Part shown: in pieces, positions 1 through 22,365 of the stretch
Layout of the letters: each line of letters starts with the position of its first letter
Position numbering within the stretch: position 1 is the stretch's first letter
UHGV virus genome: UHGV-1636268
DNA: 22,365 nucleotides
Direction: 5' to 3' (one strand)
Source of the DNA: a virus
Program-made: the position numbers and the translations under genes
The notes under the pieces: generated by a model
Told to the model about the DNA's origin: nothing
The model's database searches: none
What the model saw: the letters and a program-made list of their open reading frames with translations, nothing else

Positions 1-230
1 TACCCCCACCTACCCCCACCTACCTGCACAATTCTAAAATGATTTTTCTTGCCCGACCTGATTTTTCTCTGCACGTTTTGAAAATGAAAAAACCCTTTGG
101 AGATTACCTGCACAGTTTGAAAATGAATTTTCTCTTTGGAGTTCAAAATTTTCTCTATAGATTCCTCTACAGAACTCTACCTGCACAAATCTGAAATGAA
201 AAAGCCCTCCTTACCTGAAAAATTTACCAG
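1..230. repeat. Cluster of degenerate direct repeats at window edge: tandem 10-mer TACCCCCACC x2 (1-20); ~39-bp unit CTGCAC-N2-TTTGAAAATGAA-N6-CTTTGGAG in two tandem copies (69-107, 108-146); partial copies at 22-42 and 179-207
   Basis: Read directly: ACCTGCACA at 22-30, 106-114, 179-187; (T)TGAAAATGA at 34-42, 78-87, 117-126, 191-199; CTTTGGAG at 94-101 and 133-140. No minus-strand ATG in 1-272. Confidence 0.6.
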
Positions 231-272
231 ATAAGAAAGGCTTAGTCTATTGTGAATATACTACGAAGTTTC

Positions 273-1058
273 TTAGTTCTTTGCGTCTAAGAAGGTAAGT
301 TCTGGTGAAGAGAAGATTAACTCAATATCCTCATCAGTTCTTGCATAGATATAAGCATCTGCATCACTGCCAAATGTTACTGCAATTCTGTGATTGCTCT
401 TCGACAGGTGGGTAACTAGAGCGTTACTTAGAGACATCTTTTCAACCGGAGGGTTACTTTGATGTATCTTACCTTTTCTTCGTCTGAAGAGGGTAACTGC
501 GTTATCTGTGAACACAACTACACCTGCAAAGTATTCTGGTTCACAGTAGTTTTTCCAACCTGAGTGTAACTCATTATACATTTTTGCTTCATAGACATAC
601 AGATAAACATCTACACTCTTCATCACCTGATTAATGATAACTGTGACAGCTTGAGGGTCAAGTCCACCGATACCTGCACCAATCATAGGTAGACCAACTT
701 TCTTCAACTGGTTAACTTCACAGTATCTGTTAAGCTGTTTCAAGGATGACTCTAAAGCACTGTATCGGGCATCTTTACCAGTATGAAGTTGGGTGTAAAG
801 GTTAGCTATACGGCCTTGTTTTAAACGTGCTACAGAGAAATTACCTAGTAAATTTTCACAGGGTTTGTGACGAATGCCACCTGCAAACAGGTAAACTTCT
901 GTGTCAGTATCATACACTTTTGGATAACGCTTAGAAATAGTTGCTGCAATACCTGCACCCATGAAATTCATACAGTTGCAACCATGACCAATGATATCAA
1001 ATTTGCCTTTATCAAATGCGTCAAAGATATCACCTTTGATGATTTTTACAATACCCAT
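273..1058 (-). CDS. Macro-domain protein (ADP-ribose binding/processing family) with ~100-aa C-terminal extension of unknown function
   Basis: N-terminal GDIFDAFDKGKFDIIGHGCNCMNFMGAGIAATI fits the macro-domain pattern GDIT...DxIVNxxN...GxGVxxAI. Start trimmed to ATG at 1058..1056 (GGGAGAG SD 8 nt upstream), which overlaps the upstream stop as TAATG; the track's 1073 start is a TTG extension. Confidence 0.65.
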   Translation of the reverse strand: MGIVKIIKGDIFDAFDKGKFDIIGHGCNCMNFMGAGIAATISKRYPKVYDTDTEVYLFAGGIRHKPCENLLGNFSVARLKQGRIANLYTQLHTGKDARYSALESSLKQLNRYCEVNQLKKVGLPMIGAGIGGLDPQAVTVIINQVMKSVDVYLYVYEAKMYNELHSGWKNYCEPEYFAGVVVFTDNAVTLFRRRKGKIHQSNPPVEKMSLSNALVTHLSKSNHRIAVTFGSDADAYIYARTDEDIELIFSSPELTFLDAKN

Positions 1059-1258
1059 TAACATCTCTCCCAAGATTCTTTATCTTCTGAAGGTTTTACA
1101 CGTTGCCCTTCGTGGTCTACCCAGATACACCCACAACCTTCACAGATTACTGGCATTGCATAACCAGCTTTAAAGTCATCTTCAGTGATAAGACCTTCTA
1201 AGTCACCTGTATCACGTCCGAACATTTCGATAGAACAGTCTTTACAGAAGTCAGCCAT
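1058..1258 (-). CDS. Small Cys-rich protein (CxxC ... CxGCxC), putative zinc-binding
   Basis: 66-aa ORF with ATG start; cysteines at 5, 8, 39, 42, 44; stop overlaps the macro-domain start (TAATG). Confidence 0.5.
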   Translation of the reverse strand: MADFCKDCSIEMFGRDTGDLEGLITEDDFKAGYAMPVICEGCGCIWVDHEGQRVKPSEDKESWERC

Positions 1259-1272
1259 ATAATATATATACC

Positions 1273-1500
1273 TTATAGTTCAGTTTCTCGTAATTCTTTA
1301 CCTTCATCATAGAAGCATTTATAGAATGTGTCTATAGAGATTCTGGCAAAGGTGAGGTCTTCAAAGTATTCCTCTGGAGTTGTCCATGTAAAACTAAAAC
1401 TGTCGAGGCTGTAAAATGGTATCACTGTGTCGTGACTCACGAAAACACATGCTGACGTGACTTCTCCAGTATCTTTGTCAATTACCTCTAGAGCTTTCAT
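1273..1500 (-). CDS. Hypothetical protein (75 aa)
   Basis: ATG-initiated ORF in the same-strand gene array; no recognisable motif. Confidence 0.4.
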   Translation of the reverse strand: MKALEVIDKDTGEVTSACVFVSHDTVIPFYSLDSFSFTWTTPEEYFEDLTFARISIDTFYKCFYDEGKELRETEL

Positions 1501-1801
1501 AGCTTACCTTTTCGGTTAGTTCATATAAATCAACATGCTCAATACTGTCGATGTTGATATCAATCTTTTTGAAATGTTCTATCACTTCGTTGTCAGTCAT
1601 CCATATCAGACACCAATGATTCTGGATGGATTCTTCAAGAAGGTCAACACAATCTTTAAAAGTTTTTGTATCACTTCTTGTTCCTACTACTGCAATTGTT
1701 CCATATAACCACTTACCGTTGCCATAGGTCACTTGTGCTACACCAACCTCTTTATCTTTCTCATAGTAAACGGCTACAAAATCTCTTCCATTAATCTGCA
1801 T
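1478..1801 (-). CDS. Hypothetical protein (107 aa)
   Basis: ATG start at 1801..1799, tightly packed with neighbours; no recognisable motif. Confidence 0.45.
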   Translation of the reverse strand: MQINGRDFVAVYYEKDKEVGVAQVTYGNGKWLYGTIAVVGTRSDTKTFKDCVDLLEESIQNHWCLIWMTDNEVIEHFKKIDINIDSIEHVDLYELTEKVSYESSRGN

Positions 1802-1803
1802 AG

Positions 1804-2073
1804 TTACTTCCTCGTTTTAAGAACTGCTAAGATTTCTTTAGAGTCTGGTAAGAACCATGTGTAGTGATTCTCTTTGATTTCTGGATGAGTGTCAACCTTT
1901 ATTTTGCACTCTTTACCAACATGCTTAAGTTGTGCTGTGACACCTTGCATAAAGATATGGCACATCACATTATCCATAATGGTTGGTGAGAAATCAACCC
2001 GCATATAAGTTTCTTTTGGTCGTGGTAGCAGTAAGTACCCTTCTACATAGAAAGTATCTTCGTTCTCTGTCAT
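1804..2073 (-). CDS. Hypothetical protein (89 aa)
   Basis: ATG at 2073..2071 overlaps the upstream stop as ATGA; no recognisable motif. Confidence 0.45.
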   Translation of the reverse strand: MTENEDTFYVEGYLLLPRPKETYMRVDFSPTIMDNVMCHIFMQGVTAQLKHVGKECKIKVDTHPEIKENHYTWFLPDSKEILAVLKTRK

Positions 2074-2339
2074 TGCTGCTTATTCCCTAATAAAATCATG
2101 TCAATAAGGTTATTAGCTTTGATTGTACACTGGTAAAATCCGTCACGGTAGAACTCAAGTGCTGCTGCTACATCACTACCTGTGTTGCCTTTGATAATAT
2201 ACCGTGATTCTTCTTGGGTGTACTTATCACTCTCACTTACTTGGGAGTTTTTGAATGTACTGCTCACTTTGTTCGTTGAACACCCTGACATAGTTATCAG
2301 TAACACAAACATTATAAAACTCTGGCTTAGTTTTTTCAT
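2070..2339 (-). CDS. Putative outer-membrane lipoprotein, candidate o-spanin (start embedded in the upstream gene, different frame)
   Basis: N-terminus MKKLSQSFIMFVLLITMSGC has a signal peptide and lipobox-like MSGC. The first 107 nt lie inside the 2233..2580 ORF in another frame. Not proline-rich, so the call is tentative. Confidence 0.4.
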   Translation of the reverse strand: MKKLSQSFIMFVLLITMSGCSTNKVSSTFKNSQVSESDKYTQEESRYIIKGNTGSDVAAALEFYRDGFYQCTIKANNLIDMILLGNKQQ

Positions 2340-2580
2340 ATGTTAGTACCTCTTTTGTATGCTTATTCTTAGCAAGCACATCTTTCAAATCATTTTTGTA
2401 ATTGGTGCTGAGTGTGGCTAAACCTTCCTGATAAGCATCTTTAGCAACACTTATTAGTTTCTCATTATTTAGCTCAGTTTCAGCAACTTGATAGTCTCTG
2501 TAAGAGTATCCTCCCCAGACACCTGCACCAACTAAGAAAACAATTATGAAAGTAGCTTGACAGAACTCTTTAAATGTCAT
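2233..2580 (-). CDS. Putative type-II membrane protein, candidate i-spanin
   Basis: Single N-terminal hydrophobic helix (ATFIIVFLVGAGVWGGY) followed by a charged, probably helical soluble domain; AGGAGA SD ~8 nt upstream of the ATG; overlaps the downstream lipoprotein ORF. Confidence 0.45.
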   Translation of the reverse strand: MTFKEFCQATFIIVFLVGAGVWGGYSYRDYQVAETELNNEKLISVAKDAYQEGLATLSTNYKNDLKDVLAKNKHTKEVLTYEKTKPEFYNVCVTDNYVRVFNEQSEQYIQKLPSK

Positions 2581-2599
2581 TTAACAATCTCCTAAAATG

Positions 2600-2620
2600 A
2601 AAAAGGCTCCCGAAGGAGCC
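2600..2620 (-). terminator. Rho-independent terminator (GGCTCC-cgaa-GGAGCC hairpin + T5 on minus strand)
   Basis: Perfect 6-bp GC-rich stem 2605-2610/2615-2620 with CGAA loop; plus-strand A-run 2600-2604 gives TTTTT 3' of the hairpin on the minus strand; 13 nt after the stop at 2633. Confidence 0.6.
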
Positions 2621-2632
2621 TGTATCTTAACC

Positions 2633-3097
2633 TTAACCGAGGACTTTAGCAAGGATATTCGCAGCCATCGAAGAAGCTTTTGCAGCAGCAGCTACCCCAG
2701 CTTTGATAGCGTTATCCTTGATAGCAGATACCGTTGCAGCATCAGTAAAGAGATAAGTAGTTGTTTTAGAACCACTTGTAAAGGAAAGCATAAGAGCAGT
2801 TTCCAGATTGAAAGAGCGATACGGAGCACCTTCTTTAACGATACCTTCAGCACCTAATTCTGAGGCCATCCCCATATCATAGATAGTCATCAGGTTTTCT
2901 TTGTGTGCAGTCGTTGAACCAGAACCTTTGACGTGTTTCTTAACATTCAAAAGAGCACGATACTCTCGGATGTTGCCGTCTGCTTTTACATTGACAGCAC
3001 GGAAGATTTTACCCTCAAAGTTGTTCTTGATAATGTTACGAACTACTTCAGATTTGTTTGCCGTAACGTCCAGTGCTACCGTAATGATATTGTTCAT
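2633..3097 (-). CDS. Hypothetical protein (154 aa), Ala/Gly/Ser/Thr-rich
   Basis: ATG start with GAGAGA SD; followed directly by a strong terminator; no recognisable catalytic motif. Confidence 0.55.
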   Translation of the reverse strand: MNNIITVALDVTANKSEVVRNIIKNNFEGKIFRAVNVKADGNIREYRALLNVKKHVKGSGSTTAHKENLMTIYDMGMASELGAEGIVKEGAPYRSFNLETALMLSFTSGSKTTTYLFTDAATVSAIKDNAIKAGVAAAAKASSMAANILAKVLG

Positions 3098-3107
3098 AAG
3101 TTTTCTC

Positions 3108-3803
3108 TCAATGTTTAACTAACATGGTTTTGATGTGTGGAAGGATTCTGTTCACCTTCTGCACATTCTTCTCTGTATCTTCTATAAAACATACTATATT
3201 AAAGTAAGGAAGAATGCAAGACTGAATCATCCTCACTTTCAAACTTTCTGCACTTATAGAGTTAGTTCCAAAACCACGCATAAAAAGCAAGTAATCATGC
3301 TCTATATTGTGCCTTAAAAACATCTCAGTAGGTATTCTCTGAGATTCACCTCTCGCTGTCAAGAGTCCAACAGCAGCATGATTAGCAATTGCATCAATGA
3401 TATTGAAAACATACGTTGGTTTTGCTCTTACAGAGTCAAGAAGATTAGTGTACTGTGAAAATGACCCATCAGTCAACTCCGTTGAACAATCTTCGTGATT
3501 AAAATTTGTAAGAACACCATCGATGTCTGCTAAGATGAGATTCCCTTTTTCTACAAGGTCTTTATTGACTATGACTAAGCTATCACGACTTACACCTACA
3601 GTTTGTCCAGTCTCTTTGTCCACAACGCTCACAATTGGTTCTGATGTGTGGAACTCTTCAAGTGAACATACAACTTCTCTTGCAGTATCTTCAAAATCCC
3701 TGCACTGTTCTGGAGTCCATGCGCAGGAATCAAGACCTAACTCATGAGGGTGTAAGTCGTAAGCATGGCACAGTACTTCATCAGACTTTCTTAATTTTTT
3801 CAT
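3108..3803 (-). CDS. HAD-superfamily phosphatase-like protein, possibly a 5'(3')-nucleotidase, with ~80-aa N-terminal extension
   Basis: LILADIDGVLTN matches HAD motif I (hhhhDxDG); LLTAR and FIEDTEKN are consistent with motifs II and IV. ATG at 3803; overlaps the upstream gene end by 23 nt, so the true start may be downstream. Confidence 0.5.
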   Translation of the reverse strand: MKKLRKSDEVLCHAYDLHPHELGLDSCAWTPEQCRDFEDTAREVVCSLEEFHTSEPIVSVVDKETGQTVGVSRDSLVIVNKDLVEKGNLILADIDGVLTNFNHEDCSTELTDGSFSQYTNLLDSVRAKPTYVFNIIDAIANHAAVGLLTARGESQRIPTEMFLRHNIEHDYLLFMRGFGTNSISAESLKVRMIQSCILPYFNIVCFIEDTEKNVQKVNRILPHIKTMLVKH

Positions 3804-4329
3804 GGTTTACCTTAGAAATATTTGTTGCAAATTCACATTGAGCAATAACTTTCATGTTGTTATAGACATCTTGAGAATATTTCTTAGCTTTAGGGATTCT
3901 GTACGAATACCCAGCATTATATGATGCTAAAACTTTTTGTAAAGTATTCTTTGACTTTGGCTGACCATGCACCTTTGTCCAAAACTCAAGCTCTTTGTGA
4001 GTTTCCTTAGCAGCATAATCAAAGTCTTTTAAGAGTTTCTTTTTAGCCACATTAGGACTAATTTTGTTACGCTTTACAACAGTCTTCAAGTGATTCTGGA
4101 AAATACCATAGTCATGGGTCTTTTTATTCTCTACCTTCAGACCTAACTCTGACTCTTGTAAGGCTATAGCAGCTAGAGTGATACCCCAACCTTTACCCAT
4201 ATTATTCTCACCATACTGGTAAGCTTTTAACATGTTTACTTTTTGGCTAATTGATAGCTCTGGGCAGTCAACTGCATAAGATAAGTGTGCTGTAAACATT
4301 AAGCACAAACCTAGAATCAATTTCTTCAT
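3781..4329 (-). CDS. Secreted soluble lytic transglycosylase (SLT-domain) protein
   Basis: N-terminal signal peptide MKKLILGLCLMFTAHLSYA; SLT family-1 motifs in order: QESELG (catalytic E-S), DYGIFQ (GLMQ-like), ASYNAGYS (AYNxG). Confidence 0.6.
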   Translation of the reverse strand: MKKLILGLCLMFTAHLSYAVDCPELSISQKVNMLKAYQYGENNMGKGWGITLAAIALQESELGLKVENKKTHDYGIFQNHLKTVVKRNKISPNVAKKKLLKDFDYAAKETHKELEFWTKVHGQPKSKNTLQKVLASYNAGYSYRIPKAKKYSQDVYNNMKVIAQCEFATNISKVNHEKIKKV

Positions 4330-4360
4330 TGGTTCCCCTGTTTAGTTTATCGTGACATCA

Positions 4361-4389
4361 ATTATACAGCACTCTGCACAAAATACAAA
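4361..4389 (-). promoter_or_regulatory. Sigma70-like promoter candidate for the SLT transcription unit
   Basis: On the minus strand: TTGTAT (4389..4384), 17-nt spacer, perfect TATAAT (4366..4361); ~30 nt upstream of the ATG at 4329 and immediately after the rIIB terminator. Confidence 0.3.
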
Positions 4390-4390
4390 T

Positions 4391-4412
4391 AAAAAAGGCC
4401 GCCGAAGCAGCC
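4391..4412 (-). terminator. Rho-independent terminator (GGCCGC-cgaa-GCAGCC hairpin flanked by A6/T4 runs)
   Basis: Stem 4397-4402/4407-4412 (5 pairs, 1 mismatch) with CGAA loop; A-run 4391-4396 gives TTTTTT on the minus strand; 17 nt after the rIIB stop. Flanking A/T runs could allow bidirectional function. Confidence 0.55.
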
Positions 4413-4429
4413 TTTTAAGAAATTACTTA

Positions 4430-5539
4430 TTAGATTTCACGTTTACGTTGAGAGATGAGTTCCCCAGCAGTACCAACGATGACATGCAAAGCTTCAGTCT
4501 TACCATCCCATGCTTTCAGAACTTTACGTTGATTATCAACGATTGCTGCAACTTCATAACGGGATGAACGCATCTTCATATCGTTGTAATCAGTCGGAAC
4601 AGATACAACATCTCGTGGATGGACACGAACCTTCAGAATTGTATCCCCTGAGAAGCAACGAACATAATCCCAAGCACCAACATGAAGACCTTGAGAGCAA
4701 GTCACGTTACGGTTATTATCAACCATCCAACGTGGCATTTCTACAATGTTACCCAAATCATTAGGTACTCTGTAGGTGTGGGAGTCAACCAGCTTGCCTT
4801 CACGAGTAGATACTTTCTTCCAACCAATGATGTAGCCTTCTTCATCAATTTCAACATCAAGGTGAGATACAAATCCCCAAAGTTGTTCTACAGAGTCTTT
4901 AGATGGGTTTTCCATCAGTTTTTCGAAGAACATTACAAGACGTTCAAAACCTTTATCACCAGTCTTCATCATGTGAAGAATACGGTCAACCAGAGTAGAA
5001 CGCATCTCAACAGCACCATAGAATAGCTTGTCACCTTTGATTGTGATAGCACCCTGAGTGAAGTTTTCGATAGACTTACGAATGTTCATTAGTTCAAATG
5101 CTTTCTTGAACTCGCCTTTCACAACGTGAACTACAATTTCTTGATAGTTCGGATGAGTAGACTCAACAATTTCAGATTCTGAACCGTAAGTCATAATTAC
5201 AGAGTCACCAGTAATCATGTACTCAATCTTGCCATCTTTCTGCATAGCTTCGTGCAGTTTATTTACTGGAGCTTTCTGTACAGCCTCTTTAACAACCTTT
5301 TTAACTGGCTTGTCAGCTTTCTTTTTAACTGATTTAGCAACTTGCTTCAAAGTCTTCGTAGCTGGTTTAGAAGTCACCTTCTTATTCCCTTTTAAGGTTG
5401 CTTCATGACGCTCTACAGCACGACCGACTGAACGGGTTGAGGTGTTAAATTTCTGTGCAATAGCGGTTTTAGTCAGCTTGCCCTCTTTAACCAGTTTGTA
5501 AATTTCTGCGTCAATCTGTGCTTTAGTTTTAGTAGTCAT
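4430..5539 (-). CDS. rIIB: RIIB-like protein
   Basis: Immediately downstream of the rIIA-like gene; size (369 aa) and segments such as CSQGLHVGAW and HPRDVVSVPTDYNDMKMRSSRYEV resemble T4 RIIB as recalled from memory; not checked by alignment. Confidence 0.65.
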   Translation of the reverse strand: MTTKTKAQIDAEIYKLVKEGKLTKTAIAQKFNTSTRSVGRAVERHEATLKGNKKVTSKPATKTLKQVAKSVKKKADKPVKKVVKEAVQKAPVNKLHEAMQKDGKIEYMITGDSVIMTYGSESEIVESTHPNYQEIVVHVVKGEFKKAFELMNIRKSIENFTQGAITIKGDKLFYGAVEMRSTLVDRILHMMKTGDKGFERLVMFFEKLMENPSKDSVEQLWGFVSHLDVEIDEEGYIIGWKKVSTREGKLVDSHTYRVPNDLGNIVEMPRWMVDNNRNVTCSQGLHVGAWDYVRCFSGDTILKVRVHPRDVVSVPTDYNDMKMRSSRYEVAAIVDNQRKVLKAWDGKTEALHVIVGTAGELISQRKREI

Positions 5540-5588
5540 CTTATTACTCTCTCTTGTTAGTTAATAAATCATTTTGTGATGCTATTTT

Positions 5589-5608
5589 AAGGGGCTTTGA
5601 AGCCCCTT
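5589..5608 (-). other. Stable hairpin between rIIA and rIIB (AAGGGGC-tttgaa-GCCCCTT) with no T-run
   Basis: 7-bp stem 5589-5595/5602-5608; the sequence 3' of it on the minus strand is AAAATAGC, so it is not a canonical terminator. Possible RNA processing or stability element, or partial attenuator. Confidence 0.3.
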
Positions 5609-5618
5609 GTCAAACACT

Positions 5619-7985
5619 TTAATCATAAATTGTAGTCCCTTCTGGAACACATTTTACATCAAAGCCTAAGAACTTACTCACTTCGATGGGTGACACTTTA
5701 TTCCAATCTAAATGAGAAAGCAAGAAGTTTTCTTGTTTTCTTTTTGAAAGGTAGTTTGTCACCTTAATGACCATACGGTCACCAGCTTTCTTAATTTTCT
5801 TGTAAAGCTTTGTATCATTGTCAAGACAGTCTTTCAAAGTTTTCAATACACTAATAGTATAAGTGTATGCAAATGGTGCAGCAACGTATTGGATTTTACC
5901 GAACATTGCCTCTACAGCATCTTCATTTCCTTCTAGGAAGATAGTTTTGTTTGTATCCCGTGAATAGCAATAGCCACGAGAAATCTTCCTGTTATTGAAT
6001 GTAAAGTTTCTGGCAATAATCCAGCTACTTGTAAGGTCAAGAACACCATTCATGTAGATGCGTGTCATATACCTGTTATGATTAATCCAATGAACATCAG
6101 TTAAGCTGTCGTTCAAGAGCTTCTCATCTACTTCAATCCAGTCTTCTGGTATCTTTTTCCAATTTGCTTTTCGGAAAACATAGACTGTCTTTCCAATAAC
6201 ATTAGCAACTGACTTAGCTACATCTTCTGGTGATGAGCAAAAACATTCACCATCAACTGTGTCACCAATTGCCTTAATGTAAAGCTGAGGTTCTTCAATT
6301 GTGTCTAAGTCCTCTGACACCTCTTTGTAGGAGGCTACACCTTCTGCTGGAACAGCTTTCCAGAGTTTTACAACACCTCTTACAGCTTCTTTACGCTGGT
6401 AATGGTGTTCCTTATCAGACATTTTCACAATCTTTAACAAGCTTTTATCAAGTTTGTGTAGATTGATTAAATCATCTAACTCTTTTTCAGTCGAGAATAC
6501 AAACACAATCCCATTGTATCTGTGAAACAGACTTGACTCACTGGCGTAGTCTCGACATGCACCACGCAAGATTTGATTGCGACCTACAGTCTTCTCAGTA
6601 CCATTTTTATTGCGACGGTCATTAATCACGAACAAAAACTGTTCAATTTGGCTTTTACGCATTGCGCCAAAGATATTGAACATACTTGCCTCTTGAGTGT
6701 AGGAAAGTGCTGTTGCACGAATCTTACTCTCTAAAGAGTTGAACTTGACATAAGCAACTGGATTATAAAGATAATCTACTTTAGGGATATTGTTCCCGTT
6801 CCTATCAACCTTAATATTACCTTTGCCGTCACGTTCATAAATGACTGAGCCGTCTTCTGCGTAGATAATTCCACGACGAATGTTTAGCAATTCTTCTTCC
6901 AGAGAATCAAGCTTAACGCCACCCCACTCTAGCTTTGGACACACAGCATTAAACATCTCTCGTGAGTTCAAACGTAACTCAGCATAAGCCTGTGCAGCAT
7001 CCATGAGTGTAGGTTGGCTATTAACTTTCTTGATAACATCCTTTGTAATGGCTTCAGTTATCTTTTTAGTAGCCTCAATGATAACATTTTTTGTCGTGTC
7101 ATTCATCTGCAATGCTTCACGAGAAGCTGCAATAGCAACTGAACCAATAGGCATGTAGATGTTTACAAGGTCTACGCTCCTACGGAAAAATTCTGGCAAT
7201 ACTTTGAAGAAATCATCACCAAGTAACGCTTCCATGTTAACAGGGTAGGCAATGTTACCCATCACCACATTAAACTCTGTCCTGTTACCACTAGAACGCC
7301 AGCTTTGCTTATGAATCATGGCATCATAAACACCCTCTTCACGGGCAATGACGTTCATATCTGCTAATACATCGTCGTACACAATATTACTTTCTGGTTT
7401 TACAGCAAAGTATGAGTATACATTACCAGCTTCTTCAAAGAACTTTGAGATACGGTGGTCAGCAACTGCCACACGTACAGCTAAACCATTAGGTTCATTT
7501 GTTTGGTTAGTAGTAAGCTTAGTTACTTGAGGGATACCATTCTCAAGGTAAACAGAGTACTTATTAACAACACCATCAACATAGCTAGATACTGTGAATG
7601 ACTGAGCAATTGCAAACGGTGACTTTGAGCCGATGCCCATTGCACCAATGTAGTCATTAGAGTCATTCTTCGTAGAAGCCCCGTAGTTCAGATACAAACT
7701 CATTACTTTGTCATGGGTTAAACCAGTTCCAAAGTCACGGACTTCAAAGTAAGGCTCAAATCGAGTAGGCAAATGCACATGGAACGGGATGTTTTCTTTT
7801 CCAGCTTCTTTCTGAGCATCTACTGCGTTACATGACAGTTCACGAATCACTGCCCTTTCTTTAAACGTGTATACACCAGAACTCAAAAGGCTGAACATTT
7901 CAGGTGTCATTGTAATCTGTGCTTGAGACGTCTCTAAAGAAGTTGAACTCTTAATCACTTCTGCGTGGTCGTTTACCATGCGCAT
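5619..7985 (-). CDS. rIIA: RIIA-like protein with N-terminal GHKL (histidine-kinase-like) ATPase domain
   Basis: GHKL motifs near the N-terminus: N-box ELSCNAVDA, G1 box VRDFGTGL, G2 box GAMGIGSKS. Size (788 aa) and position next to rIIB match T4 rIIA. Confidence 0.8.
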   Translation of the reverse strand: MRMVNDHAEVIKSSTSLETSQAQITMTPEMFSLLSSGVYTFKERAVIRELSCNAVDAQKEAGKENIPFHVHLPTRFEPYFEVRDFGTGLTHDKVMSLYLNYGASTKNDSNDYIGAMGIGSKSPFAIAQSFTVSSYVDGVVNKYSVYLENGIPQVTKLTTNQTNEPNGLAVRVAVADHRISKFFEEAGNVYSYFAVKPESNIVYDDVLADMNVIAREEGVYDAMIHKQSWRSSGNRTEFNVVMGNIAYPVNMEALLGDDFFKVLPEFFRRSVDLVNIYMPIGSVAIAASREALQMNDTTKNVIIEATKKITEAITKDVIKKVNSQPTLMDAAQAYAELRLNSREMFNAVCPKLEWGGVKLDSLEEELLNIRRGIIYAEDGSVIYERDGKGNIKVDRNGNNIPKVDYLYNPVAYVKFNSLESKIRATALSYTQEASMFNIFGAMRKSQIEQFLFVINDRRNKNGTEKTVGRNQILRGACRDYASESSLFHRYNGIVFVFSTEKELDDLINLHKLDKSLLKIVKMSDKEHHYQRKEAVRGVVKLWKAVPAEGVASYKEVSEDLDTIEEPQLYIKAIGDTVDGECFCSSPEDVAKSVANVIGKTVYVFRKANWKKIPEDWIEVDEKLLNDSLTDVHWINHNRYMTRIYMNGVLDLTSSWIIARNFTFNNRKISRGYCYSRDTNKTIFLEGNEDAVEAMFGKIQYVAAPFAYTYTISVLKTLKDCLDNDTKLYKKIKKAGDRMVIKVTNYLSKRKQENFLLSHLDWNKVSPIEVSKFLGFDVKCVPEGTTIYD

Positions 7986-8013
7986 AATACTTTCCTCTCA
8001 GTTTACTGTTAAA

Positions 8014-8190
8014 TTACTTATTAAACATTTTACCAGAACCACCACACATAGGGCAACATCCTGCCCTTATGTACCCCTCTCCATTACAGTAGTCACATTT
8101 TTTGTGCTCTGCAAAGTACTTACAAAGGAGGTAAACAAATACTGCTACACTACCAAGTGACAGTAAAATTTCTATCCAATATGCTTGCAT
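8014..8190 (-). CDS. Unannotated small ORF (58 aa): membrane-anchored protein with two DnaJ-type CxxCxGxG zinc-finger motifs
   Basis: Translated by hand: MQAYWIEILLSLGSVAVFVYLLCKYFAEHKKCDYCNGEGYIRAGCCPMCGGSGKMFNK. One hydrophobic helix, then CDYCNGEG and CPMCGGSG. ATG at 8190..8188 preceded by GAGGTGA SD; stop TAA at 8016..8014. Below the 60-aa cutoff of the ORF track. Confidence 0.4.
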   Translation of the reverse strand: MQAYWIEILLSLGSVAVFVYLLCKYFAEHKKCDYCNGEGYIRAGCCPMCGGSGKMFNK

Positions 8191-8507
8191 GACTCACCTC
8201 TCATATTCTTGTAAAGGATAAAGCTTCTGTCATGAACGATACTTGTAGATACTGCAAAGTTACTTTCAAGCATCTGTTTGTTTGGATTGTAGAAGCTTTC
8301 TTTAAACTCGTCAAGTGCAAATTGGTGATGTTGTGGAAGACCTTTTACACAAACCTTTATTGTGATTGCTGCTGCAACCTTGCCAGCCAGTTCTTCTTTA
8401 GCTGCTACTAAAATTTTGTTAAGAAACTTATGACCATCTTCATGCTTCTTGATGTTCTCCCAACGTTCTTCTAAGACAATGTTGATGTTCATTTCTTTGA
8501 TTTTCAT
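8172..8507 (-). CDS. Hypothetical protein (111 aa)
   Basis: ATG start with GGAG SD 7 nt upstream, directly after the terminator at 8525-8545; no recognisable motif. Confidence 0.5.
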   Translation of the reverse strand: MKIKEMNINIVLEERWENIKKHEDGHKFLNKILVAAKEELAGKVAAAITIKVCVKGLPQHHQFALDEFKESFYNPNKQMLESNFAVSTSIVHDRSFILYKNMRGESCKHIG

Positions 8508-8524
8508 AGTCTTCTCCAGAAATT

Positions 8525-8545
8525 AAAAAGGCTCCCGTAGGAGCC
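8525..8545 (-). terminator. Rho-independent terminator (GGCTCC-cgta-GGAGCC hairpin + T5)
   Basis: Perfect 6-bp stem 8530-8535/8540-8545; A-run 8525-8529 gives TTTTT on the minus strand; 16 nt after the NAMPT-like gene stop. Confidence 0.6.
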
Positions 8546-8560
8546 TCTTATCATATACTT

Positions 8561-10342
8561 TTAAAGCTGCTTGTCAATATTATTTCGAATATCACCAAGA
8601 GTTGTGTAACCGAACTGCTCAGAGTCGCTAAAGACTAGACGCAAAGCACAAGCTGGGTGTTCAAGTGCATCTGCAAAGCTCTGGAACCCATAGCCATCTA
8701 CAGCTTTCAGATTTTCACAATCCCACATAGGTGCTACACCACCAAAAGCAGACTTCTTAACACCACTATCTGTTTTAGGGTCTTTTGCAAGCATAATCTC
8801 TTTACCACCAATGCTTGCAAGAGTTGCTTTGACAGCAAATGCAAAGGTGTCACGAGTCATGTACTGGTAAGTGTAAGAACCTACACCAAACACTACGTTA
8901 GAGCTTGCAAAACCAATTTCATACAAACGCTTCAGTATTTCGTTTGCACGTTCCAACGTGATAGAGTCGCCATAAATAAGCCCGATATGCTCATCCAGTA
9001 CTTTAAAACCTTTAGAGTTGATAGTTCCTCCAAAGATGTTATACAGTGTCTTAATAGCTCCATCAATCTCCGCTACAGGACGTGTTACAACGTTTGCAGA
9101 GCCGTTGATGTAAGCATCTTTCAGCAACACTGTATCGGCTACTTCAAAGTCTTCTCTGTCAACAACCATTTCGTAGCCTTCTGACAGTAGCCATCCAGCA
9201 ATACCATAGTTAATGTTTTCAAGCTTCATGTTCAGGACAGAGTTCAGCATTGTATCACTTGCCTCTAGCTTGCTTAGGTGCTCGTAATAAGCCTTTTTAG
9301 CACACTCTAAGTGGATTGCTTTGTAACCTGTGACAATATGTACAGGGTCTCCAGAGTCAGGGCGAATTACCAGTTTACCATCACGTTCCATAATTTCTTT
9401 ACGGAGTGCTGGTAAGATTTCTGACACAGTTCTCCAGAAGTTATAAGTATCTGAAACAACACTTGCAATACCAGTTGGGTAAGTTTCTGTTAAGAAACGA
9501 CGGAAGGTTTGTAACTCACCTTTAAAGCGTCTTTCTTCTTCAATCAACTCATTACCACCTTCCCAAGCAATGTTTGCACACATTACAGAGTGCTCAGTGG
9601 CTGGTACAGAGCTACCAATATCAGAGATTGGGTAAGACTGTCCATAGATTCGTTTAGCCGTATACACAGCAGGGAAGCTATCAGTTCCTTTAAAGCTGGT
9701 TAAGTGGCCTACAGCGTTAAATGCGTCATCAGTAAAGCCGGACATACCACGCATAGCAAAGTCATGGCACTGATAAGGTAAATGTAAGTCGTTGTCGCAA
9801 GTAAGGTCAGCCCACTTCTTACAGATGCGTTTATAATGCAATGCAATAGTTGCAATGGTACAAGCCTTCCAAATCTCAGCAGAGAAAGCATCTTCCAGAT
9901 ACCCCGCTACCCAATGGAAACCTGAAACAGTGTTCTGGAAGACAATCATTGGGACACGCATAGGGACAACTGTACCTTCTTCTACCGCGTATACTTCAAC
10001 TGGTAGATAACCTAAGTCGTGAAGTGCTTCCCAATGCTCTCGACCGATAGCATCTTTACCCAGAACACCATTCATGACTTCTAAGATTTCGTCAATTGCT
10101 TCTTTTTTATCACGTTCAAAGAAAGTGGCGTTCCAGTGGTCTATCAAGTAATCTTTAACAAAACGTTGAATACCAAAAGCCACTACACCGTCAATTGCTA
10201 AAGGGCTGTTAAACCATTTGTCACTACGTGGTGTCAGGTTGAACATCAAGTATTCTGTTGCACTAGGGTACTGGTAAACATGGCCAGACTTGTAAGCATC
10301 CGCGTTTAAACCTGCTGGTACTGCATAAAGTGATTTAGTCAT
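8561..10342 (-). CDS. nadV: Nicotinamide phosphoribosyltransferase (NAMPT/NadV) family protein; candidate nicotinamide ADP-ribose transferase (Namat-type) given its Prs-like partner
   Basis: N-terminus NADAYKSGHVYQYP parallels the NAMPT N-terminal signature (human ATDSYKVTHYKQYP, recalled). ATG start verified. At 593 aa it is ~100 aa longer than the ~490-aa canonical enzyme. Lies directly downstream of the Prs-like gene. Confidence 0.8.
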   Translation of the reverse strand: MTKSLYAVPAGLNADAYKSGHVYQYPSATEYLMFNLTPRSDKWFNSPLAIDGVVAFGIQRFVKDYLIDHWNATFFERDKKEAIDEILEVMNGVLGKDAIGREHWEALHDLGYLPVEVYAVEEGTVVPMRVPMIVFQNTVSGFHWVAGYLEDAFSAEIWKACTIATIALHYKRICKKWADLTCDNDLHLPYQCHDFAMRGMSGFTDDAFNAVGHLTSFKGTDSFPAVYTAKRIYGQSYPISDIGSSVPATEHSVMCANIAWEGGNELIEEERRFKGELQTFRRFLTETYPTGIASVVSDTYNFWRTVSEILPALRKEIMERDGKLVIRPDSGDPVHIVTGYKAIHLECAKKAYYEHLSKLEASDTMLNSVLNMKLENINYGIAGWLLSEGYEMVVDREDFEVADTVLLKDAYINGSANVVTRPVAEIDGAIKTLYNIFGGTINSKGFKVLDEHIGLIYGDSITLERANEILKRLYEIGFASSNVVFGVGSYTYQYMTRDTFAFAVKATLASIGGKEIMLAKDPKTDSGVKKSAFGGVAPMWDCENLKAVDGYGFQSFADALEHPACALRLVFSDSEQFGYTTLGDIRNNIDKQL

Positions 10343-10389
10343 CTTTTAATCTCTCTCTCAAAATGGGTCTTTCAAGCCCCTATAAAGTT

Positions 10390-11271
10390 TCAATCAAGGT
10401 TTGCTACAGTAACTTGACTGTAATGTGTTAAGCCACGGTCTTTAGCTTCGCCTAAAGAGTTTGTAGTGTAAATATGGTCGATACCATTGTCAAGAAGGTT
10501 TTCAACATCTTTAGAGAAGATACCATGTGTTACATAAAGCTCTACACGTTTTGCACCTGCTTCACGTAGGTGTTTAGCTGCCTCTACGAAGGTTCGACCA
10601 CCATCACAGATATCATCAAGAATCATGACGGTTTTATCGGTCAAATCAACATCGTCAAGGATTCGCATACCAGTGATTTCTCCAGTCTTAAGATTTCGCA
10701 CCTTAGACATTGTGATATATGGTTTATCCACCTCTTTAGCAGTCTCTGCAATCTTCTTAGAAGCACCTGCATCTGGGGCTACTAAGTAATCAATCAGAGG
10801 GTCATTTGCGTAATGGACTGCAATCTCCTTTTGAGGAATACTCTGGAAGCAATTGAAAAGGTTATCTGGAACGTAACTATGAGGGTCAACTGCACAGACT
10901 GCATCAAAACCCATTGCATTAACCTGTTGTGCAAACACTTTCAAAGCTGCTGCATCACCTTTAAACATGTGACGGTCGTAACGTGCATTTGGCAAATAGT
11001 AAAAGATAGCAGTCTTCATAGCAAACTTATGAGGTACTAAATCATCAATTGCCTCTTTAGCAAGTGCCACAGCAAATAATGTGTCTTTGTCATAACCCTT
11101 TATAATCATAATCACGTTGTTGATGGATGATGCAGCATAAGCAGTAAAATCAACAAACTCTGGTGAAAAATGTCCACCAATCTCACCAGAAGGAAATTGG
11201 ACGATGTTAAACTCTTCTTCGTGAGTCCCTTTAGTTGGTGAATGAACTGTAACACGGATAGATGTTTTCAT
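10390..11271 (-). CDS. prs: Ribose-phosphate pyrophosphokinase (Prs) family protein; candidate ADP-ribose pyrophosphokinase (Adps-type)
   Basis: Prs-family motifs: YLPNARYDR (cf. E. coli YFGYARQDR), VCAVDPHS (cf. VLTVDLHA), and the PRPP-binding loop VMILDDICDGGRTFVEAAKHLREAGAKRV (cf. [28 protein letters not shown]). Start trimmed to ATG at 11271..11269 (GAGAGA SD); the track's 11286 start is TTG. Confidence 0.8.
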   Translation of the reverse strand: MKTSIRVTVHSPTKGTHEEEFNIVQFPSGEIGGHFSPEFVDFTAYAASSINNVIMIIKGYDKDTLFAVALAKEAIDDLVPHKFAMKTAIFYYLPNARYDRHMFKGDAAALKVFAQQVNAMGFDAVCAVDPHSYVPDNLFNCFQSIPQKEIAVHYANDPLIDYLVAPDAGASKKIAETAKEVDKPYITMSKVRNLKTGEITGMRILDDVDLTDKTVMILDDICDGGRTFVEAAKHLREAGAKRVELYVTHGIFSKDVENLLDNGIDHIYTTNSLGEAKDRGLTHYSQVTVANLD

Positions 11272-11282
11272 AGTTTTGTCTC

Positions 11283-11561
11283 TCAATCAAAGGTTACGTT
11301 TGTTACTGCCATTGCAGATTTGCATTTTACAGGGTCTACAACGTGGTAAAGTACACTACAGTTACCTGTGCTGTCTGGTACAGGTTTTACCCATTGATGC
11401 TTTATAGTTGGCTCTCCTAAGTCTTTGTAAGAACCATCTGTAAAGTTGTTTACCATCTCAAGTGCAATTGGTTCTGGAACATGACCACGTATCATGTACA
11501 TTTCACAACCATTACCACCTTCACTGACTAATGGTAAAATTTCCCACTTCTCTTTAGCCAT
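11283..11561 (-). CDS. Hypothetical protein (92 aa)
   Basis: ATG start; sits directly upstream of the Prs-like gene; no recognisable motif. Confidence 0.45.
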   Translation of the reverse strand: MAKEKWEILPLVSEGGNGCEMYMIRGHVPEPIALEMVNNFTDGSYKDLGEPTIKHQWVKPVPDSTGNCSVLYHVVDPVKCKSAMAVTNVTFD

Positions 11562-12069
11562 TGTAAGTTGCCCTATAAACTGTCTCGAATTTCAACAGGA
11601 GAGATATTGCCAAATCTGTATAGTTATTGTCAAGCACATCTGGCATATTATTTTTGATATATTTCTCTTGCTCTTCGTAGGTCATCTTAGGGATGCTTAG
11701 AAGACTATCACCTTGATTCTGATTATCAAGTTTAGTCTGGATAAACCAGTTTGCACAGTGATGCTCACCACCCTTTGTAACAGGTTTGTGGTGGCCTAAT
11801 GTGAAGGATTGACTACCTGTGTATCTGCAAAGTTTATTGAGCACTGTAATGGTGTTCTTCACAACAAAACATTCATATAGGTTATCTATAGTGTAGTGTG
11901 GGTAATAACGGAATAGTGCTCTTTCACGAGTACTTTCACGATTCCAGAGAATCATGTGATTGGAGTTTGAGGAGTCGTATTGGTGGTAGTCAATGAACTC
12001 TTGACGTTCCTCAAAGCTGAGTCTTAACACTGACATTGCAGCAGAACGTTTCAGATTTGACAGATACAT
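11554..12069 (-). CDS. Hypothetical protein (171 aa) with His/Cys-rich segment GHHKPVTKGGEHHC
   Basis: ATG start with GGAG SD 6 nt upstream, directly after the terminator at 12084-12107; possible metal-binding motif; family not recognised. Confidence 0.5.
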   Translation of the reverse strand: MYLSNLKRSAAMSVLRLSFEERQEFIDYHQYDSSNSNHMILWNRESTRERALFRYYPHYTIDNLYECFVVKNTITVLNKLCRYTGSQSFTLGHHKPVTKGGEHHCANWFIQTKLDNQNQGDSLLSIPKMTYEEQEKYIKNNMPDVLDNNYTDLAISLLLKFETVYRATYNG

Positions 12070-12083
12070 GTTATCTCCAAAAT

Positions 12084-12107
12084 AAAAAGGGAACCTTTAC
12101 AGTTCCC
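12084..12107 (-). terminator. Rho-independent terminator (GGGAAC-7 nt loop-GTTCCC + T5)
   Basis: Perfect 6-bp stem 12089-12094/12102-12107; A-run 12084-12088 gives TTTTT on the minus strand; 14 nt after the stop at 12121. Confidence 0.55.
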
Positions 12108-12120
12108 TTATAGTATCTGC

Positions 12121-12441
12121 TTACTGAGCTACTTTCAAGATTCTTGTGAATGGAATTTCACTTTCTTCCATTAACTCTTTAGTTTCTTTGGTAACTTTCA
12201 CAAAGTTATCTAGGCAGATAATCTTCTTATCTTTCTTGCTATAGGTCAATTTAACCTTTTCAATATCTTTCTCAGAGCTTTTCTCTTCATTGAAGAGTTT
12301 TACAGCCTCTTTGAATGGAAGATATGAGCCATCATTATCACTAATGAATCCTGTACCACAATAGTAGGAGTTATGCTCTCTAGCCATAAACTGGCACAGT
12401 AAGAAAATCTGTAATTTACGAGTGTTATAAACTTTGCTCAT
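12121..12441 (-). CDS. Hypothetical protein (106 aa)
   Basis: ATG-initiated ORF, 2 nt after the upstream stop; no recognisable motif. Confidence 0.5.
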   Translation of the reverse strand: MSKVYNTRKLQIFLLCQFMAREHNSYYCGTGFISDNDGSYLPFKEAVKLFNEEKSSEKDIEKVKLTYSKKDKKIICLDNFVKVTKETKELMEESEIPFTRILKVAQ

Positions 12442-12443
12442 GA

Positions 12444-12710
12444 TTATTTAGCCTTCTTATTACGTTTACGGTTACGAGCTTTCTTAGCTGCTCGTTTAAT
12501 AGCTGCTGCACCAGACGGACGGTGGGATTGTTTCTTACCACCTTTGCCACGGCCTACATAGATGTAAGGCTGCTGTTCAATTTGGCTTGTAAGAACCTGT
12601 GCAACCGCTGAAGCATCTACACCGACCTGCTTTCCAGTCATAGAAACAATTGCTGCTGCTTTTGCCAGTGCCTTCAAGAATCCAGCTTTCATATTACCTA
12701 AAATTCCCAT
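12444..12710 (-). CDS. Small basic protein (88 aa) with Lys/Arg-rich C-terminal tail; possible nucleic-acid-binding or internal virion protein
   Basis: C-terminus RGKGGKKQSHRPSGAAAIKRAAKKARNRKRNKKAK; ATG start with GAGAGAGA SD. Confidence 0.5.
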   Translation of the reverse strand: MGILGNMKAGFLKALAKAAAIVSMTGKQVGVDASAVAQVLTSQIEQQPYIYVGRGKGGKKQSHRPSGAAAIKRAAKKARNRKRNKKAK

Positions 12711-12806
12711 TTTTAGTCTCTCTCATTAAAGTTTAATACAGAACTTATGAAGTTCTTCTTCAGTGATACCAATTGGAGTTATACCTTAGTCCATTTGCCA
12801 GAATAA

Positions 12807-13292
12807 TCACTCTGCTCTCCACTGACAATCACCTTGCCACCCATACTCTTTTCTCCAGAGGTTTTGGTTATCAGAACCACGATATGGTTTAACTGTTGGT
12901 TTAGATGAATCATACTTACCATCAATCACCACGTCAACATATTTCATCACATCAAGGTGAATTTTTTCATGTAACTGAAAACCTGTCCAGAGCCAGATAG
13001 ATTTCTCTGGATAGATTGATTTAACCTTCTGACAAATCTTAGTGACTTCTCCAATGTTACGGTCATCCAATGGTTCTCCACCGAGGATAGACAGCCCACT
13101 TAAAGAGTCATCTTCCAAAAGTCTTAGAATGCCATAAAGGTTTGCATAAGTGAACTCTTTACCAGCATTAAACTTCCAAGACTCCCTGTTAAAGCAGCCT
13201 TCGCAGTGATGCTTACAACCAGCTACGAAGAGGCTTACACGAACCCCTTCACCATTAGCTGTATCAAATGGTCGAATCTCCATGTAATTCAT
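12807..13292 (-). CDS. nrdG: Anaerobic ribonucleotide reductase activating protein (radical SAM)
   Basis: Radical-SAM cysteine triad CKHHCEGC (CxxxCxxC) near the N-terminus; size (161 aa) matches NrdG; anaerobic reductase gene lies upstream in the same strand. Confidence 0.85.
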   Translation of the reverse strand: MNYMEIRPFDTANGEGVRVSLFVAGCKHHCEGCFNRESWKFNAGKEFTYANLYGILRLLEDDSLSGLSILGGEPLDDRNIGEVTKICQKVKSIYPEKSIWLWTGFQLHEKIHLDVMKYVDVVIDGKYDSSKPTVKPYRGSDNQNLWRKEYGWQGDCQWRAE

Positions 13293-13301
13293 CTAGTTAC
13301 C

Positions 13302-13601
13302 TCACCAATACATATAAGTGTTCTGAGCAGCTTTCTTTGGAGACTTGCTATCAATGTCAAAGTCTTCATCTAAGAAGGATGTCTTAGAAAGCTGCCTTAT
13401 TTGTGTTCTTGTAAGACGTTTAGTGGCCTTCTTAATCTCTCTACAAGGCTGGCTTGTAAAGTCGTAAAAGCCACCTTTTCTGGACATCATATCAGAGTGG
13501 TAGTAGACCTCTGAAGCATTTTCTCTGTTACGTACCTCATTTCTCCACTCATAAAATCCATGAACGTTCTTTAAACCTTTTCTTCGAATTGTTTTACTCA
13601 T
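13302..13601 (-). CDS. Hypothetical basic protein (99 aa)
   Basis: ATG at 13601..13599 overlaps the upstream stop as ATGA. Confidence 0.45.
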   Translation of the reverse strand: MSKTIRRKGLKNVHGFYEWRNEVRNRENASEVYYHSDMMSRKGGFYDFTSQPCREIKKATKRLTRTQIRQLSKTSFLDEDFDIDSKSPKKAAQNTYMYW

Positions 13602-13993
13602 TCAAACACCACCTGACAAGGAACCTGTTTAGTAATAAATTCTTCACAGTGCTCTTTAATGAAGTTTTGTAATGGTACACAATCTTGTGCGCAAGTCATT
13701 AGCATAATGTACTCTGGATTCATGATGTTTTCAAGACTGTAGAAGACAATATCGTTAGATAGTTCATGACCGTCTTCTTCAGACCAAGTTCCAGTGACTA
13801 CAGCTAATTTGTCAAGCAATTCATTAGGCAATGCTACACCATCTTCTACAGAATCACTTAGAACATTGTCTCCGATATACAATGTGAAGGTCGTATGGAA
13901 TGTTGAGTATCTTACGTGATTCTTTTCGCAAGAACCACACTCTGAGGCGTAATCTTTAATCCACTCTAACTGTTTTTGGTTTAACTTAATCAT
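13598..13993 (-). CDS. Hypothetical protein (131 aa), Cys-containing
   Basis: ATG at 13993..13991 overlaps the upstream stop as ATGA; contains a CGSCEKNH segment. Confidence 0.5.
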   Translation of the reverse strand: MIKLNQKQLEWIKDYASECGSCEKNHVRYSTFHTTFTLYIGDNVLSDSVEDGVALPNELLDKLAVVTGTWSEEDGHELSNDIVFYSLENIMNPEYIMLMTCAQDCVPLQNFIKEHCEEFITKQVPCQVVFE

Positions 13994-14190
13994 AATTTCA
14001 CCTTAGTTGGTAATGCACTGAATGCTATAGCTAACCCTAAAAATGGTTTGAAGCATGACCATAAATCCATCTGACCATGATATGATAAACTCCATTGTGG
14101 GTCTGAAAAACCCCATACCACAACACTAACCCCAAAGAAGAAGATTAGGATGTGGAGAATGTATATCAACGATTTTGATATTTTAAACAT
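13990..14190 (-). CDS. Small hydrophobic protein (66 aa), predicted membrane protein
   Basis: Two hydrophobic stretches; ATG start; stop coupled by ATGA to the downstream gene, which supports it being real. Confidence 0.4.
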   Translation of the reverse strand: MFKISKSLIYILHILIFFFGVSVVVWGFSDPQWSLSYHGQMDLWSCFKPFLGLAIAFSALPTKVKL

Positions 14191-14344
14191 TTTAACTTGC
14201 CTCTTAATTCACAATAAGAGAGTCCTAAAAAGAACCCTAGTAAGACAGAACCTATGAATAGGCCAATGATGTTCTCTGCCATATCTAACATCCAATAAAA
14301 AAGGTGATGTAAGCCTATCAAGACTCACACCACCATGTCAAGTT

Positions 14345-16489
14345 TTACATAGAAACTCTGTTACGAATCTCAGCGATTTTTGCATCATTCATTCGTGATT
14401 CACCTTTAATCTTAGTCCATCCAAGATAACCACACACCCTGTTAATCACAGAGATATCATGTGAATGGCAAACCTCACATTCTTCAACATCAGCCTTTGG
14501 TCTGTTACCACAATGCTCACAGATTGCTAAGTCAAAGTTAAGTCCCTGATAAAAACCCTTCAACATCCCTCTGGTAATACAACTTTTAAGTGCTGTTAAG
14601 TTTTCTGGGTTAGCTACCCTTACATACTGGATTCTACCACCTCTACAGATATGGAAGAATGGCTCTTCTAAGTCCTGCTTCTCAAATGGTGAGATGTCTG
14701 CTGCAACATTCATATGGAAACTGTTTGTAAAGTATTCCTTGTCAGAGACACCTTTAATAACGCCAAACATATCTCTGAACTGTTTTAGCTGAGTTCCACA
14801 AAGTGATTCTGCTGGAGTGCCATAGACTGCATATAAGAAGCCATCTTCATTTTTAAACTCTTCAGTTTTCATGTTGATGTATTCCAGAACATCGTATGCA
14901 AAACTACAGCTTCCGACTTCATGAAGTCGTTTACCTTCAGCAAGAACAGACAGCTCATCAAGAGCAGTAACCCCAAAAGAAGCTGTGAAGGATTTCACAA
15001 TATCCCAACCAACCCTGTCAGTAGGTTTCTTAGTCCCTTTGTACAGACCACCTTGTGTGAATGCAAGAGGGTTAGAACTTGCTGGCATATTAGCAATCAT
15101 TTCGTAACGTTTCTTGTGGAAGCTGCGAATCATCTCTAGGTACTTATTAAGCTCTTTCCAGAAATCTAAACCATTCTCTTTAGAATACTGGTAAATCATT
15201 GGTAAGTTCAAAGATACAGCACCAATGTTAGCACGACCAACGTAGAACTCTTCCCCATCCTCATTAAGATATGGAGATAAGAAGGCTCTACAACCCATCG
15301 GCGAAATTACCTTGCCAGAACGCTCAAAAGCTTCTGCTACAGCACCATGACCAGATACACTTAAGAAATCTGGATACATCGCTTTAGAGCAACACTCTAT
15401 AGCTTTACTGTACAGGTGGCCTTGACAGATATTCTCATTATGTCTCTTCTGGTCATAAATATAAACAAGTTTAGGGAATACAACAGGTTTCTTGCTCTTA
15501 CCTTGTCCATTCATACGAACATCTAGGAGAGTACTTGCAATCATATATTGCAGTCGGTTATCTTCATTGGACATATCTGAGTCAAGTAACCCGAATGTCA
15601 AAGTTGTGAATGCAAAATCCCCACGGCTACAAGGTACAGTGTTTAGTTTCATTTCAAGTGACTGGAAACCTTGAGTCAGTTCAATCTGTAGCTGCTCCAT
15701 GACATAATTGTGGTAATGTTCTTTAGGAATACCATAAGATGCTGCTTTCTCAGCATGGTAGCGTAGAGACTTCTTAGCATACGGCACAAGTACCTTATCA
15801 ATCTCTGCTAAAGTAAAGCCACCAAATTGCTGTGCAGTTGCTGAAAGAACTACGTCACCAATAACCTGCAACGCTGACAGCACAGACTTCGGTTCACAAT
15901 ATTCGATGCCAGACATTTCAAAGCCACCTTTCAGGACTTTACCAATGTCAAACAGGCAACAGTTAATACCACCAAAAATCAGGTCTCTTAAATCATGGAT
16001 ATAGATAAAGCCTTTCTCAATGGCTTCAAGTTCCTCTGGTGTTAGATGATACTGTTTAAAGATTTCTTTAGTCAGGTAACCACGGATAATTGAACCTTTC
16101 GTAGAAATTAAACTGCTGTCAAAGTTAGCATTTTCACGGTCACCTAAGAAGAGTGTATCTTTAGTCTTCTGGTAGAGTTCATCCCAATTTTGAGCAACCT
16201 CTTTACGGTAATTTCTATATGTTGAGTAAGACTCATAAATCTCGTGATTGACTTCTGCCAAAGCACCCTCAACAATACTGTGAATATCATTTACCGAAAT
16301 TAGCAAATTATTCTGCTTAGTGGACTTTACCAGAATCCTCATAAATGCTGACTCAAGAGCTTGAGTAACATCTGGTGGAAGCTCTTTATAACCAACTCTG
16401 TTAGCTGACTTTGTGACTGCTGCTAAAACTTTTTTGATATCAGGTTCTTCAAGTGAGCCATTCTTTTTAATAATCTGTACTTTGTTCAT
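14345..16489 (-). CDS. nrdD: Anaerobic ribonucleoside-triphosphate reductase (class III, glycyl radical enzyme)
   Basis: C-terminal glycyl-radical motif RVCGYLG preceded by zinc ribbon CEHCGN...CEVC; N-terminal ATP-cone-like segment; 714 aa; ATG start with AAGGGG SD. Confidence 0.9.
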   Translation of the reverse strand: MNKVQIIKKNGSLEEPDIKKVLAAVTKSANRVGYKELPPDVTQALESAFMRILVKSTKQNNLLISVNDIHSIVEGALAEVNHEIYESYSTYRNYRKEVAQNWDELYQKTKDTLFLGDRENANFDSSLISTKGSIIRGYLTKEIFKQYHLTPEELEAIEKGFIYIHDLRDLIFGGINCCLFDIGKVLKGGFEMSGIEYCEPKSVLSALQVIGDVVLSATAQQFGGFTLAEIDKVLVPYAKKSLRYHAEKAASYGIPKEHYHNYVMEQLQIELTQGFQSLEMKLNTVPCSRGDFAFTTLTFGLLDSDMSNEDNRLQYMIASTLLDVRMNGQGKSKKPVVFPKLVYIYDQKRHNENICQGHLYSKAIECCSKAMYPDFLSVSGHGAVAEAFERSGKVISPMGCRAFLSPYLNEDGEEFYVGRANIGAVSLNLPMIYQYSKENGLDFWKELNKYLEMIRSFHKKRYEMIANMPASSNPLAFTQGGLYKGTKKPTDRVGWDIVKSFTASFGVTALDELSVLAEGKRLHEVGSCSFAYDVLEYINMKTEEFKNEDGFLYAVYGTPAESLCGTQLKQFRDMFGVIKGVSDKEYFTNSFHMNVAADISPFEKQDLEEPFFHICRGGRIQYVRVANPENLTALKSCITRGMLKGFYQGLNFDLAICEHCGNRPKADVEECEVCHSHDISVINRVCGYLGWTKIKGESRMNDAKIAEIRNRVSM

Positions 16490-16508
16490 TATTGCCCCTT
16501 TACATGCT

Positions 16509-16529
16509 AAAAAGGTCTCCGAAGAGACC
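16509..16529 (-). terminator. Rho-independent terminator (GGTCTC-cgaa-GAGACC hairpin + T5)
   Basis: Perfect 6-bp stem 16514-16519/16524-16529; A-run 16509-16513 gives TTTTT on the minus strand; 9 nt after the stop at 16538. It separates the aerobic and anaerobic reductase gene blocks. Confidence 0.55.
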
Positions 16530-16537
16530 CTTTCATT

Positions 16538-16744
16538 TTAAATCTTTTTAGAAAACTTCGCAAAGAGTTCTCTTAGTTTTTCAGTGATACCTAACTGTAT
16601 CTCTAATATTTCGAAGATAACCCATAGTAACATGGCTCCAAACAATGAACCTTGTTCAAAGTCAGTAAATAGATTAACAATAAGCATACCAATCACAATA
16701 GCTGGTGCATCAACAACAAAACCTTCCCAAATGCGTTTAAGCAT
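16538..16744 (-). CDS. Small hydrophobic protein (68 aa), predicted membrane protein
   Basis: Hydrophobic core AIVIGMLIVNLF...LFGAMLLWVIF; ATG start overlapping the end of the redoxin gene. Confidence 0.4.
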   Translation of the reverse strand: MLKRIWEGFVVDAPAIVIGMLIVNLFTDFEQGSLFGAMLLWVIFEILEIQLGITEKLRELFAKFSKKI

Positions 16745-16979
16745 TATTCACCTCTGCCATAAAATTCTGTAGCGTACCAACAGGTTTTAGGTTTTGCCCA
16801 TCAGTTTTCATGATGAATGGCATCTGACGAACTGGCATCTGTGCAATATCAATCAGGTCTGATAGTTCATAGTCCTGCCCTAACATTCTCACAACATGGT
16901 CAATACCACGAGCTTTTGCAAAATTCTTTGCAGTCTCGCACTGAGGGCATCCAGTTTTGGAGTAAATTACATAAGTCAT
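16737..16979 (-). CDS. Glutaredoxin-like redoxin (NrdH/NrdC type), probable electron donor for the class Ia reductase
   Basis: Active-site CPQC at residues 11-14 in an 80-aa thioredoxin-fold-sized protein; its ATG overlaps the nrdB stop as TAATG. Confidence 0.75.
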   Translation of the reverse strand: MTYVIYSKTGCPQCETAKNFAKARGIDHVVRMLGQDYELSDLIDIAQMPVRQMPFIMKTDGQNLKPVGTLQNFMAEVNNA

Positions 16980-18052
16980 TAAGGAACCTCTAAAAATCCA
17001 CTATTCAAATCATCTACAACAGTATTCAATAGGTACGCACCGTTCTGTTGCTCCTGATTAGCATTCTGCTCTTTATCAATTTCCATCTTCTTAATCATGT
17101 ACTTCAAAGGTGGTTCTTTAGGAGCTACAAAATCTCTGGGAATGCCAAACATATCATACAGTGGGGCAGCATTATAGTAAACCCACTCATGAAGAAGCTT
17201 TGTATTTAAGCCAACTACAGCACGTCCTTCGGAGAAGATATAATACGACCATTTCTCTTCACTTTCAACTACTTCATCTAAGATTACTTTAATCTCTGGA
17301 AGAATTTGTTGAAAAGCTTTCTGCCACTCATCATCTCTTAAAGTTTCTTTTAAAACTTCAATATCAATTTTAGTGTGAAGGATTTCATCAAGCATAATCT
17401 TCTGCACAGCTTGAGCAATACCCTGAAATTTATCTTGAGCATCAAGTGCAAAAGTACATGCAAAGGATGCCATAAAAGATATACCTTCAAGTGCAGTCAC
17501 TGCAAACAGCCCTTTCAGAATCACTTTATGGAAGTGTAAAGGGTCTTTGTCCAGAAGTGAATCACGCACATAACTCAGACGATAGTTTATACCTTCATCC
17601 AGTAATTCTTCAAGAACACGATTCACAGTTTTTAATCGGTCTTGCACAGCAACATTCTGGTTAATCTCATCTAAGATTGTTTCAGGGTTTTTAATACATT
17701 GCCTTACAATCTCTGAGTAAGTAAGGGCATGTAGGTTTTCAATCTCAGACTGCTTCATAATTGCAGTTGCATAGATGTCATCAGAGATAAATGGTGCAAA
17801 GGCAAATGCCAAGCTCTTAGCAACTTGAGTATCTGCTTCCCACTGCCACTTAAGAATCTCAAGCATTACACCTGACATTGATGCTGGGACACTCTCAAAA
17901 TCAAGACGTGATTGTTCAAAAGGGAACTCATCTTCTGACCAGTCTTGTGCTTTTTGTTGTTTATAAAGTTCAAAGATTTTTGGGTAGTGTTTATTAAGTG
18001 AGTCAAAAGTTTTTCTCTCACCACCTAAAAAGATTGGGTGCTGGTTAATCAT
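16979..18052 (-). CDS. nrdB: Ribonucleoside-diphosphate reductase beta subunit (class Ia)
   Basis: Ferritin-like R2 features including LEGISFMASFACTFAL. Start trimmed to ATG at 18052..18050 (MINQHPIF...), which overlaps the upstream stop as ATGA; the track's 18112 start is TTG. Confidence 0.9.
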   Translation of the reverse strand: MINQHPIFLGGERKTFDSLNKHYPKIFELYKQQKAQDWSEDEFPFEQSRLDFESVPASMSGVMLEILKWQWEADTQVAKSLAFAFAPFISDDIYATAIMKQSEIENLHALTYSEIVRQCIKNPETILDEINQNVAVQDRLKTVNRVLEELLDEGINYRLSYVRDSLLDKDPLHFHKVILKGLFAVTALEGISFMASFACTFALDAQDKFQGIAQAVQKIMLDEILHTKIDIEVLKETLRDDEWQKAFQQILPEIKVILDEVVESEEKWSYYIFSEGRAVVGLNTKLLHEWVYYNAAPLYDMFGIPRDFVAPKEPPLKYMIKKMEIDKEQNANQEQQNGAYLLNTVVDDLNSGFLEVP

Positions 18053-18306
18053 AGCGTGATTTCTCCTTTCTTTATCATTTCTAAGGCTTGTTTTCTGTCT
18101 AAAACTTCCCAATTTTCTTTGTTGAACATCTCATAAGGTCTTGCGTAGATTTTACCATCTGCTGTAGAGATGTAAGAGATACCAGCAACCCATGAGTCAT
18201 CCTTTTGTTTTATCATCATATCTGTGCTACTCACATAGTACATCGTTTTCCGAGGCTTGTGGAGCAAGTATATAGGTCGCTCATGTTTTTCTATTAAATC
18301 TTTCAT
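18049..18306 (-). CDS. Hypothetical protein between nrdA and nrdB (85 aa from the internal ATG; 113 aa if started at 18390)
   Basis: The ATG at 18306 has a GGAGAG SD; the longer form from 18390 would overlap the nrdA 3' end by 29 nt. No HNH or GIY-YIG endonuclease motifs seen. Confidence 0.45.
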   Translation of the reverse strand: MKDLIEKHERPIYLLHKPRKTMYYVSSTDMMIKQKDDSWVAGISYISTADGKIYARPYEMFNKENWEVLDRKQALEMIKKGEITL

Positions 18307-18361
18307 GGTCTCTCCAAAGTTATTTTTAGATGGTCTTTTACGACCCTCATAGTTGTTAAAA

Positions 18362-20596
18362 CTAAACACCACAACCCTCGCAATAAGCATCTTGCAGTGC
18401 AGATTTACCTACACCAATGCGACTGTTAAGGTAGTACATGGTTTTCATACCTACCGAGTTGGCATAAATCATGTACTTCAAAGCTTGAGCCAATGATACC
18501 TTCTTAGACTTTGCATAGTCAACATAGAAGTCTGAAGAGATAGCTTGACCAGTGAACTTTTGAACAATTGCATAACAGTCAATCATATCAAAGGTGTCGA
18601 TATCCCAAGCAATTTCATAGACATACTTCAATTCTTCATAATCTGGAACAATAAACAGTACGTTACCAGTTGCAGACTTTTTAGTTAAAATAAAGTCACG
18701 AATTGGGTACAAACCATTTGTCGTATTGGTTGCCAGTGAAGAACTCTCATTAGGCATGTAAGCTTCTAATACAGAGTTTCGGATTCCACCATTTTCTTTG
18801 ATACGTTGTGCTAAGTCATCCCAATCATATCGTAGTTTTGCATCATGCTTTTCATCAATCTTCTTGTTAGCTGTCTTTGGAGGAACCCAGCCTTCAGGAT
18901 ACTTAGTGAACTTCATGTACTCTGGCACGCCACGTTCTTTAGCAAGTCTCAGAGAGGCTTCATGCAGATAGTAAGAGTGCATCTCTGCCAGTTCATGAAG
19001 TTTCGTTTTACCTGCTCGTGAAGAGTAGTTCACGTAGTTCTTCGCAAGGTAATGAGCCACATTTGTAAGGCCAATCCCAACAGAACGACGCTTCTGAACG
19101 TGGTTACGCATCGACGGATACGGATAATCCATAAGGTCAATAACGGAGTCAACCATTGCAAGAGCATAATAAGCAACGTCAGCGTATTCATCTTCTGAAA
19201 TTCTCCCTGCAACCAAACTAGCTAGGAAGCAAAGAGCCACCTCACCATCCTCTTTCACAGCATCATCTCTGTAAAGGTCTGTCTCTTTCTCAAAACCATA
19301 CACTGGCAATACAATTTCCATACAAAGATTTGACATCTTCAAAGGCTCTTTAAATGGTGTATGTGTGTTTGCATTATTCGTGAAGAATGGGTACACACGA
19401 CCTGTTGCATAACGCTGCTGGATAAACAGTTTAGCAATTTCACGAGCCTTTACTCGTCTGTGCTTAACACCTGAATGCACTGCGTGACCAACTGCCATAG
19501 CAAACTCATCAGCAGATGCTGTGTAGAACATGTCATAGAGTTTTGGTGCATCTTTGTAAGAGAATAGCAACCAGTCTGTATCATATTGAACACACTGCCA
19601 GAAATAATCATTTGTACCAAATGAGTAGTCCATCTCATTAATACGTTTAGAAGGAACCGTTGTAGGGTGCTTCAAACGCAGTAAATCTTCAATCTGCGGG
19701 TCTAGAGCAGTGTAGAAGTTATTAGCTGAACCACCACGACTCTTCTGTTTGTTTGCCTCTACAGATGAGCGTACAAGCTTGTAATAAGGTAGTTTACCCA
19801 TGTGCTCAATAGTATTTTGACGGATACCATCACCAATAGTACGAGTCTCCATCAGCATCCCAATGCCAGCTTGCTTTGTAGTCATATCATAAGCAACCTT
19901 TGCAGCAATACCGAGAGACTCAGCAGTATCATTTGCCTTAATCAAACAGCATGACGCATAACCTGATTTAGTTGCTCTTAACCCGTTTAAATAGGGCGTA
20001 GGAGCGTTAATCTTCAGGTCAGATAGGTAAGTGTACAGCTTGATAACATCTTGCAGTCTACGGTGCTTTGGTTGCTTCTCAAAGGCTTTCATAGCCATAC
20101 CCATGAACATAAATTGTGGTGACTCAAAAAGTCTTCCCGTTTTAATATCACGGATACCATACTTGTCTCTGAACTGTTTCAAGACTGCATAACCGTAAGA
20201 GATATCTTTTGAGTGCACAATGTAACCTTGCAGGTATTCAAGCTCTTCCTGTGAGTAGTCCATCTTCTCCCAAAGTCCTGCTCTCTCCATATTTTTAACG
20301 AAGGTAACCAGCGTAGGAACCTTAGTAAATCCTCCAAATGCTTCTTTGTAGATAATACCCAAAAGCAGTCGTCCAGCCATATCTGAGTACTCTTGAGTTT
20401 GTTTATCAACACAAACATCAATCATGGCTTGGTGCATCTCTTTTGTAGTGCAACCCTCATAGACACGTTTCATAGCTTCCATAGTGACTTCTGACCAGAT
20501 AATTCCACGTTTATCTGCCCATGATGCCCACTTATTCAGTCTTTCTGGGTCAAAGCTTACTACTGTACCATTTGATTTTTTAATTGTCTTAATCAT
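18362..20596 (-). CDS. nrdA: Ribonucleoside-diphosphate reductase alpha subunit (class Ia)
   Basis: 744 aa; active-site region SNLCMEIVLP (cf. conserved NLCTEI); C-terminal redox cysteines CEGCGV; ATG start with AGGA SD. Confidence 0.9.
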   Translation of the reverse strand: MIKTIKKSNGTVVSFDPERLNKWASWADKRGIIWSEVTMEAMKRVYEGCTTKEMHQAMIDVCVDKQTQEYSDMAGRLLLGIIYKEAFGGFTKVPTLVTFVKNMERAGLWEKMDYSQEELEYLQGYIVHSKDISYGYAVLKQFRDKYGIRDIKTGRLFESPQFMFMGMAMKAFEKQPKHRRLQDVIKLYTYLSDLKINAPTPYLNGLRATKSGYASCCLIKANDTAESLGIAAKVAYDMTTKQAGIGMLMETRTIGDGIRQNTIEHMGKLPYYKLVRSSVEANKQKSRGGSANNFYTALDPQIEDLLRLKHPTTVPSKRINEMDYSFGTNDYFWQCVQYDTDWLLFSYKDAPKLYDMFYTASADEFAMAVGHAVHSGVKHRRVKAREIAKLFIQQRYATGRVYPFFTNNANTHTPFKEPLKMSNLCMEIVLPVYGFEKETDLYRDDAVKEDGEVALCFLASLVAGRISEDEYADVAYYALAMVDSVIDLMDYPYPSMRNHVQKRRSVGIGLTNVAHYLAKNYVNYSSRAGKTKLHELAEMHSYYLHEASLRLAKERGVPEYMKFTKYPEGWVPPKTANKKIDEKHDAKLRYDWDDLAQRIKENGGIRNSVLEAYMPNESSSLATNTTNGLYPIRDFILTKKSATGNVLFIVPDYEELKYVYEIAWDIDTFDMIDCYAIVQKFTGQAISSDFYVDYAKSKKVSLAQALKYMIYANSVGMKTMYYLNSRIGVGKSALQDAYCEGCGV

Positions 20597-20614
20597 TTTC
20601 GAATCCTACAGATG

Positions 20615-20636
20615 AAAAGAGCCTCCGAAGAGGCTC
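20615..20636 (-). terminator. Rho-independent terminator (GAGCCTC-cgaa-GAGGCTC hairpin + T4)
   Basis: Perfect 7-bp stem 20619-20625/20630-20636 with CGAA loop; A-run 20615-20618; 7 nt after the stop at 20643 and directly upstream of the nrdA ribosome-binding site. Confidence 0.55.
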
Positions 20637-20642
20637 CCTAGT

Positions 20643-20981
20643 TTAAATCTTGAAAATTTGCTCATTCTGCCACATATCGTAAAACTTATCACTTACTTTT
20701 GTGACTGAAGAAGTGTGCATACAATTCAGGGAGAACCATGATGATGTATTATCATCCATAAGTGTTTCAAGTTTTTGTGTAACGTTCACATCCATGTCTG
20801 CAACAACGTAATTGCCTCGCATCTTGCAAACAATTCTTCCAAACAAGATTGCACTTCTACCTCTTCGGTCATCACAGTACATAACTGTGTCCCCGTGCTT
20901 AACATCTTGTCCGAGGCTGTCAACGCCTAACTTAGCACCTGAGATAATGTCATCATAAGATAGCTTTTTTGCTTTAGACAC
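20643..20981 (-). CDS. Hypothetical protein (112 aa)
   Basis: GTG start at 20981 with GGAG SD 8 nt upstream; no recognisable motif. Confidence 0.45.
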   Translation of the reverse strand: MSKAKKLSYDDIISGAKLGVDSLGQDVKHGDTVMYCDDRRGRSAILFGRIVCKMRGNYVVADMDVNVTQKLETLMDDNTSSWFSLNCMHTSSVTKVSDKFYDMWQNEQIFKI

Positions 20982-21297
20982 GGTATTTCTCCAAGTTTCT
21001 TTTTAGATATAACCAACCGTAGTCAGTCCTTTCTACACCCATAAAGAGCGGAGCCATCACAACTTTACCGAAAGTATTCCTGTGTTGGCAGATTTCAAAA
21101 GAATATTCTTTCTCAATATCAATCCCATATTTGTACAGGACTGCTTTTAAAACTTGTTCATTGTCCAGAAGTGTATCTGGAGTCTCACCATACTTTTCTA
21201 GTAACGGGTCATTCATAAACACCGTCATAGAAATATTGTAGTTTGAGAAGTGGCTCTTCTGAGCCACACCCTCTTTATTAATGTTCTGTGAATCCAT
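20974..21297 (-). CDS. Hypothetical protein (~107 aa)
   Basis: Start trimmed to ATG at 21297..21295 (the track's start is TTG at 21306); no recognisable motif. Confidence 0.45.
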   Translation of the reverse strand: MDSQNINKEGVAQKSHFSNYNISMTVFMNDPLLEKYGETPDTLLDNEQVLKAVLYKYGIDIEKEYSFEICQHRNTFGKVVMAPLFMGVERTDYGWLYLKRNLEKYRV

Positions 21298-22033
21298 TAT
21301 AACCAACCCCTTTTAACCAGCACTTCAGGTTATTAGCATCATAATTCAGTTTCGGGTATGAGGTTACATGAAACTGCTCACCATCATAATAGACAATATC
21401 TGCAATCCATAGTCCATTCTCTTTACAGAAGTCTTTATCTGCTTTAGAGGTAATTGGATTAACTTCTACAAAACCATCTACACCCAAATCCTTTAAGCTA
21501 CCTACAATACCTTTGCAGATAACGCATGTCTCAGATACTACCACAAAAAGTTCTTGGCTTTCAAGTTCTACAATGTATTCACCAAGCTGTACTTTAGGGA
21601 GATTCGATTGCTTCATAATCTTCCCATCTGCTGCACGAACAATGGCATACCACTCTTTACCATCAACTACTGACATTCTGATAATACACTCTTGACCAGT
21701 ACGCTTCTCAATATCTGCAAGACGTTTTAAAGCTTCTTCATAATCGTCTGTGTACTTCAGGTCATTATTACGGCAAACAGCTTTCATAGCACCGTTATGG
21801 TCATGTTGTGACAGGTAAATCAAACCGTCAAGAACATATTGCAAATCTGCCTGAGCATCCAGTGTCTCAATGGGGTCTTTCTCTTCAATTGCTTTTACAA
21901 GCTCTTTTGCTTCTTCAAGCATACACAGAGATTGAGATTTTAAAGATTCCCAATACTCATCACTGTAAGGTTGCTTTTGAGTGTTTCCACAACGAAGGTT
22001 CCAGTTTTTTACTGATTCTCTTGAGTTAAACAT
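21278..22033 (-). CDS. Hypothetical protein (251 aa); N-terminal region weakly MazG-like (all-alpha NTP pyrophosphohydrolase), C-terminal domain unknown
   Basis: ATG start; the segment LEEAKELVKAIEEKDPIETLDAQADLQYVLDGL resembles the MazG/HisE-type EExxE...DxxD metal-binding helices. Product call is tentative. Confidence 0.45.
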   Translation of the reverse strand: MFNSRESVKNWNLRCGNTQKQPYSDEYWESLKSQSLCMLEEAKELVKAIEEKDPIETLDAQADLQYVLDGLIYLSQHDHNGAMKAVCRNNDLKYTDDYEEALKRLADIEKRTGQECIIRMSVVDGKEWYAIVRAADGKIMKQSNLPKVQLGEYIVELESQELFVVVSETCVICKGIVGSLKDLGVDGFVEVNPITSKADKDFCKENGLWIADIVYYDGEQFHVTSYPKLNYDANNLKCWLKGVGYNGFTEH

Positions 22034-22236
22034 TCGGACTCCTTAAAATATCTGTTAACTTTTAGCTCTCGTGTTTCAATATATTCTAGATGCTCACGTA
22101 GCTCTTGACGTTTAAGCATTAGGTGCTGCATTTGAGATTCAACAGCTTCAACCTCTTTGATTATTGACTCTCTAGCATTTGCAAGGATGCGCTCAAGTTC
22201 TTCAATCTTGCTGTCAACTTTTGCTACATGACTCAC
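22009..22236 (-). CDS. Small predicted coiled-coil protein (75 aa); start uncertain
   Basis: GTG start at 22236 with weak SD; heptad-like charged helix (EELERILANARESIIKEVEAVESQ); overlaps the downstream gene start by 25 nt. Confidence 0.3.
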   Translation of the reverse strand: MSHVAKVDSKIEELERILANARESIIKEVEAVESQMQHLMLKRQELREHLEYIETRELKVNRYFKESECLTQENQ

Positions 22237-22329
22237 AGCTTTACTTTGTTAAACATTTTATTCTCTCTCAATAGTTATCAAGCACAATTTGCTTTCATTA
22301 CCTTATGGATTCTTTTTTCAGCATCTTCA

Positions 22330-22363
22330 CTGTCTCTTATACACATCTCCGAGCCCACGAGAC
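22330..22363 (+). other. Illumina Nextera (Tn5 mosaic-end) adapter at the window terminus; non-biological
   Basis: Exact match to CTGTCTCTTATACACATCTCCGAGCCCACGAGAC at 22330-22363, running to the end of the window. Confidence 0.9.
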
Positions 22364-22365
22364 TA

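Follow-up and report, generated by a model that had tools for sequence, protein, structure and literature searches.

The first 230 bp of the window, as we call the whole stretch of 22,365 nucleotides analyzed here (virus genome UHGV-1636268), carry an array of four head-to-tail copies of an asymmetric, bipartite motif. This array is very probably a selected, non-coding set of putative binding sites for one sequence-specific DNA-binding protein, a reading based on the asymmetry of the core, the head-to-tail orientation, the single locus and the tolerance of three to five copies. Since the core hardly varies across genera, the binding partner would be either a phage protein of very high conservation or a host protein common to Enterobacterales. 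With regard to a more specific role, an iteron-type replication origin or replisome-loading site is our leading, still tentative, candidate, and transcriptional control or insulation comes close behind. The initial annotation of these repeats had listed replication origins and sites for regulatory proteins among the typical functions of such arrays; what stands is a conserved, iteron-like, non-coding cluster that is most plausibly protein-binding, with origin and regulation both as live options. The remaining probability falls to a neutral relic, a genome terminus or packaging (pac) site, a coding or RNA function, an artefact and functions that we have not thought of.

Judged by its matches, this contig belongs to a Felixounavirus, a Felix O1-like myovirus. 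Its first 3 kb resemble more than 200 phage records at approximately 95% identity, and all of them are Felix O1-like myoviruses (Ounavirinae, mostly Felixounavirus). The nearest relative is Felixounavirus LF110P4 (OZ035790.1), which is 96.7% identical over 3 kb and 99.6% identical over bases 1–272. All sizeable ORFs of the window lie on the minus strand, and their products include rIIA, rIIB, a macro-domain ‘phosphatase’, NrdA/B/D/G-type reductases and a nicotinamide phosphoribosyltransferase, among others. The right end (22330–22365) is an untrimmed Illumina Nextera adapter, and the window is therefore very probably a complete short-read contig.

When compared with complete relatives, positions 1–272 correspond to the upstream half of an internal intergenic region of about 500–520 bp, which separates the macro-domain gene (Felix O1 ORF13) from the small gene that follows. 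The initial placement of the repeats downstream of the last gene was therefore an effect of the window edge, since the coding strand runs on with 5–15 small genes in more than 200 complete relatives. Along the coding strand, the macro stop codon is followed by the terminator t13, copy A, a decayed unit, copies B to D and, at the window edge, the 10-mer repeat. Past the edge, the relatives have some 180–200 bp including A/T-rich DNA, and then a sigma-70 promoter, a strong ribosome-binding site and the small genes. This promoter is consensus-like (TTGACT-N17-TAATAT, with an A/T-rich upstream element) and drives a cassette of small early genes, hypervariable in content, that extends toward the right end of the genome. 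Its distance to the last array copy, 174–205 bp and outside the window, is conserved across genera, and the succession of terminator, array, 174–205 bp and strong promoter firing away is common to all genera compared. The features located in the window are the following:

1–24, minus strand: tandem repeat of a G-rich 10-mer, (GGTGGGGGTA)n on the coding strand, truncated at the window edge; TRF counts 2.4 copies, with a 100% match
25–42, minus strand: repeat copy D, core TCATTTTAGAATTGTGCA (coding strand); site conserved in all Felixounavirus and Moogle-like loci
70–87, minus strand: repeat copy C, core TCATTTTCAAAACGTGCA; from repeat and core-motif scans and comparison with relatives
109–126, minus strand: repeat copy B, core TCATTTTCAAACTGTGCA; missing in the three-copy variants L020 and L043
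142–178, minus strand: decayed fifth unit between copies A and B, core lost (repeat family D7)
182–199, minus strand: repeat copy A, core TCATTTCAGATTTGTGCA; first half-site is the terminator T-tract
192–243, minus strand: rho-independent terminator of the macro-domain gene, homologue of t13; 17-bp stem and loop at 202–243, T-tract at 192–201
273–1058, minus strand: macro-domain ‘phosphatase’ gene, homologue of Felix O1 ORF13 (Pfam Macro, E = 5e-7; phrog_335, E = 2e-114)

On the coding strand, the motif reads TCATTTY-N6-GTGCA, i.e., a 7-bp and a 5-bp block approximately one helical turn apart, and each copy usually has a T-run before it and GGTA after it. A search for the composite core CTGCACNNWTYTRAAATGA with up to two mismatches returned four matches, all within 24–199, against 0.09 expected, and none of 100 shuffled sequences reached four, in line with the at least four composite copies described initially. 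Start-to-start spacings of the copies in the window are 73, 39 and 45 bp. Among the constituent elements, ACCTGCACA occurs at 22, 106 and 179 and at no other site in the 22-kb window, CTGCAC is additionally present at 69, TTGAAAATGA is found at 78 and 117 (with variants at 33–42 and 190–199) and CTTTGGAG at 95 and 134. The 10-mer TACCCCCACC, situated at 1 and 11 and followed by TACC at 21–24, was recovered by TRF as the tandem pair that had been annotated, in an array cut by the window edge; likewise, CAT is absent from 1–230, in agreement with the reported lack of a minus-strand ATG. As for the proposed 39-bp tandem duplication, the 39-bp spacing is present, but the units are imperfect (69–102 and 108–141 are 79% identical). 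The decayed unit retains a spacer-like sequence, AATTTTCTCTATAGA, which resembles AATTTTCTCTTTGGA.

Copy A, the rightmost in the window, overlaps the terminator, whose T-tract doubles as the first half-site of that copy. The terminator scan returned a 17-pair stem followed by TTTCATTTCA, 29 nt past the stop codon, which is the arrangement of a rho-independent terminator, and a terminator is annotated here in the Barry, AYO145A and ASO1B records. It is the homologue of Felix O1 t13, with the near-identical sequence gcctttcttatctggtaaatttttcaggtaaggagggctttttcattt; in the accessible part of the Felix O1 paper, Table 2 lists t13 at 7947–7994 with a ΔG of −21.8 as the most stable terminator there, and that part gives the hairpin only, its direct repeats of at least 24 bp being others than the array (Whichard et al. 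2010, PMC3185647). The unit boundary (CAGGTA...) indicates that the array is made of tandem units of about 37–45 bp starting inside the descending arm of the hairpin. Such an arrangement could have arisen as a tandem duplication of the terminator tail (CAGGTA...TTTTTCATTT...GTG) that persists as a neutral relic without function; the first half of unit A is indeed the descending arm plus T-tract of t13, one unit has decayed in Felixounavirus, and one has been lost in L020 and L043. The conservation data described below make this origin by inert duplication improbable.

The comparison with related phages that had been suggested as a check revealed a conserved array: approximately 290 independently sequenced phage records and 30 IMG/VR contigs share its four units without a change in order or spacing. 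The latter were retrieved by scanning 2.9 million viral contigs with two adjacent motif copies as query, which yielded 31 loci, 30 of them on contigs of Ounavirinae size (51–94 kb) and the other an unrelated tandem repeat, a distribution confined to this lineage; those inspected in detail (e.g., L020, L021, L030, L034, L043 and L045) showed the same macro-gene/array/promoter context. A search of 72,556 plasmids and of 5,426 E. coli genomes yielded no similar sequence. A further suggested check, whether the motif recurs elsewhere in the genome, indicated confinement to one locus, both in the 22-kb window and in the complete 86-kb genome of LF110P4, where the same four sites are the only good matches. 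The composite repeats might also be a collapsed or chimeric product of assembly that independent assemblies would lack. The window does have a repeat at its left end and an untrimmed adapter at its right end, but the recurrence of the same units, order and spacing in so many independent records and contigs leaves practically no room for an artefact.

The macro-domain gene is the conserved upstream neighbor of the array, and this synteny is kept in Felixounavirus, Moogle-like phages, Kolesnikvirus and the divergent 88-kb contig L030. Spacings are 73/39/45 bp in Felixounavirus, 75/41/45 in Moogle-like phages and 37/37/39 in the Erwinia Kolesnikvirus phages. The Erwinia phages hold a full copy where the window has the decayed unit, and their spacing implies that the 73-bp interval of Felixounavirus conceals a lost copy. 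From this comparison, the ancestral array is reconstructed as five copies about 37–39 bp apart; contig L030 carries five copies in the same synteny. Overall, copy number ranges from three to five among genomes, with three in some (L020, L043), and unit types are shuffled between positions (L045, L020), being permuted in one genome.

Variability is concentrated outside the cores. Among 30 non-redundant sequences, it was 0.020 for the 48 core columns vs. 0.130 for the spacers (permutation p < 1e-4), and among nine sequences chosen by BLAST, a set that avoids the bias of pattern-based selection, the cores reached 0.030, the spacers 0.153 and the remainder of the gap 0.35 (permutation p < 1e-4; as the sequences are related, p is not an exact probability). 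The 12 core bases are near-invariant across at least three genera, and the motif is little altered throughout the Felix O1 subfamily. These alignments point to purifying selection on the cores, which are 5–7 times less variable than the spacers. Furthermore, the Erwinia phages align with the intergenic region across the array only, while the flanking proteins of the window phage are just 30–44% identical to those of phiEa104 or L030. Neutral sequence would not be alignable at such a distance, and the retention of the cores thus argues against a neutral relic.

A direct-repeat cluster at a contig edge, together with several records or contigs that start or end in the same intergenic region, could also be taken for a genome terminus, a terminal repeat or a pac recognition site, as had been proposed. 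In Felix O1-like phages, however, the terminal repeats are direct and short. In UAB_Phi87, a direct terminal repeat of 608 bp was measured by Bal31 digestion and run-off sequencing (PMC4837284), and in Pr103Blw one of 581 bp was determined by PhageTerm (PMC8303462). The Pr103Blw record has terminal repeats annotated at both ends, the right one at 87841–88421; the macro gene occupies 80693–81478 and the array-bearing gap 81479–81999, which is followed by thirteen small genes before the right repeat. This places the array 6.4–6.9 kb short of the right end, a distance equal to 7.6% of the genome. In LF110P4, with fewer small genes, the array lies about 2.4 kb from the region equivalent to the terminal repeat. 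The Pr103Blw terminal repeat therefore maps to another non-coding region, 2.4–6.9 kb downstream of the array, and more than 200 complete genomes carry the array itself only once, at an internal position. Because of this distance, the terminus and pac readings fail, and we regard them as very improbable. A terminal duplication includes the array in just one record, that of the Erwinia phage BoyaciRG1, with identical 1,232-bp ends; these begin and finish inside genes, and the genome has a normal size once one copy is removed, so that the duplication looks like an untrimmed assembly overlap.

The position of the window edge can be accounted for by the 10-mer repeat. Its copy number varies among relatives (3.7 in LF110P4, 1.7 in L023, one in L040 and two degenerate copies in Barry and AYO145A), and Felix O1, wV8 and the Moogle-like phages have a C-rich tract (CCCCTCTCCCCCTCTTACTCCCCC...) in its place. 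In support of the initial suggestion of a repeat-related contig boundary, the left edge of the window falls inside this variable-number 10-mer, and some other contigs or records also stop at this tract or close to it. Contig L026 breaks off in ...CTCTTACTCC with a Nextera adapter attached, and L019 stops at that very base. The Andreotti record begins just before the G/C tract, with a small hairpin-like artefact, and TH10 ends slightly beyond it, while L032 has a junction inside the array to an unrelated G+C-rich, bacterial-looking sequence. The G/C-rich tract, or strain-level variation there, may break short-read assemblies, which explains the edge position without a genome end. The clustering of these cases is anecdotal, as they are few (the window, L026, L019, Andreotti, TH10 and L032) and the locus ends are not always contig ends; assembly breaks as a biological signal were set aside on account of this handful of cases. 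The uncertainty in this contig is limited to the copy number of the 10-mer, and the composite repeats are real.

Taking four runs of at least three G on one strand, 1–7 nt apart, as the canonical G-quadruplex motif, the 10-mer repeat of LF110P4 is the sole instance in 86 kb; the motif is complete in that genome, and the window shows two G5 runs before its edge. The C-rich allele gives a quadruplex motif on the opposite strand, and the alleles of Barry, AYO145A, phiEa104 and L030 give none, so a quadruplex is not a conserved property of the locus. A Chi-like reading of the G-rich tract was also considered, as GCAGGTGG resembles GCTGGTGG, but this sequence is not conserved among alleles and the reading was dropped.

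A small protein-coding gene or a structured or regulatory RNA spanning the repeats had to be weighed as well, given that the original Felix O1 record has ORF31–34 in this region and that hypothetical proteins are annotated here in some records. In addition, the Felix O1 paper reports an RT-PCR signal for ORF14, inferred to lie in this region, that peaked at 25 min (PMC3185647). Against such a function, no reading frame is kept between genera in the array region, stops occur in all frames, and the indels are of 1–2 bp, not multiples of three. The predicted RNA fold of the region was no better than that of shuffled sequence (z-score 0.19), Rfam returned one sub-threshold chance match only, and a strong terminator stands directly upstream. 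No sigma-70 promoter was found within the array on either strand, the best candidate by eye being TTGAAA with a poor −10 hexamer. Taken together, a coding or RNA role is about as improbable as a terminus.

The features that make an iteron-type origin the most likely specific role, albeit a tentative one, are the asymmetric direct repeats in one orientation, the single locus, the tolerance of three to five copies and the shuffling of units. At least three direct repeats of 17–22 bp in the same orientation at one locus would be expected of iterons, and the array offers four plus one decayed copy, with an atypical spacing of 37–45 bp. In mechanistic terms, each repeat would be occupied by one monomer or head-to-tail unit of the protein, touching two successive major grooves, and the bound units together would form a nucleoprotein complex at the boundary between t13 and the early cassette. 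The terminator would shield this complex from transcription arriving from the 30-kb transcription unit upstream, and negative supercoiling behind the strong, outward-firing promoter may aid opening of the intervening A/T-rich DNA.

Iteron origins for comparison are lambda ori with its O protein, the Rep iterons of plasmids and T4 oriE. Like these, the array consists of several asymmetric direct repeats of ~18–21 bp in one orientation at a single locus per genome; it is non-coding, with cores more constrained than spacers and a variable copy number, and has A/T-rich DNA and a promoter nearby. Unlike them, this candidate origin has units 37–45 bp apart, about twice the ~20–23 bp of classical iterons, has no DnaA or IHF sites and is not the least stable DNA of the genome. 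Also against an origin, T7-type origins rely on promoters, not iterons. The Felix O1 paper describes a T7-like replisome with a gp4-type primase-helicase (PMC3185647). In addition, the conserved distance to the promoter is equally compatible with a transcriptional role.

Several searches bear on these points. DnaA boxes occurred at chance level (20 matches vs. 19.98 expected, none perfect), no IHF consensus was present, and comparison with the consensus sequences of CRP, Fur, OmpR, MarA and Fis gave nothing convincing. GC skew showed no inflection at the array and merely followed the direction of transcription, which makes it uninformative with regard to an origin. With respect to duplex stability, A/T-rich DNA lies 100–200 bp from the array, and its best 60-bp window is in the least stable 0.4% of the genome; in windows of 100–200 bp, the array region was only in the top 4–5% least stable, and the genome minima were the divergent polymerase/primase intergenic region and the terminal-repeat region. 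For the genes next to the array, Pfam and PHROG scans returned macro, rIIA, rIIB and proteins without an assigned function. No initiator (Rep/O-like) gene is known or was found near the array, nor is one among the annotations of positions 1–45,000 of the Meda record, about half of that genome and rich in proteins without an assigned function.

A transcriptional role is a somewhat less probable alternative to an origin. Here, a phage or host protein on the array, perhaps by spreading or looping, would switch the early promoter off or on, or the occupied array would act as a roadblock that reinforces t13; with either form, the terminal early cassette would be expressed from its own promoter only. 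In every genus, the array has t13 on one side and, at a conserved distance, the cassette promoter on the other, and the 10-mer repeat alters this distance in steps of one helical turn. In Table 3 of the Felix O1 paper, several cassette genes have their maximum at 5 min (PMC3185647), which calls for a shut-off mechanism, and the phage encodes a conserved Xre-type HTH protein, the sole regulator annotated in Meda 1–45,000. On the other hand, the sites are ~175–400 bp upstream of the −35 hexamer, far from the usual reach of sigma-70 regulators; the asymmetric sites in head-to-tail order do not suit Cro/Xre-type proteins, which normally bind dyads; and a regulator should have more targets, yet the motif is nowhere else in the genome.

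The location of the array near one genome end also invites comparison with the injection stop signal (iss) of T5 (Davison, bioRxiv 10.1101/866236). Both are conserved non-coding repeats in phages with direct terminal repeats, better kept than the adjoining small early ORFs and situated some 8% of the genome away from one end, and both owe their proposed function to position and conservation. The T5 region spans 1.2 kb, mostly inside a 10-kb terminal repeat, and contains inverted repeats, palindromes and paired DnaA boxes, in contrast to the ~200 bp of simple direct repeats found here, which lie outside a 0.6-kb terminal repeat and have no DnaA boxes. Thus, the conserved non-coding repeats bordering variable early genes near one end are shared with T5, and the paired DnaA or DnaA-like boxes and large inverted repeats are not; the inverted repeats at this locus are two, weak and distant.

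By analogy, the array could be a DNA-entry pause or anchoring site, which would halt or tether the genome once the terminal early cassette has entered and so delimit a ‘first-step’ segment. Its distance from the right end of Pr103Blw (6.4–6.9 kb, 7.6%), with only small hypervariable early genes between array and terminal repeat, resembles that of the T5 signal, likewise conserved non-coding repeats beside variable pre-early genes, at 7.9% from the end (bioRxiv 10.1101/866236). Nevertheless, the distance between array and end varies from 2.4 to 6.9 kb, the paired DnaA boxes of T5 type are absent, and the mechanism is unproven in T5 itself, and we consider entry pausing unlikely. To our knowledge, no Felix O1-like phage has been reported to inject its DNA in two steps. 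A related and similarly unlikely proposal is that the array and the quadruplex-prone G/C tract form a new boundary element in phages with direct terminal repeats, where a host protein conserved in Enterobacterales would hold or pause the entering or replicating genome at ~92% of its length. If this were true, a swappable ‘first-expressed’ host-takeover cassette would be functionally set apart from the rest of the chromosome, a T5-like staged entry or compartmentalization in a myovirus family without a known case.

A resemblance to F-plasmid sopC was also considered, as both have tandem units of ~40 bp with one short putative protein-binding core each. In sopC, a ParB-type dimer binds a core that is an inverted repeat, and a partition operon is needed, whereas the core of the array is asymmetric. 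No partition genes were found among the annotations of Meda positions 1–45,000 (half of the genome), and a lytic phage has no obvious need for partition.

With regard to previous work, the t13 terminator, the terminal repeats and the repeated promoter/terminator modules of the downstream cassette are already published. Of the array itself, an iteron-like set of putative binding sites with nothing unprecedented in its sequence, we found no description in the accessible literature, including the Felix O1, UAB_Phi87 and Pr103Blw papers, and the accessible portions of the Bas63 PhageMaP paper do not address its intergenic region. Felix O1-like phages are among the most used in Salmonella and E. 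coli typing, biocontrol and therapy, with hundreds of genomes available; nonetheless, we found no report of a replication origin for them in the literature, and the Felix O1 genome paper states that temporal control of transcription is not known (PMC3185647). As one of the best-conserved non-coding sequences that we encountered in this group, the array, with 12 core bases in each of four copies, offers a small and concrete target for finding the origin or an important regulator. As the border of the variable early-gene cassette, it is also relevant to the engineering of Felix O1-like phages, and the G/C-rich repeat beside it warns against taking such contig edges for genome ends.

Lastly, repeated non-coding sequence in an early hypervariable gene region is a trait that the array shares with PeSLs, the mobile promoter/stem-loop cassettes between early genes of T4-type phages, and with the modules of Felix O1 genes 15–23. 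Those elements occupy many gaps and carry promoters or hairpins; the array motif, by contrast, has neither and is confined to one locus, i.e., it is not a dispersed cassette of this kind. Separately, we observed that the small genes downstream of the array carry repeated promoter/terminator/RBS modules.

The window ends, on its right side, in bases that do not belong to the phage.

Window 22330-22365: CTGTCTCTTATACACATCTCCGAGCCCACGAGAC plus TA, an Illumina Nextera adapter that was not trimmed off.

CTGTCTCTTATACACATCTCCGAGCCCACGAGAC is the sequence of this adapter; the last ~36 bases are non-phage sequence and, given that the adapter was left untrimmed, the window is very probably a raw contig assembled from short reads. 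Assembly breaks were observed in related records, at the array of TCATTTY-N6-GTGCA copies and at the G/C-rich tract that directly follows it on the coding strand.

L032 (IMG/VR contig 3300045988_004180), about 4430-4621: switch to foreign sequence inside the array, after CAGGTCGGG.

Beyond CAGGTCGGG, the L032 sequence was unrelated to the phage, G+C-rich and bacterial-looking, and this contig is probably a chimeric metagenome assembly. Two further contigs from IMG/VR metagenome 3300045988 (L026 and L019) both ended at an identical position within the C-rich tract, with a Nextera adapter after the break point in one of them. The Andreotti record (L009) began just before the C-rich tract, with a short hairpin-like artefact. 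These break points possibly reflect a systematic short-read dropout or a break caused by strain variation. With regard to the Erwinia phage BoyaciRG1, its record has identical ends.

BoyaciRG1 (OR125561.1), L047 1-1232 and L048 1769-3000: identical 1,232-bp ends.

These duplicated ends start within the macro-domain gene and finish within a downstream gene, and are probably a circular-assembly overlap left untrimmed rather than a true terminal repeat.

Short repeats other than the array motif were dense in the non-coding region in which the direct terminal repeat starts.

L003 (closest relative, LF110P4, record ~68.7-69.5 kb) 1-760 and L014 1698-2278: non-coding region where the direct terminal repeat begins.

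This region harbored four TTCTTAACA-like units, together with TTGTTAGCA-like units and numerous CTATAAAG or CTATAGAG motifs. TTAACA-type repeats directly followed the array in the divergent contig L030, and a CTRTAGAGAAA pair was located within the array itself (window 150-173). One DnaA-like box of the injection stop signal region of phage T5 reads TTATTAACA (bioRxiv 10.1101/866236).

Downstream of the array lies a cassette of small genes.

L003 750-2760 (LF110P4), coding strand, and likewise in L001, L002 and L049: small genes downstream of the array.

Each small gene had a nearly identical leader with a ribosome-binding site, CCTTAAACTAGGAGATTCAAAAATG, in front of it and a short G+C hairpin behind it. 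Between these modules, the gene content varied widely from phage to phage, with as few as 5 and as many as about 13-15 genes. This layout is reminiscent of the mobile regulatory cassettes found in T4-type phages. Repeats of 57 bp and 39 bp in the downstream small-gene region are mentioned for Felix O1 in PMC3185647.

Another candidate for the replication origin, and also for early promoters, is a divergent intergenic gap; it contains the DNA with the lowest duplex stability, and the highest A/T content, in the genome.

LF110P4 about 34.7-34.9 kb (L004) and the relative Meda 25436-25694: divergent gap with the DNA polymerase gene on one side and the primase/helicase-side genes on the other.

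Finally, a putative endonuclease gene was found among the nucleotide-metabolism genes.

Window 11554-12069, minus strand: 171-aa ORF, weak HNH-endonuclease match (phrog_2214, E=2.7e-4).

The ORF is located between the genes for PRPP synthetase and anaerobic reductase, and may encode a homing endonuclease or what is left of one. In Meda and other relatives, this nucleotide-metabolism module contains several HNH genes, as well as intron-split reductase and polymerase genes.

What the first reader, a model, noticed from the sequence alone, without database searches (positions are those of the whole stretch)
273..1058. Macro-domain protein with novel C-terminal extension in the same region as the NAD module
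The N-terminal ~160 aa fit the macro-domain signature (GDIFD...DIIGHGCNCMNFMGAGIAATI), followed by ~100 aa with no motif I recognise. Macro domains bind or hydrolyse ADP-ribose derivatives: they remove ADP-ribosylation and process ADP-ribose-1-phosphate or O-acetyl-ADP-ribose. In a phage that also carries an ADP-ribose/NAD+ module, such a protein could reverse host ADP-ribosylation, degrade ADP-ribose-derived immune signals, or feed ADP-ribose into salvage.
Basis: partly seen in the sequence, partly recalled or inferred. Interest (0 to 1): 0.6.

Follow-up and report, generated by a model that had tools for sequence, protein, structure and literature searches.

The report
Two-domain phage macrodomain counter-defence hydrolase
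This Felix O1-like phage gene encodes an apparently intact ADP-ribose-cleaving macrodomain, related to two recently characterised phage anti-defence enzymes, fused to a 105-residue domain found only in this phage subfamily and of unknown function.

Summary
A 261-aa ORF lies at 273-1058 on the minus strand of a Felixounavirus early region. Residues 1-156 are a genuine macrodomain: Pfam scores it above threshold, and the model matches TARG1, DarG and Poa1p. Residues 157-261 are a conserved, purifying-selected domain with no sequence or fold relative outside Ounavirinae.

The "NAD module" is NARP1 (Adps plus Namat), 7.5 kb and 12 genes away.

The macrodomain belongs to one phage family that holds T4 Tk.4/AdfM (needed against DarTG2, which ADP-ribosylates DNA thymidines) and Vibrio phage Adpp (ADPR-1''-phosphate phosphatase that rescues NARP1 from aRES). 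The residues invariant in my 15-sequence family alignment are all present (H25, N28, Q90, glycine loops). The TARG1/DarG catalytic lysine is replaced by Gln, as in SCO6735.

The protein is closer to Tk.4 (36% identity) than to Adpp (28%), but a tree cannot separate the two functions.

Best reading: an early counter-defence hydrolase that cuts the group attached at C1'' of ADP-ribose. The substrate would be DarT2-modified DNA and/or ADPR-1''-P. Either reaction releases free ADPR, which NARP1 can recycle.

It is a new two-domain variant of a known kind, of moderate interest. The role of the C-terminal domain is open.

The parts
273..1058 (-). Whole ORF: 261 aa plus stop. It is the last gene of a leftward early transcription unit.
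   Evidence: ORF list. Identical boundaries are annotated in ESCO50. PHROG 335 matches full length at 2e-114. 258 phage records cover at least 80% of it.
591..1058 (-). N-terminal macrodomain, residues 1-156, of the phage Tk.4(AdfM)/Adpp family within the ALC1-like / SCO6735-like class.
   Evidence: Pfam Macro above cutoff. Foldseek matches TARG1, DarG and Poa1p. The family profile hits SCO6735 and BT1257 at 2e-21. Identity is 36% to a T4-like Tk.4 and 28% to Adpp of phage Gary.
975..986 (-). Codons H25-G26-C27-N28, the HxCN active-site motif.
   Evidence: H25 aligns with Poa1p His23; the H23A mutant chain 6lfs scores 4 bits lower. It also aligns with Adpp His24, whose H24A mutation abolishes anti-aRES activity. 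N28 aligns with SCO6735 Asn27, which is needed for activity. Both residues are invariant in the family alignment.
789..803 (-). Codons N86-L-Y-T-Q90. Gln90 occupies the position of the TARG1 Lys84 / DarG Lys80 catalytic lysine.
   Evidence: HMMER alignments to TARG1. Q is invariant in the phage family. The equivalent Gln85 is essential in SCO6735.
657..680 (-). Codons G127-A-G-I-G-G-L-D134, the second glycine-rich (diphosphate-binding) loop. TARG1 Asp125 aligns with G131.
   Evidence: Alignments. G127 and G132 are invariant.
276..590 (-). C-terminal extension, residues 157-261: linker helix 158-167, then six beta-strands (179-239) and an acidic C-terminal helix (242-249). It is an orphan domain restricted to Ounavirinae.
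202..243 (-). Intrinsic-terminator-like hairpin (17 pairs) plus T-run, 30 nt downstream of the stop codon.
   Evidence: Terminator scan. The sequence is conserved in the divergent-allele locus L003.
1058..1258 (-). Upstream 66-aa Cys-rich ORF (CxxC ... CxxCxC) whose stop overlaps the macro start codon (TAATG), so translation is probably coupled. Function unknown.
   Evidence: ORF list and sequence. No Pfam hit. The gene size is conserved in L003.
8561..10342 (-). Context: Namat (nicotinamide ADPR-transferase) of NARP1, annotated as Nampt.
   Evidence: Pfam NAPRTase/NAMPT_N. NARP1 was defined on genes 79-80 of phage Bas63, which is a Felixounavirus. The region is 90-96% identical across the genus.
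10390..11286 (-). Context: Adps (ADP-ribose pyrophosphokinase) of NARP1, annotated as ribose-phosphate pyrophosphokinase.
   Evidence: Pfam Pribosyltran/Pribosyl_synth. NCBIfam Prs models match, most below cutoff.

Best explanation
The gene encodes an early-expressed, two-domain counter-defence enzyme.

The N-terminal macrodomain belongs to the phage Tk.4(AdfM)/Adpp family and appears catalytically intact. It binds ADP-ribose and hydrolyses whatever is attached at C1'' of the distal ribose, releasing free ADP-ribose. It does this with a His/Asn/Gln active site of the SCO6735/Poa1p type, not the Lys/Asp dyad of TARG1.

The likely natural substrates are the two shown or genetically implicated for its nearest characterised phage relatives:
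(a) ADP-ribose placed on thymidines of phage ssDNA by DarT2 toxins (AdfM-like repair);
(b) ADPR-1''-phosphate made by RES-type NAD+ phosphorylases such as aRES (Adpp-like phosphatase).

Forced to pick one, I rank (a) slightly first: about 0.45 against 0.35, and the two are not exclusive. In both cases the product is free ADPR, which is the input of this phage's own NARP1 pathway (Adps then Namat). The protein would therefore both remove the damage and return the ADP-ribose to NAD+.

The 105-residue C-terminal beta-rich domain is not needed for catalysis, because Tk.4 and Adpp lack it. I infer it is a fast-evolving protein-binding or targeting module.

Shown here: the fold, the family membership, the conserved catalytic residues, the gene context and the restriction of the C-terminal domain to Ounavirinae. 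Inferred: the substrates, the in vivo role and the C-terminal function.
For: - Macro fold and profile matches.
- The residues invariant in my alignment of Tk.4-type and 10 NARP1-associated macros are all present: H25, N28, G36, A38, Q90, G127, G132.
- T4 tk.4 knockout sensitises T4 to DarTG2, and the gene was named adfM. The window protein is 36% identical to a T4-like Tk.4, 85 bits, E=2e-25. It shares the HGCNC / YTQ / GxGI motif variants with Tk.4.
- DarG is the only hit in NCBIfam and PADLOC, at E~1e-14.
- SCO6735 is the best PDB hit of the family profile. It has Gln85/Asn27 at the positions of Q90/N28, needs both, and cleaves DarT-made thymidine-ADPr.
- Adpp of Vibrio phage Gary converts ADPR-1''P to ADPR and lets NARP1 beat aRES, and H24A kills it. 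It aligns end to end with the window macrodomain at 28% identity, E=6e-15, with H24 on H25.
- The first 60 residues match Poa1p best of all solved structures.
- NARP1 is in the window and in the same genus as Bas63, where it was discovered.
- The macro gene and NARP1 keep the same relative order in Pectobacterium phage Wc4-1, at about 36-51% protein identity.
- The gene has an SD, translational coupling and a terminator. Both domains are under purifying selection, with dN/dS 0.10 and 0.13.
Against: - No biochemical or genetic data exist for any Felixounavirus macro protein; literature searches found none.
- The NJ tree leaves all deep nodes unresolved. NARP1-adjacent macros are polyphyletic: phiAbaA1 Adpp groups with an Acinetobacter Tk.4. 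Neither function can therefore be transferred by phylogeny.
- The gene is 12 genes and 7.5 kb from NARP1, outside the operon criterion for NARP1-AP. No Escherichia or Felix-named phage appears in the published NARP1-AP table.
- About 41% of myoviruses carry a macrodomain. Co-occurrence with NARP1 in one genome is therefore weak evidence, and conserved order in Wc4-1 may be plain synteny.
- Tk.4's enzymatic activity on DNA is itself only inferred.
- Net charge does not discriminate: Tk.4 is acidic, Adpp proteins vary, and this clade is basic.
- I could not inspect the model coordinates, so the C-terminal domain could occlude or reshape the active site.
Confidence: 0.7

Rival explanations
1. Pure AdfM-type DNA repair enzyme. 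It removes DarT2-type ADP-ribose from thymidines of replicating phage ssDNA and has no physiological link to NARP1. The C-terminal domain tethers it to DNA or the replisome, or binds DarT2 as the DarG C-terminal domain does.
For: Tk.4 is the closest characterised phage homologue, with shared motif variants. DarG is the only NCBIfam/PADLOC hit. The SCO6735 catalytic Gln and Asn are conserved. It is a stand-alone early gene, as in T4. The N-domain is basic (pI about 9), like SCO6735 and TARG1. The macro plus second-domain architecture parallels DarG.
Confidence: 0.3
2. Pure Adpp-type ADPR-1''-phosphate phosphatase encoded away from the operon. It acts in trans to extend this phage's NARP1 into NARP1-AP, defeating aRES and other RES-type NAD+ phosphorylases.
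For: Adpp biochemistry and genetics. The His is conserved. The Poa1p-like N-terminal motif is the best PDB match for residues 1-60. NARP1 alone fails against aRES, and aRES occurs in E. coli, Klebsiella and Enterobacter, relatives of this phage group's hosts. NARP1 and the macro gene are co-retained across Ounavirinae.
Against: The gene is not adjacent to NARP1. Similarity to Adpp is lower than to Tk.4. All 38 listed NARP1-associated macros seen in Table S1 part 1 are single-domain, 150-170 aa. T4-like phages carry the same family, and T4 is not known to me to carry NARP1 (my knowledge).
Confidence: 0.25
3. Hydrolase of cyclic ADP-ribose immune signals (Thoeris 1''-2' or 1''-3' gcADPR). It would linearise them to ADPR for NARP1, as RyDEP does.
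For: These signals also carry a substituent at C1''. RyDEP sets the precedent that NARP1 partners can linearise cADPR isomers. Iyer et al. predicted that phage macros target soluble ADPR derivatives.
Against: No macrodomain of this family has been shown to cleave gcADPR. The known phage enzymes and sponges for these signals are unrelated folds.
Confidence: 0.05
4. Protein or RNA de-ADP-ribosylase, or O-acetyl-ADPR deacetylase, reversing host or phage ART activity. This is the function implied by some GenBank labels.
For: SCO6735 and TARG1 also de-MARylate proteins. GenBank labels include 'O-acetyl-ADP-ribose deacetylase' and 'ymdB'. A polynucleotide kinase gene lies in the same operon.
Against: The labels are automatic transfers. 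The sequence is far from YmdB/MacroD: E. coli YmdB (5cb3) is only rank 50 in Foldseek. No ART gene was seen in the window.
Confidence: 0.1
5. Non-catalytic ADP-ribose binder or sponge, or an inactive remnant.
For: Some macrodomains only bind ADPR. pLDDT is low at residues 31-34 in the first glycine loop.
Against: All the residues invariant in my family alignment, including those proven essential in Adpp and SCO6735, are conserved. There is strong purifying selection.
Confidence: 0.05

Closest known systems
T4 Tk.4 = AdfM (anti-DarT factor Macrodomain; HIDEN-SEQ preprint 10.1101/2025.11.20.689424)
   Same: Same phage macro family. The window protein is 36% identical over the whole macrodomain to the Tk.4 of a T4-like Tequatrovirus (E=2e-25). 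It shares the HGCNC, NLYTQ and GxGI motif variants. Both are stand-alone early genes of E. coli myoviruses.
   Different: Tk.4 is a single ~159-aa domain and acidic. This protein carries an extra 105-aa domain and has a basic macrodomain. T4 is not known to me to carry NARP1 (my knowledge). The anti-DarTG2 role is untested here.
Adpp of NARP1-AP (Vibrio phage Gary KNV71_gp137; preprint 10.64898/2026.01.28.702374)
   Same: Same family, with an end-to-end alignment at 28% identity (E=6e-15) and the catalytic His conserved. The phage also encodes NARP1, which consumes the ADPR product.
   Different: Adpp genes sit within two genes of Adps/Namat; this one is 12 genes away. The Adpp proteins listed are single-domain, 150-170 aa. 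Their motifs are HQCNC / YGQ / GxGL rather than HGCNC / YTQ / GxGI.
SCO6735 (PDB 5E3B) and BT1257 (2FG1), the Gln-type subclass of ALC1-like macrodomains
   Same: Best solved-structure matches of the family profile, at 2e-21. Gln replaces the TARG1/DarG lysine and an Asn follows the His. Both residues are essential in SCO6735, which cleaves thymidine-ADPr on DNA and de-MARylates proteins.
   Different: About 25% identity. These are bacterial housekeeping or repair proteins. The mobile loop after the Gln is longer in SCO6735. They have no C-terminal extension.
DarG antitoxin of DarTG2 (NCBIfam NF048014; PDB 5M31/5M3I)
   Same: The macro fold matches with probability 1.00. It is the only NCBIfam/PADLOC family hit. 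It also has a two-domain layout, with the macrodomain followed by a second domain.
   Different: The score of 54.9 bits is far below the 250-bit cutoff. The catalytic Lys is replaced by Gln. The C-terminal domain is not homologous to the DarT-binding domain of DarG. There is no partner toxin.
Yeast Poa1p (PDB 6LFQ) and human TARG1/OARD1 (4J5S)
   Same: Same fold: TM 0.72 to Poa1p and 0.82 to TARG1. The Poa1p N-terminal motif H-x-C-N-C...G-x-G-I-A...R-Y-P-K is nearly identical.
   Different: TARG1 Lys84 and Asp125 are replaced by Gln90 and Gly131. Both are eukaryotic proteins with other cellular roles, and both are single-domain.

Membership tests
Macro domain superfamily (Pfam PF01661) | Profile score above the curated gathering threshold | tested here: met
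   30.1 bits against a cutoff of 22, E=5.2e-7, profile positions 2-117 of 118.
Macro domain superfamily (Pfam PF01661) | Three-layer alpha/beta/alpha macro fold | tested here: met
   AF2 model with pLDDT 82. Foldseek gives TARG1 TM 0.82, DarG 0.77 and Poa1p 0.72, all with probability 1.00.
Macro domain superfamily (Pfam PF01661) | Two glycine-rich ADP-ribose-binding loops | tested here: met
   G34-A-G36-I-A38 and G127-A-G-I-G-G132 align with the family loops. G36, A38, G127 and G132 are invariant. Binding itself was not tested.
TARG1-type glycohydrolase | Lys84/Asp125 catalytic dyad | tested here: not met
   Lys84 aligns with Gln90 and Asp125 with Gly131. The residue numbering follows.
DarG antitoxin (NCBIfam NF048014 / PADLOC DarG) | Equivalog score above cutoff, covering both the macro and the DarT-binding domains | tested here: not met
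   54.9 bits against a cutoff of 250. Only profile positions 2-152 of 338 match, and the C-terminal query alone gives no hit.
DarG antitoxin (NCBIfam NF048014 / PADLOC DarG) | Catalytic lysine (Lys80) and an adjacent darT gene | tested here: not met
   Gln sits at that position (numbering). The neighbours are small phage ORFs, spanins, Pnk and rII genes, with no ART.
SCO6735-like Gln-type ALC1-like macrodomains | Gln at the catalytic-lysine position and Asn two residues after the conserved His | tested here: met
   Q90 and N28 are invariant across the phage family and align with Gln85 and Asn27.
SCO6735-like Gln-type ALC1-like macrodomains | Extended, Lys-bearing mobile loop after the Gln | tested here: inconclusive
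   The loop Q90-LHTGKDAR-Y99 is about 5 residues shorter than in SCO6735 but carries K95 and R98. This rests on my reading of the alignments only.
Phage Adpp / NARP1-AP | Poa1p-like macrodomain with the catalytic His (H24 in Gary Adpp) | tested here: met
   H25 aligns with H24 and with Poa1p H23. H24A abolishes the anti-defence phenotype.
Phage Adpp / NARP1-AP | Encoded within the NARP1 operon, within two genes of Adps/Namat | tested here: not met
   12 intervening genes and 7.5 kb. No Escherichia or Felix-named phage is in Table S1.
Phage Adpp / NARP1-AP | NARP1 (Adps plus Namat) present in the same genome | tested here: met
   Genes at 8561-10342 and 10390-11286. The phage is in the same genus as Bas63, where NARP1 was defined, and the region is conserved across the genus.
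Phage Adpp / NARP1-AP | ADPR-1''-phosphate phosphatase activity and rescue from aRES | not testable with these tools
   Needs enzyme assays and plaque assays.
Phage AdfM (T4 Tk.4 type) | Sequence homology to Tk.4 over the whole macrodomain | tested here: met
   36% identity, 85 bits, E=2e-25 to fPS-2 g111c, which lies between vs and tk. The Kimel homologue is annotated Tk.4.
Phage AdfM (T4 Tk.4 type) | Required for growth on DarTG2 hosts; removes thymidine-ADPr from DNA | not testable with these tools
   The genetic evidence is for T4 only.

The most novel reading that the evidence does not exclude
The Ounavirinae-specific C-terminal domain is a new, fast-evolving toxin-binding module, for example against DarT2 or a RES-type NADase. 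That would make the protein a two-pronged orphan antitoxin analogous to DarG, combining enzymatic reversal with stoichiometric inhibition.

It would also make the protein a hub that channels ADP-ribose recovered from defence-inflicted damage straight into NARP1 for NAD+ regeneration.

The whole-gene allele swap seen in an otherwise ~95% identical phage backbone would then reflect an arms race with variable host toxins.
Probability: 0.15. Interest if true: 0.7.

Novelty: new variant of a known kind. Interest (0 to 1): 0.45.

Why it matters
Felixounaviruses, including Bas63 where NARP1 was discovered, are a large group of E. coli and Salmonella phages. If their macro protein is an AdfM and/or Adpp, these phages carry a hidden extra layer of counter-defence. 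That layer was missed by the operon-based search that defined NARP1-AP.

Counting distal macro genes could substantially raise the fraction of NARP1 phages able to resist RES-type NAD+ phosphorylases. I did not quantify this; I only found that NARP1-region matches occur in 255 phage records.

It would also show that one macrodomain family serves two different defences, DarTG2 and aRES, with a common product that the phage recycles.

The C-terminal domain is a clean, well-delimited orphan domain whose function can be tested directly. Results would bear on which of these phages can grow on hosts carrying such defences.

Tried and rejected
1. A word-indexed homologue search with the C-terminal 105 aa found nothing, not even its own family. 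I replaced it with an exhaustive HMMER profile search.
2. That search returned a 2374-aa protein, P0030, with 10 matched stretches. I rejected it as an artefact: it is a highly repetitive adhesin-like protein, with near-identical repeats visible in the sequence, whose weak per-repeat matches to a YDG..VTL stretch add up.
4. I guessed accession MZ501111 for Bas63; it is a different BASEL phage. The genus of Bas63 was confirmed through taxonomy instead.
5. An NJ tree with 200 bootstraps was meant to decide between AdfM and Adpp. The deep nodes were unresolved and NARP1-adjacent macros were polyphyletic, so it cannot assign function.
6. Net charge and pI as a DNA-versus-small-molecule discriminator were uninformative.
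7. The idea that the C-terminal domain is acidic ssDNA mimicry, as in DarG, is not consistently supported. Net charge ranges from -5 to +2, although the last helix is acidic in most alleles.
8. A basic hairpin (RRRKGK) as a nucleic-acid-binding site is not conserved in the divergent alleles.
9. Literature searches for a Felixounavirus macro domain and for Bas63 with DarTG returned nothing.
10. Locus files from the look-up of encoding contigs were not exported to the script machine, so I compared them with DNA alignment instead.
Full report
**What is there.** The window is the early region of a Felix O1-like phage. Bases 1-6000 are 96% identical to Felixounavirus LF110P4 and about 95% identical to many Salmonella and E. 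coli Felixounaviruses. All long ORFs run on the minus strand.

The finding corresponds to a 261-aa ORF from ATG 1058 to stop 275-273 on the minus strand. Its ATG overlaps the TAA of an upstream 66-aa Cys-rich ORF (TAATG), and a GGAG lies 8 nt upstream. The same boundaries are annotated in the near-identical phage ESCO50. A 17-pair hairpin with a T-run follows the stop at 243-202, so this is the last gene of a leftward transcription unit. That unit also holds rIIA/rIIB, a lysin, polynucleotide kinase and spanins.

**The macrodomain is real.**
- Pfam Macro scores 30.1 bits (cutoff 22, E=5e-7) over nearly the full profile.
- PHROG 335 ('phosphatase') matches full length at 2e-114.
- Sequence search of the PDB finds TARG1/OARD1 (1e-6), DarG macrodomains and Poa1p.
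- An AlphaFold2 model built on 12 homologues (pLDDT 82, pTM 0.81) matches TARG1 (TM 0.82), DarG (0.77) and Poa1p (0.72) at probability 1.00.

**Which kind of macrodomain.** I aligned the domain with the second Felixounavirus allele, two T4-type Tk.4 proteins, an rV5-type protein and ten NARP1-associated macro proteins from the published table. This is one family with invariant H25, N28, G36, A38, P46, G72, Q90, G94, P124, G127 and G132.

The family profile hits SCO6735 (5E3B) and BT1257 best (2e-21), then TARG1, DarG and Poa1p. In those alignments the TARG1 catalytic Lys84 falls on Gln90 and Asp125 on Gly131, so the TARG1/DarG lysine mechanism is excluded. SCO6735 has the same Gln (Gln85) and an Asn (Asn27, equivalent to N28). 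Both are required for its activity, and it removes DarT-made ADP-ribose from thymidine in DNA as well as from proteins.

The first 60 residues match Poa1p best of all solved structures. H25 falls on the Poa1p histidine; the H23A mutant chain scores 4 bits lower.

**Two characterised phage relatives.**
- T4 tk.4 was the single hit in a transposon screen on a DarTG2 host. Its clean deletion sensitises T4 to DarTG2, and it was named adfM; its action on DNA is inferred. The Tk.4 of a T4-like Tequatrovirus, located between vs and tk, is 36% identical to the window protein (85 bits, E=2e-25).
- Adpp of Vibrio phage Gary, a macro gene inside a NARP1 operon, converts ADPR-1''-phosphate to ADPR. It lets NARP1 overcome the aRES NAD+ phosphorylase, and H24A abolishes this. 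It is 28% identical (57 bits, E=6e-15), and H24 aligns with H25.

The window protein shares the motif variants HGCNC / YTQ / GxGI with Tk.4, rather than the HQCNC / YGQ / GxGL of most Adpp proteins. However, an NJ tree with 200 bootstraps resolves only shallow clades:
- The two-domain Ounavirinae proteins form their own clade at 100%.
- NARP1-adjacent macros fall into at least three clades.
- One of them (phiAbaA1) groups with an Acinetobacter Tk.4 at 83%.

Function therefore cannot be transferred by phylogeny, and the same enzyme type may well serve both roles. In NCBIfam and PADLOC the only hit is DarG, far below its cutoff and limited to the macro half.

**The NAD module.** Genes at 8561-10342 (593 aa, NAPRTase/NAMPT_N) and 10390-11286 (298 aa, PRPP-synthetase-like) are the pair annotated as Nampt and Prs in all relatives. 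The NARP1 pathway (Adps then Namat, rebuilding NAD+ from ADPR and nicotinamide) was discovered on exactly this gene pair in phage Bas63, which is a Felixounavirus.

The macro gene is 12 genes and 7.5 kb away. That is outside the +/-2-gene rule used to define NARP1-AP, and no Escherichia or Felix-named phage appears in that paper's table. In Pectobacterium phage Wc4-1, an unclassified Ounavirinae, Adps (46% identity), Namat (51%) and a two-domain macro protein (P0011; about 36% identity overall, about 50% over the macrodomain) keep the same relative order. That shows long co-retention but may be ordinary synteny. About 41% of myoviruses encode a macrodomain anyway.

**The C-terminal extension.** Residues 157-261 form a linker helix, six beta-strands and an acidic C-terminal helix.
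- No Pfam, NCBIfam or PADLOC family matches.
- A profile of 11 family members searched against 1.84 billion representative proteins finds only the family itself, plus a repeat-protein artefact.
- BFVD returns only the SUSP2 homologue.
- tblastn finds the domain in 256 phage records, all Felixounavirus-, Suspvirus- or Mooglevirus-type phages of Enterobacteriaceae.

It is a real domain: dN/dS against ESCO50 is 0.13, compared with 0.10 for the macro half. It diverges about twice as fast as the macro half. Against the second allele it is 24% identical where the macro half is about 50% identical. Only three residues are invariant. Tk.4 and Adpp lack it, so it is not needed for catalysis. I infer a binding or targeting role.

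**An allele swap.** A metagenomic Felixounavirus contig with the same gene order is about 95% identical to the window up to nucleotide ~17 of the macro ORF. Identity then drops to roughly 55% (40% at the protein level) across the entire two-domain gene. It recovers in the terminator and repeat region downstream. The gene is therefore exchanged as a cassette between otherwise near-identical phages. Such cassette exchange suggests an accessory or anti-defence locus (my inference).

**Conclusion.** The protein is best described as a two-domain variant of the phage Tk.4(AdfM)/Adpp macrodomain hydrolases. It most likely releases free ADP-ribose from DarT2-modified phage DNA and/or from ADPR-1''-phosphate, and this phage's NARP1 can turn that product back into NAD+.

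Family-level confidence is about 0.7. As the main substrate I put DNA-thymidine-ADPr at about 0.45 and ADPR-1''-P at about 0.35, and the two are not exclusive.

The macrodomain itself is ordinary and already annotated in hundreds of records. The open and moderately interesting points are the orphan C-terminal domain and whether this distal gene functionally extends NARP1.

Noticed in passing
window 273-1058 compared with L003 10001-10780: The macro ORF behaves as an exchangeable cassette. A Felixounavirus contig is ~95% identical up to nt ~17 of the ORF, roughly 55% identical (40% at protein level) across the whole two-domain gene, and similar again in the downstream terminator/repeat region. 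The divergent allele also occurs in isolates such as VpaE1_ev035, phiWec172 and finno.
   Followed up: partly
window 1-214: Downstream of the macro terminator lie a tandem TACCCCCACC x2 (1-20) and three to four copies of a ~22-34-nt repeat with core (TAC)CTGCAC-N6-9-GAAAATGA, at 21-49, 69-102, 105-141 and 178-214. On the transcribed minus strand these read TCATTTTC...GTGCAGGTA. The copies are partly conserved in L003. They could be promoters or regulatory sites for the next leftward unit.
   Followed up: partly
window 1058-1258 (-): A 66-aa ORF with Cys pairs (C5/C8 and C39/C42/C44), possibly a small zinc-ribbon protein, is translationally coupled to the macro gene through a TAATG overlap. It has no Pfam hit, and a gene of the same size is present in L003.
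   Followed up: no
window 8561-11286 (-), compared with L001 14656-17833: Namat and Adps are directly adjacent in the window (48-nt gap). In ESCO50 and several other relatives an HNH homing endonuclease gene is inserted between them.
   Followed up: no
window 3108-3803 (-): A 231-aa ORF annotated in relatives as polynucleotide 5'-kinase/3'-phosphatase (PseT-like) lies in the same leftward unit as the macro gene. It gave no Pfam hit at E<=0.01. This is an RNA-repair context that could matter if the macro acts on RNA-linked ADPR products.
   Followed up: no
window 21278-22033 (-): A 251-aa ORF has a PRA-PH (MazG-like nucleotide pyrophosphohydrolase) domain at residues 25-87. Relatives annotate it as phosphoribosyl-ATP pyrophosphohydrolase-like. 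It is another nucleotide-processing gene in the early region.
   Followed up: no
published Table S1 of 10.64898/2026.01.28.702374 compared with Tk.4-type proteins: The NARP1-adjacent 'Adpp' macro proteins are polyphyletic. One (Acinetobacter phage phiAbaA1) clusters with an Acinetobacter Tk.4 at 83% bootstrap. This suggests that AdfM and Adpp may be overlapping activities of one enzyme family rather than separate lineages.
   Followed up: partly

Follow-up and report, generated by a model that had tools for sequence, protein, structure and literature searches.

The genes at 2233-2580 and 2070-2339 are supported by their sequences as a two-component spanin of the overlapped class, one that has already been published, and the nearby gene for an SLT-type protein stands apart from them. 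We give a probability of about 85% to this explanation as a whole, that is, a FelixO1-type spanin pair and a separate Vs.1-like GH23 enzyme serving two unrelated envelope-directed functions of a virulent myophage. The window (the whole stretch of DNA analysed, 22,365 nucleotides) is 95-96% identical in DNA sequence to Felixounavirus (FelixO1-like) myophages, and every gene of the window is carried by the minus strand. A preliminary description of this stretch had grouped the three genes together as lysis-related. That grouping holds for the spanin pair, which belongs to a catalogued family, and is not supported for the SLT protein, which is a homologue of T4 Vs.1, coexists in its phage group with a separate endolysin, and is bracketed by hairpins. 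What is new in our analysis is purifying selection on both frames of the pair, the retention of its layout and cysteines in distant homologues, and the cassette positions of homologues in three phages. The features of the locus are the following.

2070-2339, minus strand: o-spanin gene, 89-aa precursor (open reading frame list, lipobox rule, supplement of Kongari 2018)
2233-2339, minus strand: 107-nt dual-coding overlap of the i-spanin 3' end and the o-spanin 5' end
2233-2580, minus strand: i-spanin gene, 115 aa (open reading frame list, hydrophobic segment, phrog_1152, Kongari 2018)
2349-2352, minus strand: o-spanin Shine-Dalgarno GAGG within the i-spanin coding sequence, 9 nt 5' of the ATG at 2339 (direct reading)
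2589-2593, minus strand: i-spanin Shine-Dalgarno AGGAG, 8 nt 5' of the ATG (direct reading of the sequence)
2604-2621, minus strand: terminator-like hairpin AGGCTCC-TTCG-GGAGCCT plus T run (terminator scan)
2633-3097, minus strand: gene for a 154-aa protein, phrog_2267, unknown function (PHROG match)
3108-3803, minus strand: gene for a 231-aa protein annotated as 'polynucleotide kinase', phrog_3970 (PHROG match)
3781-4329, minus strand: Vs.1-family GH23 (SLT-type) transglycosylase-like gene, 182 aa (domain, fold, T4 Vs.1 homology)
4361-4366, minus strand: -10 hexamer TATAAT, 31 nt 5' of the SLT start codon (direct reading)
4393-4416, minus strand: terminator-like hairpin in the interval between rIIB and the SLT gene (terminator scan)

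The 115-aa protein has a single hydrophobic segment, at residues 6-24 (Kyte-Doolittle mean of 1.75 over 19 residues), and none elsewhere, in agreement with the N-terminal transmembrane helix described previously for the product of 2233-2580. It is predicted to be a type II inner-membrane protein with this one N-terminal helix and a mostly helical periplasmic domain. Towards the C-terminus it carries the conserved motif EKTKPxFxNxCxTDxYxRxFN, which includes Cys92. The protein matches phrog_1152, 'Rz-like spanin', with an E value of 8e-42, and is 98% identical to the FelixO1 i-spanin, for which 66% helix has been predicted across an 88-aa periplasmic part and the same AGGAG ribosome-binding site has been recorded (Kongari 2018).

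The 89-aa protein starts with MKK and a hydrophobic stretch, followed by MFVLLITMSGC. This N-terminus satisfies a PROSITE PS51257-type lipobox rule (Cys20, Lys or Arg among the first seven residues, Ser at +2), so that the signal peptide and lipobox proposed for 2070-2339 are borne out. The precursor thus has a 19-aa signal for SPase II with the lipobox TMSG|C20 and a mature form of 70 aa. Our signal-peptide and lipoprotein calls combine rule-based checks with the curated entry for the Felix01 o-spanin, which lists 89, 70 and 19 aa, TMSG, CST and the same ribosome-binding site (Kongari 2018 supplement). The Ser at +2, where there is no Asp, predicts sorting of the lipoprotein to the outer membrane. 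The mature form consists of a variable linker and a conserved C-terminal segment, LEFYRDGFYQC71..NNLID; an AlphaFold2 model, of low confidence, has residues 17-44 as a disordered linker and 54-88 as a helix, and the o-spanin may therefore be largely helical, unlike Rz1. It is 99% identical to the FelixO1 o-spanin and weakly matches phrog_456 (E 3.4e-4). The mature product contains no proline at all, as the remark that it is not proline-rich had anticipated. This does not disqualify it as an o-spanin, since the T4 spanins have been functionally tested and their o-spanin, PseT.2, likewise lacks a proline-rich region (Kongari 2018).

The two genes share 107 nt (2233-2339), with the 89-aa frame at +1 relative to the 115-aa frame. 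To the overlap the i-spanin gene contributes its final 35 codons, where the most conserved motif of the protein lies, and the o-spanin gene its initial 35, which encode the signal peptide, the lipobox and the start of the linker; the o-spanin gene then continues for 163 nt past the end of the i-spanin gene. All 31 Felixounavirus loci examined share this overlap length and frame; each also keeps the full-length o-spanin frame, its start, its ribosome-binding site and its lipobox, and the +1 overlapped layout recurs in 6/6 loci of distant homologues. We computed pN/pS and diversity across 29 distinct Felixounavirus DNA sequences. Outside the overlap pN/pS was 0.105 for the 89-aa frame and 0.149 for the 115-aa frame, against 1.0-1.9 in wrong-frame controls, and the 89-aa frame showed a strong third-position bias of its own (46/55 third positions variable versus 8/54 second positions). 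Within the overlap, diversity is halved (pi of 0.052, versus 0.11 and 0.15 outside it) and an excess of variation at third positions is absent in both frames among the 29 sequences. Purifying selection acts on both frames, and both encode real proteins.

Several GenBank records omit the 89-aa frame or give a shortened version without the signal peptide, as might be expected if the membrane protein alone were real and the second gene a chance frame. The dual-frame selection test refutes this, given the low pN/pS and the own-frame codon-position bias beyond the overlap; the frame, start, ribosome-binding site and lipobox are also kept across the 31 loci, and the lipobox extends to distant homologues. 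We consider a chance origin practically excluded. What is conserved is the o-spanin at its full 89 aa.

The proposed overlapped i-spanin/o-spanin arrangement coincides with a known pair. The exact Felix01 genes have been catalogued as overlapped by 107 nt, with products of 115 and 89 aa that each carry a single periplasmic Cys, and with TMSG|C as lipobox (Kongari et al. 2018), and they belong to the overlapped family named 'JH2' in that spanin census (Kongari et al. 2018, BMC Bioinformatics 19:326). The pair described here has the same lengths, overlap, ribosome-binding sites, lipobox and cysteines, differing by a few amino-acid substitutions that leave the architecture unchanged, and many relatives in GenBank have their two genes labelled i-spanin and o-spanin. 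Homologues at 26-39% identity are found in Kuravirus, Kolesnikvirus, Gorganvirus and P2-like phages (Peduoviridae). They retain the +1 overlap, the lipobox (judged by eye in these distant sequences) and the Cys-bearing C-terminal motif of each protein; all lineages examined keep both Cys92 (i-spanin) and Cys71 (o-spanin). In the literature searched we found no experiments on the FelixO1-type spanin family, whose assignment is bioinformatic everywhere.

The position of the genes could be accounted for in another manner, namely if the 115-aa and 89-aa proteins were an early envelope-modifying pair acting, for example, in superinfection exclusion or receptor masking, as T5 Llp or T4 Imm and Sp do. 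The pair lies in an early/metabolic region remote from endolysin and holin, its lipoprotein lacks the proline richness of Rz1, and the census predicted no coiled coil in the Felix01 i-spanin (Kongari 2018, supplementary file 4). The homologues speak for a spanin. In two P2-like phages, Yersinia phage vB_YenM_324 and Escherichia phage ESSI2_ev040, the gene order is holin, endolysin, i-spanin, o-spanin, with overlapped homologues of our two genes in the spanin slots. In Proteus phage Isfahan, a siphophage, the homologues come after a protein of the TIGR02594 family, which we take to be its endolysin. No further spanin candidate is annotated in these Felixounavirus-type genomes, and the proven T4 spanins also lie among early genes and lack a proline-rich region. 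An envelope-modifying role thus appears very improbable to us, and we retain the spanin assignment.

The T4 pair PseT.3/PseT.2 is the closest parallel in kind. As here, it is composed of a small type II inner-membrane protein and an outer-membrane lipoprotein, encoded in early-gene surroundings, close to a PNK-type gene and well away from holin and endolysin, and both o-spanins have predicted secondary structure. Sequence similarity between the two systems is undetectable: in BLASTP the i-spanins align with an E value of 18, and the o-spanins align only in their signal peptides (E 0.04). There are further differences. The T4 spanin genes abut and are classed as separated, whereas ours overlap; they lie upstream of pseT, while ours lie downstream of the PNK-like gene; and of the T4 proteins the o-spanin has two periplasmic Cys and the i-spanin none, compared with one per protein here. 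Lambda Rz/Rz1, the paradigm of experimental work on spanins, resembles our pair in protein topology, in the +1 frame of the o-spanin and in having periplasmic Cys residues for intermolecular disulfides. In contrast, Rz1 is fully embedded in Rz, proline-rich and unstructured, whereas the gene studied here extends beyond its partner and encodes a proline-free mature protein with a probably helical, conserved C-terminal segment.

According to the spanin model, the N-terminal helix of the 115-aa protein would hold it in the inner membrane, with the mostly helical domain projecting into the periplasm, while the 89-aa protein would be exported, cleaved by SPase II, lipidated on Cys20 and sorted to the outer membrane. 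The C-terminal regions of the two proteins would bind each other across the periplasm, through the peptidoglycan mesh, and the single conserved Cys of each would probably form homodimer disulfides. Once the endolysin had destroyed the wall, the complexes would be free to collapse, fusing the inner with the outer membrane and finishing lysis.

The spanin pair of this genome is unlinked to a holin or an endolysin and so lacks the linkage typical of a lysis cassette. Such linkage is usual for two-component spanins and does not define them; the T4 spanins are likewise unlinked. In the relative humlepung, endolysin and holin are tens of kilobases away from the spanin genes, and published descriptions of the genus report scattered lysis genes, spanins among them. 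Of the genes between the SLT gene and the pair, that for the PNK-like protein, which shares a 23-nt overlap with the SLT gene, is outside the lysis set; the only evident motif of its product is of the HAD phosphatase type (DIDGVL), and it aligns weakly to the phosphatase half of T4 Pnkp. The 154-aa protein yielded no match in a Pfam search, and as far as can be told its gene is outside the lysis set as well.

Two hairpins resembling intrinsic terminators set the SLT gene apart, one from rIIB upstream and the other from the spanins downstream; in phage Meda terminators are annotated at both equivalent spots, 5' of the i-spanin gene and in the interval between rIIB and the SLT gene. The hairpin at 2604-2621 is immediately 5' of the i-spanin ribosome-binding site, and transcripts of the spanin genes would need either to traverse it or to begin 5' of it. 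For the unit comprising the SLT, PNK-like and 154-aa genes, the TATAAT at 4361-4366 is a candidate host-type promoter: the hexamer is perfect but its -35 partner is weak, and it failed a two-hexamer promoter scan.

A distance of 1.2 kb separates the end of the SLT gene from the start of the i-spanin gene, in line with the spacing of about 1.2 kb given in the preliminary description, which had also called the product of the SLT gene a secreted SLT-domain protein on the basis of QESELG, DYGIFQ and ASYNAG. This reading is upheld by the export signal, by the conservation of the motifs and by the structural matches. The protein begins with MKK-LILGLCLMFTAHLSYA|VD, a Sec-type signal with Ser at -3 and Ala at -1 (approximately residues 1-19). 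By direct reading its hydrophobic core is about 13 residues long (LILGLCLMFTAHL); Gly, Ala, Ser and Thr make up only 5/16 of the N-terminal stretch, the site S-Y-A|V comes next, and similar small-x-small sites are found in homologues. These features point to a short, cleavable export signal with an AxA-type site and away from a Gly/Ala-rich SAR anchor.

Among 14 homologues with identities down to 30%, the residues E59, Q78, Y137, N138, G140 and Y151 are invariant, and S60 and G75 are kept in at least 90%; Glu59, in the ES motif, is the predicted catalytic residue. With 19.0 bits the protein stays under the gathering threshold of Pfam PF01464 (21.3 bits), which is passed by T4 Vs.1 (25.1 bits) and, in precomputed results, by five more distant homologues. 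A direct sequence search of the PDB returned no match for the 182-aa protein, and a profile search gave as its best match EtgA, a specialised transglycosylase (E 2.4e-4). An AlphaFold2 model (pLDDT of 83.8) has weak Foldseek matches, the best at E 2e-3, and in this model the protein adopts the goose-lysozyme/SLT fold. Taken as a whole, the sequence would fit a soluble periplasmic muralytic enzyme of the GH23 (SLT) type.

Homology to T4 Vs.1 covers the full length, signal peptide included (E 2e-16, with 32% identity across residues 1-155). At the N-terminus each has M-(K/R)-K, then a hydrophobic stretch and then a small-x-small site, and the two proteins agree in size, in the ES, GxFQ and YNxG motifs, in lying in an early/metabolic gene neighbourhood and in coexisting with a separate lysozyme endolysin. 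They differ in their neighbours, which are regB and vs in T4 and rIIB and the PNK-like gene here, and in the Cys pair C22 and C165 of the Ounavirinae proteins, which T4 Vs.1 lacks. The FelixO1 record already remarks on similarity to a '20.7 kDa protein in vs-regB intergenic region'. Thousands of large virulent phages share this putative periplasmic transglycosylase: proteins of the Vs.1 family are present in 2,144 phage records, from T4-like, FelixO1-like, Vi1-like, Vibrio and Aeromonas myophages; T4 Vs.1 itself is described as a conserved ORF of unassigned function, and its SLT similarity was previously in print. EtgA, of the type III secretion system of EPEC, is about 20% identical to the phage protein in a structural alignment; it represents a bacterial type that is recruited by a partner in the secretion machine, whereas neither partner nor machine is known for the phage protein. 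IagB, IpgF and VirB1 are further specialised, Sec-exported lytic transglycosylases of secretion systems.

Could the SLT protein nevertheless be a second endolysin, exported early by Sec and inactive or weakly active until the holin collapses the membrane potential? Holin-triggered action after early export is known from Lys44 of Oenococcus phage fOg44, a signal-peptide endolysin, and from SAR endolysins, and the grouping of the SLT gene with lysis would then be right. The conserved export signal and the intact set of GH23 catalytic motifs are compatible with this, some GenBank records carry the label 'putative lysin', and 'some role in cell lysis' has been proposed for vs.1 (Nolan et al. 2006). 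Against it, Felixounavirus has elsewhere in its genome a canonical cytoplasmic endolysin of the T4-lysozyme type (PF00959, 139 bits), named as the endolysin of the genus in the genome papers, as well as an annotated holin. The SLT gene, for its part, sits in an early/metabolic block between rIIB and the PNK-like gene with terminator-like hairpins on either side, has no holin-like gene beside it, and encodes an N-terminus that looks cleavable and unlike a SAR anchor. Moreover, T4 e mutants carry vs.1 yet fail to lyse, so a Vs.1-type protein is insufficient for lysis. A second endolysin is in our estimate unlikely; the circumstantial evidence speaks against the SLT protein as the endolysin of these phages, and its membership in the lysis set is not supported.

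Most likely the SLT protein would reach the periplasm through Sec, by means of a cleavable signal peptide, and would act there as an accessory, non-essential factor that remodels or weakens peptidoglycan during infection, and not in the holin-controlled endolysin step. For the Vs.1 family at large, a group of Sec-exported single-domain GH23 enzymes always found alongside a separate cytoplasmic endolysin, a defined role other than classical endolysis is a doubtful proposal at present. It might consist in local opening of the mesh, so that envelope-spanning complexes such as spanins could assemble, or in conditioning of the wall for fast lysis of slow-growing cells. In Ounavirinae (Felixounavirus, Kolesnikvirus) the SLT gene lies upstream of the spanin genes at a distance of at most about 3 kb, a proximity compatible with a functional link.

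The spanin pair is the already known, catalogued FelixO1 pair, and its confirmation brings no new biology; the finding is real but ordinary, and its value lies mainly in correct annotation. Many database calls of the o-spanin are missing or shortened, in which case the signal peptide is lost, and the SLT protein should be labelled a Vs.1-family GH23 enzyme in place of 'lysin' or of 'RegB endoribonuclease', a name that some records give it.

Across 99% of its length the window is 95-96% identical in nucleotide sequence to Felixounavirus (FelixO1-like) myophages, and its substantial ORFs are all encoded on the minus strand. In transcription order, the region studied here is preceded by nucleotide-metabolism genes (nrdA, nrdB, nrdD, an nrdG-like gene, a glutaredoxin gene, NadV and a PRPP synthetase-like gene) and by rIIA and rIIB after them; across the region follow an SLT-like gene, a 'polynucleotide kinase'-like gene, a gene of unknown function (154 aa), the spanin pair, several small unknowns and a macro-domain gene. 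The three ORFs that a preliminary description had grouped as candidate lysis genes (the membrane protein, the lipoprotein and the SLT protein) are all present, and are listed here with their surroundings.

4393-4416 (-), strong terminator-like hairpin, bracketing the SLT gene together with 2604-2621
3781-4329 (-), SLT protein, 182 aa
3108-3803 (-), PNK-like protein, 231 aa
2633-3097 (-), 154-aa protein, phrog_2267, no Pfam hit
2604-2621 (-), strong terminator-like hairpin, second of the two
2233-2580 (-), i-spanin, 115 aa
2070-2339 (-), o-spanin, 89 aa
2070-2073 (-), ATGA, o-spanin stop overlapping the ATG of the next gene
1804-2073, 89-aa ORF after the o-spanin gene, phrog_4391
273-1073 (-), macro-domain protein, 266 aa (Pfam Macro, 30 bits), about 1 kb downstream of the spanin pair

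The 115-aa protein has the single N-terminal membrane helix ascribed to it, a lone hydrophobic segment at residues 6-24. The 89-aa ORF begins in the +1 frame, 107 nt ahead of the stop of the 115-aa gene, and its product starts with MKK, a hydrophobic core and the MSGC lipobox, which conforms to a PROSITE-type rule with Cys20 and Ser at +2. Each gene is preceded by its own Shine-Dalgarno sequence, AGGAG for the i-spanin and GAGG for the o-spanin. The ATGA at the end of the o-spanin gene suggests that translation of the pair may be coupled to that of the downstream small genes.

The reading of these two genes as spanins agrees with a published census and with the GenBank annotation of relatives; judged by sequence, the pair is the known FelixO1 spanin, already present in curated census and database annotation. 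The census places 'Felix01' in its overlapped class, with spanin coordinates 5330-5678 and 5571-5841 and a 107-nt overlap, proteins of 115 and 89 aa, a 19-aa signal, the lipobox TMSG/C, a mature N-terminus CST, a single periplasmic Cys per protein, and a ribosome-binding site recorded for either gene (Kongari et al. 2018 and supplementary tables). Identity to the FelixO1 counterparts is 98% for the i-spanin of the window and 99% for its o-spanin. Many GenBank relatives label both genes i-spanin and o-spanin, the record of the FelixO1-like phage Meda with the note 'Identified by ISP/OSP tool', and the i-spanin matches PHROG 1152, 'Rz-like spanin' (E 8e-42). Some records sharing the gene set name unlikely hosts: the o-spanin of 'Campylobacter phage A132' shares 95.5% identity with that of the window, a Staphylococcus-named record is among the near-identical matches, and an i-spanin homologue (38% identity) occurs in 'Listeria phage LPML1'. 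We suspect mislabelled hosts or contaminant assemblies behind such records.

An ORF in an alternative frame could arise by chance, and we weighed this for the 89-aa ORF with a selection test on 29 distinct Felixounavirus DNA sequences; 29 related viral-contig loci had been gathered along with annotated GenBank relatives. Outside the overlap, pN/pS was 0.149 for the i-spanin gene and 0.105 for the o-spanin gene, while reading the same regions in the wrong frame gave 1.0-1.9. Variable sites in the non-overlapping part of the o-spanin gene fell at 46/55 third positions and 8/54 second positions. Within the 107-nt overlap, pi was 0.052, against 0.11 and 0.15 in the flanks, and neither frame showed a favoured codon position. 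Together these values are a dual-coding signature. The halved diversity in the overlap, together with purifying selection in both flanks, rules out a chance ORF. The i-spanin is most conserved in the part encoded by the overlap, where the same DNA also specifies the signal peptide and lipobox of the o-spanin.

The full 89-aa ORF and its ribosome-binding site are kept in 31 of the 31 Felixounavirus loci examined. Database calls for the o-spanin are often shortened to 73 or 68 aa (proteins P0030-P0043); that of the relative humlepung (L001:3271-3492, 222 nt) would start at Met17 and so lose the signal peptide, and in some genomes the gene is left uncalled. A big-database homologue search with the o-spanin returned close relatives only, many of them shortened calls, and therefore added no diversity. 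The AF2 model of the o-spanin, built from these close relatives and used as a hint only, is of low confidence (pLDDT 59.6) and suggests a disordered linker at 17-44 and then a helix at 54-88.

More distant homologues of both spanins, at 26-39% identity, were found by tblastn in four other phage groups.

Kuravirus podophages: phiEco32 and EcoN5
Kolesnikvirus: phiEa104
Gorganvirus: Proteus phage Isfahan
P2-like Peduoviridae (two): vB_YenM_324 and ESSI2_ev040

Every one of these pairs keeps the +1 overlapped layout and all of the o-spanins keep a lipobox. The C-terminal motifs are also retained, EKxKPxFxNxCxxDxYxxxFN in the i-spanins and LExYxDxYxxC...NxL(I/V)D in the o-spanins, each including its Cys. 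In vB_YenM_324 and ESSI2_ev040 an annotated holin and endolysin are followed by the homologous pair; in Isfahan the pair follows a TIGR02594-family protein, which we take to be the endolysin. Such cassette context is support independent of the annotation of FelixO1-like genomes, in which endolysin, i-spanin and o-spanin are scattered round the genome with no cassette (Moogle and Meda genome papers). In humlepung, a holin is annotated where the tail-fibre operon ends, and a lysozyme (PF00959, 139.5 bits) is encoded elsewhere. The preliminary description had identified no holin, and when every ORF of the window was scanned for hydrophobic segments, none came to light within some 5 kb of the region. 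Small ORFs with predicted membrane helices occupy gaps between the larger genes of the window, with nothing to tie them to lysis:

16538-16744 (-), 68-aa ORF in the gap between nrdD and the glutaredoxin gene, two hydrophobic segments
13990-14190 and 14166-14321 (-), 66-aa and 51-aa membrane-helix ORFs, upstream of nrdD
8014-8190 (-), 58-aa membrane-helix ORF, upstream of rIIA

The lipoprotein had been noted as not proline-rich, and it is in fact proline-free. This is no bar to the spanin reading, since the functionally tested T4 o-spanin family likewise has no proline-rich region and has predicted secondary structure (Kongari et al. 2018). T4 also offers a precedent for spanin genes among early genes, near pseT. 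Homology to the T4 spanins PseT.3 and PseT.2 was tried because of the shared PNK-type neighbourhood, and no similarity was found; gene order relative to the PNK gene differs between FelixO1-like phages and T4, so that any synteny is loose at best.

Beyond the observed genes, signals, selection, family membership and genomic context, we infer lipidation, binding and membrane fusion by the spanins, adopting the standard model. The i-spanin in the inner membrane and the o-spanin as an outer-membrane lipoprotein would bind through their periplasmic C-terminal parts, each being probably a disulfide-linked homodimer via its single conserved Cys. Peptidoglycan would restrain the complexes until the endolysin removes the wall, upon which the spanins would fuse the inner and outer membranes.

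The neighbouring genes offer some observations of their own. The gene called 'polynucleotide kinase' in relatives encodes a protein with no visible Walker A and no Pfam hit. Its alignment to T4 Pnkp is only weak and covers the C-terminal half, that of the phosphatase, around the DxDG HAD motif (DIDGVL), and the protein is possibly phosphatase-only. In Meda this gene is split by a stop codon, confirmed by resequencing. The 154-aa protein, between the PNK-like gene and the terminator ahead of the spanins, has an Ala-rich C-terminal tail (AGVAAAAKASSMAANILAKVLG). The FelixO1 ORF equivalent to the macro-domain gene is flagged as similar to a T4 tk-vs region ORF, possibly Tk.4. In phiEco32 an 'Appr-1-p processing' macro-domain gene (L038:2761-3201) directly follows the homologous spanin pair; the shared proximity could be either a recurring linkage or a coincidence.

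The SLT protein has the short Sec-type signal MKK-LILGLCLMFTAHLSYA/VD and all three motifs (QESELG, DYGIFQ, ASYNAG) attributed to it. A lipobox in this signal (LGLC9) was considered and rejected, as position -1 is occupied by Leu and the Cys is too near the N-terminus. The Pfam SLT model scores the protein at 19.0 bits, just below the 21.3 gathering cut-off, a direct PDB sequence search gave zero matches, and PHROG 600, into which the protein falls, has no function assigned; for the fold, only the profile and fold searches were informative. Among 14 homologues, down to 30% identity, E59, Q78, Y137, N138, G140 and Y151 are invariant and S60 and G75 near-invariant; these residues are recognizable as the family-1 lytic transglycosylase motifs. 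With the alignment profile, the T3SS-specialised transglycosylase EtgA ranks first in the PDB (E 2.4e-4), ahead of goose-type lysozymes. AF2 gave a confident model (pLDDT 83.8, pTM 0.78), whose top Foldseek matches are all GH23 enzymes, with weak E-values. Taken together, these results make a GH23 fold with an intact catalytic motif set well supported, in a putative enzyme that may be either a transglycosylase or a hydrolase.

By its alignments the protein is placed in a known family, that of T4 Vs.1: the two are 32% identical over their full length, signal peptide included (E 2e-16), and T4 Vs.1 clears the Pfam SLT threshold whereas the protein of the window does not. The original FelixO1 record already attaches to this ORF the remark 'hypothetical 20.7 KD protein in vs-regB intergenic region', a name for T4 Vs.1. 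By tblastn the family occurs in 2,144 of 50,697 phage records, among T4-like, Vi1-like, Vibrio, Aeromonas, Klebsiella and Acinetobacter myophages. A CDS of phiEa104 named 'predicted T4 endoribonuclease RegB' (L037:62-574, FQ482083.1 4761-5273) is a homologue at 46% identity (E 1e-46). Its comparison with T4 RegB gave no similarity (E 45), and the name was probably carried over from the adjacent gene in T4. Vs.1 homologues in Pistou, moki and the O157 typing phages 7 and 13 also carry a 'RegB' or 'endoribonuclease' label.

The inclusion of the SLT protein among the lysis genes was not supported, whereas the spanin part of the preliminary description was. These phages have a separate canonical endolysin, and the two hairpins separate the unit of SLT, PNK-like and 154-aa genes from both the upstream rIIB and the downstream spanins; a perfect TATAAT stands 31 nt upstream of the SLT start codon. 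T4 e mutants do not lyse although vs.1 is present, which argues that a Vs.1-type protein is not the endolysin, and the SLT protein is probably not the endolysin of its phage. A minority alternative would make it a second, secreted endolysin. A virion-borne enzyme that pierces the wall was set aside on account of the conserved Sec signal and the place among early genes. We favour an accessory role, in which the protein would be exported by Sec, have its signal cleaved and act as a soluble periplasmic GH23 enzyme, and on present evidence it is best kept apart from the lysis genes. In the literature searched, the only study of Vs.1 that turned up, and no functional one, reported a marginal SLT match and suggested 'some role in cell lysis' (Nolan et al. 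2006).

In sum, the region holds a catalogued spanin pair and an SLT protein from a known, very widespread but functionally uncharacterised family, that of Vs.1.

Follow-up and report, generated by a model that had tools for sequence, protein, structure and literature searches.

The genome paper of phage Felix O1 stated that it was not known how transcription passes through the phage's terminators, and its promoter search was limited to intergenic regions (Whichard et al. 2010, Viruses 2:710). The same question is raised by the DNA analysed here, a stretch of 22,365 nucleotides from virus genome UHGV-1636268 (hereafter the window), which carries all its genes on the minus strand and, judged by its 96% identity to Felixounavirus genomes, comes from a Felixounavirus, i.e., a Felix O1-like myovirus. 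An initial annotation had reported six hairpins just behind stop codons, several of them followed by the next ribosome-binding site with no room for a promoter, and had taken this to imply read-through or promoters that lie within the coding sequence. All six hairpins are present at the reported positions, and the ranges given for them comprise the stem-loop and an A-run, the complement of the U-tract, as read on the plus strand. The proposed partition of the one-strand gene array by these hairpins is supported, but the array was incomplete: four further hairpins had been overlooked, the strong terminators at 14334-14303 and 243-202 and the weaker hairpins at 5606-5591 and 10380-10365. With these, 9 of the 10 minus-strand intergenic gaps of at least 40 nt contain a GC-rich hairpin. 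The ten hairpins of the window and the predicted promoter elements beside them are as follows:

20615..20639, minus strand: hairpin T20615 (Felix O1 t111), upstream of nrdA; stem-loop GAGCCUC-UUCG-GAGGCUC at 20636-20619, then U4 at 20618-20615; -15.2 kcal/mol.
16509..16563, minus strand: cassette T16509 (Felix O1 t116), upstream of nrdD; -35-like TTGCGA at 16563-16558, -10-like TAAAAT at 16540-16535 with the stop codon within it, stem-loop GGGUCUC-UUCG-GAGACC at 16530-16514, then U5 at 16513-16509.
14297..14341, minus strand: cassette T14334, downstream of nrdD, overlooked before; TTGACA at 14341-14336, invariant and 1 nt ahead of the stem, 14-bp stem-loop at 14334-14303, U6 at 14302-14297; -21.8 kcal/mol, z-score -6.8.
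12084..12138, minus strand: cassette T12084 (Felix O1 t124), upstream of the NAD module; -35 box TTGAAA (12138-12133), a spacer that includes the stop codon, -10 box TACTAT (12115-12110), then the stem-loop GGGAACU-GUAAA-GGUUCCC (12107-12089) and U5 (12088-12084).
10365..10380, minus strand: H10370, a weak hairpin with the PRPP synthetase gene and nadV on either side.
8525..8577, minus strand: cassette T8525, upstream of the small genes preceding rIIA; -35 box TTGACA (8577-8572) within the final codons of nadV, a spacer that includes the stop codon, -10 box TATGAT (8555-8550), then the stem-loop GGCUCC-UACG-GGAGCC (8545-8530) and U5 (8529-8525); -16.6 kcal/mol.
5584..5613, minus strand: promoter between rIIA and rIIB whose spacer contains a hairpin; TTGACA at 5613-5608, GGGGCU-UCAA-AGCCCC at 5606-5591, TAAAAT at 5589-5584; no U-tract.
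4361..4416, minus strand: T4391 (Felix O1 t2), after rIIB; stem-loop GGCUGC-UUCG-GCGGCC at 4412-4397, U6 at 4396-4391, -14.7 kcal/mol; downstream promoter with TTGTAT at 4388-4383, spacer motif TGTGCAG and TATAAT at 4366-4361.
2600..2652, minus strand: cassette T2600 (Felix O1 t5); -35 box TTGCTA (2652-2647), a spacer that includes the stop codon, -10 box TAAGAT (2629-2624), then the stem-loop GGCUCC-UUCG-GGAGCC (2620-2605) and U5 (2604-2600); -13 kcal/mol.
199..243, minus strand: T243 (Felix O1 t13), after the Macro-domain gene, overlooked before; 15-17 bp stem at 241-204, then U5; -25.8 kcal/mol, z-score -7.5.

The labels given to the gene units between these hairpins could be followed up in part: aerobic RNR, nrdD, NAD and rII match annotated relatives and the Macro domain is confirmed, the SLT label has a weak match only, under the Pfam cut-off, and for HAD and spanin no match was found. 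The overlooked terminator at 14334-14303 separates nrdD from the small genes and nrdG.

The loops of the hairpins had been described as CGAA (four) and CGTA (one), which is true of the non-transcribed strand; on the RNA they read UUCG in four hairpins and UACG in one, and a C-G pair closes each of them as in the classic, very stable tetraloop. The stems are GC-rich and 6-7 bp long, as described, and U4-U6 follows all six of them on the RNA. They begin 6-17 nt behind the stop codon (rather than 7-17 nt), and the next start codon lies 19-24 nt beyond the stem in five cases and 67 nt beyond it at 4391. All six fold well, at energies of -12.4 to -16.6 kcal/mol, and comparison with dinucleotide shuffles gives z-scores between -3.4 and -5.0. 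The window has five C(UNCG)G hairpins of 6 or more pairs, all on the minus strand, against a mean of 0.004 in 2000 Markov simulations of the window. Tuerk and colleagues are said to have first noted C(UUCG)G hairpins in 1988 in intercistronic regions of phage T4, and d'Aubenton Carafa and colleagues reportedly found UNCG tetraloop hairpins over-represented among E. coli intrinsic terminators in 1990. Five of our six share this design of a UUCG or UACG loop closed by C-G, a short GC-rich stem and a U-run, unlike the sixth (12107-12089) with its loop of 5-7 nt. Exact copies of GGCUCCUUCGGGAGCC-U4 are found in at least 120 viral contig stretches, and an inverted CGUA loop at the 8525 site in two relatives indicates that the tetraloop is not strictly required.

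This anatomy of GC-rich stem, stable tetraloop and U-tract just after the stop codon on the coding strand supports the reading of the six hairpins as conserved intrinsic (Rho-independent) terminators or attenuators of Felix O1-like phages. Comparison with relatives supports it as well, because the hairpins are conserved while their flanks diverge (stem identity of 0.9-1.0 to Mooglevirus-like relatives at a flank identity of 0.5-0.8) and because the few stem changes in these relatives are compensatory. In the covariation counts, 98.7% of cells are paired with both sides changed in 5 of 7 pairs, and none of 500 shuffles reached the observed score. T20615, for example, reads GGGUCUC-UUCG-GAGACCC in Mooglevirus-like relatives, equivalent to two compensatory pair changes, the T16509 hairpin is invariant in 31 of 31 genomes, and T14334 has 98.1% of cells paired and 2 compensatory double changes. 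Even the weak H10370, in the window a GGGGCU-UGAA-AGACCC with a stem mutation followed by AUUUU (only -2.9 kcal/mol), is in relatives a perfect GGGGCU-N4-AGCCCC (-10 kcal/mol) whose loop comes in 10 or more versions.

Independent earlier annotation agrees with the terminator reading. Table 2 of the Felix O1 genome paper lists t2, t5, t13, t111, t116 and t124, and 5 of the 6 hairpins are the same sequences as t2, t5, t111, t116 and t124 at the same gene junctions, with positions that fit the Felix O1 gene table (t5 is ggctccttcgggagcctttttcattt, t111 is gagcctcttcggaggctctttt, t116 is ggtctcttcggagaccttttt and t124 is gggaactgtaaaggttccctttttatttt). The core finding was therefore already known. 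The GenBank record of phage KhF2 likewise has terminators at the homologues of 2600, 4391, 14334, 16509 and 243, while the Felix O1 genome also has 8545-8530 and 14334-14303, two hairpins that its Table 2 does not list. In the literature that we searched, no mapped transcript 3' or 5' ends of Felix O1-like phages were found. What our analysis adds to the published terminators is predicted promoters that overlap the hairpins.

A sigma-70-type promoter conserved across relatives overlaps 6 of the 10 hairpins of the window; promoter footprints fall on 6 of 10 hairpin cores, against a mean of 1.39 under random placement (P = 0.001). The -10 box ends 2-4 nt ahead of the stem at 2600, 8525, 12084 and 16509, and the hairpin lies inside the promoter at 14334 and 5590. 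Relatives retain both boxes (-35 and -10) and the spacing between them, with variable spacer sequences and middle -10 positions. The best promoter of the window, at T8525 (11 of 12 consensus matches), reads TTGACA-N16-TATGAT or TATTAT in 30 of 30 relatives, and the one between rIIA and rIIB (11 of 12 as well) reads TTGACA-N17/18-TAAAAT or TAGAAT in all relatives around a variable loop. T12084 has its boxes and spacing (N17, 2 nt to the stem) in common with all relatives over a variable spacer sequence, with TACTAT or TATGAT as -10 box, and the -10 box of T2600 varies (TAAGAT, TATTAT, TATGAT, TAATAT, TACTAT) but always stays 3 nt from the stem. Three of these promoters (8525, rIIA-rIIB and 2600) were independently predicted by BPROM in phage UAB_Phi87, and across the whole KhF2 genome a promoter abuts 5 of about 17 terminators at a background of about 0.0013 per position.

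The earlier inference of promoters in coding sequence holds at 2600, 8525 and 12084, where the -35 box of a conserved sigma-70-like promoter lies in the last upstream codons, and 16509 has the same layout in less conserved form. At 4391, a conserved promoter is found downstream of the hairpin (TTGAAA/TTGTGT-N16-TATAAT in 5 of 5 distant relatives). We looked for an overlapping promoter at T20615 and found none, so that this site still needs read-through. The -35 boxes at 8525 and 12084 fall in conserved C-terminal codons, and protein constraint may therefore explain part of their conservation. Most hairpins sit within conserved host-type promoters that probably restart transcription for the next gene block.

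How would such promoters pass their own terminators? We put a probability of roughly 70% on terminators embedded in compact promoter cassettes, with RNA started there escaping termination and gene blocks being insulated and separately driven. Going by anatomy and conservation, host RNA polymerase would be released a few nt past the upstream stop codon. Most hairpins belong to a compact block of about 75 nt with, in this order, the -35 box in the last upstream codons, the stop codon in the spacer, the -10 box, hairpin, U-tract, Shine-Dalgarno sequence and start codon. Since the -10 box ends 2-4 nt ahead of the stem or the hairpin lies within the promoter, RNA from the cassette should begin inside or beyond the 5' arm; its full stem could then no longer form, and it would get past the terminator. 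For starts 6-9 nt past the -10 box, the residual stem is worth 0 to -9 kcal/mol, compared to -12 to -16 kcal/mol in read-through RNA. A conventional promoter after the terminator would serve at 4391, and expression of nrdA behind 20615 would need read-through. By RT-PCR in Felix O1, peak times differ on either side of t116: genes 111-115 peak at 25 min, whereas nrdD (gene 117) does so at 60 min (Whichard et al. 2010).

Several observations count against this explanation. T20615 has only U4 and no promoter, and about half of the close relatives have a degenerate -35 box at T16509 (Mooglevirus-like relatives have a well-formed promoter there, TTGAAA-N17-TAATAT-AA-GGG). At 14334, the stem-loop holds TGaTAGGCT with an extended -10-like element at 14317-14312, and TAGGCT is a poor -10 match that owes its invariance mainly to that of the whole hairpin. 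The first two of these would fit plain terminators or attenuators beside non-functional promoter-like boxes, with downstream genes reached by partial read-through from distant promoters, and so would the location of -35 boxes within coding sequence and the 56 minus-strand promoter-like sites of the window at the same score threshold, which make such matches common. We nevertheless consider this unlikely, given that the conservation pattern is that expected of real promoters across two genera and that the positional association is significant. The identical hairpin has an abutting promoter in 0 of 92 unrelated phage contexts, so the association is not a side effect of terminator flanks, and the non-coding TTGACA at 14341-14336 stays invariant even with the upstream gene replaced.

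It seems more doubtful still that the hairpins act mainly after transcription, as a barrier to 3'-exonucleases for the upstream mRNA or as a 5' stem-loop stabilising the downstream one. Hairpins with a UUCG tetraloop have exceptional stability (Tuerk et al. 1988, cited in PMC3972237), and 5606-5591 and 10380-10365 keep an invariant stem without a good U-tract. A start at the first G of the stem would open the new mRNA with a 5' hairpin; as a point against escape, such RNA would have the full terminator. Conserved U4-U6 right after the stem in all six hairpins as well as at 14334 and 243 speaks against a role in stability only, which needs no U-tract, and the two roles are compatible in that a terminator hairpin also shields the 3' end that it makes.

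Comparable PeSL (promoter-early stem-loop) cassettes have been described in the T4-like phages RB49, phi1, PST and nt-1 (Arbiol et al. 2010, PMC2839356; Comeau et al. 2014, PMC4122927). In both kinds, a sigma-70-type promoter is combined with a stem-loop terminator, and a Shine-Dalgarno sequence and start codon close the cassette, and some of our cassettes also lie at module junctions. In contrast to these T4-like phages, ours belongs to the Ounavirinae, its stop codons lie in the promoter spacer or -10 box and not, as in PeSLs, in AT-rich sequence ahead of the -35 box, its -35 boxes lie in coding sequence, its stems are short UUCG hairpins instead of polyG/polyC, and its cassettes flank core metabolic genes (nrd, nadV, rII) and small ORFs, with weak support for a recombination role. 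That they are primarily recombination linkers as proposed for PeSLs, i.e., short conserved stretches where homologous recombination exchanges gene modules, kept near-identical by recombination between copies, is very improbable: alignment break points cluster on either side of 14334 and beside 2600, 8525 and 10370 (41 of 229 at most 80 nt from a hairpin versus 8.3% expected, although break points are not independent events), flanking genes alternate around unchanged cassettes at 8525, 12084 and 14334, and the cassettes align across about 85 nt with 60% column identity, but most clusters of break points lie at hairpin-free gene borders (such as 1258-1273, 12760-12811, 13295-13324 and 15292) and the identical hairpin in at least 92 unrelated phage contexts shows that near-identity can come from convergence.

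Terminators embedded in promoter cassettes would leave Felix O1-like phages with insulated gene blocks, each separately driven and with no space wasted, and the embedded promoters would thereby suggest, from sequence, how transcription gets through the terminators.

The source phage is a Felixounavirus (Ounavirinae), and the window aligns with Felixounavirus genomes at ~95-96% identity across 99% of its length. All genes of the homologous region in the annotated relative KhF2 lie on the minus strand and are transcribed in the order small ORFs, nrdA, nrdB, glutaredoxin, nrdD, small ORFs with nrdG, PRPP synthetase, nadV, rIIA, rIIB and further small ORFs, the last of which encodes a Macro-domain protein; hairpins are therefore to be read on the minus strand. 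Our comparison set comprised 29 related loci plus the assembled KhF2 and Felix O1 genomes, with 7 of the related loci being Mooglevirus-like (NadV identity 73-75%). All six hairpins of the initial annotation were located at the positions reported for them:

Hairpins of the initial annotation, as RNA
2620-2605, minus strand: GGCUCC-UUCG-GGAGCC, then U5 (hairpin 2600)
4412-4397, minus strand: GGCUGC-UUCG-GCGGCC, then U6 (hairpin 4391)
8545-8530, minus strand: GGCUCC-UACG-GGAGCC, then U5 (hairpin 8525)
12107-12089, minus strand: GGGAACU-GUAAA-GGUUCCC, then U5 (hairpin 12084)
16530-16514, minus strand: GGGUCUC-UUCG-GAGACC, then U5 (hairpin 16509)
20636-20619, minus strand: GAGCCUC-UUCG-GAGGCUC, then U4 (hairpin 20615)

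Their cores are GC-rich and 6-7 bp long, as first described, or 10-12 pairs including an A-U extension, and the CGAA and CGTA loops first noted read UUCG and UACG on the complementary RNA strand. Five of the six carry a C(UNCG)G tetraloop (UUCG at 2600, 4391, 16509 and 20615, UACG at 8525); C-G-closed UNCG loops are extra-stable and, according to literature cited in PMC3972237, found in T4 intercistronic hairpins and E. coli terminators. The hairpin at 12107-12089 is not of this type and has a loop of GUAAA or UGUAAAG. Against a mean of 0.004 C(UNCG)G hairpins with at least 6 pairs in 2000 Markov simulations, 5 were observed, all on the coding strand. Folding energies of the six range from -12.4 to -16.6 kcal/mol and are well below those of shuffled sequences (z -3.4 to -5.0). 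T-runs are likewise present, as U5 or U6 directly 3' of five stems and U4 after 20636-20619, and the U-tract is kept in relatives. The hairpins do lie just 3' of minus-strand stop codons, at distances of 6-17 nt rather than the 7-17 nt originally given, and the next start codon follows 19-24 nt after five of the stems and 67 nt after that at 4391. Rfam, searched with the whole window at gathering thresholds, returned no family match. A terminator-like match on the plus strand (16514-16529) is simply the complement of hairpin 16509, and there are no plus-strand genes at this place.

Between the window and the Mooglevirus-like group, the hairpins are 0.9-1.0 identical and their 45-nt flanks 0.5-0.8, and hairpin 16509 is unchanged in 31/31 genomes. 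Stem changes in relatives leave the pairing intact: at 20615, GAGCCUC/GAGGCUC becomes GGGUCUC/GAGACCC through two double changes, and across the set of UNCG hairpins 98.7% of cells pair, with both-side changes at 5/7 pairs and a covariation score that no shuffle reached. Three relatives (two with the sequence of locus L009, plus L017, which has an additional stem mismatch) carry GGCTCC-CGTA-GGAGCC in place of GGCTCC-TACG-GGAGCC at the homologue of 8545-8530. This is an exact loop inversion, the expected outcome of template switching at an inverted repeat, and it shows that a UNCG loop can be dispensed with. Most 3' arms also contain GGAG, a possible RegB-like cleavage site.

As a partition of the window into gene blocks, the array of six was real but incomplete, missing for example two long hairpins. 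One, a 14-bp terminator at 14334-14303 (-21.8 kcal/mol; stem 98.1% paired with 2 double changes), parts nrdD from the small genes and nrdG; the other, a 15-17-bp terminator at 243-202 (-25.8 kcal/mol), lies 3' of the Macro-domain gene. A second hairpin type, GGGGCU-N4-AGCCCC, occupies the rIIA-rIIB gap (5606-5591) and the gap between PRPP synthetase and nadV (10380-10365, where the window's copy has a stem-breaking C-to-A change). Its stem is invariant and its loop hypervariable, a single site having 10 or more loop versions in the relatives, in contrast to the conserved UUCG loops. Altogether, a GC-rich hairpin is found in 9/10 minus-strand gaps of at least 40 nt. A further 7-bp GC-rich hairpin, GUGGCUC-AGAA-GAGCCAC at 21270-21247, lies directly 3' of the stop codon of gene 21278-22033; it lacks a U-run, sits inside the start of the next ORF and is no terminator by ordinary criteria.

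Some neighboring sequences deserve mention in their own right. Just downstream of terminator 243-202, window positions 21-214 hold four copies of a ~30-34-nt direct repeat (minus strand, ...TCATTTTnnAAnnGTGCAGGTA) that could be a promoter cluster or binding sites of a regulator; its TGTGCAG motif recurs at 4386-4374, within the spacer of the conserved promoter that follows terminator 4391. The sequence 3' of terminator 14334-14303 is swapped out in many relatives, and the 112-nt gap there may encode a putative unannotated hydrophobic peptide of ~30 aa (MAENIIGLFIGSVLLGFFLGLSY..., 14297-14190).

The terminators themselves are ordinary and already known. The Felix O1 genome paper (Whichard et al. 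2010, Viruses 2:710) lists t2, t5, t13, t111, t116 and t124 as Rho-independent terminators, and their Felix O1 sequences are identical to the hairpins at 4391, 2600, 243, 20615, 16509 and 12084, respectively, at junctions that agree with the Felix O1 gene table. Hairpin 8525 is absent from Table 2 of that paper yet present in the Felix O1 genome, and the KhF2 record carries terminator features at five homologous sites; with paper and GenBank records listing them, the core of the finding is not new. The same KhF2 record labels 11 nt overlapping the homologue of the 12084 terminator (KhF2 12231-12241, window ~12090) as 'attP', which is implausible for a virulent phage and seems to be an artefact of annotation. 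Anatomy, conservation, covariation and positional association are directly observed, and the reading of the hairpins as Rho-independent terminators is supported by sequence, with transcription presumably ending at them. Our literature search on Felix O1-like phages found no Term-seq, RNA-seq, in vitro, transcriptome or start-site data. The Felix O1 genome paper states that the route of transcription round these terminators "is not known", and its promoter search was limited to intergenic DNA.

The best sigma-70 matches of the window in a simple scan fall at hairpins (TTGACA-N16-TATGAT at 8577-8550 and TTGACA-N18-TAAAAT at 5613-5584). Using consensus and PWM, sigma-70-like promoters with 16-18 nt spacers that are kept across two genera were predicted at 2600, 5590 (the hairpin 5606-5591), 8525, 12084 and 14334 and partly at 16509, while none was found at 20615 at any spacer length:

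Predicted promoters, by hairpin
8525: TTGACA-N16-TATGAT/TATTAT in 30/30 relatives; spacer varies, -10 end always 4 nt from GGCUCC
12084: TTGAAA-N17-TACTAT/TATGAT, kept even with a different allele of the upstream gene; -10 end 2 nt from stem
2600: TTGCTA/TTGCGA-N17-TAAGAT/TATTAT/TATGAT/TAATAT/TACTAT; -10 end 3 nt from stem
5590: hairpin within the spacer of TTGACA-N17/18-TAAAAT or TAGAAT
14334: invariant TTGACA 1 nt 5' of stem, in non-coding DNA; TGaTAGGCT element within the hairpin
16509: TTGCGA-N17-TAAAAT in the window; well formed in the Moogle-like clade (TTGAAA-N17-TAATAT-AA-GGG)
4391: conserved promoter 3' of the terminator, TTGTAT/TTGAAA, N16, TATAAT

The stem-loop thus adjoins the promoter, with the -10 box ending 2-4 nt 5' of the stem or the hairpin located in the spacer. 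At 2600, 8525, 12084 and 16509 the -35 box falls in coding sequence, and the stop codon of the upstream gene is within the spacer (2600, 8525, 12084) or the -10 box (16509). In alignments the boxes and their spacing are retained and the remaining positions change, the pattern expected of real promoters, though about half of the close relatives have a degenerate -35 box at 16509. Promoter footprints overlap 6/10 hairpin cores compared to a mean of 1.39 under random placement (P = 0.001). Genome-wide in KhF2, a promoter abuts 5 of ~17 terminators, two of these 5 lying outside this region, against a background of ~0.0013 per position. The abutting layout is seen outside the window at KhF2 9950-9965 (+), 3' of the lysozyme gene (TTGACA-N17-TATCTT-CATA-GGCTCCTTCGGGAGCC), and at KhF2 12007-12030 (+), where TTGCCG-N16-TATAAT stands directly 5' of GGGAGC...GTTCCC. 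For the Felixounavirus UAB_Phi87, BPROM had predicted three of the promoters at the window's hairpins, with their overlap with terminators left uncommented.

We propose, with a probability of about one half, that Felix O1-like and Moogle-like phages (Ounavirinae) share an ultra-compact junction resembling the promoter-early stem-loop (PeSL) cassette of T4-like phages, with the -35 box in the last codons of a gene, its stop codon in the spacer and the transcription start inside the 5' arm of a UUCG terminator, so that the same 75 nt would both stop incoming polymerases and launch transcripts unable to form the terminator. Polymerase arriving from upstream would terminate at the U-tract, whereas sigma-70 holoenzyme would start ~6-9 nt after the -10 box, inside the 5' arm. 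By computation, RNA initiated at the cassette would retain 0 to -9 kcal/mol of stem, compared to -12 to -16 kcal/mol for read-through RNA, and would on this account escape termination. In published Felix O1 RT-PCR data, expression across t116 peaks at 25 min for genes 111-115 and at 60 min for nrdD, a difference in timing that is consistent with insulation at this junction.

The PeSL cassette (Arbiol et al. 2010, PMC2839356; Comeau et al. 2014, PMC4122927) is the closest described system, and by analogy the window's cassettes would work alike. It joins a sigma-70 promoter to a stem-loop terminator and ends in a Shine-Dalgarno sequence and start codon, with subclasses that include a stem-loop between the boxes or just 3' of the -10 box. 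Similarly, the window's cassettes hold a predicted sigma-70-like promoter adjoining or overlapping a stem-loop, followed by Shine-Dalgarno sequence and start codon. They differ in residing in Ounavirinae rather than T4-like myoviruses, in their short UUCG stems, in flanking core metabolic genes and in the position of the stop codon, which for PeSLs precedes the -35 box, in AT-rich sequence, and here is in the spacer or -10 box. In the literature that we searched, no paper ties PeSLs to Felix O1-like phages. A PeSL-style role in recombination, with placement at junctions of insertions, deletions or replacements and mini-circles from recombining copies, stands as a minor alternative for these cassettes: alignment break points, which are non-independent, show a 2.2-fold excess near hairpins, but most junction clusters in the window are hairpin-free.

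The near-identity of the hairpins might alternatively reflect common descent or a mobile repeat. At least 120 viral contig stretches contain the exact 20-mer of terminator 2600, GGCTCCTTCGGGAGCCTTTT, and the matches listed include 92 distinct contexts in unrelated phages, which makes such an origin unnecessary; the hairpin is a generic design, and its recurrence is accounted for by convergence toward a single optimal short terminator. Among these same listed matches, a promoter-like site abuts the stem in 0/92 contexts, which rules out stop codons and A-rich flanks as the origin of the promoter-like boxes and indicates that the abutting promoter is specific to the present phage group. Nothing points to a DNA-level role as cruciform or protein-binding site, which we set aside because the coding strand carries all five UNCG hairpins and the asymmetry of loop and U-tract fits the transcribed strand.

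The composite architecture of promoter and terminator is a modest new point that offers a testable, sequence-based answer to the question of read-through. Its practical value lies in the annotation and engineering of Felix O1-like phages, which are used in Salmonella and E. coli biocontrol. If start sites inside the hairpins were confirmed, these would be a clean natural case of a terminator sparing the transcripts of its own embedded promoter and a compact part for synthetic biology. The gene blocks of the window seem to be insulated from one another and driven independently, with each junction packing promoter, terminator and ribosome-binding site into ~75 nt that overlap the end of the upstream gene, so that engineering close to the end of a gene could disrupt several signals together. 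If true, the PeSL-like junction would answer the question of the Felix O1 genome paper on how transcription passes the phage's many terminators, and composite promoter/terminator cassettes would extend beyond the T4-like phages.

Follow-up and report, generated by a model that had tools for sequence, protein, structure and literature searches.

Why do rIIA and rIIB lie beside an NAD-related gene pair in the virus genome UHGV-1636268, and does their proximity (positions 4430-10342) reflect a clustering of host-defence countermeasures, as the initial annotation had suggested? Here, we address this question using the whole 22,365-nucleotide stretch of DNA in which the locus lies (the window). Our preferred reading, to which we assign a probability of roughly 0.8, is that the window holds a conserved accessory region of a Felix O1-like myovirus, in which several independent counter-defence modules are carried on one strand, with their own terminators and in an inherited order.

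Gene content of the window

The window is a segment of a Felixounavirus (Felix O1-like myovirus) and shares 94% nucleotide identity with phage Bas63 across its entire length. Its genes map one-to-one onto Bas63 genes, with ortholog proteins 79-98% identical. All of the genes named at the outset, namely the Prs-like/NAMPT-like pair (Adps and Namat), the 111-aa and 58-aa ORFs (p111 and p58), rIIA, rIIB and a macro-domain gene, were found on the minus strand (Table 1), with Adps just beyond the 4430-10342 interval. Pfam and PHROG matches confirm the rII, Prs-like/NAMPT-like and macro assignments at levels far exceeding chance. The macro gene, expected about 3 kb further on, indeed lies 3.36 kb past the rIIB stop. 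For the g77 ortholog, the GIY-YIG annotation was not reproduced, as searches returned no Pfam match and a weak PHROG HNH match only. Distant relatives of the g86 ortholog carry PF01464 and are named "Lysin".

Table 1. Positions of genes and regulatory features in the window, with the matches or comparisons that characterize them.
Feature	Position	Strand	Evidence or remark
Terminator-like hairpin + T-run upstream of g77; predicted 5' boundary of NARP1 unit	12087..12109	-	same boundary in Bas63, SUSP2
g77 ortholog, 171 aa	11554..12069	-	96% identical to Bas63 g77
g78 ortholog, 92 aa	11283..11561	-	phrog_4726; 98% identical to Bas63 g78
Adps, Prs-like ADPR-pyrophosphate synthetase	10390..11271	-	Pfam Pribosyltran (PF00156) + Pribosyl_synth (PF14572); PHROG 619, 9e-98
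Namat, NAMPT-like nicotinamide ADPR-transferase, 593 aa	8561..10342	-	Pfam NAPRTase 1e-34 + NAMPT_N (PF04095/PF18127); PHROG 448, 6e-201
Promoter-like TTGACA-16-TATGAT, preceding Namat terminator hairpin	8577-8550	-	consensus scan
Terminator hairpin directly after Namat; NARP1/rII unit boundary	8526..8549	-	stem identical in Bas63 + SUSP2
p111, Bas63 g82 ortholog, 111 aa	8172..8507	-	lineage-restricted ORFan
p58, Bas63 g83 ortholog, 58 aa	8014..8190	-	TM helix + two CxxCxGxG motifs
rIIA, membrane integrity protector, 788 aa	5619..7985	-	PHROG 612 RIIA full length, E 8e-189
rIIB, 369 aa	4430..5539	-	PHROG 609 RIIB, E 2e-88
Terminator hairpin after rIIB; end of rII unit	4393..4416	-	kept in Bas63 + SUSP2
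g86 ortholog, T4 Vs.1-like, SLT/lysin-like	3781..4329	-	32% identical to T4 Vs.1, E 4e-16; weak Pfam SLT match
g87 ortholog, polynucleotide kinase-like (Pnk)	3108..3803	-	phrog_3970, 4e-134
i-spanin + o-spanin pair, g89/g90 orthologs	2070..2580	-	PHROG Rz-like spanin; Bas63 annotation
Two-domain macro protein, g95 ortholog	273..1073	-	Pfam Macro 5.5e-07

The Adps and Namat genes correspond to a knockout-tested NARP1 pair

The Prs-like Adps gene is followed by the Nampt-like Namat gene on the same strand, 47 nt apart, which is the gene pairing expected of NARP1. Translation of Adps starts at an ATG at 11271, and the stop of the g78 ortholog lies 11 nt upstream of this start. The two proteins are 79% (Adps) and 97% (Namat) identical to Bas63 g79 and g80, with synteny kept. 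The best PDB match of Namat is SPbetaL1 Namat (9W5W/9W5X, 2e-126), while human NAMPT is matched at 1e-40. Alignment to 9W5X reveals that the catalytic Arg (SPbetaL1 R306, window R327) is kept, as are the clamp-helix aromatics that belong to the ADPR-PP selectivity clamp (F392 = Y490 and Y396 = Y494, in GSYTYQYMTRD).

Knockouts of Bas63 g79/g80 are sensitive to Sir2-HerA, retron Ec86 and hhe, with EOP down 1e4-1e6 on Sir2-HerA (bioRxiv 10.1101/2024.02.11.579819; 10.1101/2024.10.10.617714). NARP1 makes NAD+ from ADPR and not via PRPP and NMN (bioRxiv 10.1101/2024.02.11.579819). By orthology to this pair, Adps and Namat constitute NARP1 in the window phage and would play the same enzymatic role: Adps would pyrophosphorylate ADP-ribose to ADPR-PP, and Namat would join ADPR-PP to nicotinamide, with NAD+ being rebuilt once a host NADase defence (SIR2, TIR and similar) has fired.

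rIIA and rIIB resemble proteins that counter membrane-acting defences

The rIIB gene lies directly downstream of rIIA on the same strand, and jackhmmer searches recovered the same pairing in LNA4 and Se-S. The two proteins are 98% (rIIA) and 84% (rIIB) identical to Bas63 g84 and g85. BLASTP alignment of rIIA with T4 rIIA is confined to the N-terminal ~300 aa (32% identity over 306 aa, E 3e-37), and the '>80% homology to T4' given for rIIA in a preprint (bioRxiv 10.1101/2024.10.10.617714) is not borne out, because only these N-terminal residues align. The GHKL ATPase motifs attributed to rIIA are present in the right order and spacing, with the N-box ELSCNAVD (49-56), DFGTG (84-88) and GAMGIG (114-119) of the Bergerat fold, although no Pfam or PDB sequence match backs the assignment.

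Knockouts of Bas63 g84/g85 become sensitive to QatABCD, with EOP down 1e4-1e5 (PhageMaP, bioRxiv 10.1101/2024.10.10.617714), and T4 rII is needed for growth against RexAB. By analogy with these counterparts, rIIA and rIIB would be required on hosts with membrane-acting abortive infection; as membrane-associated proteins, they would keep membrane-targeting systems (RexAB for T4, QatABCD for Bas63) from aborting the infection. Published Bas63 ortholog knockouts therefore vindicate the claim that both modules serve as host-defence countermeasures in this lineage, and we note that the counter-defence interpretation is mostly published already.

A more classical annotation would treat the NAD genes as auxiliary metabolism and rIIA/rIIB, the lysin and the spanins as a lysis-timing or envelope module, with no counter-defence theme. 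The neighborhood lends itself to such a view, with Nrd A/B/D/G and MazG genes directly upstream of the region and the lysin-like g86 ortholog and spanins directly downstream of rIIB, and database names such as "lysis inhibitor" and "phosphoribosyltransferase" agree with it. However, Bas63 ortholog knockouts are dispensable on plain hosts and lose 1e4-1e6 in EOP on specific defences (bioRxiv 10.1101/2024.02.11.579819; 10.1101/2024.10.10.617714), which already contradicts this annotation, and both the route of NARP1 from ADPR to NAD+, rather than through PRPP/NMN, and the selectivity-clamp aromatics of Namat speak against it. We consider it highly improbable.

NARP1 and rII occupy separate predicted transcription units

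Five genes (g76, Namat, rIIB, g88 and macro) are each followed, exactly at the gene boundary, by a G+C-rich hairpin with a T-run. These hairpins are kept in Bas63 and SUSP2, and Hena2 has hairpins of another stem sequence at the same boundaries. Using consensus scans together with conservation, we predict four transcription units: g77-g78-Adps-Namat; p111-p58-rIIA-rIIB; Vs.1-like lysin-Pnk-g88; and a spanin-led unit ending in macro. The NARP1 pair would thus be co-transcribed with g77 and g78, and NARP1 and rII would belong to separate units. The rII genes had been described as immediately downstream of the NAD pair; the modules are neighbors, but two small ORFs and the conserved terminator hairpin (8549-8526) lie between them.

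Collinearity of one subfamily probably accounts for the adjacency

Does the proximity nevertheless reflect selection? An anti-defence island would imply that adjacency is under selection, through early co-regulation or joint transfer, and that p111, p58 and the variable genes are further counters. Bas63 also counters retron Ec67, through g77, which sits two genes upstream of Adps and whose knockout costs about 10-fold in EOP (PhageMaP, bioRxiv 10.1101/2024.10.10.617714). Of the four independent validated counter units of Bas63, three (g77, g79/80 and g84/85) fall within nine consecutive genes. This clustering is somewhat above random placement (P about 0.03-0.11, according to the null chosen), so that a degree of selection for it is possible, and the co-location of NARP1 and rII is only modestly unusual. 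Through orthology, the window has contiguous validated counters, and gene content is variable between close relatives: the g78/Adps, Adps/Namat and Namat/p111 junctions are insertion slots filled by genes of unknown function, including four tandem phrog_29478 paralogs among the insertions around NARP1 in ESCO49. Such hotspots at the NARP1 gene borders are a feature of anti-defence islands, and the mosaic, fast-diverging patches in Adps and rIIB, as well as a macro gene of a counter-defence family located <10 kb from rII in three families, also favor an island.

The order of NARP1 and rII is kept in three Ounavirinae genera, Felixounavirus, Suspvirus and Kolesnikvirus, even where protein identity falls as low as 46% for Namat and 35% for rIIA, and the scattering among relatives that would have spoken against clustering is not seen there. 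However, Ounavirinae genomes are collinear throughout, and the conserved order therefore carries little weight in favor of an island. Outside the subfamily, linkage is found in 0/5 independent lineages sampled. In Seunavirus LNA4, NARP1 (44.6-47.8 kb) and rII (114.1-117.4 kb) are 66 kb apart on a 147.6-kb circle; in Kuttervirus, the NARP1 site lies about 75 kb from rII, and Se-S lacks the NARP1 cassette found as an indel in Se-G; and Justusliebigvirus outra, Aeromonas phage TSW001 and Thalassavirus Quinn have no rII gene within 17-20 kb of their NARP1 genes.

The separate terminators of the two modules and the interspersed lysin, spanin, Pnk and Nrd genes further argue against an island, which we regard as unlikely. 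Comparison of gene order across these lineages instead suggests that the adjacency is the inherited collinearity of one subfamily, neither general nor demonstrably selected, and that NARP1 and rII probably stand side by side because gene order was fixed in the Ounavirinae ancestor and not because of joint function. Clustering of countermeasures as first envisaged therefore holds for the validation of both modules and for their order in three genera, but not for independent lineages, where they are unlinked, and it has to accommodate separate units and intervening lysis and RNA-repair genes. The contrast with T4 gene order is a trivial one, since rII has no NARP1 neighbor in T4 to begin with.

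The small ORFs p111 and p58

An island would also predict anti-defence functions for the two small ORFs, as had been proposed. PADLOC, Pfam and fold searches yielded no anti-defence function, informative match or informative fold for either protein, and the p58 ortholog g83, although covered by the PhageMaP library, does not figure among its validated hits (bioRxiv 10.1101/2024.10.10.617714). The description of p58 as a zinc finger captures its two zinc-knuckle motifs, which have a weak Pfam match to DnaJ_CXXCXGXG, but omits the transmembrane helix that precedes them at the N-terminus. This architecture is common to SUSP2 and Hena2 at the same position, directly upstream of rIIA. The p111 protein has a generic fold, and its gene is the first of the predicted rII unit.

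The macro-domain protein fits two counter-defence roles

The macro gene is located 7.5 kb, or about 15 genes, downstream of Namat, with three terminators between them, and thus neither within nor beside the NARP1 operon. In its product, an N-terminal Tk.4/Adpp-family macrodomain (8-165) is followed by a beta-rich C-terminal domain (about 180-266). The AF2 model (pLDDT 83) is closest in Foldseek to TARG1 (TM 0.83), DarG (0.77) and Poa1p (0.74), and the protein has the full-length Poa1p/TARG1-class macrodomain of Adpp, with the catalytic His kept in an IGHGCNC motif. The protein, encoded at the end of the spanin-led unit, would hydrolyse ADP-ribose derivatives. Its family has two experimentally shown counter-defence roles. 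It holds both Adpp (an ADPR-1''-phosphate phosphatase, anti-aRES) and T4 Tk.4/AdfM (anti-DarT), and the window protein appears compatible with either.

Tentatively, the distal macro protein may act as Adpp in trans, converting the aRES product ADPR-1P to ADPR for Adps and Namat and thereby completing a split NARP1-AP. The protein matches an HMM of 13 published operon-encoded Adpp proteins over its full length (110.6 bits, E 8e-33, profile positions 2-152 of 154), but this profile does not separate roles, since Tk.4/AdfM, an anti-DarTG2 protein from a phage without NARP1, matches it equally well (102.9 bits). Similarly, the 30-31% identity to the JG004 and phiAbaA1 Adpp proteins is offset by Tk.4 being as near to the window protein as any Adpp (34% identity over 160 aa, E 1.6e-23, 81 bits, same motifs). 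The protein retains the His that was changed in the H24A mutant of Gary Adpp, Gln occupies the position of the catalytic Lys of TARG1/DarG as in all Adpp, and an iterative search ties the protein to Quinn gp175, sited between Adps and Namat. aRES is present in Escherichia and Salmonella genomes, and Felixounaviruses, like any Escherichia or Salmonella phage, are missing from Table S1 of the NARP1-AP study (bioRxiv 10.64898/2026.01.28.702374). On the other hand, Kuttervirus Se-S has the macro gene without NARP1, that of LNA4 is 73 kb from NARP1, and in the window it belongs to another predicted transcription unit and has the extra C-terminal domain. If the macro protein does act in this manner, NARP1 would also defeat aRES in Felixounaviruses, and the published 15% of NARP1 phages with Adpp would be an undercount.

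It is also possible, at odds below even, that the macro protein removes ADP-ribose from DarT-modified phage DNA independently of NARP1. The similarity to Tk.4 supports this role, given that Tk.4 knockout makes T4 sensitive to DarTG2 (bioRxiv 10.1101/2025.11.20.689424), although this evidence is a knockout phenotype rather than a biochemical activity. TARG1 and DarG are the nearest solved folds and the family occurs in phages without NARP1, yet the TARG1/DarG catalytic Lys is replaced by the Gln described above, and the PADLOC DarG macrodomain match (5e-15) is class-level only because genuine Adpp proteins match equally well. In addition, anti-DarT and Adpp roles are not mutually exclusive. Neither DarTG nor aRES figures among the defence systems mentioned in the available part of the PhageMaP report (bioRxiv 10.1101/2024.10.10.617714). 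Taken jointly, the proposals that p58, perhaps with p111, is a lineage-specific rII cofactor co-transcribed with rIIA/B, or that the macro protein completes a split NARP1-AP, seem to us somewhat unlikely.

Comparison with known systems

The closest known system is the NARP1 of Bas63 (genes 79-80, Escherichia phage JohannRWettstein), which has the same position, flanking genes and terminator as the window pair. The window differs in carrying diverged alleles of the Adps 5' half (69-80% nucleotide identity, with flanks at about 96%) and of the rIIB 3' half, and in the absence of g81, which lies 3' of the Namat terminator in Bas63. The variable clamp loop of the window Namat exceeds that of SPbetaL1 Namat by 4 residues and has Lys in place of R40.

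In T4, the N-terminal GHKL-like domain of rIIA is homologous to that of the window protein, while the remainder does not align, and the upstream partner of rIIA is the soluble rIIA.1, compared with p111 and the membrane zinc-knuckle protein p58 in the window phage. T4 Tk.4/AdfM (HIDEN-SEQ, bioRxiv 10.1101/2025.11.20.689424) aligns at 34% over the whole macrodomain, and a Vs.1-like gene is nearby in both phages; however, T4 is devoid of NARP1, and Tk.4 is a stand-alone 155-aa macrodomain with no C-terminal domain. The NARP1-AP of Vibrio phage Gary (Adps-Adpp-Namat; bioRxiv 10.64898/2026.01.28.702374) shares with the window the same macro family and NARP1 in the same genome. Gary Adpp is encoded in the NARP1 operon, whereas the window macro gene lies outside it and its product has an extra beta-rich C-terminal domain of about 100 aa.

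Gene content of the region

All long ORFs of the window lie on the minus strand. Its DNA is 96% identical to that of Felixounavirus isolates, and it aligns with Escherichia phage JohannRWettstein (Bas63; MZ501086), a knockout-tested relative, at 94% DNA identity over 98% of its length. Bas63 annotation and protein comparisons pair the genes of the two phages one to one; in this gene-by-gene mapping, the window lacks an equivalent of Bas63 g81. Upstream of the block from g77 to the macro-domain gene (macro) lie NrdG, NrdD, NrdB, NrdA, and a MazG-like gene.

Judged from protein sequence, family assignments of the window genes are unambiguous. They confirm the NAD module, rIIA/rIIB, and the macro gene proposed in the initial annotation, and the small ORFs are present as described, with three refinements. 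The GHKL motifs of rIIA are present in the right order and spacing, as a match at motif level only; the 58-aa ORF described as a zinc finger (p58) does carry two DnaJ-type CxxCxGxG motifs, but these are preceded by a transmembrane helix that had been missed; and the Prs-like gene falls just outside the interval to which the neighbourhood had been assigned.

Features of the window and insertion slots at NARP1 gene borders in close relatives
Feature	Location	Strand	Bas63 ortholog or remark
171-aa ORF	11554-12069	-	g77
92-aa ORF	11283-11561	-	g78
Prs-like Adps, ATG at 11271	10390-11271	-	g79
NAMPT-like Namat	8561-10342	-	g80
p111 (111-aa ORF)	8172-8507	-	g82
p58 (58-aa ORF)	8014-8190	-	g83
rIIA	5619-7985	-	g84
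rIIB	4430-5539	-	g85
SLT/lysin-like gene	3781-4329	-	g86
Pnk-like gene	3108-3803	-	g87
ORF without assigned function	2633-3097	-	g88
Spanin pair	2070-2580	-	g89/g90
Macro-domain protein	273-1073	-	g95
Hairpin + T-run	12109-12087	-	5' of g77
Hairpin + T-run	8549-8526	-	3' of Namat; preceded by 11/12 promoter-like site
Hairpin + T-run	4416-4393	-	3' of rIIB
Hairpin + T-run	2621-2604	-	3' of g88
Hairpin + T-run	243-202	-	3' of macro
Slot g78/Adps	ESCO49 (L016) 7384-9107		four tandem phrog_29478 paralogs, no assigned function
Slot Adps/Namat	pinkbiff (L017) 6457-6948; also LF110P4		HNH homing endonuclease
Slot 3' of Namat terminator	Bas63 (L001) 8981-9325; also LF110P4		g81 or g81-like ORF

We note three further differences or oddities. 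NrdD (14345-16489, 714 aa) is uninterrupted in the window, and the annotation of Bas63 NrdD (L001 15317-18203) joins two pieces on either side of the homing-endonuclease gene bas63_0068. The 75-aa ORF at 1273-1500 (phrog_13034) has no Bas63 match as DNA or protein, and a Bas63 ORF of equal length (228 bp) sits in its place; apparently one cassette was replaced by a non-homologous one of the same size. GenBank GU169904.1, 'Staphylococcus phage SA1' (147 kb), contains the whole window within 105794-128941 at 93.7% identity and appears to be an assembly, chimeric or contaminated, that took in Felixounavirus sequence.

Counter-defence functions of NARP1 and rII

The Prs-like/NAMPT-like pair is NARP1, which was discovered in Bas63 genes 79-80 and whose deletion results in sensitivity to SIR2-HerA. 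From ADP-ribose and ATP, Adps makes ADPR-pyrophosphate, in which Namat then swaps the pyrophosphate for nicotinamide, regenerating NAD+ (bioRxiv 10.1101/2024.02.11.579819). According to the PhageMaP knockout screen of Bas63 (bioRxiv 10.1101/2024.10.10.617714), g79 and g80 counter Sir2-HerA (EOP loss 1e4-1e6), retron Ec86, and hhe, knockouts show that g84 and g85 (rIIA/B) counter QatABCD (1e4-1e5), g77 counters retron Ec67 (about 10-fold), and g130 acts against ppl. RexAB is the system countered by rIIA/B in T-even phages, where a CARD-gasdermin system senses rIIB itself.

The nearest solved structure to the window Namat is SPbetaL1 Namat (9W5W/9W5X; E 2e-126, human NAMPT 1e-40). The window protein retains the catalytic Arg (R327) as well as both clamp-helix aromatics (Y490, Y494), the latter conferring ADPR-PP specificity. 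Relative to the 491-aa SPbetaL1 protein, it carries a ~77-residue insertion between two conserved halves (residues ~351-427) and a second, smaller one of about 15 residues (~258-272); Ounavirinae Namats measure 590-610 aa. By sequence comparison, family membership of rIIA is secure. Beyond the first ~300 residues (32% identity) it does not align with T4 rIIA, so the '>80% homology to T4' given in the preprint is inaccurate. A GIY-YIG domain in g77 was not recovered with Pfam or PHROG, and no scanned window ORF matched the RyR domain of the RyR/RyDEP-domain proteins that feed NARP1 (PMC13232231).

Two patches, at 10700-11300 (Adps 5' half) and 4430-4900 (rIIB 3' half), fall to 69-82% DNA identity with Bas63 between flanks of about 96%, and the rIIB protein is 84% identical to that of Bas63 and 85% identical to that of SUSP2, a phage of another genus. 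This mosaic divergence suggests that alleles have been exchanged, or that these two counter-defence genes are under diversifying pressure.

Predicted transcription units and the small ORFs

A consensus scan of the coding strand for G+C-rich hairpins followed by T-runs located such elements exactly at five gene boundaries of the window. Bas63 and Suspvirus SUSP2 share these hairpins at the corresponding boundaries, while in the more distant Kolesnikvirus Hena2 the equivalent boundaries are occupied by hairpins of other sequence; that position is kept where sequence is replaced argues that the hairpins are functional. The predicted units would be g77-g78-Adps-Namat, p111-p58-rIIA-rIIB, g86-Pnk-g88, and the spanins through macro, an arrangement that groups p111 and p58 with rII rather than with the NAD module, and g77 with NARP1.

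The architecture of p58, a transmembrane helix with two CxxCxGxG motifs, recurs immediately 5' of rIIA in each of the three Ounavirinae genera and is absent from T4. T4 rIIA.1 was rejected as an analogue, being soluble, helical, and devoid of the Cys motifs; Seunavirus LNA4 has a two-TM ORF in place of p58. Predicted co-transcription with the membrane-associated rII proteins would make an rII partner the best guess for p58, one that we hold with low confidence. Its Bas63 ortholog, g83, was in the PhageMaP library and is not among the validated hits that its text describes (bioRxiv 10.1101/2024.10.10.617714). p111 is restricted to Felix/Susp-like phages, the Hena2 ORF at its position being at most a very distant homolog. 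Its AF2 model (pLDDT 74) adopts a generic beta-alpha-beta-alpha-beta-beta fold with no informative structural neighbour in PDB or BFVD. The PhageMaP data considered here hold no measurements for g82 (p111) and g86, and g82 is absent from the library (bioRxiv 10.1101/2024.10.10.617714). As members of the predicted rII unit, p58 and p111 are concrete candidate rII cofactors.

The SLT/lysin-like g86 is homologous to T4 Vs.1 (L019 4727-5272; 32% identity, E 4e-16). In T4, the Vs.1-like gene is two genes away from tk.4, and in Aeromonas phage TSW001 (L006 2514-3729) it directly adjoins the macro gene and is annotated as RegB, apparently a misannotation. The latter position raised the possibility of an NAD/ADPR-linked enzyme, which was rejected, g86 being a T4 Vs.1-like SLT/lysin protein.

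Adjacency of NARP1 and rII across phages

The block g77-Adps-Namat-(small ORFs)-rIIA-rIIB-g86-Pnk-g88-spanins-macro is kept in SUSP2 and in Hena2, the latter with Namat and rIIA only 46% and 35% identical to those of the window. Among these close relatives, then, the genes are not scattered. Ounavirinae genomes are collinear throughout, and the linkage is therefore inherited. In the independent lineages sampled, the two modules come apart. On the 147.6-kb circle of LNA4, rIIB/A occupies 114.1-117.4 kb and NARP1 44.6-47.8 kb. In Kuttervirus, Se-G has a NARP1 cassette that Se-S lacks, an indel whose site is about 75 kb from rII. Neither annotation nor iterative profile search placed an rII gene within 17-20 kb of the NARP1 genes of Justusliebigvirus outra, TSW001, or Thalassavirus Quinn. 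Records of the two modules number about 2,000 for Namat and 2,900 for rIIA. Since the modules are unlinked in independent lineages, NARP1 has the behaviour of a mobile cassette of two genes, inserted next to rII a single time, in the ancestor of Ounavirinae. The adjacency is thus specific to Ounavirinae and is not to be read as functional coupling.

The Kuttervirus polymorphism comprises Adps, Namat, and a 56-aa ORF (Se-G L004 10545-13814 versus Se-S 98430-99344) in genomes otherwise 95-99% identical. In Se-G, the cassette is followed by a 738-aa protein, which we rejected as a divergent rIIA because it has a VWA domain and matches no rIIA profile.

Insertion hotspots at the NARP1 gene borders favour an 'island' character. 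Three slots are used among close relatives. LF110P4 (L018 4618-4955 and 6808-7319) fills two of them, with an HNH gene between Adps and Namat and with g81 downstream of the Namat terminator, where Hena2 carries a ProQ/FinO-like gene instead. Clustering of validated counters in Bas63 is suggestive at best: the permuted chance of finding three of four independent validated counter units within nine genes is about 0.03 with 149 genes and 0.11 with 70 dispensable genes, a value confounded by the early region that accessory genes share. The initial label of a counter-defence neighbourhood is fair for the subfamily and is backed by the published knockouts in a near-identical phage, but what it describes is an inherited layout and does not speak for functional coupling.

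The macro-domain protein and known systems

The N-terminal 165 residues of macro can be aligned end to end with the macro proteins of NARP1 operons (Adpp; 30-31% identity, E 2e-21 and 9e-19). Adpp of Vibrio phage Gary dephosphorylates the aRES product ADPR-1''P, making it usable by NARP1 (Osterman et al. 2026, bioRxiv 10.64898/2026.01.28.702374). On an HMM built from 13 Adpp sequences taken from Table S1 of that study, macro scores 110.6 bits; the His mutated there is conserved, and where TARG1/DarG have their catalytic Lys, macro has a Gln. The PADLOC DarG model also matches macro but does not discriminate, since genuine Adpp proteins score equally. Table S1 contains no Escherichia or Salmonella phage, and this distal homolog was therefore not counted.

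T4 Tk.4 (AdfM), whose knockout shows a role against DarTG2, scores 102.9 bits on the same HMM and is 34% identical to macro, as close as any Adpp. T4 and Se-S carry this macro gene without NARP1. From these comparisons, Adpp, AdfM, and macro form one family, within which homology does not assign phage macro genes to either role. Profile score, catalytic residue, and fold separated Adpp from bacterial DarG/TARG1 and failed once Tk.4 was included; the fold is of the TARG1/DarG/Poa1p class, inside which Foldseek does not discriminate. Macro may thus act as Adpp (anti-aRES), AdfM (anti-DarT), or both. At its C-terminal end (about 180-266) it has a further, beta-rich domain, kept in Ounavirinae and two Pectobacterium phages. 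Either way, the earlier inclusion of macro in the counter-defence theme is reasonable, as a candidate role in this lineage. In the PhageMaP text considered here, g95 (macro) was in the library and is not among the validated hits described, and aRES and DarTG are not among the defence systems named (bioRxiv 10.1101/2024.10.10.617714).

Macro genes of the Tk.4/Adpp family lie within 3.4-9.4 kb of rII on the same strand in three families, Ounavirinae, Vequintavirinae, and Ackermannviridae (window 273-1073 versus rIIB 4430; LNA4 121149-121655 versus rIIA 115376-117388; Se-S 9606-10247 versus rIIB 19619-21271). From NARP1, they can lie 73 kb away, or they are present where NARP1 is absent.

The remaining interest of the region resides in p58/p111 as candidate rII partners and in the putative counter-defence role of macro, a distal, two-domain Tk.4/Adpp-family member in Felixounaviruses that published surveys missed. 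In annotation of the region, the names 'ribose-phosphate pyrophosphokinase / nicotinamide phosphoribosyltransferase / lysis inhibitor' should give way to NARP1 (Adps/Namat) and counter-defence rIIA/B, and for phage therapy with Felix O1-like phages it predicts resistance to NAD-depleting and Qat-type defences. The counter-defence functions of the NARP1 and rII orthologs are already known, and to these the adjacency result is a modest addition.

Follow-up and report, generated by a model that had tools for sequence, protein, structure and literature searches.

The window, by which we mean the whole stretch of 22,365 nt that was analysed, is a segment of a Felixounavirus (FelixO1-like phage) and runs collinear with positions 40789-64332 of Escherichia phage JohannRWettstein (Bas63, MZ501086) at 91-97% nucleotide identity. 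On its minus strand, where all the genes are encoded, a Prs-like gene (adps, 10390..11271, 293 aa), the putative ADP-ribose pyrophosphokinase and first enzyme of NAD+ reconstitution pathway 1 (NARP1), lies upstream of a NAMPT-like gene (namat, 8561..10342, 593 aa), the putative nicotinamide ADP-ribose transferase and second enzyme, and an intrinsic terminator follows. The reading frame of adps covers 10390-11286 if begun at TTG; the ATG at 11271 is the likely start, and the protein that it yields is exactly as long as its Bas63 orthologue. A preliminary description of this DNA had placed the two genes next to each other on one strand, 47 nt apart, and we find both frames and the spacer (10343..10389, minus strand) as described, with DDICDGGRT, YLPNARYDR and VDPHS all present in the Prs-like translation and NADAYKSGHVYQYP in the NAMPT-like one.

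The terminator that closes the operon (8526..8549, minus strand) is real and merits the term "strong" that it had been given: AAGAGGCTCC-TACG-GGAGCCTTTT forms a stem of 10 bp, five of them G-C pairs, around a 4-nt loop at 8549-8526, and runs into a T-rich tail. Upstream, a terminator-like hairpin (12087..12109, minus strand) with a 9-bp stem followed by TTTATTTT probably delimits, on the 5' side, the transcription unit of adps and namat. Between this hairpin and adps lie two small open reading frames of 171 and 92 aa (11283..12069, minus strand), counterparts of bas63_0077 and bas63_0078, which match two PHROGs of unknown function (phrog_3500 and phrog_4726); the 171-aa product shows an HNH-like motif, GHHKPVTKGGEHHCANW, and a weak match to an HNH PHROG (E = 3e-4). 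Both are probably cotranscribed with adps, and by position only they may count as members of the module. None of the flanking reading frames has a Pfam match to the RyR domain of the accessory gene (RyDEP) known from mycobacteriophage DyoEdafos.

We found no convincing promoter for the operon, promoter-like matches being at chance level (15 against 12.6 ± 4.0 expected), and we accordingly reject and assign no sigma-70 promoter; one such match, at 12138-12110, would fire directly into the upstream terminator. The spacer between the two genes includes the ribosome-binding region of namat and the weak hairpin at 10365-10380 that had been pointed out earlier. The hairpin exists, but its signal does not rise above chance (−7.9 kcal/mol, z = −0.6), with 48 of 200 shuffled sequences folding equally well or better in a minimum free energy test, and it belongs to no Rfam family, none of which is found anywhere in the window; we reject it as a regulatory element. 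In phage ULIM9, a gene for a 163-aa HNH endonuclease fills exactly this spacer.

At the level of general families, the matches of both proteins lie far beyond chance. The Prs-like protein matches Pfam Pribosyltran/Pribosyl_synth (E about 1e-10 to 5e-11) and PHROG 619 (E = 9e-98), and the NAMPT-like protein matches Pfam NAPRTase (E = 1e-34), PHROG 448 (E = 6e-201) and, at 468 bits and above the cut-off, NCBIfam NF006629. Database names and domain matches of this kind, the cleared NF006629 cut-off included, speak for a classical salvage route in which a true PRPP synthetase and a true NAMPT (NadV) use ribose-5-phosphate and nicotinamide to make NMN and the host enzymes NadR or PncC complete NAD+. 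The finer comparisons point elsewhere. The only Prs model in NCBIfam that the window Adps passes is the general one, TIGR01251 (126 bits), while it misses all equivalog and subfamily cut-offs (106 against 296 bits, 93 against 297 bits), which argues against a canonical Prs, a class that scores above the curated equivalog thresholds. It is also nearer to the Adps of phage ICP1 (40% identity, E = 1e-34) than to Escherichia coli Prs (30%, E = 8e-16), and by pairwise identity and profile scores it falls with the Adps clade rather than with canonical Prs. A Namat homologue lies within 10 genes in 97% of that clade; here namat follows adps after 47 nt, in the same orientation. The window Adps is 99.7% identical to a protein of Salmonella phage Si3, an allele that Table S1 of Osterman et al. 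(bioRxiv 10.1101/2024.02.11.579819) gives among the Adps homologues, its Namat association marked "Yes," and it shares 79% identity over 293 aa, gapless, with Bas63_0079.

Because no solved Adps structure was found in the copy of the PDB that was searched (the best match being the Sulfolobus Prs 4twb, E = 3e-19), Adps residues were mapped by alignment to the ICP1 gene from GenBank. ICP1 R87, H121, D161, K185 and D212 are kept as R97, H131, D167, K190 and D219, with K190 corresponding to the catalytic beta-hairpin lysine (K185 in ICP1, K162 in SpβL1), and D213, C215, D216 and F221 are kept as D220, C222, D223 and F228. In ICP1, F221 belongs with F18, F92, A218-A219-S220 and F223 to the positions that make aromatic contacts to the ADPR adenine or form the remodelled donor site. 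The alignment around F18 is too poor to be read reliably. The remaining positions have changed, which counts against the assignment: the adenine contact F92 is M102, the donor-site (PP-loop) residues A218-A219-S220 are G225-R226-T227, and F223 is E230. The Bas63 Adps has the same replacements and works in vivo, so positions of the F92, A218-S220 and F223 type are evidently not universal in the family.

The NAMPT-like protein is 97% identical to Bas63_0080 (577 of 593 residues), with both of its insertions included. Its best sequence match in the PDB is the SpβL1 Namat (9w5w/9w5x, E = 2e-126), human NAMPT following at about 1e-40, and the AlphaFold2 model (pLDDT = 92.1) gives the same ranking, the predicted fold matching 9w5x/9w5w best (TM-score of 0.95, 38% identity) and bona fide NadV/NAMPT structures ranking below this Namat crystal structure. 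The catalytic core is kept, with the catalytic histidine at H251 and the core arginine at R327 (R306 in SpβL1). Namats have an adenine selectivity clamp, in which the third residue of a loop (R, K or Y) supplies the stacking residue and a clamp helix holds two aromatics, F392 and Y396 in SpβL1; in the Bas63 pattern, K is followed by W and the fourth loop residue stacks (PMC12774641). The window Namat has this clamp, with the loop S40-D41-K42-W43 and the helix aromatics Y490 and Y494, which speaks against a true NAMPT. Signatures of Adps and Namat are present at the level of both residues and structure. The motif GSxTYQY also occurs in bacterial homologues of 496 aa, and the clamp-region motif alone is not fully discriminating.

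Taken with the literature, these results lead us to read adps and namat as the NARP1 operon of a Felixounavirus, at a probability of roughly 0.93. NARP1 was discovered in genes 79-80 of Bas63 (Osterman et al., bioRxiv 10.1101/2024.02.11.579819): deleting them makes the phage sensitive to SIR2-HerA, ADPR-PP is seen only when wild-type Bas63 and the defence system are present together, the counter-defence effect depends on neither pncC nor nadR of the host, and other NARP1 operons counter type I Thoeris, DSR1 and DSR2. In this pathway, a host defence that depletes NAD+ (SIR2-HerA/Nezha, type I Thoeris, DSR1/DSR2 or similar) cleaves NAD+ into ADP-ribose and nicotinamide; Adps, with its Prs fold, moves the beta-gamma pyrophosphate of ATP to the terminal ribose of ADP-ribose, giving ADPR-PP, and Namat, with its NAMPT fold, exchanges the pyrophosphate of ADPR-PP for nicotinamide. 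NAD+ is then regenerated directly, with neither an NMN intermediate nor an NMN adenylyltransferase (NMNAT).

The two enzymatic reactions have been demonstrated with SpβL1, ICP1 and DyoEdafos proteins. SpβL1 Adps converts ADPR and ATP to ADPR-PP and yields nothing in the Prs-type control reaction (bioRxiv 10.1101/2024.02.11.579819), ICP1 Adps likewise produces ADPR-PP and AMP from ADPR and ATP and makes no PRPP (PMC13586617), and SpβL1 Namat makes NAD+ from ADPR-PP and nicotinamide, favouring ADPR-PP over PRPP (PMC12774641; bioRxiv 10.1101/2024.02.11.579819). As the Bas63 Adps has never been purified, the biochemistry attributed to the Adps of this lineage rests on homologues that are 30-40% identical, and we infer that the window alleles, including the divergent N-terminal domain of Adps in particular, act as the characterised homologues do.

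This body of work also bears on the classical route through NMN. Namat homologues retain a PRPP-to-NMN side activity in vitro (PMC12774641), and SpβL1 Namat makes NMN from PRPP when ADPR-PP is left out, as a true NAMPT would. When both donors are offered, however, Namat gives NAD+ only; an Adps homologue forms no product under Prs-type conditions, and Bas63 overcomes SIR2-HerA even in a host that lacks both pncC and nadR. Together with the Prs scores and the clamp residues, these observations make a Prs-NadV salvage pathway very improbable here.

Less probable still is an arrangement like NARP2 of vibriophage KVP40, with NAMPT and an NMNAT encoded elsewhere and the Prs-like protein merely a supplier of PRPP. 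The window covers 22 kb out of some 86 kb of genome, and, going by sequence alone, an NMNAT could lie beyond it. Among the coding-strand reading frames of 150 aa or more in the window, however, we find no NMNAT-like protein and no match to a nucleotidyltransferase family, as the preliminary description had noted for NMN adenylyltransferase (NrdA, NrdB and NrdD, which are clearly assigned, were scanned with PHROGs only, all other frames with Pfam as well). Nor is an NMNAT product annotated in positions 37101-87100 of Bas63, and where Namats were scored by their partner in the same genome (Prs/Adps or Nmnat), those of Bas63, Si3 and FelixO1 are labelled "Adps-associated" (Osterman et al., bioRxiv 10.1101/2024.02.11.579819). 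Both KVP40 NARP2 and canonical Prs-NadV salvage share with the window a NAMPT-fold enzyme and nicotinamide as substrate; the window differs in having no NMNAT, a partner of the Adps type and an adenine clamp in the NAMPT-like protein. NARP3 (PnuC and NadR) is another architecture and is absent here. Orthology to the Bas63 pair, operon anatomy, catalytic and specificity residues, the fold as predicted and the lack of an NMNAT in the window, all obtained by computation, support the pairing of Adps with Namat, as had been suggested earlier, over that of NAMPT with NMNAT.

NARP1 has been known since 2024, and the window holds another copy of it rather than a new system, from the very genus in which it was found. 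The pathway accounts for the survival of about 4% of sequenced phages under NAD+-depleting defences, among them SIR2-HerA, type I Thoeris and DSR. The identification is of value for annotation, as public records name the first product ribose-phosphate pyrophosphokinase and the second nicotinamide phosphoribosyltransferase, and the reaction that each name implies is wrong. The role of an inserted Namat mini-domain, possible functional differences between the two old N-terminal alleles of Adps and a possible link to a Macro-domain gene would be increments to this known system.

Relative to the characterised systems, the operon is closest to that of Bas63, with which it shares the genus, a location in the genome flanked by the nrdG block and rIIA, the gene order and the gene lengths (293 and 593 aa), with a spacer of 45 nt in Bas63 against 47 nt. 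It differs in the N-terminal 180 residues of Adps, a recombinant allele only 69% identical to that of Bas63, and in lacking bas63_0081, which lies just downstream of the Bas63 namat. With SpβL1 NARP1 (Namat 9W5W, 9W5X; PMC12774641) it shares the predicted Namat fold (TM-score of 0.95), the catalytic histidine and arginine, and the two clamp-helix aromatics (F392 and Y396, here Y490 and Y494), whereas identity is about 38%, the clamp loop carries K42 and W43 instead of R40, and the window Namat is longer by a 15-aa insertion and by an extra mini-domain of some 77-85 aa. ICP1 Adps, for which structures and kinetics are available (PMC13586617), is likewise a two-domain Prs-like enzyme encoded next to a Namat, with the same catalytic beta-hairpin lysine, acceptor Arg/His/Asp residues and DDICD motif; the 40% identity to it, however, covers only the C-terminal two thirds, the N-terminal domain aligning poorly, and F92, A218-S220 and F223 are replaced.

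A further comparison is with NARP1-AP of the Vibrio phages Gary and Achelous, where the gene order is Adps-Adpp-Namat (bioRxiv 10.64898/2026.01.28.702374). The window, too, encodes an Adps, a Namat and a Macro-family protein (273..1058, minus strand, 261 aa, bas63_0095 in Bas63; Pfam Macro, E = 5.5e-7; phrog_335 "phosphatase," E = 5e-115), and the last is a candidate Adpp-like accessory. In Gary and Achelous, Adpp belongs to the operon; here, the 47-nt spacer and the neighbouring reading frames hold no Macro domain, and the Macro gene lies outside the operon, 7.5 kb or about 14 genes downstream of namat. A dispersed NARP1-AP, in which the Macro protein would remove the phosphate from ADPR-1''-phosphate, which aRES (RES-domain) defences produce, and so supply Adps and Namat with ADP-ribose, strikes us as unlikely, though it has several points in its favour. 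From end to end, the Macro protein can be aligned with the characterised Adpp proteins of Gary and Achelous (gp176 in the latter), at 29-30% identity and a pairwise E of 7e-16, and it also aligns with the NARP1-neighbouring MACRO protein of Pseudomonas phage PN09 (37%); both proteins match the PADLOC macro model (DarG; E = 5e-15 and 3e-12), and the gene shares with the operon its orientation and its early or middle gene block. The list of the aRES paper, which takes only immediate operon neighbours, yielded no Felixounavirus entry.

Against such a role, T4 Tk.4 is just as similar (38%), and T4-like phages are absent among the Adps matches listed; the best solved relatives of the Macro protein are the TARG1/OARD1 deacylases, with Poa1p matching the N-terminus only; the protein has an additional C-terminal extension of about 100 aa; and its sequence varies sharply among Felixounaviruses, that of Si3 being only 40% identical. 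An equally good fit is a DarG-like role, in which ADP-ribose is removed from DNA or protein. The PADLOC DarG match fails as a means of distinguishing this Macro protein from an Adpp, characterised Adpp and T4 Tk.4 both matching the same model. If the dispersed arrangement were true, it would give FelixO1-like phages an unrecognised NARP1-AP capability against aRES-type defences.

Returning to the NARP1 enzymes themselves, the NAMPT-like protein had been noted as about 100 aa longer than the canonical enzyme, and at 593 aa it does exceed the 488-496 aa of ICP1 Namat, SpβL1 Namat and bacterial homologues. Most of the extra length is an inserted alpha/beta mini-domain at residues about 342-427 (9062..9319, minus strand), predicted to be confidently folded, which among the phage collection occurs only in FelixO1-like (Ounavirinae) records and has no structural relative detectable by fold comparison. 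A second, 15-aa insertion at residues about 258-272 (9527..9571, minus strand), which shows up as a gap when 9w5x is aligned, directly follows the catalytic-histidine segment PATEHSVMCAN and varies in length among long-form homologues. That the lineage-specific mini-domain adds a function that the characterised short Namats lack, taken jointly with the Macro protein as a dispersed Adpp, is a speculative proposal with the odds clearly against it; regulation, docking of Adps and evasion of a host sensor are among the possible roles.

The operon as a whole is under purifying selection (dN/dS = 0.06-0.12 over adps and namat), yet adps is a mosaic with respect to Bas63. Codons 1 to about 175, which encode the N-terminal domain (10750..11270, minus strand), show 50-84% nucleotide identity to Bas63, whereas the flanks show 92-98%, and at the amino acid level 124 of 180 N-terminal residues (69%) are identical, compared with 108 of 113 (96%) in the C-terminal part. 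A dN/dS of 0.12 with a saturated dS (1.87) in this segment leads us to reject diversifying selection as the source of the divergence and fits an old allele acquired by recombination, which, judging from these substitution patterns, is how we interpret the N-terminal domain. Among Felixounavirus records, the N-terminal allele of the window is the commoner one.

Profile searches support the presence of a Prs-like and a NAMPT-like gene, as noted in the preliminary description, with unambiguous domain assignments for both products. The NAMPT-like ORF (8561-10342, minus strand, 593 aa) matches Pfam NAPRTase (E = 1e-34) together with NAMPT_N, as well as PHROG 448 (E = 6e-201). The Prs-like ORF (10390-11286, minus strand) matches Pfam Pribosyltran/Pribosyl_synth (E of about 1e-10) and PHROG 619 (E = 9e-98); it is open from a TTG, with an ATG at 11271 giving 293 aa, the annotated length of the orthologue in Bas63 (Escherichia phage JohannRWettstein, MZ501086). 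All motifs quoted in the preliminary description were found in the two ORFs, the 47-nt spacing between them was confirmed, and the strong terminator placed after the second gene is a textbook intrinsic terminator at 8549-8526 (minus strand). The weak hairpin described in the spacer exists, but it does not qualify as a signal, since its folding lies within the range of shuffled sequences (z = -0.6). Also in agreement with the preliminary description, profile searches of the window's coding-strand ORFs of 150 aa or more (PHROG for all, Pfam for all but the clearly assigned nrdA, nrdB and nrdD) found no encoded NMNAT-like protein.

We observe that the pair corresponds to a system that has been characterized experimentally. 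Osterman et al. found NAD+ reconstitution pathway 1 (NARP1) in the two-gene operon formed by genes 79 and 80 of Bas63, and reported that Bas63 lacking the operon shows about 20-fold sensitivity to SIR2-HerA with NAD+ recovery abolished, that host pncC or nadR is not needed for this phenotype, and that ADPR-pyrophosphate (ADPR-PP) is seen only when wild-type phage and defence system are present together (bioRxiv 10.1101/2024.02.11.579819). In the same work, a purified SpβL1 protein homologous to that of gene 79 pyrophosphorylated ADP-ribose, with no product in a Prs-type control reaction, and the gene-80 homologue converted ADPR-PP and nicotinamide to NAD+, preferring ADPR-PP over PRPP. Of the two window proteins, the NAMPT-like one shares 97% of its residues with Bas63_0080 (577/593, ungapped) and the Prs-like one 79% with Bas63_0079 (232/293, ungapped). 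Furthermore, the Adps of Salmonella phage Si3, 99.7% identical to the window allele, is present by sequence among the Adps homologues tabulated in the supplement, where its Namat association is given as "Yes", and the Namats of Bas63, Si3 and FelixO1 carry the label "Adps-associated" (bioRxiv 10.1101/2024.02.11.579819). Together, the identities to Bas63 and these entries indicate that the window pair is a catalogued member of the published system, and we consider it NARP1 with a probability of roughly 0.93; the Adps/Namat architecture favoured in the preliminary description was thus the right choice. NARP1 is already known, and the window lies in the genus of its discovery. By this pathway, the window's Adps would move pyrophosphate from ATP onto ADP-ribose, and Namat would replace that pyrophosphate of ADPR-PP with nicotinamide, giving NAD+. 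We infer these enzymatic steps from the homologues in which they were demonstrated, and the phenotype, shown for the Bas63 orthologues (97% and 79% identity), would likewise carry over.

With respect to the profile and structure comparison of the individual proteins, both fall on the NARP1 side. The Prs-like protein passes the general TIGR01251 model only and lies far under every Prs equivalog threshold (e.g., 93 versus 297 bits). Its similarity to ICP1 Adps, for which structures have been solved (40% identity, E = 1e-34), exceeds that to Escherichia coli Prs (30%, E = 8e-16). In a residue mapping based on the structural work on ICP1 Adps (PMC13586617), the acceptor residues R87, H121, D161, D212, D213, and D216 correspond to R97, H131, D167, D219, D220, and D223 of the window protein, the catalytic hairpin lysine K185 to K190, and C215 and F221 to C222 and F228. 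In contrast, F92, A218-S220, and F223 of ICP1 Adps are replaced by M102, G225-R226-T227, and E230; since Bas63 Adps shows identical replacements, these positions probably vary between lineages and need not be disqualifying.

By sequence, the NAMPT-like protein is matched best in the PDB by SpβL1 Namat (9W5W and 9W5X, E = 2e-126), ahead of Haemophilus NadV (1e-103) and mammalian NAMPT (about 1e-40). An AlphaFold2 model built with 26 homologues (pLDDT 92.1, pTM 0.91) has Namat crystal structures as top fold matches (target-normalised TM 0.95) before NadV and NAMPT. The catalytic histidine (H251) and the core arginine (R327, SpβL1 R306) are both conserved. Specificity for ADPR-PP is conferred by a "selectivity clamp" (PMC12774641), which the window Namat carries: in the alignment to SpβL1 Namat, the clamp loop is K42-W43, following the pattern of a lysine and then a stacking residue described for Bas63 (PMC12774641), and the clamp-helix aromatics F392 and Y396 of SpβL1 correspond to Y490 and Y494. 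Chromosomal 496-aa homologues (P0068-P0115) from Klebsiella, Cronobacter, Kosakonia, Phytobacter, and Erwinia, at 45-48% identity to the phage Namat, also have the clamp-helix motif GSxTYQY; PMC12774641 mentions bacterial NARP1-like enzymes, which these homologues may represent; alternatively, they could be NadV enzymes, in which case the motif is not fully discriminating. Felixounavirus adps and namat sequences (94-97% identity) also occur in records named Campylobacter phage A126 (MG065668.1, 43 kb) and Staphylococcus phage SA1 (GU169904.1, 147 kb), which are probably contaminated or chimeric assemblies and not real host jumps.

The roughly 100 extra residues remarked on in the preliminary description resolve into two insertions relative to SpβL1 Namat, a short one of 15 residues just past the catalytic-histidine segment (residues ~258-272) and a large one of 77-85 residues (~342-427; 9062-9319, minus strand). 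Bas63 Namat contains the two insertions as well, so they are compatible with in vivo function. The large insert is predicted with high confidence to form a compact alpha/beta mini-domain in the full-protein model, and modelled alone it reaches a pLDDT of 91 and a pTM of 0.80; no structural relative was found in PDB or BFVD. Its sequence occurs in 254 phage records, which among the matches listed are FelixO1-like (Ounavirinae), and among metagenomic proteins the long form of Namat is seen at identities as low as about 45%. The insertion site seems to be a permissive surface loop, as other Namat lineages (proteins P0084, P0110, P0099, and P0096) have unrelated insertions there. SpβL1 Namat, for its part, forms no stable complex with Adps (PMC12774641).

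Nucleotide identity to Bas63 is 92-98% in the flanks on both sides, including the rest of adps, and drops to 50-84% over the first ~520 nt of the gene, with a sharp boundary inside adps (mosaic segment 10750-11270, minus strand). This N-terminal segment has a dS of 1.87 and a dN/dS of 0.12 relative to Bas63, compared with a dS of 0.39 for the rest of adps and 0.19 for namat. These values point to recombinational exchange of an N-terminal-domain allele that is old and under purifying selection, and not to diversifying selection. The window allele is the commoner one among Felixounavirus records, and FelixO1 adps is a chimera of window-type and Bas63-type alleles. Homing-endonuclease traffic with associated co-conversion is a plausible driver of this mosaic, given that the spacer between adps and namat is, in Felixounavirus ULIM9, the exact insertion site of a free-standing gene for a 163-aa HNH endonuclease (2258-2749 of the ULIM9 stretch L009; window 10343-10389), that the records of phages Meda and skuden have an HNH (homing) endonuclease annotated inside the matched region, and that a 171-aa protein encoded two genes upstream of adps in the window contains the HNH-like motif GHHKPVTKGGEHHCANW.

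The gene for this protein (11554-12069; phrog_3500) and a 92-aa ORF (11283-11561; phrog_4726), both conserved and on the minus strand, lead into adps, and their co-transcription with NARP1 is probable. Because a terminator-like hairpin (12109-12087, minus strand) precedes the two ORFs, the transcription unit may comprise four genes. Pfam and PHROG searches returned no informative homology for either protein, and no credible promoter was found for the adps-namat unit.

A further candidate for a role in NAD+ reconstitution is located at a distance from the pair. The 261-aa product of 273-1058 (minus strand; bas63_0095, "putative phosphatase") consists of an N-terminal Macro domain and an unexplained C-terminal extension of ~100 aa. 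The aRES defences cut NAD+ to ADPR-1''-phosphate, which NARP1 cannot use, and 15% of NARP1 operons contain Adpp, a Macro-domain phosphatase that restores ADP-ribose (bioRxiv 10.64898/2026.01.28.702374). Judged by sequence, the window protein is in the same macro family as Adpp (29-37%), T4 Tk.4 (38%), and the DarG macrodomain. An alignment to the characterized Gary Adpp, a Vibrio phage protein that differs little from Achelous gp176, covers the full length (29-30% identity, pairwise E = 7e-16), and the NARP1-neighbouring Macro protein of Pseudomonas phage PN09 reaches 37%, so that the window protein could be an Adpp-like, dispersed NARP1-AP component. However, T4 Tk.4 is equally similar (38% identity), with no T4-like phages among the Adps matches listed; among solved structures, the TARG1/OARD1 deacylases match best; and the DarG macro model is matched by the window protein, Adpp, and Tk.4 alike. 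An Adpp-like role is hence possible but not established, and a DarG-like de-ADP-ribosylase/anti-DarT function is an equal alternative. We found no Felixounavirus entry in the list of NARP1-adjacent Macro genes (bioRxiv 10.64898/2026.01.28.702374).

All long ORFs of the window are on the minus strand. The window is collinear with Bas63 40789-64332, and its alignment to Felixounavirus LF82P1 covers 99% of it at 96% identity. By megablast, a 3.2-kb region matches 260 phage records at 90-96% identity, nearly all FelixO1-like, with Escherichia, Salmonella, Shigella, and Citrobacter as hosts. The gene order begins with a MazG-like gene, nrdA, nrdB, a glutaredoxin gene, and nrdD, continues through small ORFs, nrdG, more small ORFs, the Prs-like and NAMPT-like pair, and two small ORFs, and ends with rIIA, rIIB, genes for a polynucleotide kinase and spanins, and the Macro-domain "phosphatase" gene. 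The window nrdD (14345-16489, 714 aa) is uninterrupted, whereas that of Bas63 is broken by an insert with a homing endonuclease (bas63_0068), its CDS being joined from two pieces; the insert occupies 10727-11469 of the compared Bas63 stretch (L005), corresponding to window position 15292. The 345-nt hypothetical gene bas63_0081, directly downstream of Bas63 namat (L005 18408-18752), is absent from the window, where the alignment at ~8505-8510 skips from L005 18410 to 18756. The MazG-like nucleotide pyrophosphohydrolase upstream of the nrd block (21278-22033, minus strand; Pfam PRA-PH, E = 5e-6; phrog_2144, E = 4e-102) is another nucleotide-pool gene of the same early region.

Follow-up and report, generated by a model that had tools for sequence, protein, structure and literature searches.

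The two genes lying just upstream of the NARP1 enzymes in this Felixounavirus (FelixO1-like) segment, namely ORF171, a divergent protein of the HNH (ββα-Me) superfamily, and ORF92, a small lineage-restricted protein, are probably best considered as ordinary phage genes that are co-transcribed with NARP1 without being functional parts of it. The window, i.e. the whole stretch of 22,365 nucleotides that was analysed, is approximately 95% identical to many Felixounaviruses. NARP1 consists of Adps and Namat and has been experimentally characterised in the close relative Bas63, where it corresponds to genes 79-80 (10.1101/2024.02.11.579819); genes 77-80 of Bas63 are the counterparts of ORF171, ORF92, Adps and Namat, respectively.

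Gene content of the locus

The two unknown ORFs, the Prs-like/NAMPT-like pair and both flanking hairpins were all recovered where the earlier note had placed them (Table 1). ORF171 and ORF92 are real genes, as indicated by low dN/dS values against relatives at 70-90% identity (0.04-0.17 for both genes and 0.10-0.16 for ORF171 alone) together with PHROG matches (E 3e-89 for ORF171 and E 8e-60 for ORF92). For Adps, the annotated start is the ATG at 11271, the ORF list extending the gene upstream to a TTG at 11286. Neither Rfam families nor tRNAs were found in the window.

Table 1. Features of the locus, with positions numbered along the window.
Feature	Position	Strand	Remarks
ORF171 (bas63_0077)	11554..12069	-	171 aa; divergent, non-mobile HNH/ββα-Me superfamily protein; phrog_3500
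ββα-Me core of ORF171	11713..11805	-	Residues 89-119, FTLGHHKPVTKGGEHHCANWFIQTKLDNQNQ; AF2 model, alignment and hhalign
ORF92 (bas63_0078)	11283..11561	-	92 aa; small lineage-restricted protein; phrog_4726
Adps (Prs-like), first NARP1 enzyme	10390..11271	-	Pfam Pribosyltran/Pribosyl_synth; phrog_619
Namat (NAMPT-like), second NARP1 enzyme	8561..10342	-	NAPRTase/NAMPT_N; phrog_448
Candidate promoter of the ORF171-ORF92-Adps-Namat unit	12110..12138	-	Conserved sigma70-like box TTGAAA-17-TACTAT
Intrinsic-terminator-like hairpin and T-run	12087..12109	-	Ends the upstream nrdG...DUF7390 unit; 9 bp, -12.4 kcal/mol, z -3.0
Strong promoter-like box	8550..8577	-	TTGACA-16-TATGAT, 11/12; abuts the downstream hairpin, layout as upstream
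Intrinsic-terminator-like hairpin and T-run	8526..8549	-	Ends the four-gene unit; 10 bp, -16.6 kcal/mol, z -4.7
10-nt direct repeat TTGCACTTGA	11458..11467	-	In ORF92; breakpoint of the 3.13-kb NARP1-loss allele
10-nt direct repeat TTGCACTTGA	8311..8320	-	In ORF111; other breakpoint of the 3.13-kb allele
10-nt direct repeat ACTATGAAAA	11265..11274	-	Adps start codon; breakpoint of the second NARP1-loss allele (2,764 bp)
10-nt direct repeat ACTATGAAAA	8501..8510	-	ORF111 start codon; other breakpoint of the 2,764-bp allele

Transcriptional organisation

The proposal that the four genes form one terminator-bounded unit and are probably co-transcribed is consistent with both the sequence and its conservation. 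All four lie on one strand; ORF171 and ORF92 overlap by 8 nt (ATGGCTAA), and the remaining junctions are short gaps of 11 nt (ORF92-Adps) and 47 nt (Adps-Namat). The two flanking hairpins are intergenic, each being followed by a T-run, and the sole other terminator-like match between them, at 11180..11160 inside Adps, is weak and lacks a T-run. Over the whole window, terminator-like matches are not in excess (16 vs. 12.0 +/- 3.7 expected from shuffling), the strong ones being all intergenic and all on the coding strand. Relatives retain the upstream hairpin, and in Kolesnikvirus the layout is unchanged with a hairpin of different sequence. Upstream of the unit stands a promoter-like box whose -10 element reads TATGAT in Moogle- and Suspvirus; in the window this element abuts the hairpin, so that transcription is predicted to start inside the left arm of the latter. 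Given the 8-nt overlap, the 11-nt gap, the lack of an internal terminator and the conserved promoter-hairpin layout, co-transcription is plausible and ORF171 and ORF92 probably share a transcript with Adps-Namat. A literature search for Felixounavirus transcriptomics returned no transcriptome.

ORF171 as a divergent HNH protein

ORF171 belongs, as a highly divergent member, to the HNH (ββα-Me) superfamily, which provides phrog_3500 with its first superfamily assignment. In the AF2 model (pLDDT 91.7), two strands (residues 89-93 and 108-112) followed by a helix (113-119) form a strand-strand-helix core. In an alignment of 26 family members sharing 24-96% identity with ORF171, H93, N107 and N116 never change, and they stand at the canonical HNH spacing, H-x2-P-x3-GG-x5-N-x8-N. 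The core, the spacing and the triad of an invariant catalytic-type His, a structural Asn and a helix Asn are thus shared with the HNH superfamily, i.e. PF01844 and relatives. A family-profile search against 1.84 billion representatives retrieved no more than 14 clusters at E<=1e-10, the family as a whole comprising some 14 clusters at 50% identity, all of 160-190 aa; the next matches (P0078-P0081, E 1.5e-4 to 6e-4) match Pfam HNH PF01844, three of the four (P0078-P0080) above its gathering score. When the ORF171 family was compared with one of these Pfam-HNH proteins (P0080), hhalign gave a probability of 96.6% (E 6e-10) over the ββα region, with H93, N107 and N116 pairing with EH...N...N. In addition, four PHROG HNH-endonuclease families are matched by 2-7 of the 26 family members (best E 2.4e-5), and most BFVD Foldseek matches beyond the family carry an HNH-endonuclease annotation, aligned over short cores at 1.3-1.6 Å rmsd. 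In direct Pfam and NCBIfam scans of ORF171, HNH remained below threshold, and a literature search combining Bas63 and HNH yielded nothing useful. PDB sequence matches obtained with the ORF171 profile were to protein A repeats and were discarded as spurious, stemming from the repeated low-complexity 'NAFIQSLKDD'.

The earlier note had suggested that a His/Cys-rich motif (GHHKPVTKGGEHHC, residues 92-105) could bind a metal. This holds insofar as the motif turns out to be the core of an HNH/ββα-Me metal-finger; as a His/Cys cluster it does not stand, H93 and H103 being its only conserved His/Cys residues and H94, H104 and C105 varying across the family. The position usually occupied by a metal-ligand D, E or H (the DH, EH or HH doublet) is taken by Gly92, which is invariant in the family; an acidic or His ligand before the catalytic His is common in the HNH superfamily without being universal. 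In DRGH-type ββα-Me nucleases too, Gly precedes the catalytic His, and several of these enzymes use a single Asn ligand in combination with Gly-His. With a catalytic-type His93, a structural Asn107 and a putative metal-ligand Asn116 carried by a small helical protein, the most likely mechanism would be that ORF171 binds one divalent metal via Asn116 and cleaves or nicks nucleic acid in the service of phage DNA/nucleotide metabolism.

Given Gly92, ORF171 could nonetheless be catalytically weak or inactive. A stronger version, in which ORF171 would be a catalytically dead HNH-like regulator or adaptor that only binds DNA, RNA or protein, is rather unlikely: it would accommodate the invariant Gly at the usual metal-ligand position, the lack of zinc-binding CxxC pairs in ORF171, the low scores against curated HNH models and the mostly helical scaffold, for which no PDB counterpart was found, but strict conservation of H93, N107 and N116 throughout the alignment is what would be expected of an active site, and several DRGH nucleases work with just such a single Asn ligand and Gly-His.

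Inheritance and genomic neighbourhood of ORF171

ORF171 is fixed, vertically inherited and non-mobile. Each of the 29 Felixouna/Moogle/Susp-like IMG/VR loci (L017-L045) carries it at one and the same site, and its identity tracks genome divergence, from 88-98% within Felixounavirus to 71-78% in Moogle/Suspvirus and 35-52% in Kolesnik-like phages. Homologues occur in 429 phage records, of which about 247 match at >=60% identity. The HNH homology, the many homing endonucleases of Felixounaviruses, the status of the locus as an indel hot spot and, in one record, the naming of the adjacent DUF7390 gene as 'putative HNH homing endonuclease' could all evoke a free-standing HNH homing endonuclease, that is a selfish mobile gene inserted beside NARP1. 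Such an origin is nevertheless extremely improbable, considering the single fixed site in the relatives examined, the divergence at the pace of the genome, the small number of clusters within a narrow size range, and the lack of NUMOD, AP2 or other extra domains, hence of a NUMOD/AP2 DNA-binding module. Moreover, the truly sporadic endonuclease here is a different protein, an HNH_3+AP2 endonuclease that some relatives, e.g. ULIM9 and phiSUSP1, encode between Adps and Namat. With this type of phage homing endonuclease ORF171 has in common the catalytic superfamily, a similar size and the neighbourhood, but it differs from the sporadic gene in being fixed and syntenic, in diverging with its genome and in carrying no DNA-binding add-on domains.

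Regarding the wider neighbourhood, an ORF171 homologue is found less than about 5 kb from nrdD in all three clades examined, and it adjoins a UvrD-type helicase in ESCO5 and outra. ORF171 and ORF92 would belong to the nucleotide-metabolism/early-gene arm of Felixounaviruses, just upstream of NARP1. A parallel in gene type and position can be drawn with endonuclease II of T4 (denA), a nuclease that nicks host DNA and is encoded beside the nrd genes: both are small nuclease-type genes in a ribonucleotide-reductase/nucleotide-metabolism neighbourhood of a virulent phage. The two differ in fold, denA being a GIY-YIG enzyme and ORF171 an HNH protein.

ORF92 and the variable slot

ORF92 is a small, lineage-restricted α/β protein, confined to three Ounavirinae genera, namely Felixouna-, Moogle- and Suspvirus (231 phage records), and searches with its sequence gave no informative match. 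The slot between ORF171 and Adps that ORF92 fills is variable and is taken by unrelated small ORFs in other lineages, non-homologous ones being present in Roscha1 (phrog_2993) and in two further loci (L014, L015). The 98-aa gene of Roscha1 was considered as a homologue of ORF92 and dismissed (hhalign probability 0.3%, different PHROG). Likewise, with the chimeric protein P0065 included, MAFFT alignment suggested ORF92 and ORF111 to be paralogues flanking NARP1; this was ruled out (BLASTP E 0.85, hhalign probability 0.3%), the shared breakpoint reflecting 10-nt microhomology only. An identity of ORF92 with the aRES inhibitor aRad1 was rejected as well (hhalign probability 0.2% against an alignment of seven published aRad1 proteins), and the six-frame translation of the window contained no aRad1-like ORF.

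It could be argued that ORF92, and perhaps ORF171 too, acts on its own in anti-defence or host takeover, being linked to NARP1 by a variable island rather than by a pathway. ORF92 is indeed small, lineage-restricted and under purifying selection, it adjoins a proven anti-defence module, and the locus undergoes recurrent insertion, deletion and replacement, involving a methylase, an HNH endonuclease, four additional ORFs and a further gene behind Namat. On balance, this role is considered improbable; two ordinary genes transcribed along with NARP1 remain the preferred reading.

Relationship to NARP1

A functional tie of ORF171 or ORF92 to NARP1 is not supported. In the earlier note, accessory roles such as substrate supply or defence sensing had been put forward on the basis of co-transcription; ORF171 and/or ORF92 would then be accessory parts of the NAD-reconstitution module, possibly also in its regulation, in the manner of Adpp. 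The known example of an extended module is NARP1-AP, composed of Adps, Namat and the Macro-domain phosphatase Adpp, so that extra genes in NARP1 operons have a precedent. Like Adpp in other phages, ORF171 and ORF92 stand immediately upstream of Adps-Namat, probably on a common transcript with tight spacing and terminators on either side; unlike Adpp, they have neither a Macro domain nor any other that binds ADPR/NAD, their conservation with NARP1 does not extend beyond Ounavirinae, and they are lost independently of it. Searches of Pfam, NCBIfam and PHROG revealed no Macro, RyR, Nudix or similar ADPR/NAD domain in either protein, and assignments as Macro (Adpp) or RyR (RyDEP) proteins were discarded for lack of Pfam signal; besides, the fold family of ORF171 acts on nucleic acids. 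The four extra ORFs located between ORF92 and Adps in CECAV_041, also considered as NARP1 accessories, had no Pfam matches.

The order ORF171-small ORF-Adps-Namat is retained in Ounavirinae-like lineages even where identity has fallen to 35-52%, which could speak for an accessory role. The nrd...rIIA region is syntenic throughout Ounavirinae, however, and adjacency there is therefore explained by descent. ORF171 lies beside Adps-Namat only in Ounavirinae-like phages, rather than recurrently in unrelated lineages. In Stephanstirmvirinae it is not linked to NARP1, the distance between ORF171 homologues and Adps being about 68 kb in Justusliebigvirus, as exemplified by JohannJBalmer (homologue at position 68.6 kb, Adps at 137.4 kb). 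Most phage records with Adps have neither gene (about 1255 for Adps vs. 429 for ORF171 and 231 for ORF92). A loose association of ORF171 with NAD genes may exist, as a homologue and a Nampt gene lie about 1.8 kb apart in a Nanhuvirus-like T4-type clade and NAMPT-family genes are encoded somewhere in all three ORF171-bearing clades; the 231-aa gene preceding Nampt in the T4-like clade proved not to be Adps-like.

Natural variants separate the elements from one another. ORF171 is kept in the absence of Adps and Namat in four loci (L009, L010, L011, L030), in one of which (L030) ORF92 is kept as well; conversely, L025 retains NARP1 and ORF171 without ORF92, and in S19cd, which keeps NARP1, a DNA methylase stands in place of the greater part of ORF171 and of the 5' portion of ORF92. 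Co-retention of NARP1 with either gene, as would be expected of accessories, is thus not what is seen in these relatives. Furthermore, Adps and Namat alone rebuild NAD+ in vitro, in a reconstitution that used the SpβL1 enzymes and not the Bas63 NARP1 proteins, and counter defence when expressed alone; in Bas63 Δ79-80, protection is lost though genes 77-78 remain (10.1101/2024.02.11.579819).

All in all, the accessory role is not supported for either gene, given the independent loss of each element, the sufficiency of the two published enzymes, the absence of ORF92 from other NARP1-bearing relatives and the lack of linkage of ORF171 in Stephanstirmvirinae, and it is accorded very little credence. 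The earlier note had itself named absence from, or lack of linkage to, the NAD module in related phages as counting against it, and both are observed.

Implications

The discovery of NARP1 as a phage counter-defence is recent, and one new enzyme, Adpp, has already come from the extra genes of NARP1 operons. Whether genes 77 and 78 of Bas63, which precede the founding example, belong to the pathway is therefore of interest. In a far-reaching scenario, to which only a slight chance is given, phrog_3500 would represent a new non-mobile HNH-like branch on an unseen helical scaffold, tied to the contest between phage and host over nucleotides and NAD, with ORF92 as a lineage-specific anti-defence partner. 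If so, ORF171 might degrade host nucleic acid or a nucleic-acid component of a defence system, and its role in this contest would explain why three unrelated clades of large virulent enterobacterial phages have kept it close to nrd and NAMPT-family genes. Should genes 77 and 78 of Bas63 be bystanders of NARP1, as the evidence suggests, experimental effort would be spared, and the natural NARP1-minus, ORF92-minus and ORF171-minus alleles would provide ready-made genetic controls.

Gene content of the locus

The window is a segment of a Felixounavirus (FelixO1-like, Ounavirinae), whose positions 8000-12700 exhibit full-length identity of 93-96% to dozens of Escherichia, Salmonella and Shigella phages, and the minus strand carries all genes of the region. 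The two unknown ORFs, the Prs-like/NAMPT-like pair and the flanking terminators described in the earlier note are all found at the places it named and, judging from their dN/dS of 0.04-0.17 against relatives and their end-to-end PHROG matches, both ORF171 and ORF92 are real genes.

Features of the NARP1 region and its surroundings
Feature	Coordinates	Strand	Description
nrdD	16489..14345		window gene
nrdG	13292..12807		activase gene, ~0.7 kb upstream of ORF171
Sigma70-like box	12138..12110	minus	TTGAAA-17-TACTAT, directly upstream of the 12109..12087 hairpin
Upstream hairpin	12109..12087	minus	G+C-rich, then T-run; -12.4 kcal/mol; intergenic
ORF171	12069..11554	minus	171 aa; phrog_3500 (unknown function), end-to-end, E 3e-89
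ORF92	11561..11283	minus	92 aa; phrog_4726 (unknown function), end-to-end, E 8e-60
Adps (Prs-like)	11271..10390	minus	Pribosyltran/Pribosyl_synth, phrog_619
Namat (NAMPT-like)	10342..8561	minus	NAPRTase/NAMPT_N, phrog_448
Downstream promoter-like box	8577..8550	minus	11/12 match; placed against the 8549..8526 hairpin as upstream
Downstream hairpin	8549..8526	minus	G+C-rich, then T-run; -16.6 kcal/mol; intergenic

The same four genes occur in phage JohannRWettstein (Bas63) as bas63_0077 to bas63_0080, and NARP1 was discovered in this phage as the two-gene operon 79-80, where Adps pyrophosphorylates ADP-ribose and Namat converts ADPR-PP and nicotinamide to NAD+ (10.1101/2024.02.11.579819). Bas63 lacking genes 79-80 is sensitive to SIR2-HerA, Adps and Namat of SpβL1 suffice for NAD+ synthesis in vitro, and expression of NARP1 by itself is enough to counter several defence systems (10.1101/2024.02.11.579819). 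As for added genes, the Macro-domain phosphatase Adpp, present in 15% of NARP1 operons, provides a precedent (10.64898/2026.01.28.702374). Being the counterpart of Bas63 genes 79-80, the Prs-like/NAMPT-like pair is therefore the already known NARP1 system, and the question here is whether genes 77 and 78 are part of it as well. Compared with a canonical 480-aa phage Nampt, Namat has an insertion of ~85-110 aa around residues 340-423, seen as a single long BLASTP gap, which may correspond to the ADPR-PP "selectivity clamp" of the literature.

Upstream of ORF171 lies a DUF7390 gene (12121-12441), which also accompanies ORF171 homologues in three distant Ounavirinae-like contigs (L014, L015, L051), with the order swapped once; in one protein (P0002), encoded by a 1.4-kb metagenomic contig, the two are fused in frame, the promoter and left hairpin arm being deleted. 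The label "putative HNH homing endonuclease" given to the DUF7390 gene in one GenBank record found no support here. At 8014-8190 (minus strand), a 58-aa ORF combines a hydrophobic N-terminus with a DnaJ-type zinc-finger-like motif, CxxCxGxG...CxxCxGxG (CDYCNGEGYIRAGCCPMCGGSG), and is annotated in relatives as a membrane or "heat shock" protein.

A predicted four-gene transcription unit

The co-transcription of ORF171, ORF92, Adps and Namat proposed earlier is a reasonable reading of the sequence: the first two genes overlap by 8 nt (ATGGCTAA), the following gaps are 11 nt (ORF92-Adps) and 47 nt (Adps-Namat, with no significant hairpin, z -0.3), and the sole internal terminator-like match, inside Adps, is weak and devoid of T-run. 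The conserved promoter-hairpin layout points the same way. Since the -10 element of the upstream box abuts the hairpin, the predicted start would fall inside the left arm and the transcript would not form the terminator. Box, hairpin, T-run and GGAG ribosome-binding site are kept in Suspvirus, Mooglevirus and a 72%-identical metagenomic lineage, all with the better -10 TATGAT, and Erwinia phage Roscha1 (Kolesnikvirus; L004:4915-4975) has the same layout with a different hairpin sequence. Such a compact terminator/promoter unit, with the box set against the 5' side of the hairpin, is found at 12087-12138 and 8526-8577, and Ounavirinae genera share its layout even when their hairpin sequences differ. 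A literature search for Felixounavirus transcript data found none.

ORF171 as a divergent HNH-superfamily protein

Pfam and NCBIfam scans of ORF171 gave nothing significant. Five independent lines from sequence and modelling place it in the HNH/ββα-Me superfamily. Of 26 aligned family members, 2-7 match each of four PHROG families that are all annotated as HNH endonuclease (best E 2.4e-5). Against 1.84 billion representative proteins, the family profile retrieves no more than 14 clusters at E<=1e-10, whose members all have 160-190 aa, the next matches being four proteins (P0078-P0081, E 1.5e-4 to 6e-4) that cover the ββα region and match Pfam HNH (PF01844), with P0078-P0080 exceeding the gathering score of that model. 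In hhalign, the family aligns with P0080 at a probability of 96.6% (E 6e-10), TLGHHKPVTKGGEHHCANWFIQTKLDNQNQGD facing TLEHVIPLARGGQHHPNNWGLAHRRCNTEKGD. The AlphaFold2 model (pLDDT 91.7, pTM 0.88) has strands at 89-93 and 108-112 followed by a helix at 113-119, and BFVD Foldseek matches outside the family are mostly annotated HNH endonucleases, with short cores superposing at 1.3-1.6 Å. H93, N107 and N116 are invariant, with canonical HNH spacing, in 26 sequences 24-96% identical to the window protein. The His/Cys-rich, possibly metal-binding motif pointed out in the earlier note is indeed present at residues 92-105 (GHHKPVTKGGEHHC) but is not a His/Cys cluster, because H94, H104 and C105 vary across the family. 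Unlike typical HNH proteins, ORF171 lacks CxxC pairs and has an invariant Gly92 where most HNH enzymes carry a D/E/H metal ligand.

A mobile gene was considered and rejected, as ORF171 keeps its position in the relatives examined, with an identity that follows that of the genome, i.e. 88-98% in Felixounavirus, 71-78% in Moogle/Suspvirus and 35-52% in Kolesnikvirus-like lineages. By contrast, a canonical HNH_3+AP2 homing endonuclease occurs sporadically between Adps and Namat (ULIM9, phiSUSP1 and others), splitting the NARP1 operon in relatives (L002:3858-4349, L012:6688-7179, also L026, L029, L033, L034, L042 and L045); it is absent from the window. ORF171 is thus a new, divergent and non-mobile member of the HNH superfamily, for which a putative nuclease role is likely.

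ORF92 and its variable slot

ORF92 homologues are restricted to Felixouna-, Moogle- and Suspvirus-like phages (231 records; 14 clusters in a set of 5.8 billion proteins), with no match in Pfam, NCBIfam or, by sequence, PDB. Small ORFs of unrelated sequence (phrog_2993, and ORFs of 44, 48 and 56 aa) take its place, between the ORF171 homologue and Adps, in Kolesnikvirus and in two further metagenomic lineages that are Ounavirinae-like. ORF92 can be described at most as a small protein, conserved and specific to its lineage, in a slot of variable content. Some relatives have four extra ORFs inserted between ORF92 and Adps, as in Salmonella phage vB_CECAV_041 (L003:3375-5101; 126, 154, 131 and 151 aa, no Pfam matches), and these ORFs are candidate cargo of the slot.

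Separability from NARP1

Whether ORF171 and ORF92 are functionally tied to NARP1, as the accessory role suggested for them would imply, can be judged from natural alleles. Three metagenomic contigs, L011 (~93-95% identical to the window) and L009/L010 (~72%), lack a 3.13-kb segment bounded by two copies of TTGCACTTGA (11467..11458 and 8320..8311); the deletion takes out Adps, Namat and the terminator, together with the 3' part of ORF92 and the 5' part of ORF111, the gene downstream of Namat, leaving ORF171 intact and an in-frame 80-aa ORF92/ORF111 chimera, in two lineages ~25% apart in sequence. In IMG/VR contig L030, exactly Adps-Namat is missing (2,764 bp) between two ACTATGAAAA copies at the Adps and ORF111 start codons (11265-11274, 8501-8510), with ORF171, ORF92 and ORF111 intact. 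Hence two pairs of 10-nt direct repeats bracket NARP1, with precise deletions between the copies of each pair, and NARP1 has therefore been lost recurrently, or a loss allele has spread by recombination. Conversely, L025 has lost ORF92 (9 codons left) and kept ORF171 and NARP1, and in Salmonella phage S19cd (L008:2855-3577) an N6/N4 DNA methylase (PF01555, E 8.5e-32) has replaced the greater part of ORF171 along with the 5' part of ORF92, NARP1 being kept. Downstream of Namat, a ~114-aa gene absent from the window precedes the ORF111 homologue in Bas63 (L055:4509-4853, bas63_0081), L021, L028 and L032, and Roscha1 encodes a ProQ/FinO-domain protein (L004:8568-9029; PF04352, E 3e-18) with no counterpart in the window.

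A functional tie could be read from the ORF171-Adps-Namat adjacency retained throughout Ounavirinae-like lineages, but synteny there extends over the whole nrd...rIIA arm, so that descent explains it. In a Nanhuvirus-like T4-like clade, an ORF171 homologue also lies four genes (~1.8 kb) from a canonical 480-aa Nampt, yet this Nampt has no Adps-like neighbour, and the proximity represents one evolutionary instance in a hyperplastic region. Elsewhere, homologues of 38-41% identity in Phapecoctavirus and Justusliebigvirus adjoin a UvrD-type helicase, and in JohannJBalmer the ORF171 homologue (68.6 kb) is remote from Adps (137.4 kb). Adps homologues occur in 1255 phage records (Pseudomonas, Vibrio, Mycobacterium, Bacillus and other phages), vs. 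429 for ORF171 and 231 for ORF92, and no domain of known ADPR- or NAD-related function occurs in either ORF171 or ORF92. With both genes lost independently of NARP1 in close relatives and ORF171 unlinked from it in other clades, which is the outcome that the earlier note had named as refuting its idea, the accessory-to-NAD interpretation is not supported. A more consistent neighbour than Nampt is nrdD (anaerobic ribonucleotide reductase), within ~5 kb of the ORF171 homologue in all three clades, which fits a role in DNA/nucleotide metabolism for an HNH-type protein; the adjacency of T4 denA to nrd genes is a loose analogy.

NARP1, ORF92 and ORF171 are cassettes that can be separated from one another, in an indel hot spot driven by microhomology. 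Besides a superfamily assignment for phrog_3500, the analysis provides natural alleles that demonstrate this separability.

Follow-up and report, generated by a model that had tools for sequence, protein, structure and literature searches.

The window considered here is the whole stretch of 22,365 nt that was analyzed (UHGV virus genome UHGV-1636268). Using positions 1–22329 as the query, megablast against 50,697 phage records matched 280 of them, 166 with a coverage of at least 80% of the query. All of the well-covering matches were to members of Felixounavirus (FelixO1-like myoviruses of Escherichia and Salmonella) with genomes of approximately 84–90 kb, with the highest identity, 96.1%, being to phage LF82P1. 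Felixounavirus is a well-known genus of virulent phages. Judged from these alignments, the window is an internal piece of 22.3 kb, about one quarter of a Felixounavirus genome (approximately 86–89 kb), rather than the genome of a complete small phage. According to the annotation of phage fjerdesal, the minus-strand genes of this piece encode a phosphatase, spanins, a lysin, rIIB, rIIA, a nicotinamide phosphoribosyltransferase, a ribose-phosphate pyrophosphokinase, anaerobic and aerobic ribonucleotide reductases and a MazG-like pyrophosphatase, together with a few small ORFs.

The left end of the window (1–20) starts inside a tandem 10-mer, TACCCCCACC, of which the window holds two copies. The Felixounavirus LF110P4 has at least three copies of TACCCCCACC with genuine sequence continuing further to the left, and the closest relatives, LF82P1 and fjerdesal, carry a different, G-rich stretch at the same spot. 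Since LF110P4 has both more copies and more sequence, the left end is likewise a break of the assembly inside the genome, located in a variable, low-complexity intergenic region. Between positions 21 and 214, a unit of approximately 30 nt starting with TACCTGCACA is present in three direct copies (at 21, 105, and 178), which are conserved in the relatives and lie between genes, downstream of the phosphatase-like gene on the minus strand. A terminator-like hairpin was also observed on the minus strand at 243–202.

At the right end of the window, positions 22237–22329 were found to encode, on the minus strand, the first codons of an 82-aa ORF (ATG at 22256), a spacer of 21 nt and the 3′ end of a gene for a SegE-like GIY-YIG endonuclease. 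This stretch had initially been described as possibly genuine upstream sequence; it is indeed genuine phage DNA, although with the gene content just given it is not simply upstream sequence. The endonuclease portion (22278–22329, minus strand) comprises the 16 C-terminal codons (EDAEKRIHKVMKANCA) together with the stop, as determined by alignment to fjerdesal and LF82P1, by translation and by the gene coordinates of MN850605. The approximately 150 remaining codons are missing because the phage sequence of the contig ends at 22329. The full-length homolog of this cut gene possesses the Pfam domain SegE_GIY-YIG (PF19835, E = 8.9e-27) and in fjerdesal this minus-strand gene carries the annotation GIY-YIG homing endonuclease. 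It should also be noted that homologs of this gene (e.g., 26004–26504 of stretch L001) are labeled as NAD synthetase in several GenBank/RefSeq Felixounavirus records, including that of FelixO1 (NC_005282), with other Felixounavirus records labeling the same gene as a GIY-YIG homing endonuclease. Given the Pfam support for SegE_GIY-YIG, the designation as NAD synthetase seems to be a misannotation that has been propagated.

The 82-aa ORF (22009–22256, minus strand) is conserved, and in the window it is affected by a deletion of 1 nt after position 22244, where a plus-strand homopolymer of four T residues is shortened to three. This deletion cuts the ORF after seven codons to MFNKVKL followed by a stop, with the frame resuming at a GTG at 22236 (75 aa). 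It was absent from 214 GenBank relatives and from ten further assemblies of this region and is thus unique to the window. With the phage sequence ending 85 nt further on, the deletion may stem from a read error in a contig tip of poor support, the other possibility being a real frameshift variant.

From position 22330 onward the window was found, by direct reading, to be identical on its plus strand to CTGTCTCTTATACACATCTCCGAGCCCACGAGAC, the 34-nt read-through sequence of Nextera libraries (22330–22363). It begins with the 19-nt Tn5 mosaic end CTGTCTCTTATACACATCT (22330–22348), which is present without mismatch in the insert-to-adapter read orientation and which is the synthetic hyperactive-Tn5 end of the Nextera kits. 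This is directly followed by an exact copy of the 15-nt Nextera adapter-B part CCGAGCCCACGAGAC (22349–22363) and by a final TA (22364–22365), with the tail of the window reading ...GGATTCTTTTTTCAGCATCTTCA and then CTGTCTCTTATACACATCT CCGAGCCCACGAGAC TA. The sequence CCGAGCCCACGAGAC is the complement of the read-2 primer site GTCTCGTGGGCTCGG, which identifies 22330–22363 as read-1 read-through of a Nextera library. The complete read-through consists of the mosaic end, CCGAGCCCACGAGAC, the i7 index and ATCTCGTATGCCGTCTTCTGCTTG; the window shares its first 34 nt identically and stops after two bases of the index, with the rest of the index and the P7 part being absent. Read on the minus strand in the frame of the endonuclease, the adapter translates as SLVGSEMCIRDS, joined to the genuine C-terminal residues.

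The two terminal bases have no counterpart in the related phages and fit the start of an i7 index, bases 1–2. They are compatible with four of the indices observed in IMG/VR contigs (TAGCGCTC, TACGCTGC, TAGGCATG, and TAAGGCGA), and 2 nt cannot identify an index. On these two grounds the artifact reaches the last base of the window, 22365. The initial annotation had recognized an exact Tn5 mosaic end plus adapter at 22330–22363 and described it as 34 or more bases in length. The exact match and its coordinates are correct for the 34-mer, and the extent can now be refined to 36 bases (22330–22365) with the inclusion of the TA.

The 34-mer occurs as a single copy in the window and was matched in none of 100 dinucleotide-preserving shuffles; under a uniform-base model an exact copy would be expected by chance approximately 1.5e-16 times (2 × 22,332/4^34). 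The mosaic end is likewise present once, both strands being considered and up to three mismatches tolerated. The whole window was also screened for further adapters by k-mers (k = 11, 12, and 14) of seven sequences, namely the Nextera read-1 and read-2 read-through sequences, the P7 and P5 tails, two TruSeq adapters and the start of PhiX. Apart from the adapter described, this screen returned nothing other than a 12-nt chance match to the P7 tail at 6849–6860, and no adapter was detected at the left end of the window. The adapter is thus located at the extremity of the window, facing outward on the plus strand and ending 2 nt from the right end.

As the first 19 nt are a recognition end of Tn5 transposase, it could be argued that the phage DNA carries a real transposon end here, belonging to a natural IS50/Tn5 element or to an engineered Tn5/EZ-Tn5 insertion from a mutant library. 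The natural outside and inside ends of IS50 are likewise 19-bp recognition sequences of this transposase. However, the mosaic end is a synthetic hybrid which differs from both of them, and in the window it is followed not by IS50 (transposase) DNA but by 15 nt of Illumina adapter B, which in other contigs leads into sample indices and P7. The 34-mer was also without a match in a set of 5,426 complete E. coli genomes (28 Gb). In favor of an engineered insertion, a gene-essentiality study does exist for a member of the genus, Bas63, and was the only Felixounavirus mutant-library study found; the PhageMaP paper describing it, however, makes no mention of Tn5, transposase or Nextera (bioRxiv 10.1101/2024.10.10.617714). 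Furthermore, no deposited phage shares more than 96% identity with the window, which is thus neither a known laboratory strain nor a deposited one. A genuine transposon end is consequently considered to have a negligible probability. Equally negligible is the chance of an insertion library of the Tn5 type with a cargo starting with the Nextera read-2 primer site, as nothing in the evidence favors it and the sequence is the standard Nextera read-through string, situated at the very end of the window as it is in more than 120 other contigs.

To determine where the phage sequence ends, a three-way alignment of the window, fjerdesal and LF82P1 was examined. The three sequences are near-identical through position 22329, after which the window changes to adapter. 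Beyond the equivalent of 22329 both fjerdesal and LF82P1 read TAAGTTTCTTTAGTAATAAAC... (TAAGTTTCTTTAGTAATAAACTTAATTGC...), and with T as the next genuine base and C as the first base of the adapter, the boundary at 22329/22330 is unambiguous. The sequence of the relatives past the junction (TAAGTTTCTTTAGT...) runs on through a complete SegE-like GIY-YIG endonuclease gene. A probe of 600 nt from LF82P1, centered on the junction, matched 217 GenBank records, each of them in one place, and in 215 of these the match was contiguous, defined as covering at least 80% of the length of the probe. The finding of one contiguous place per record indicates that there is no repeat or variable region at this point to account for an assembly break. 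Genomic causes of the break, for example a repeat or a homing endonuclease of patchy occurrence, were accordingly rejected.

Further assemblies were sought by exact-sequence look-up (ENA, Logan, and NCBI) of the neighboring 251-aa MazG-like/PRA-PH-type protein of the window, which yielded ten further places on contigs of 36–88 kb. All ten contain an exact copy of the 30-mer preceding the junction, which continues as TAAGTTTC... (TAAGTTTCTTTAGT...) and is followed by the adapter in none of them, and in each a complete SegE_GIY-YIG gene of 165–166 aa adjoins the gene of the neighboring protein. The view that the contig end is arbitrary is therefore upheld, the relatives running on past this point in 215 of the 217 GenBank records and in all ten further assemblies. 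The one observation named at the outset as capable of overturning the adapter assignment, that of the same sequence as genuine phage DNA, was sought at this locus in those same 215 records and ten assemblies with a negative outcome.

A different explanation would be that the contig end is the true physical end of the packaged phage genome, with the adapter marking where the DNA molecule stopped. Some phage contig ends are indeed termini, and Felixounaviruses do have defined ends: two direct terminal repeats of 581 bp were determined for Pr103Blw by PhageTerm (PMC8303462), and direct terminal repeats have also been reported for vB_EcoM_D4 and its relatives (PMC11737134). In the Pr103Blw record (MW481326) the repeat is annotated at 1–581 and 87841–88421, the two copies being identical, and D4 shows the same layout with a repeat that is identical at both ends and 90% identical to that of Pr103Blw. 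The termini of this type and the end of the window are alike in being ends of a record of this genus. They differ, however, in position and in sequence. The junction probe maps to 57,306–57,906 in Pr103Blw and to 58,497–59,096 in D4, which places the equivalent of the junction at approximately 57.6 kb of 88.4 kb and 58.8 kb of 89.4 kb, respectively, at least 30 kb from either repeat. A search for the 581-bp repeat in the window returned chance matches alone (21 nt or less, E ≥ 0.45). The point also lies inside a coding sequence and, as stated above, is crossed without interruption in nearly all of the GenBank records matched. As far as homology shows, both the location of the real repeats and their sequence refute a true phage terminus, and this explanation is regarded as exceedingly improbable. 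The original reading of the right end as a library artifact and not a biological terminus is supported by both the break in homology at 22329/22330 and the distance to the real repeats.

The same 34-mer is not confined to the window. A scan of IMG/VR for exact matches identified at least 120 stretches. Among the matches listed, 123 of 124 copies were situated 0–42 nt (median 14) from the end of the retrieved stretch, which for many is also the end of the whole contig, and all 123 faced outward. In these stretches the 34-mer is followed by varied 8-nt strings (CGTACTAG, GTAGAGGA, GGACTCCT, TAGCGCTC, TACGCTGC, TAGGCATG, TAAGGCGA, and further ones), which precede the constant ATCTCGTATGCCGTCTTCTGCTTG. 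Such a succession of constant segment, sample index and flow-cell sequence is the architecture of an Illumina library adapter and accounts for the final TA of the window as the start of an index. Two of the IMG/VR matches listed (L003–L122) have the adapter at both contig ends (L007 and L064). Most of the IMG/VR copies listed belong to a single data set, 3300045988 (IMGVR_UViG_3300045988), and their i7 indices are highly varied, suggestive of samples pooled in one study and assembled without adapter trimming.

Within GenBank the 34-mer was present in 43 records of unrelated phages (for example MK327937.1, 110018–110051; NC_054919.1, 76726–76759; and MH000603.1, 33833–33866), including phages of Streptococcus, Bacillus, Listeria, and Staphylococcus, T4-like coliphages and others. 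Most of the copies in the records listed are located approximately 350 nt or less from the end of the record, with about ten lying deep inside. Several copies are internal to genomes described as complete, and some lie under annotated CDSs such as a baseplate hub/tail lysozyme. They are probably adapters which were kept at former contig ends before the record was rearranged.

Such internal copies bear on whether the adapter in the window could be an internal chimeric joint, with the original contig going on into unrelated DNA and the window having been cut at that point. Precedents are the one exception among the 124 IMG/VR matches listed (L013) and several GenBank records (for example MK327937 at 110,018), and a 34-nt pattern spanning the junction had no match in IMG/VR, JGI metagenome contigs or GTDB genome contigs, which would also be compatible with such a joint. 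Against this, a window ending 2 nt past an adapter would be a coincidence, and the great majority of the IMG/VR copies listed are terminal and outward-facing as is the copy here. By analogy with those terminal copies, the end of the window is likely to be the end of the contig itself. A chimeric joint is thus held to be very unlikely and, were it the case, would be the same artifact.

Contamination of this kind has been described previously for microbial genome databases. Adapters were reported to cluster approximately 10 bases from contig ends, in forward orientation where contigs end and as reverse complements at their beginnings, and to break contigs, with trimming and re-joining raising contiguity (BMC Genomics 2024, PMC11536531). 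The contamination in the window is alike in having a forward adapter at the contig end, facing outward, with the true genome going on beyond. It differs in that PMC11536531 screened the Illumina universal (TruSeq-type) adapter, whereas the window has the Nextera/Tn5 adapter, for which the terminal pattern was seen directly here in the IMG/VR contigs and GenBank phage records.

Positions 22330–22365 are therefore almost certainly an Illumina Nextera (Tn5 tagmentation) adapter that escaped trimming and was joined to the contig end during assembly, and no evidence contradicting an adapter artifact was found in the analyses described. During tagmentation, the DNA is cut by Tn5 transposase carrying mosaic-end adapters, which it attaches at the cut, and where the resulting fragment does not reach the read length, read 1 passes from the insert into the mosaic end, adapter B, the i7 index and P7. 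In the present case, Tn5 would have cut one phage DNA molecule just after base 22329 and attached the adapter there. The fragment was presumably shorter than the read length, in which case read 1, proceeding rightward on the plus strand, would have entered the mosaic end, adapter B and the i7 index. If the reads were not, or not fully, adapter-trimmed, the k-mers of the junction would have formed a branch off the true path at the cut site, and the assembler may have taken this branch into the adapter. As the adapter-only k-mers would recur across many fragments without leading anywhere in the genome, the path could not have been resolved and the contig would have stopped. The place where the contig stops is accordingly arbitrary and lies within a Felixounavirus genome, in the 3′ end of a SegE-like endonuclease gene. 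The artifact belongs to an ordinary class which has already been described and is not a biological feature.

The consequences are of data hygiene only. The last 36 bases (22330–22365) should be trimmed, and the right end should not be taken for a genome terminus, a packaging site or an integration junction, both ends of the window being arbitrary. A partial protein called off the right end would carry a spurious, adapter-encoded N-terminus (SLVGSEMCIRDS...) joined to the 16 genuine C-terminal residues of the endonuclease, and gene callers which permit partial genes at contig edges could emit this SLVGSEMCIRDS fusion peptide. The contaminant is widespread, affecting more than 120 contigs in IMG/VR and 43 phage records in GenBank, and this should be borne in mind when such collections are scanned for conserved terminal motifs.
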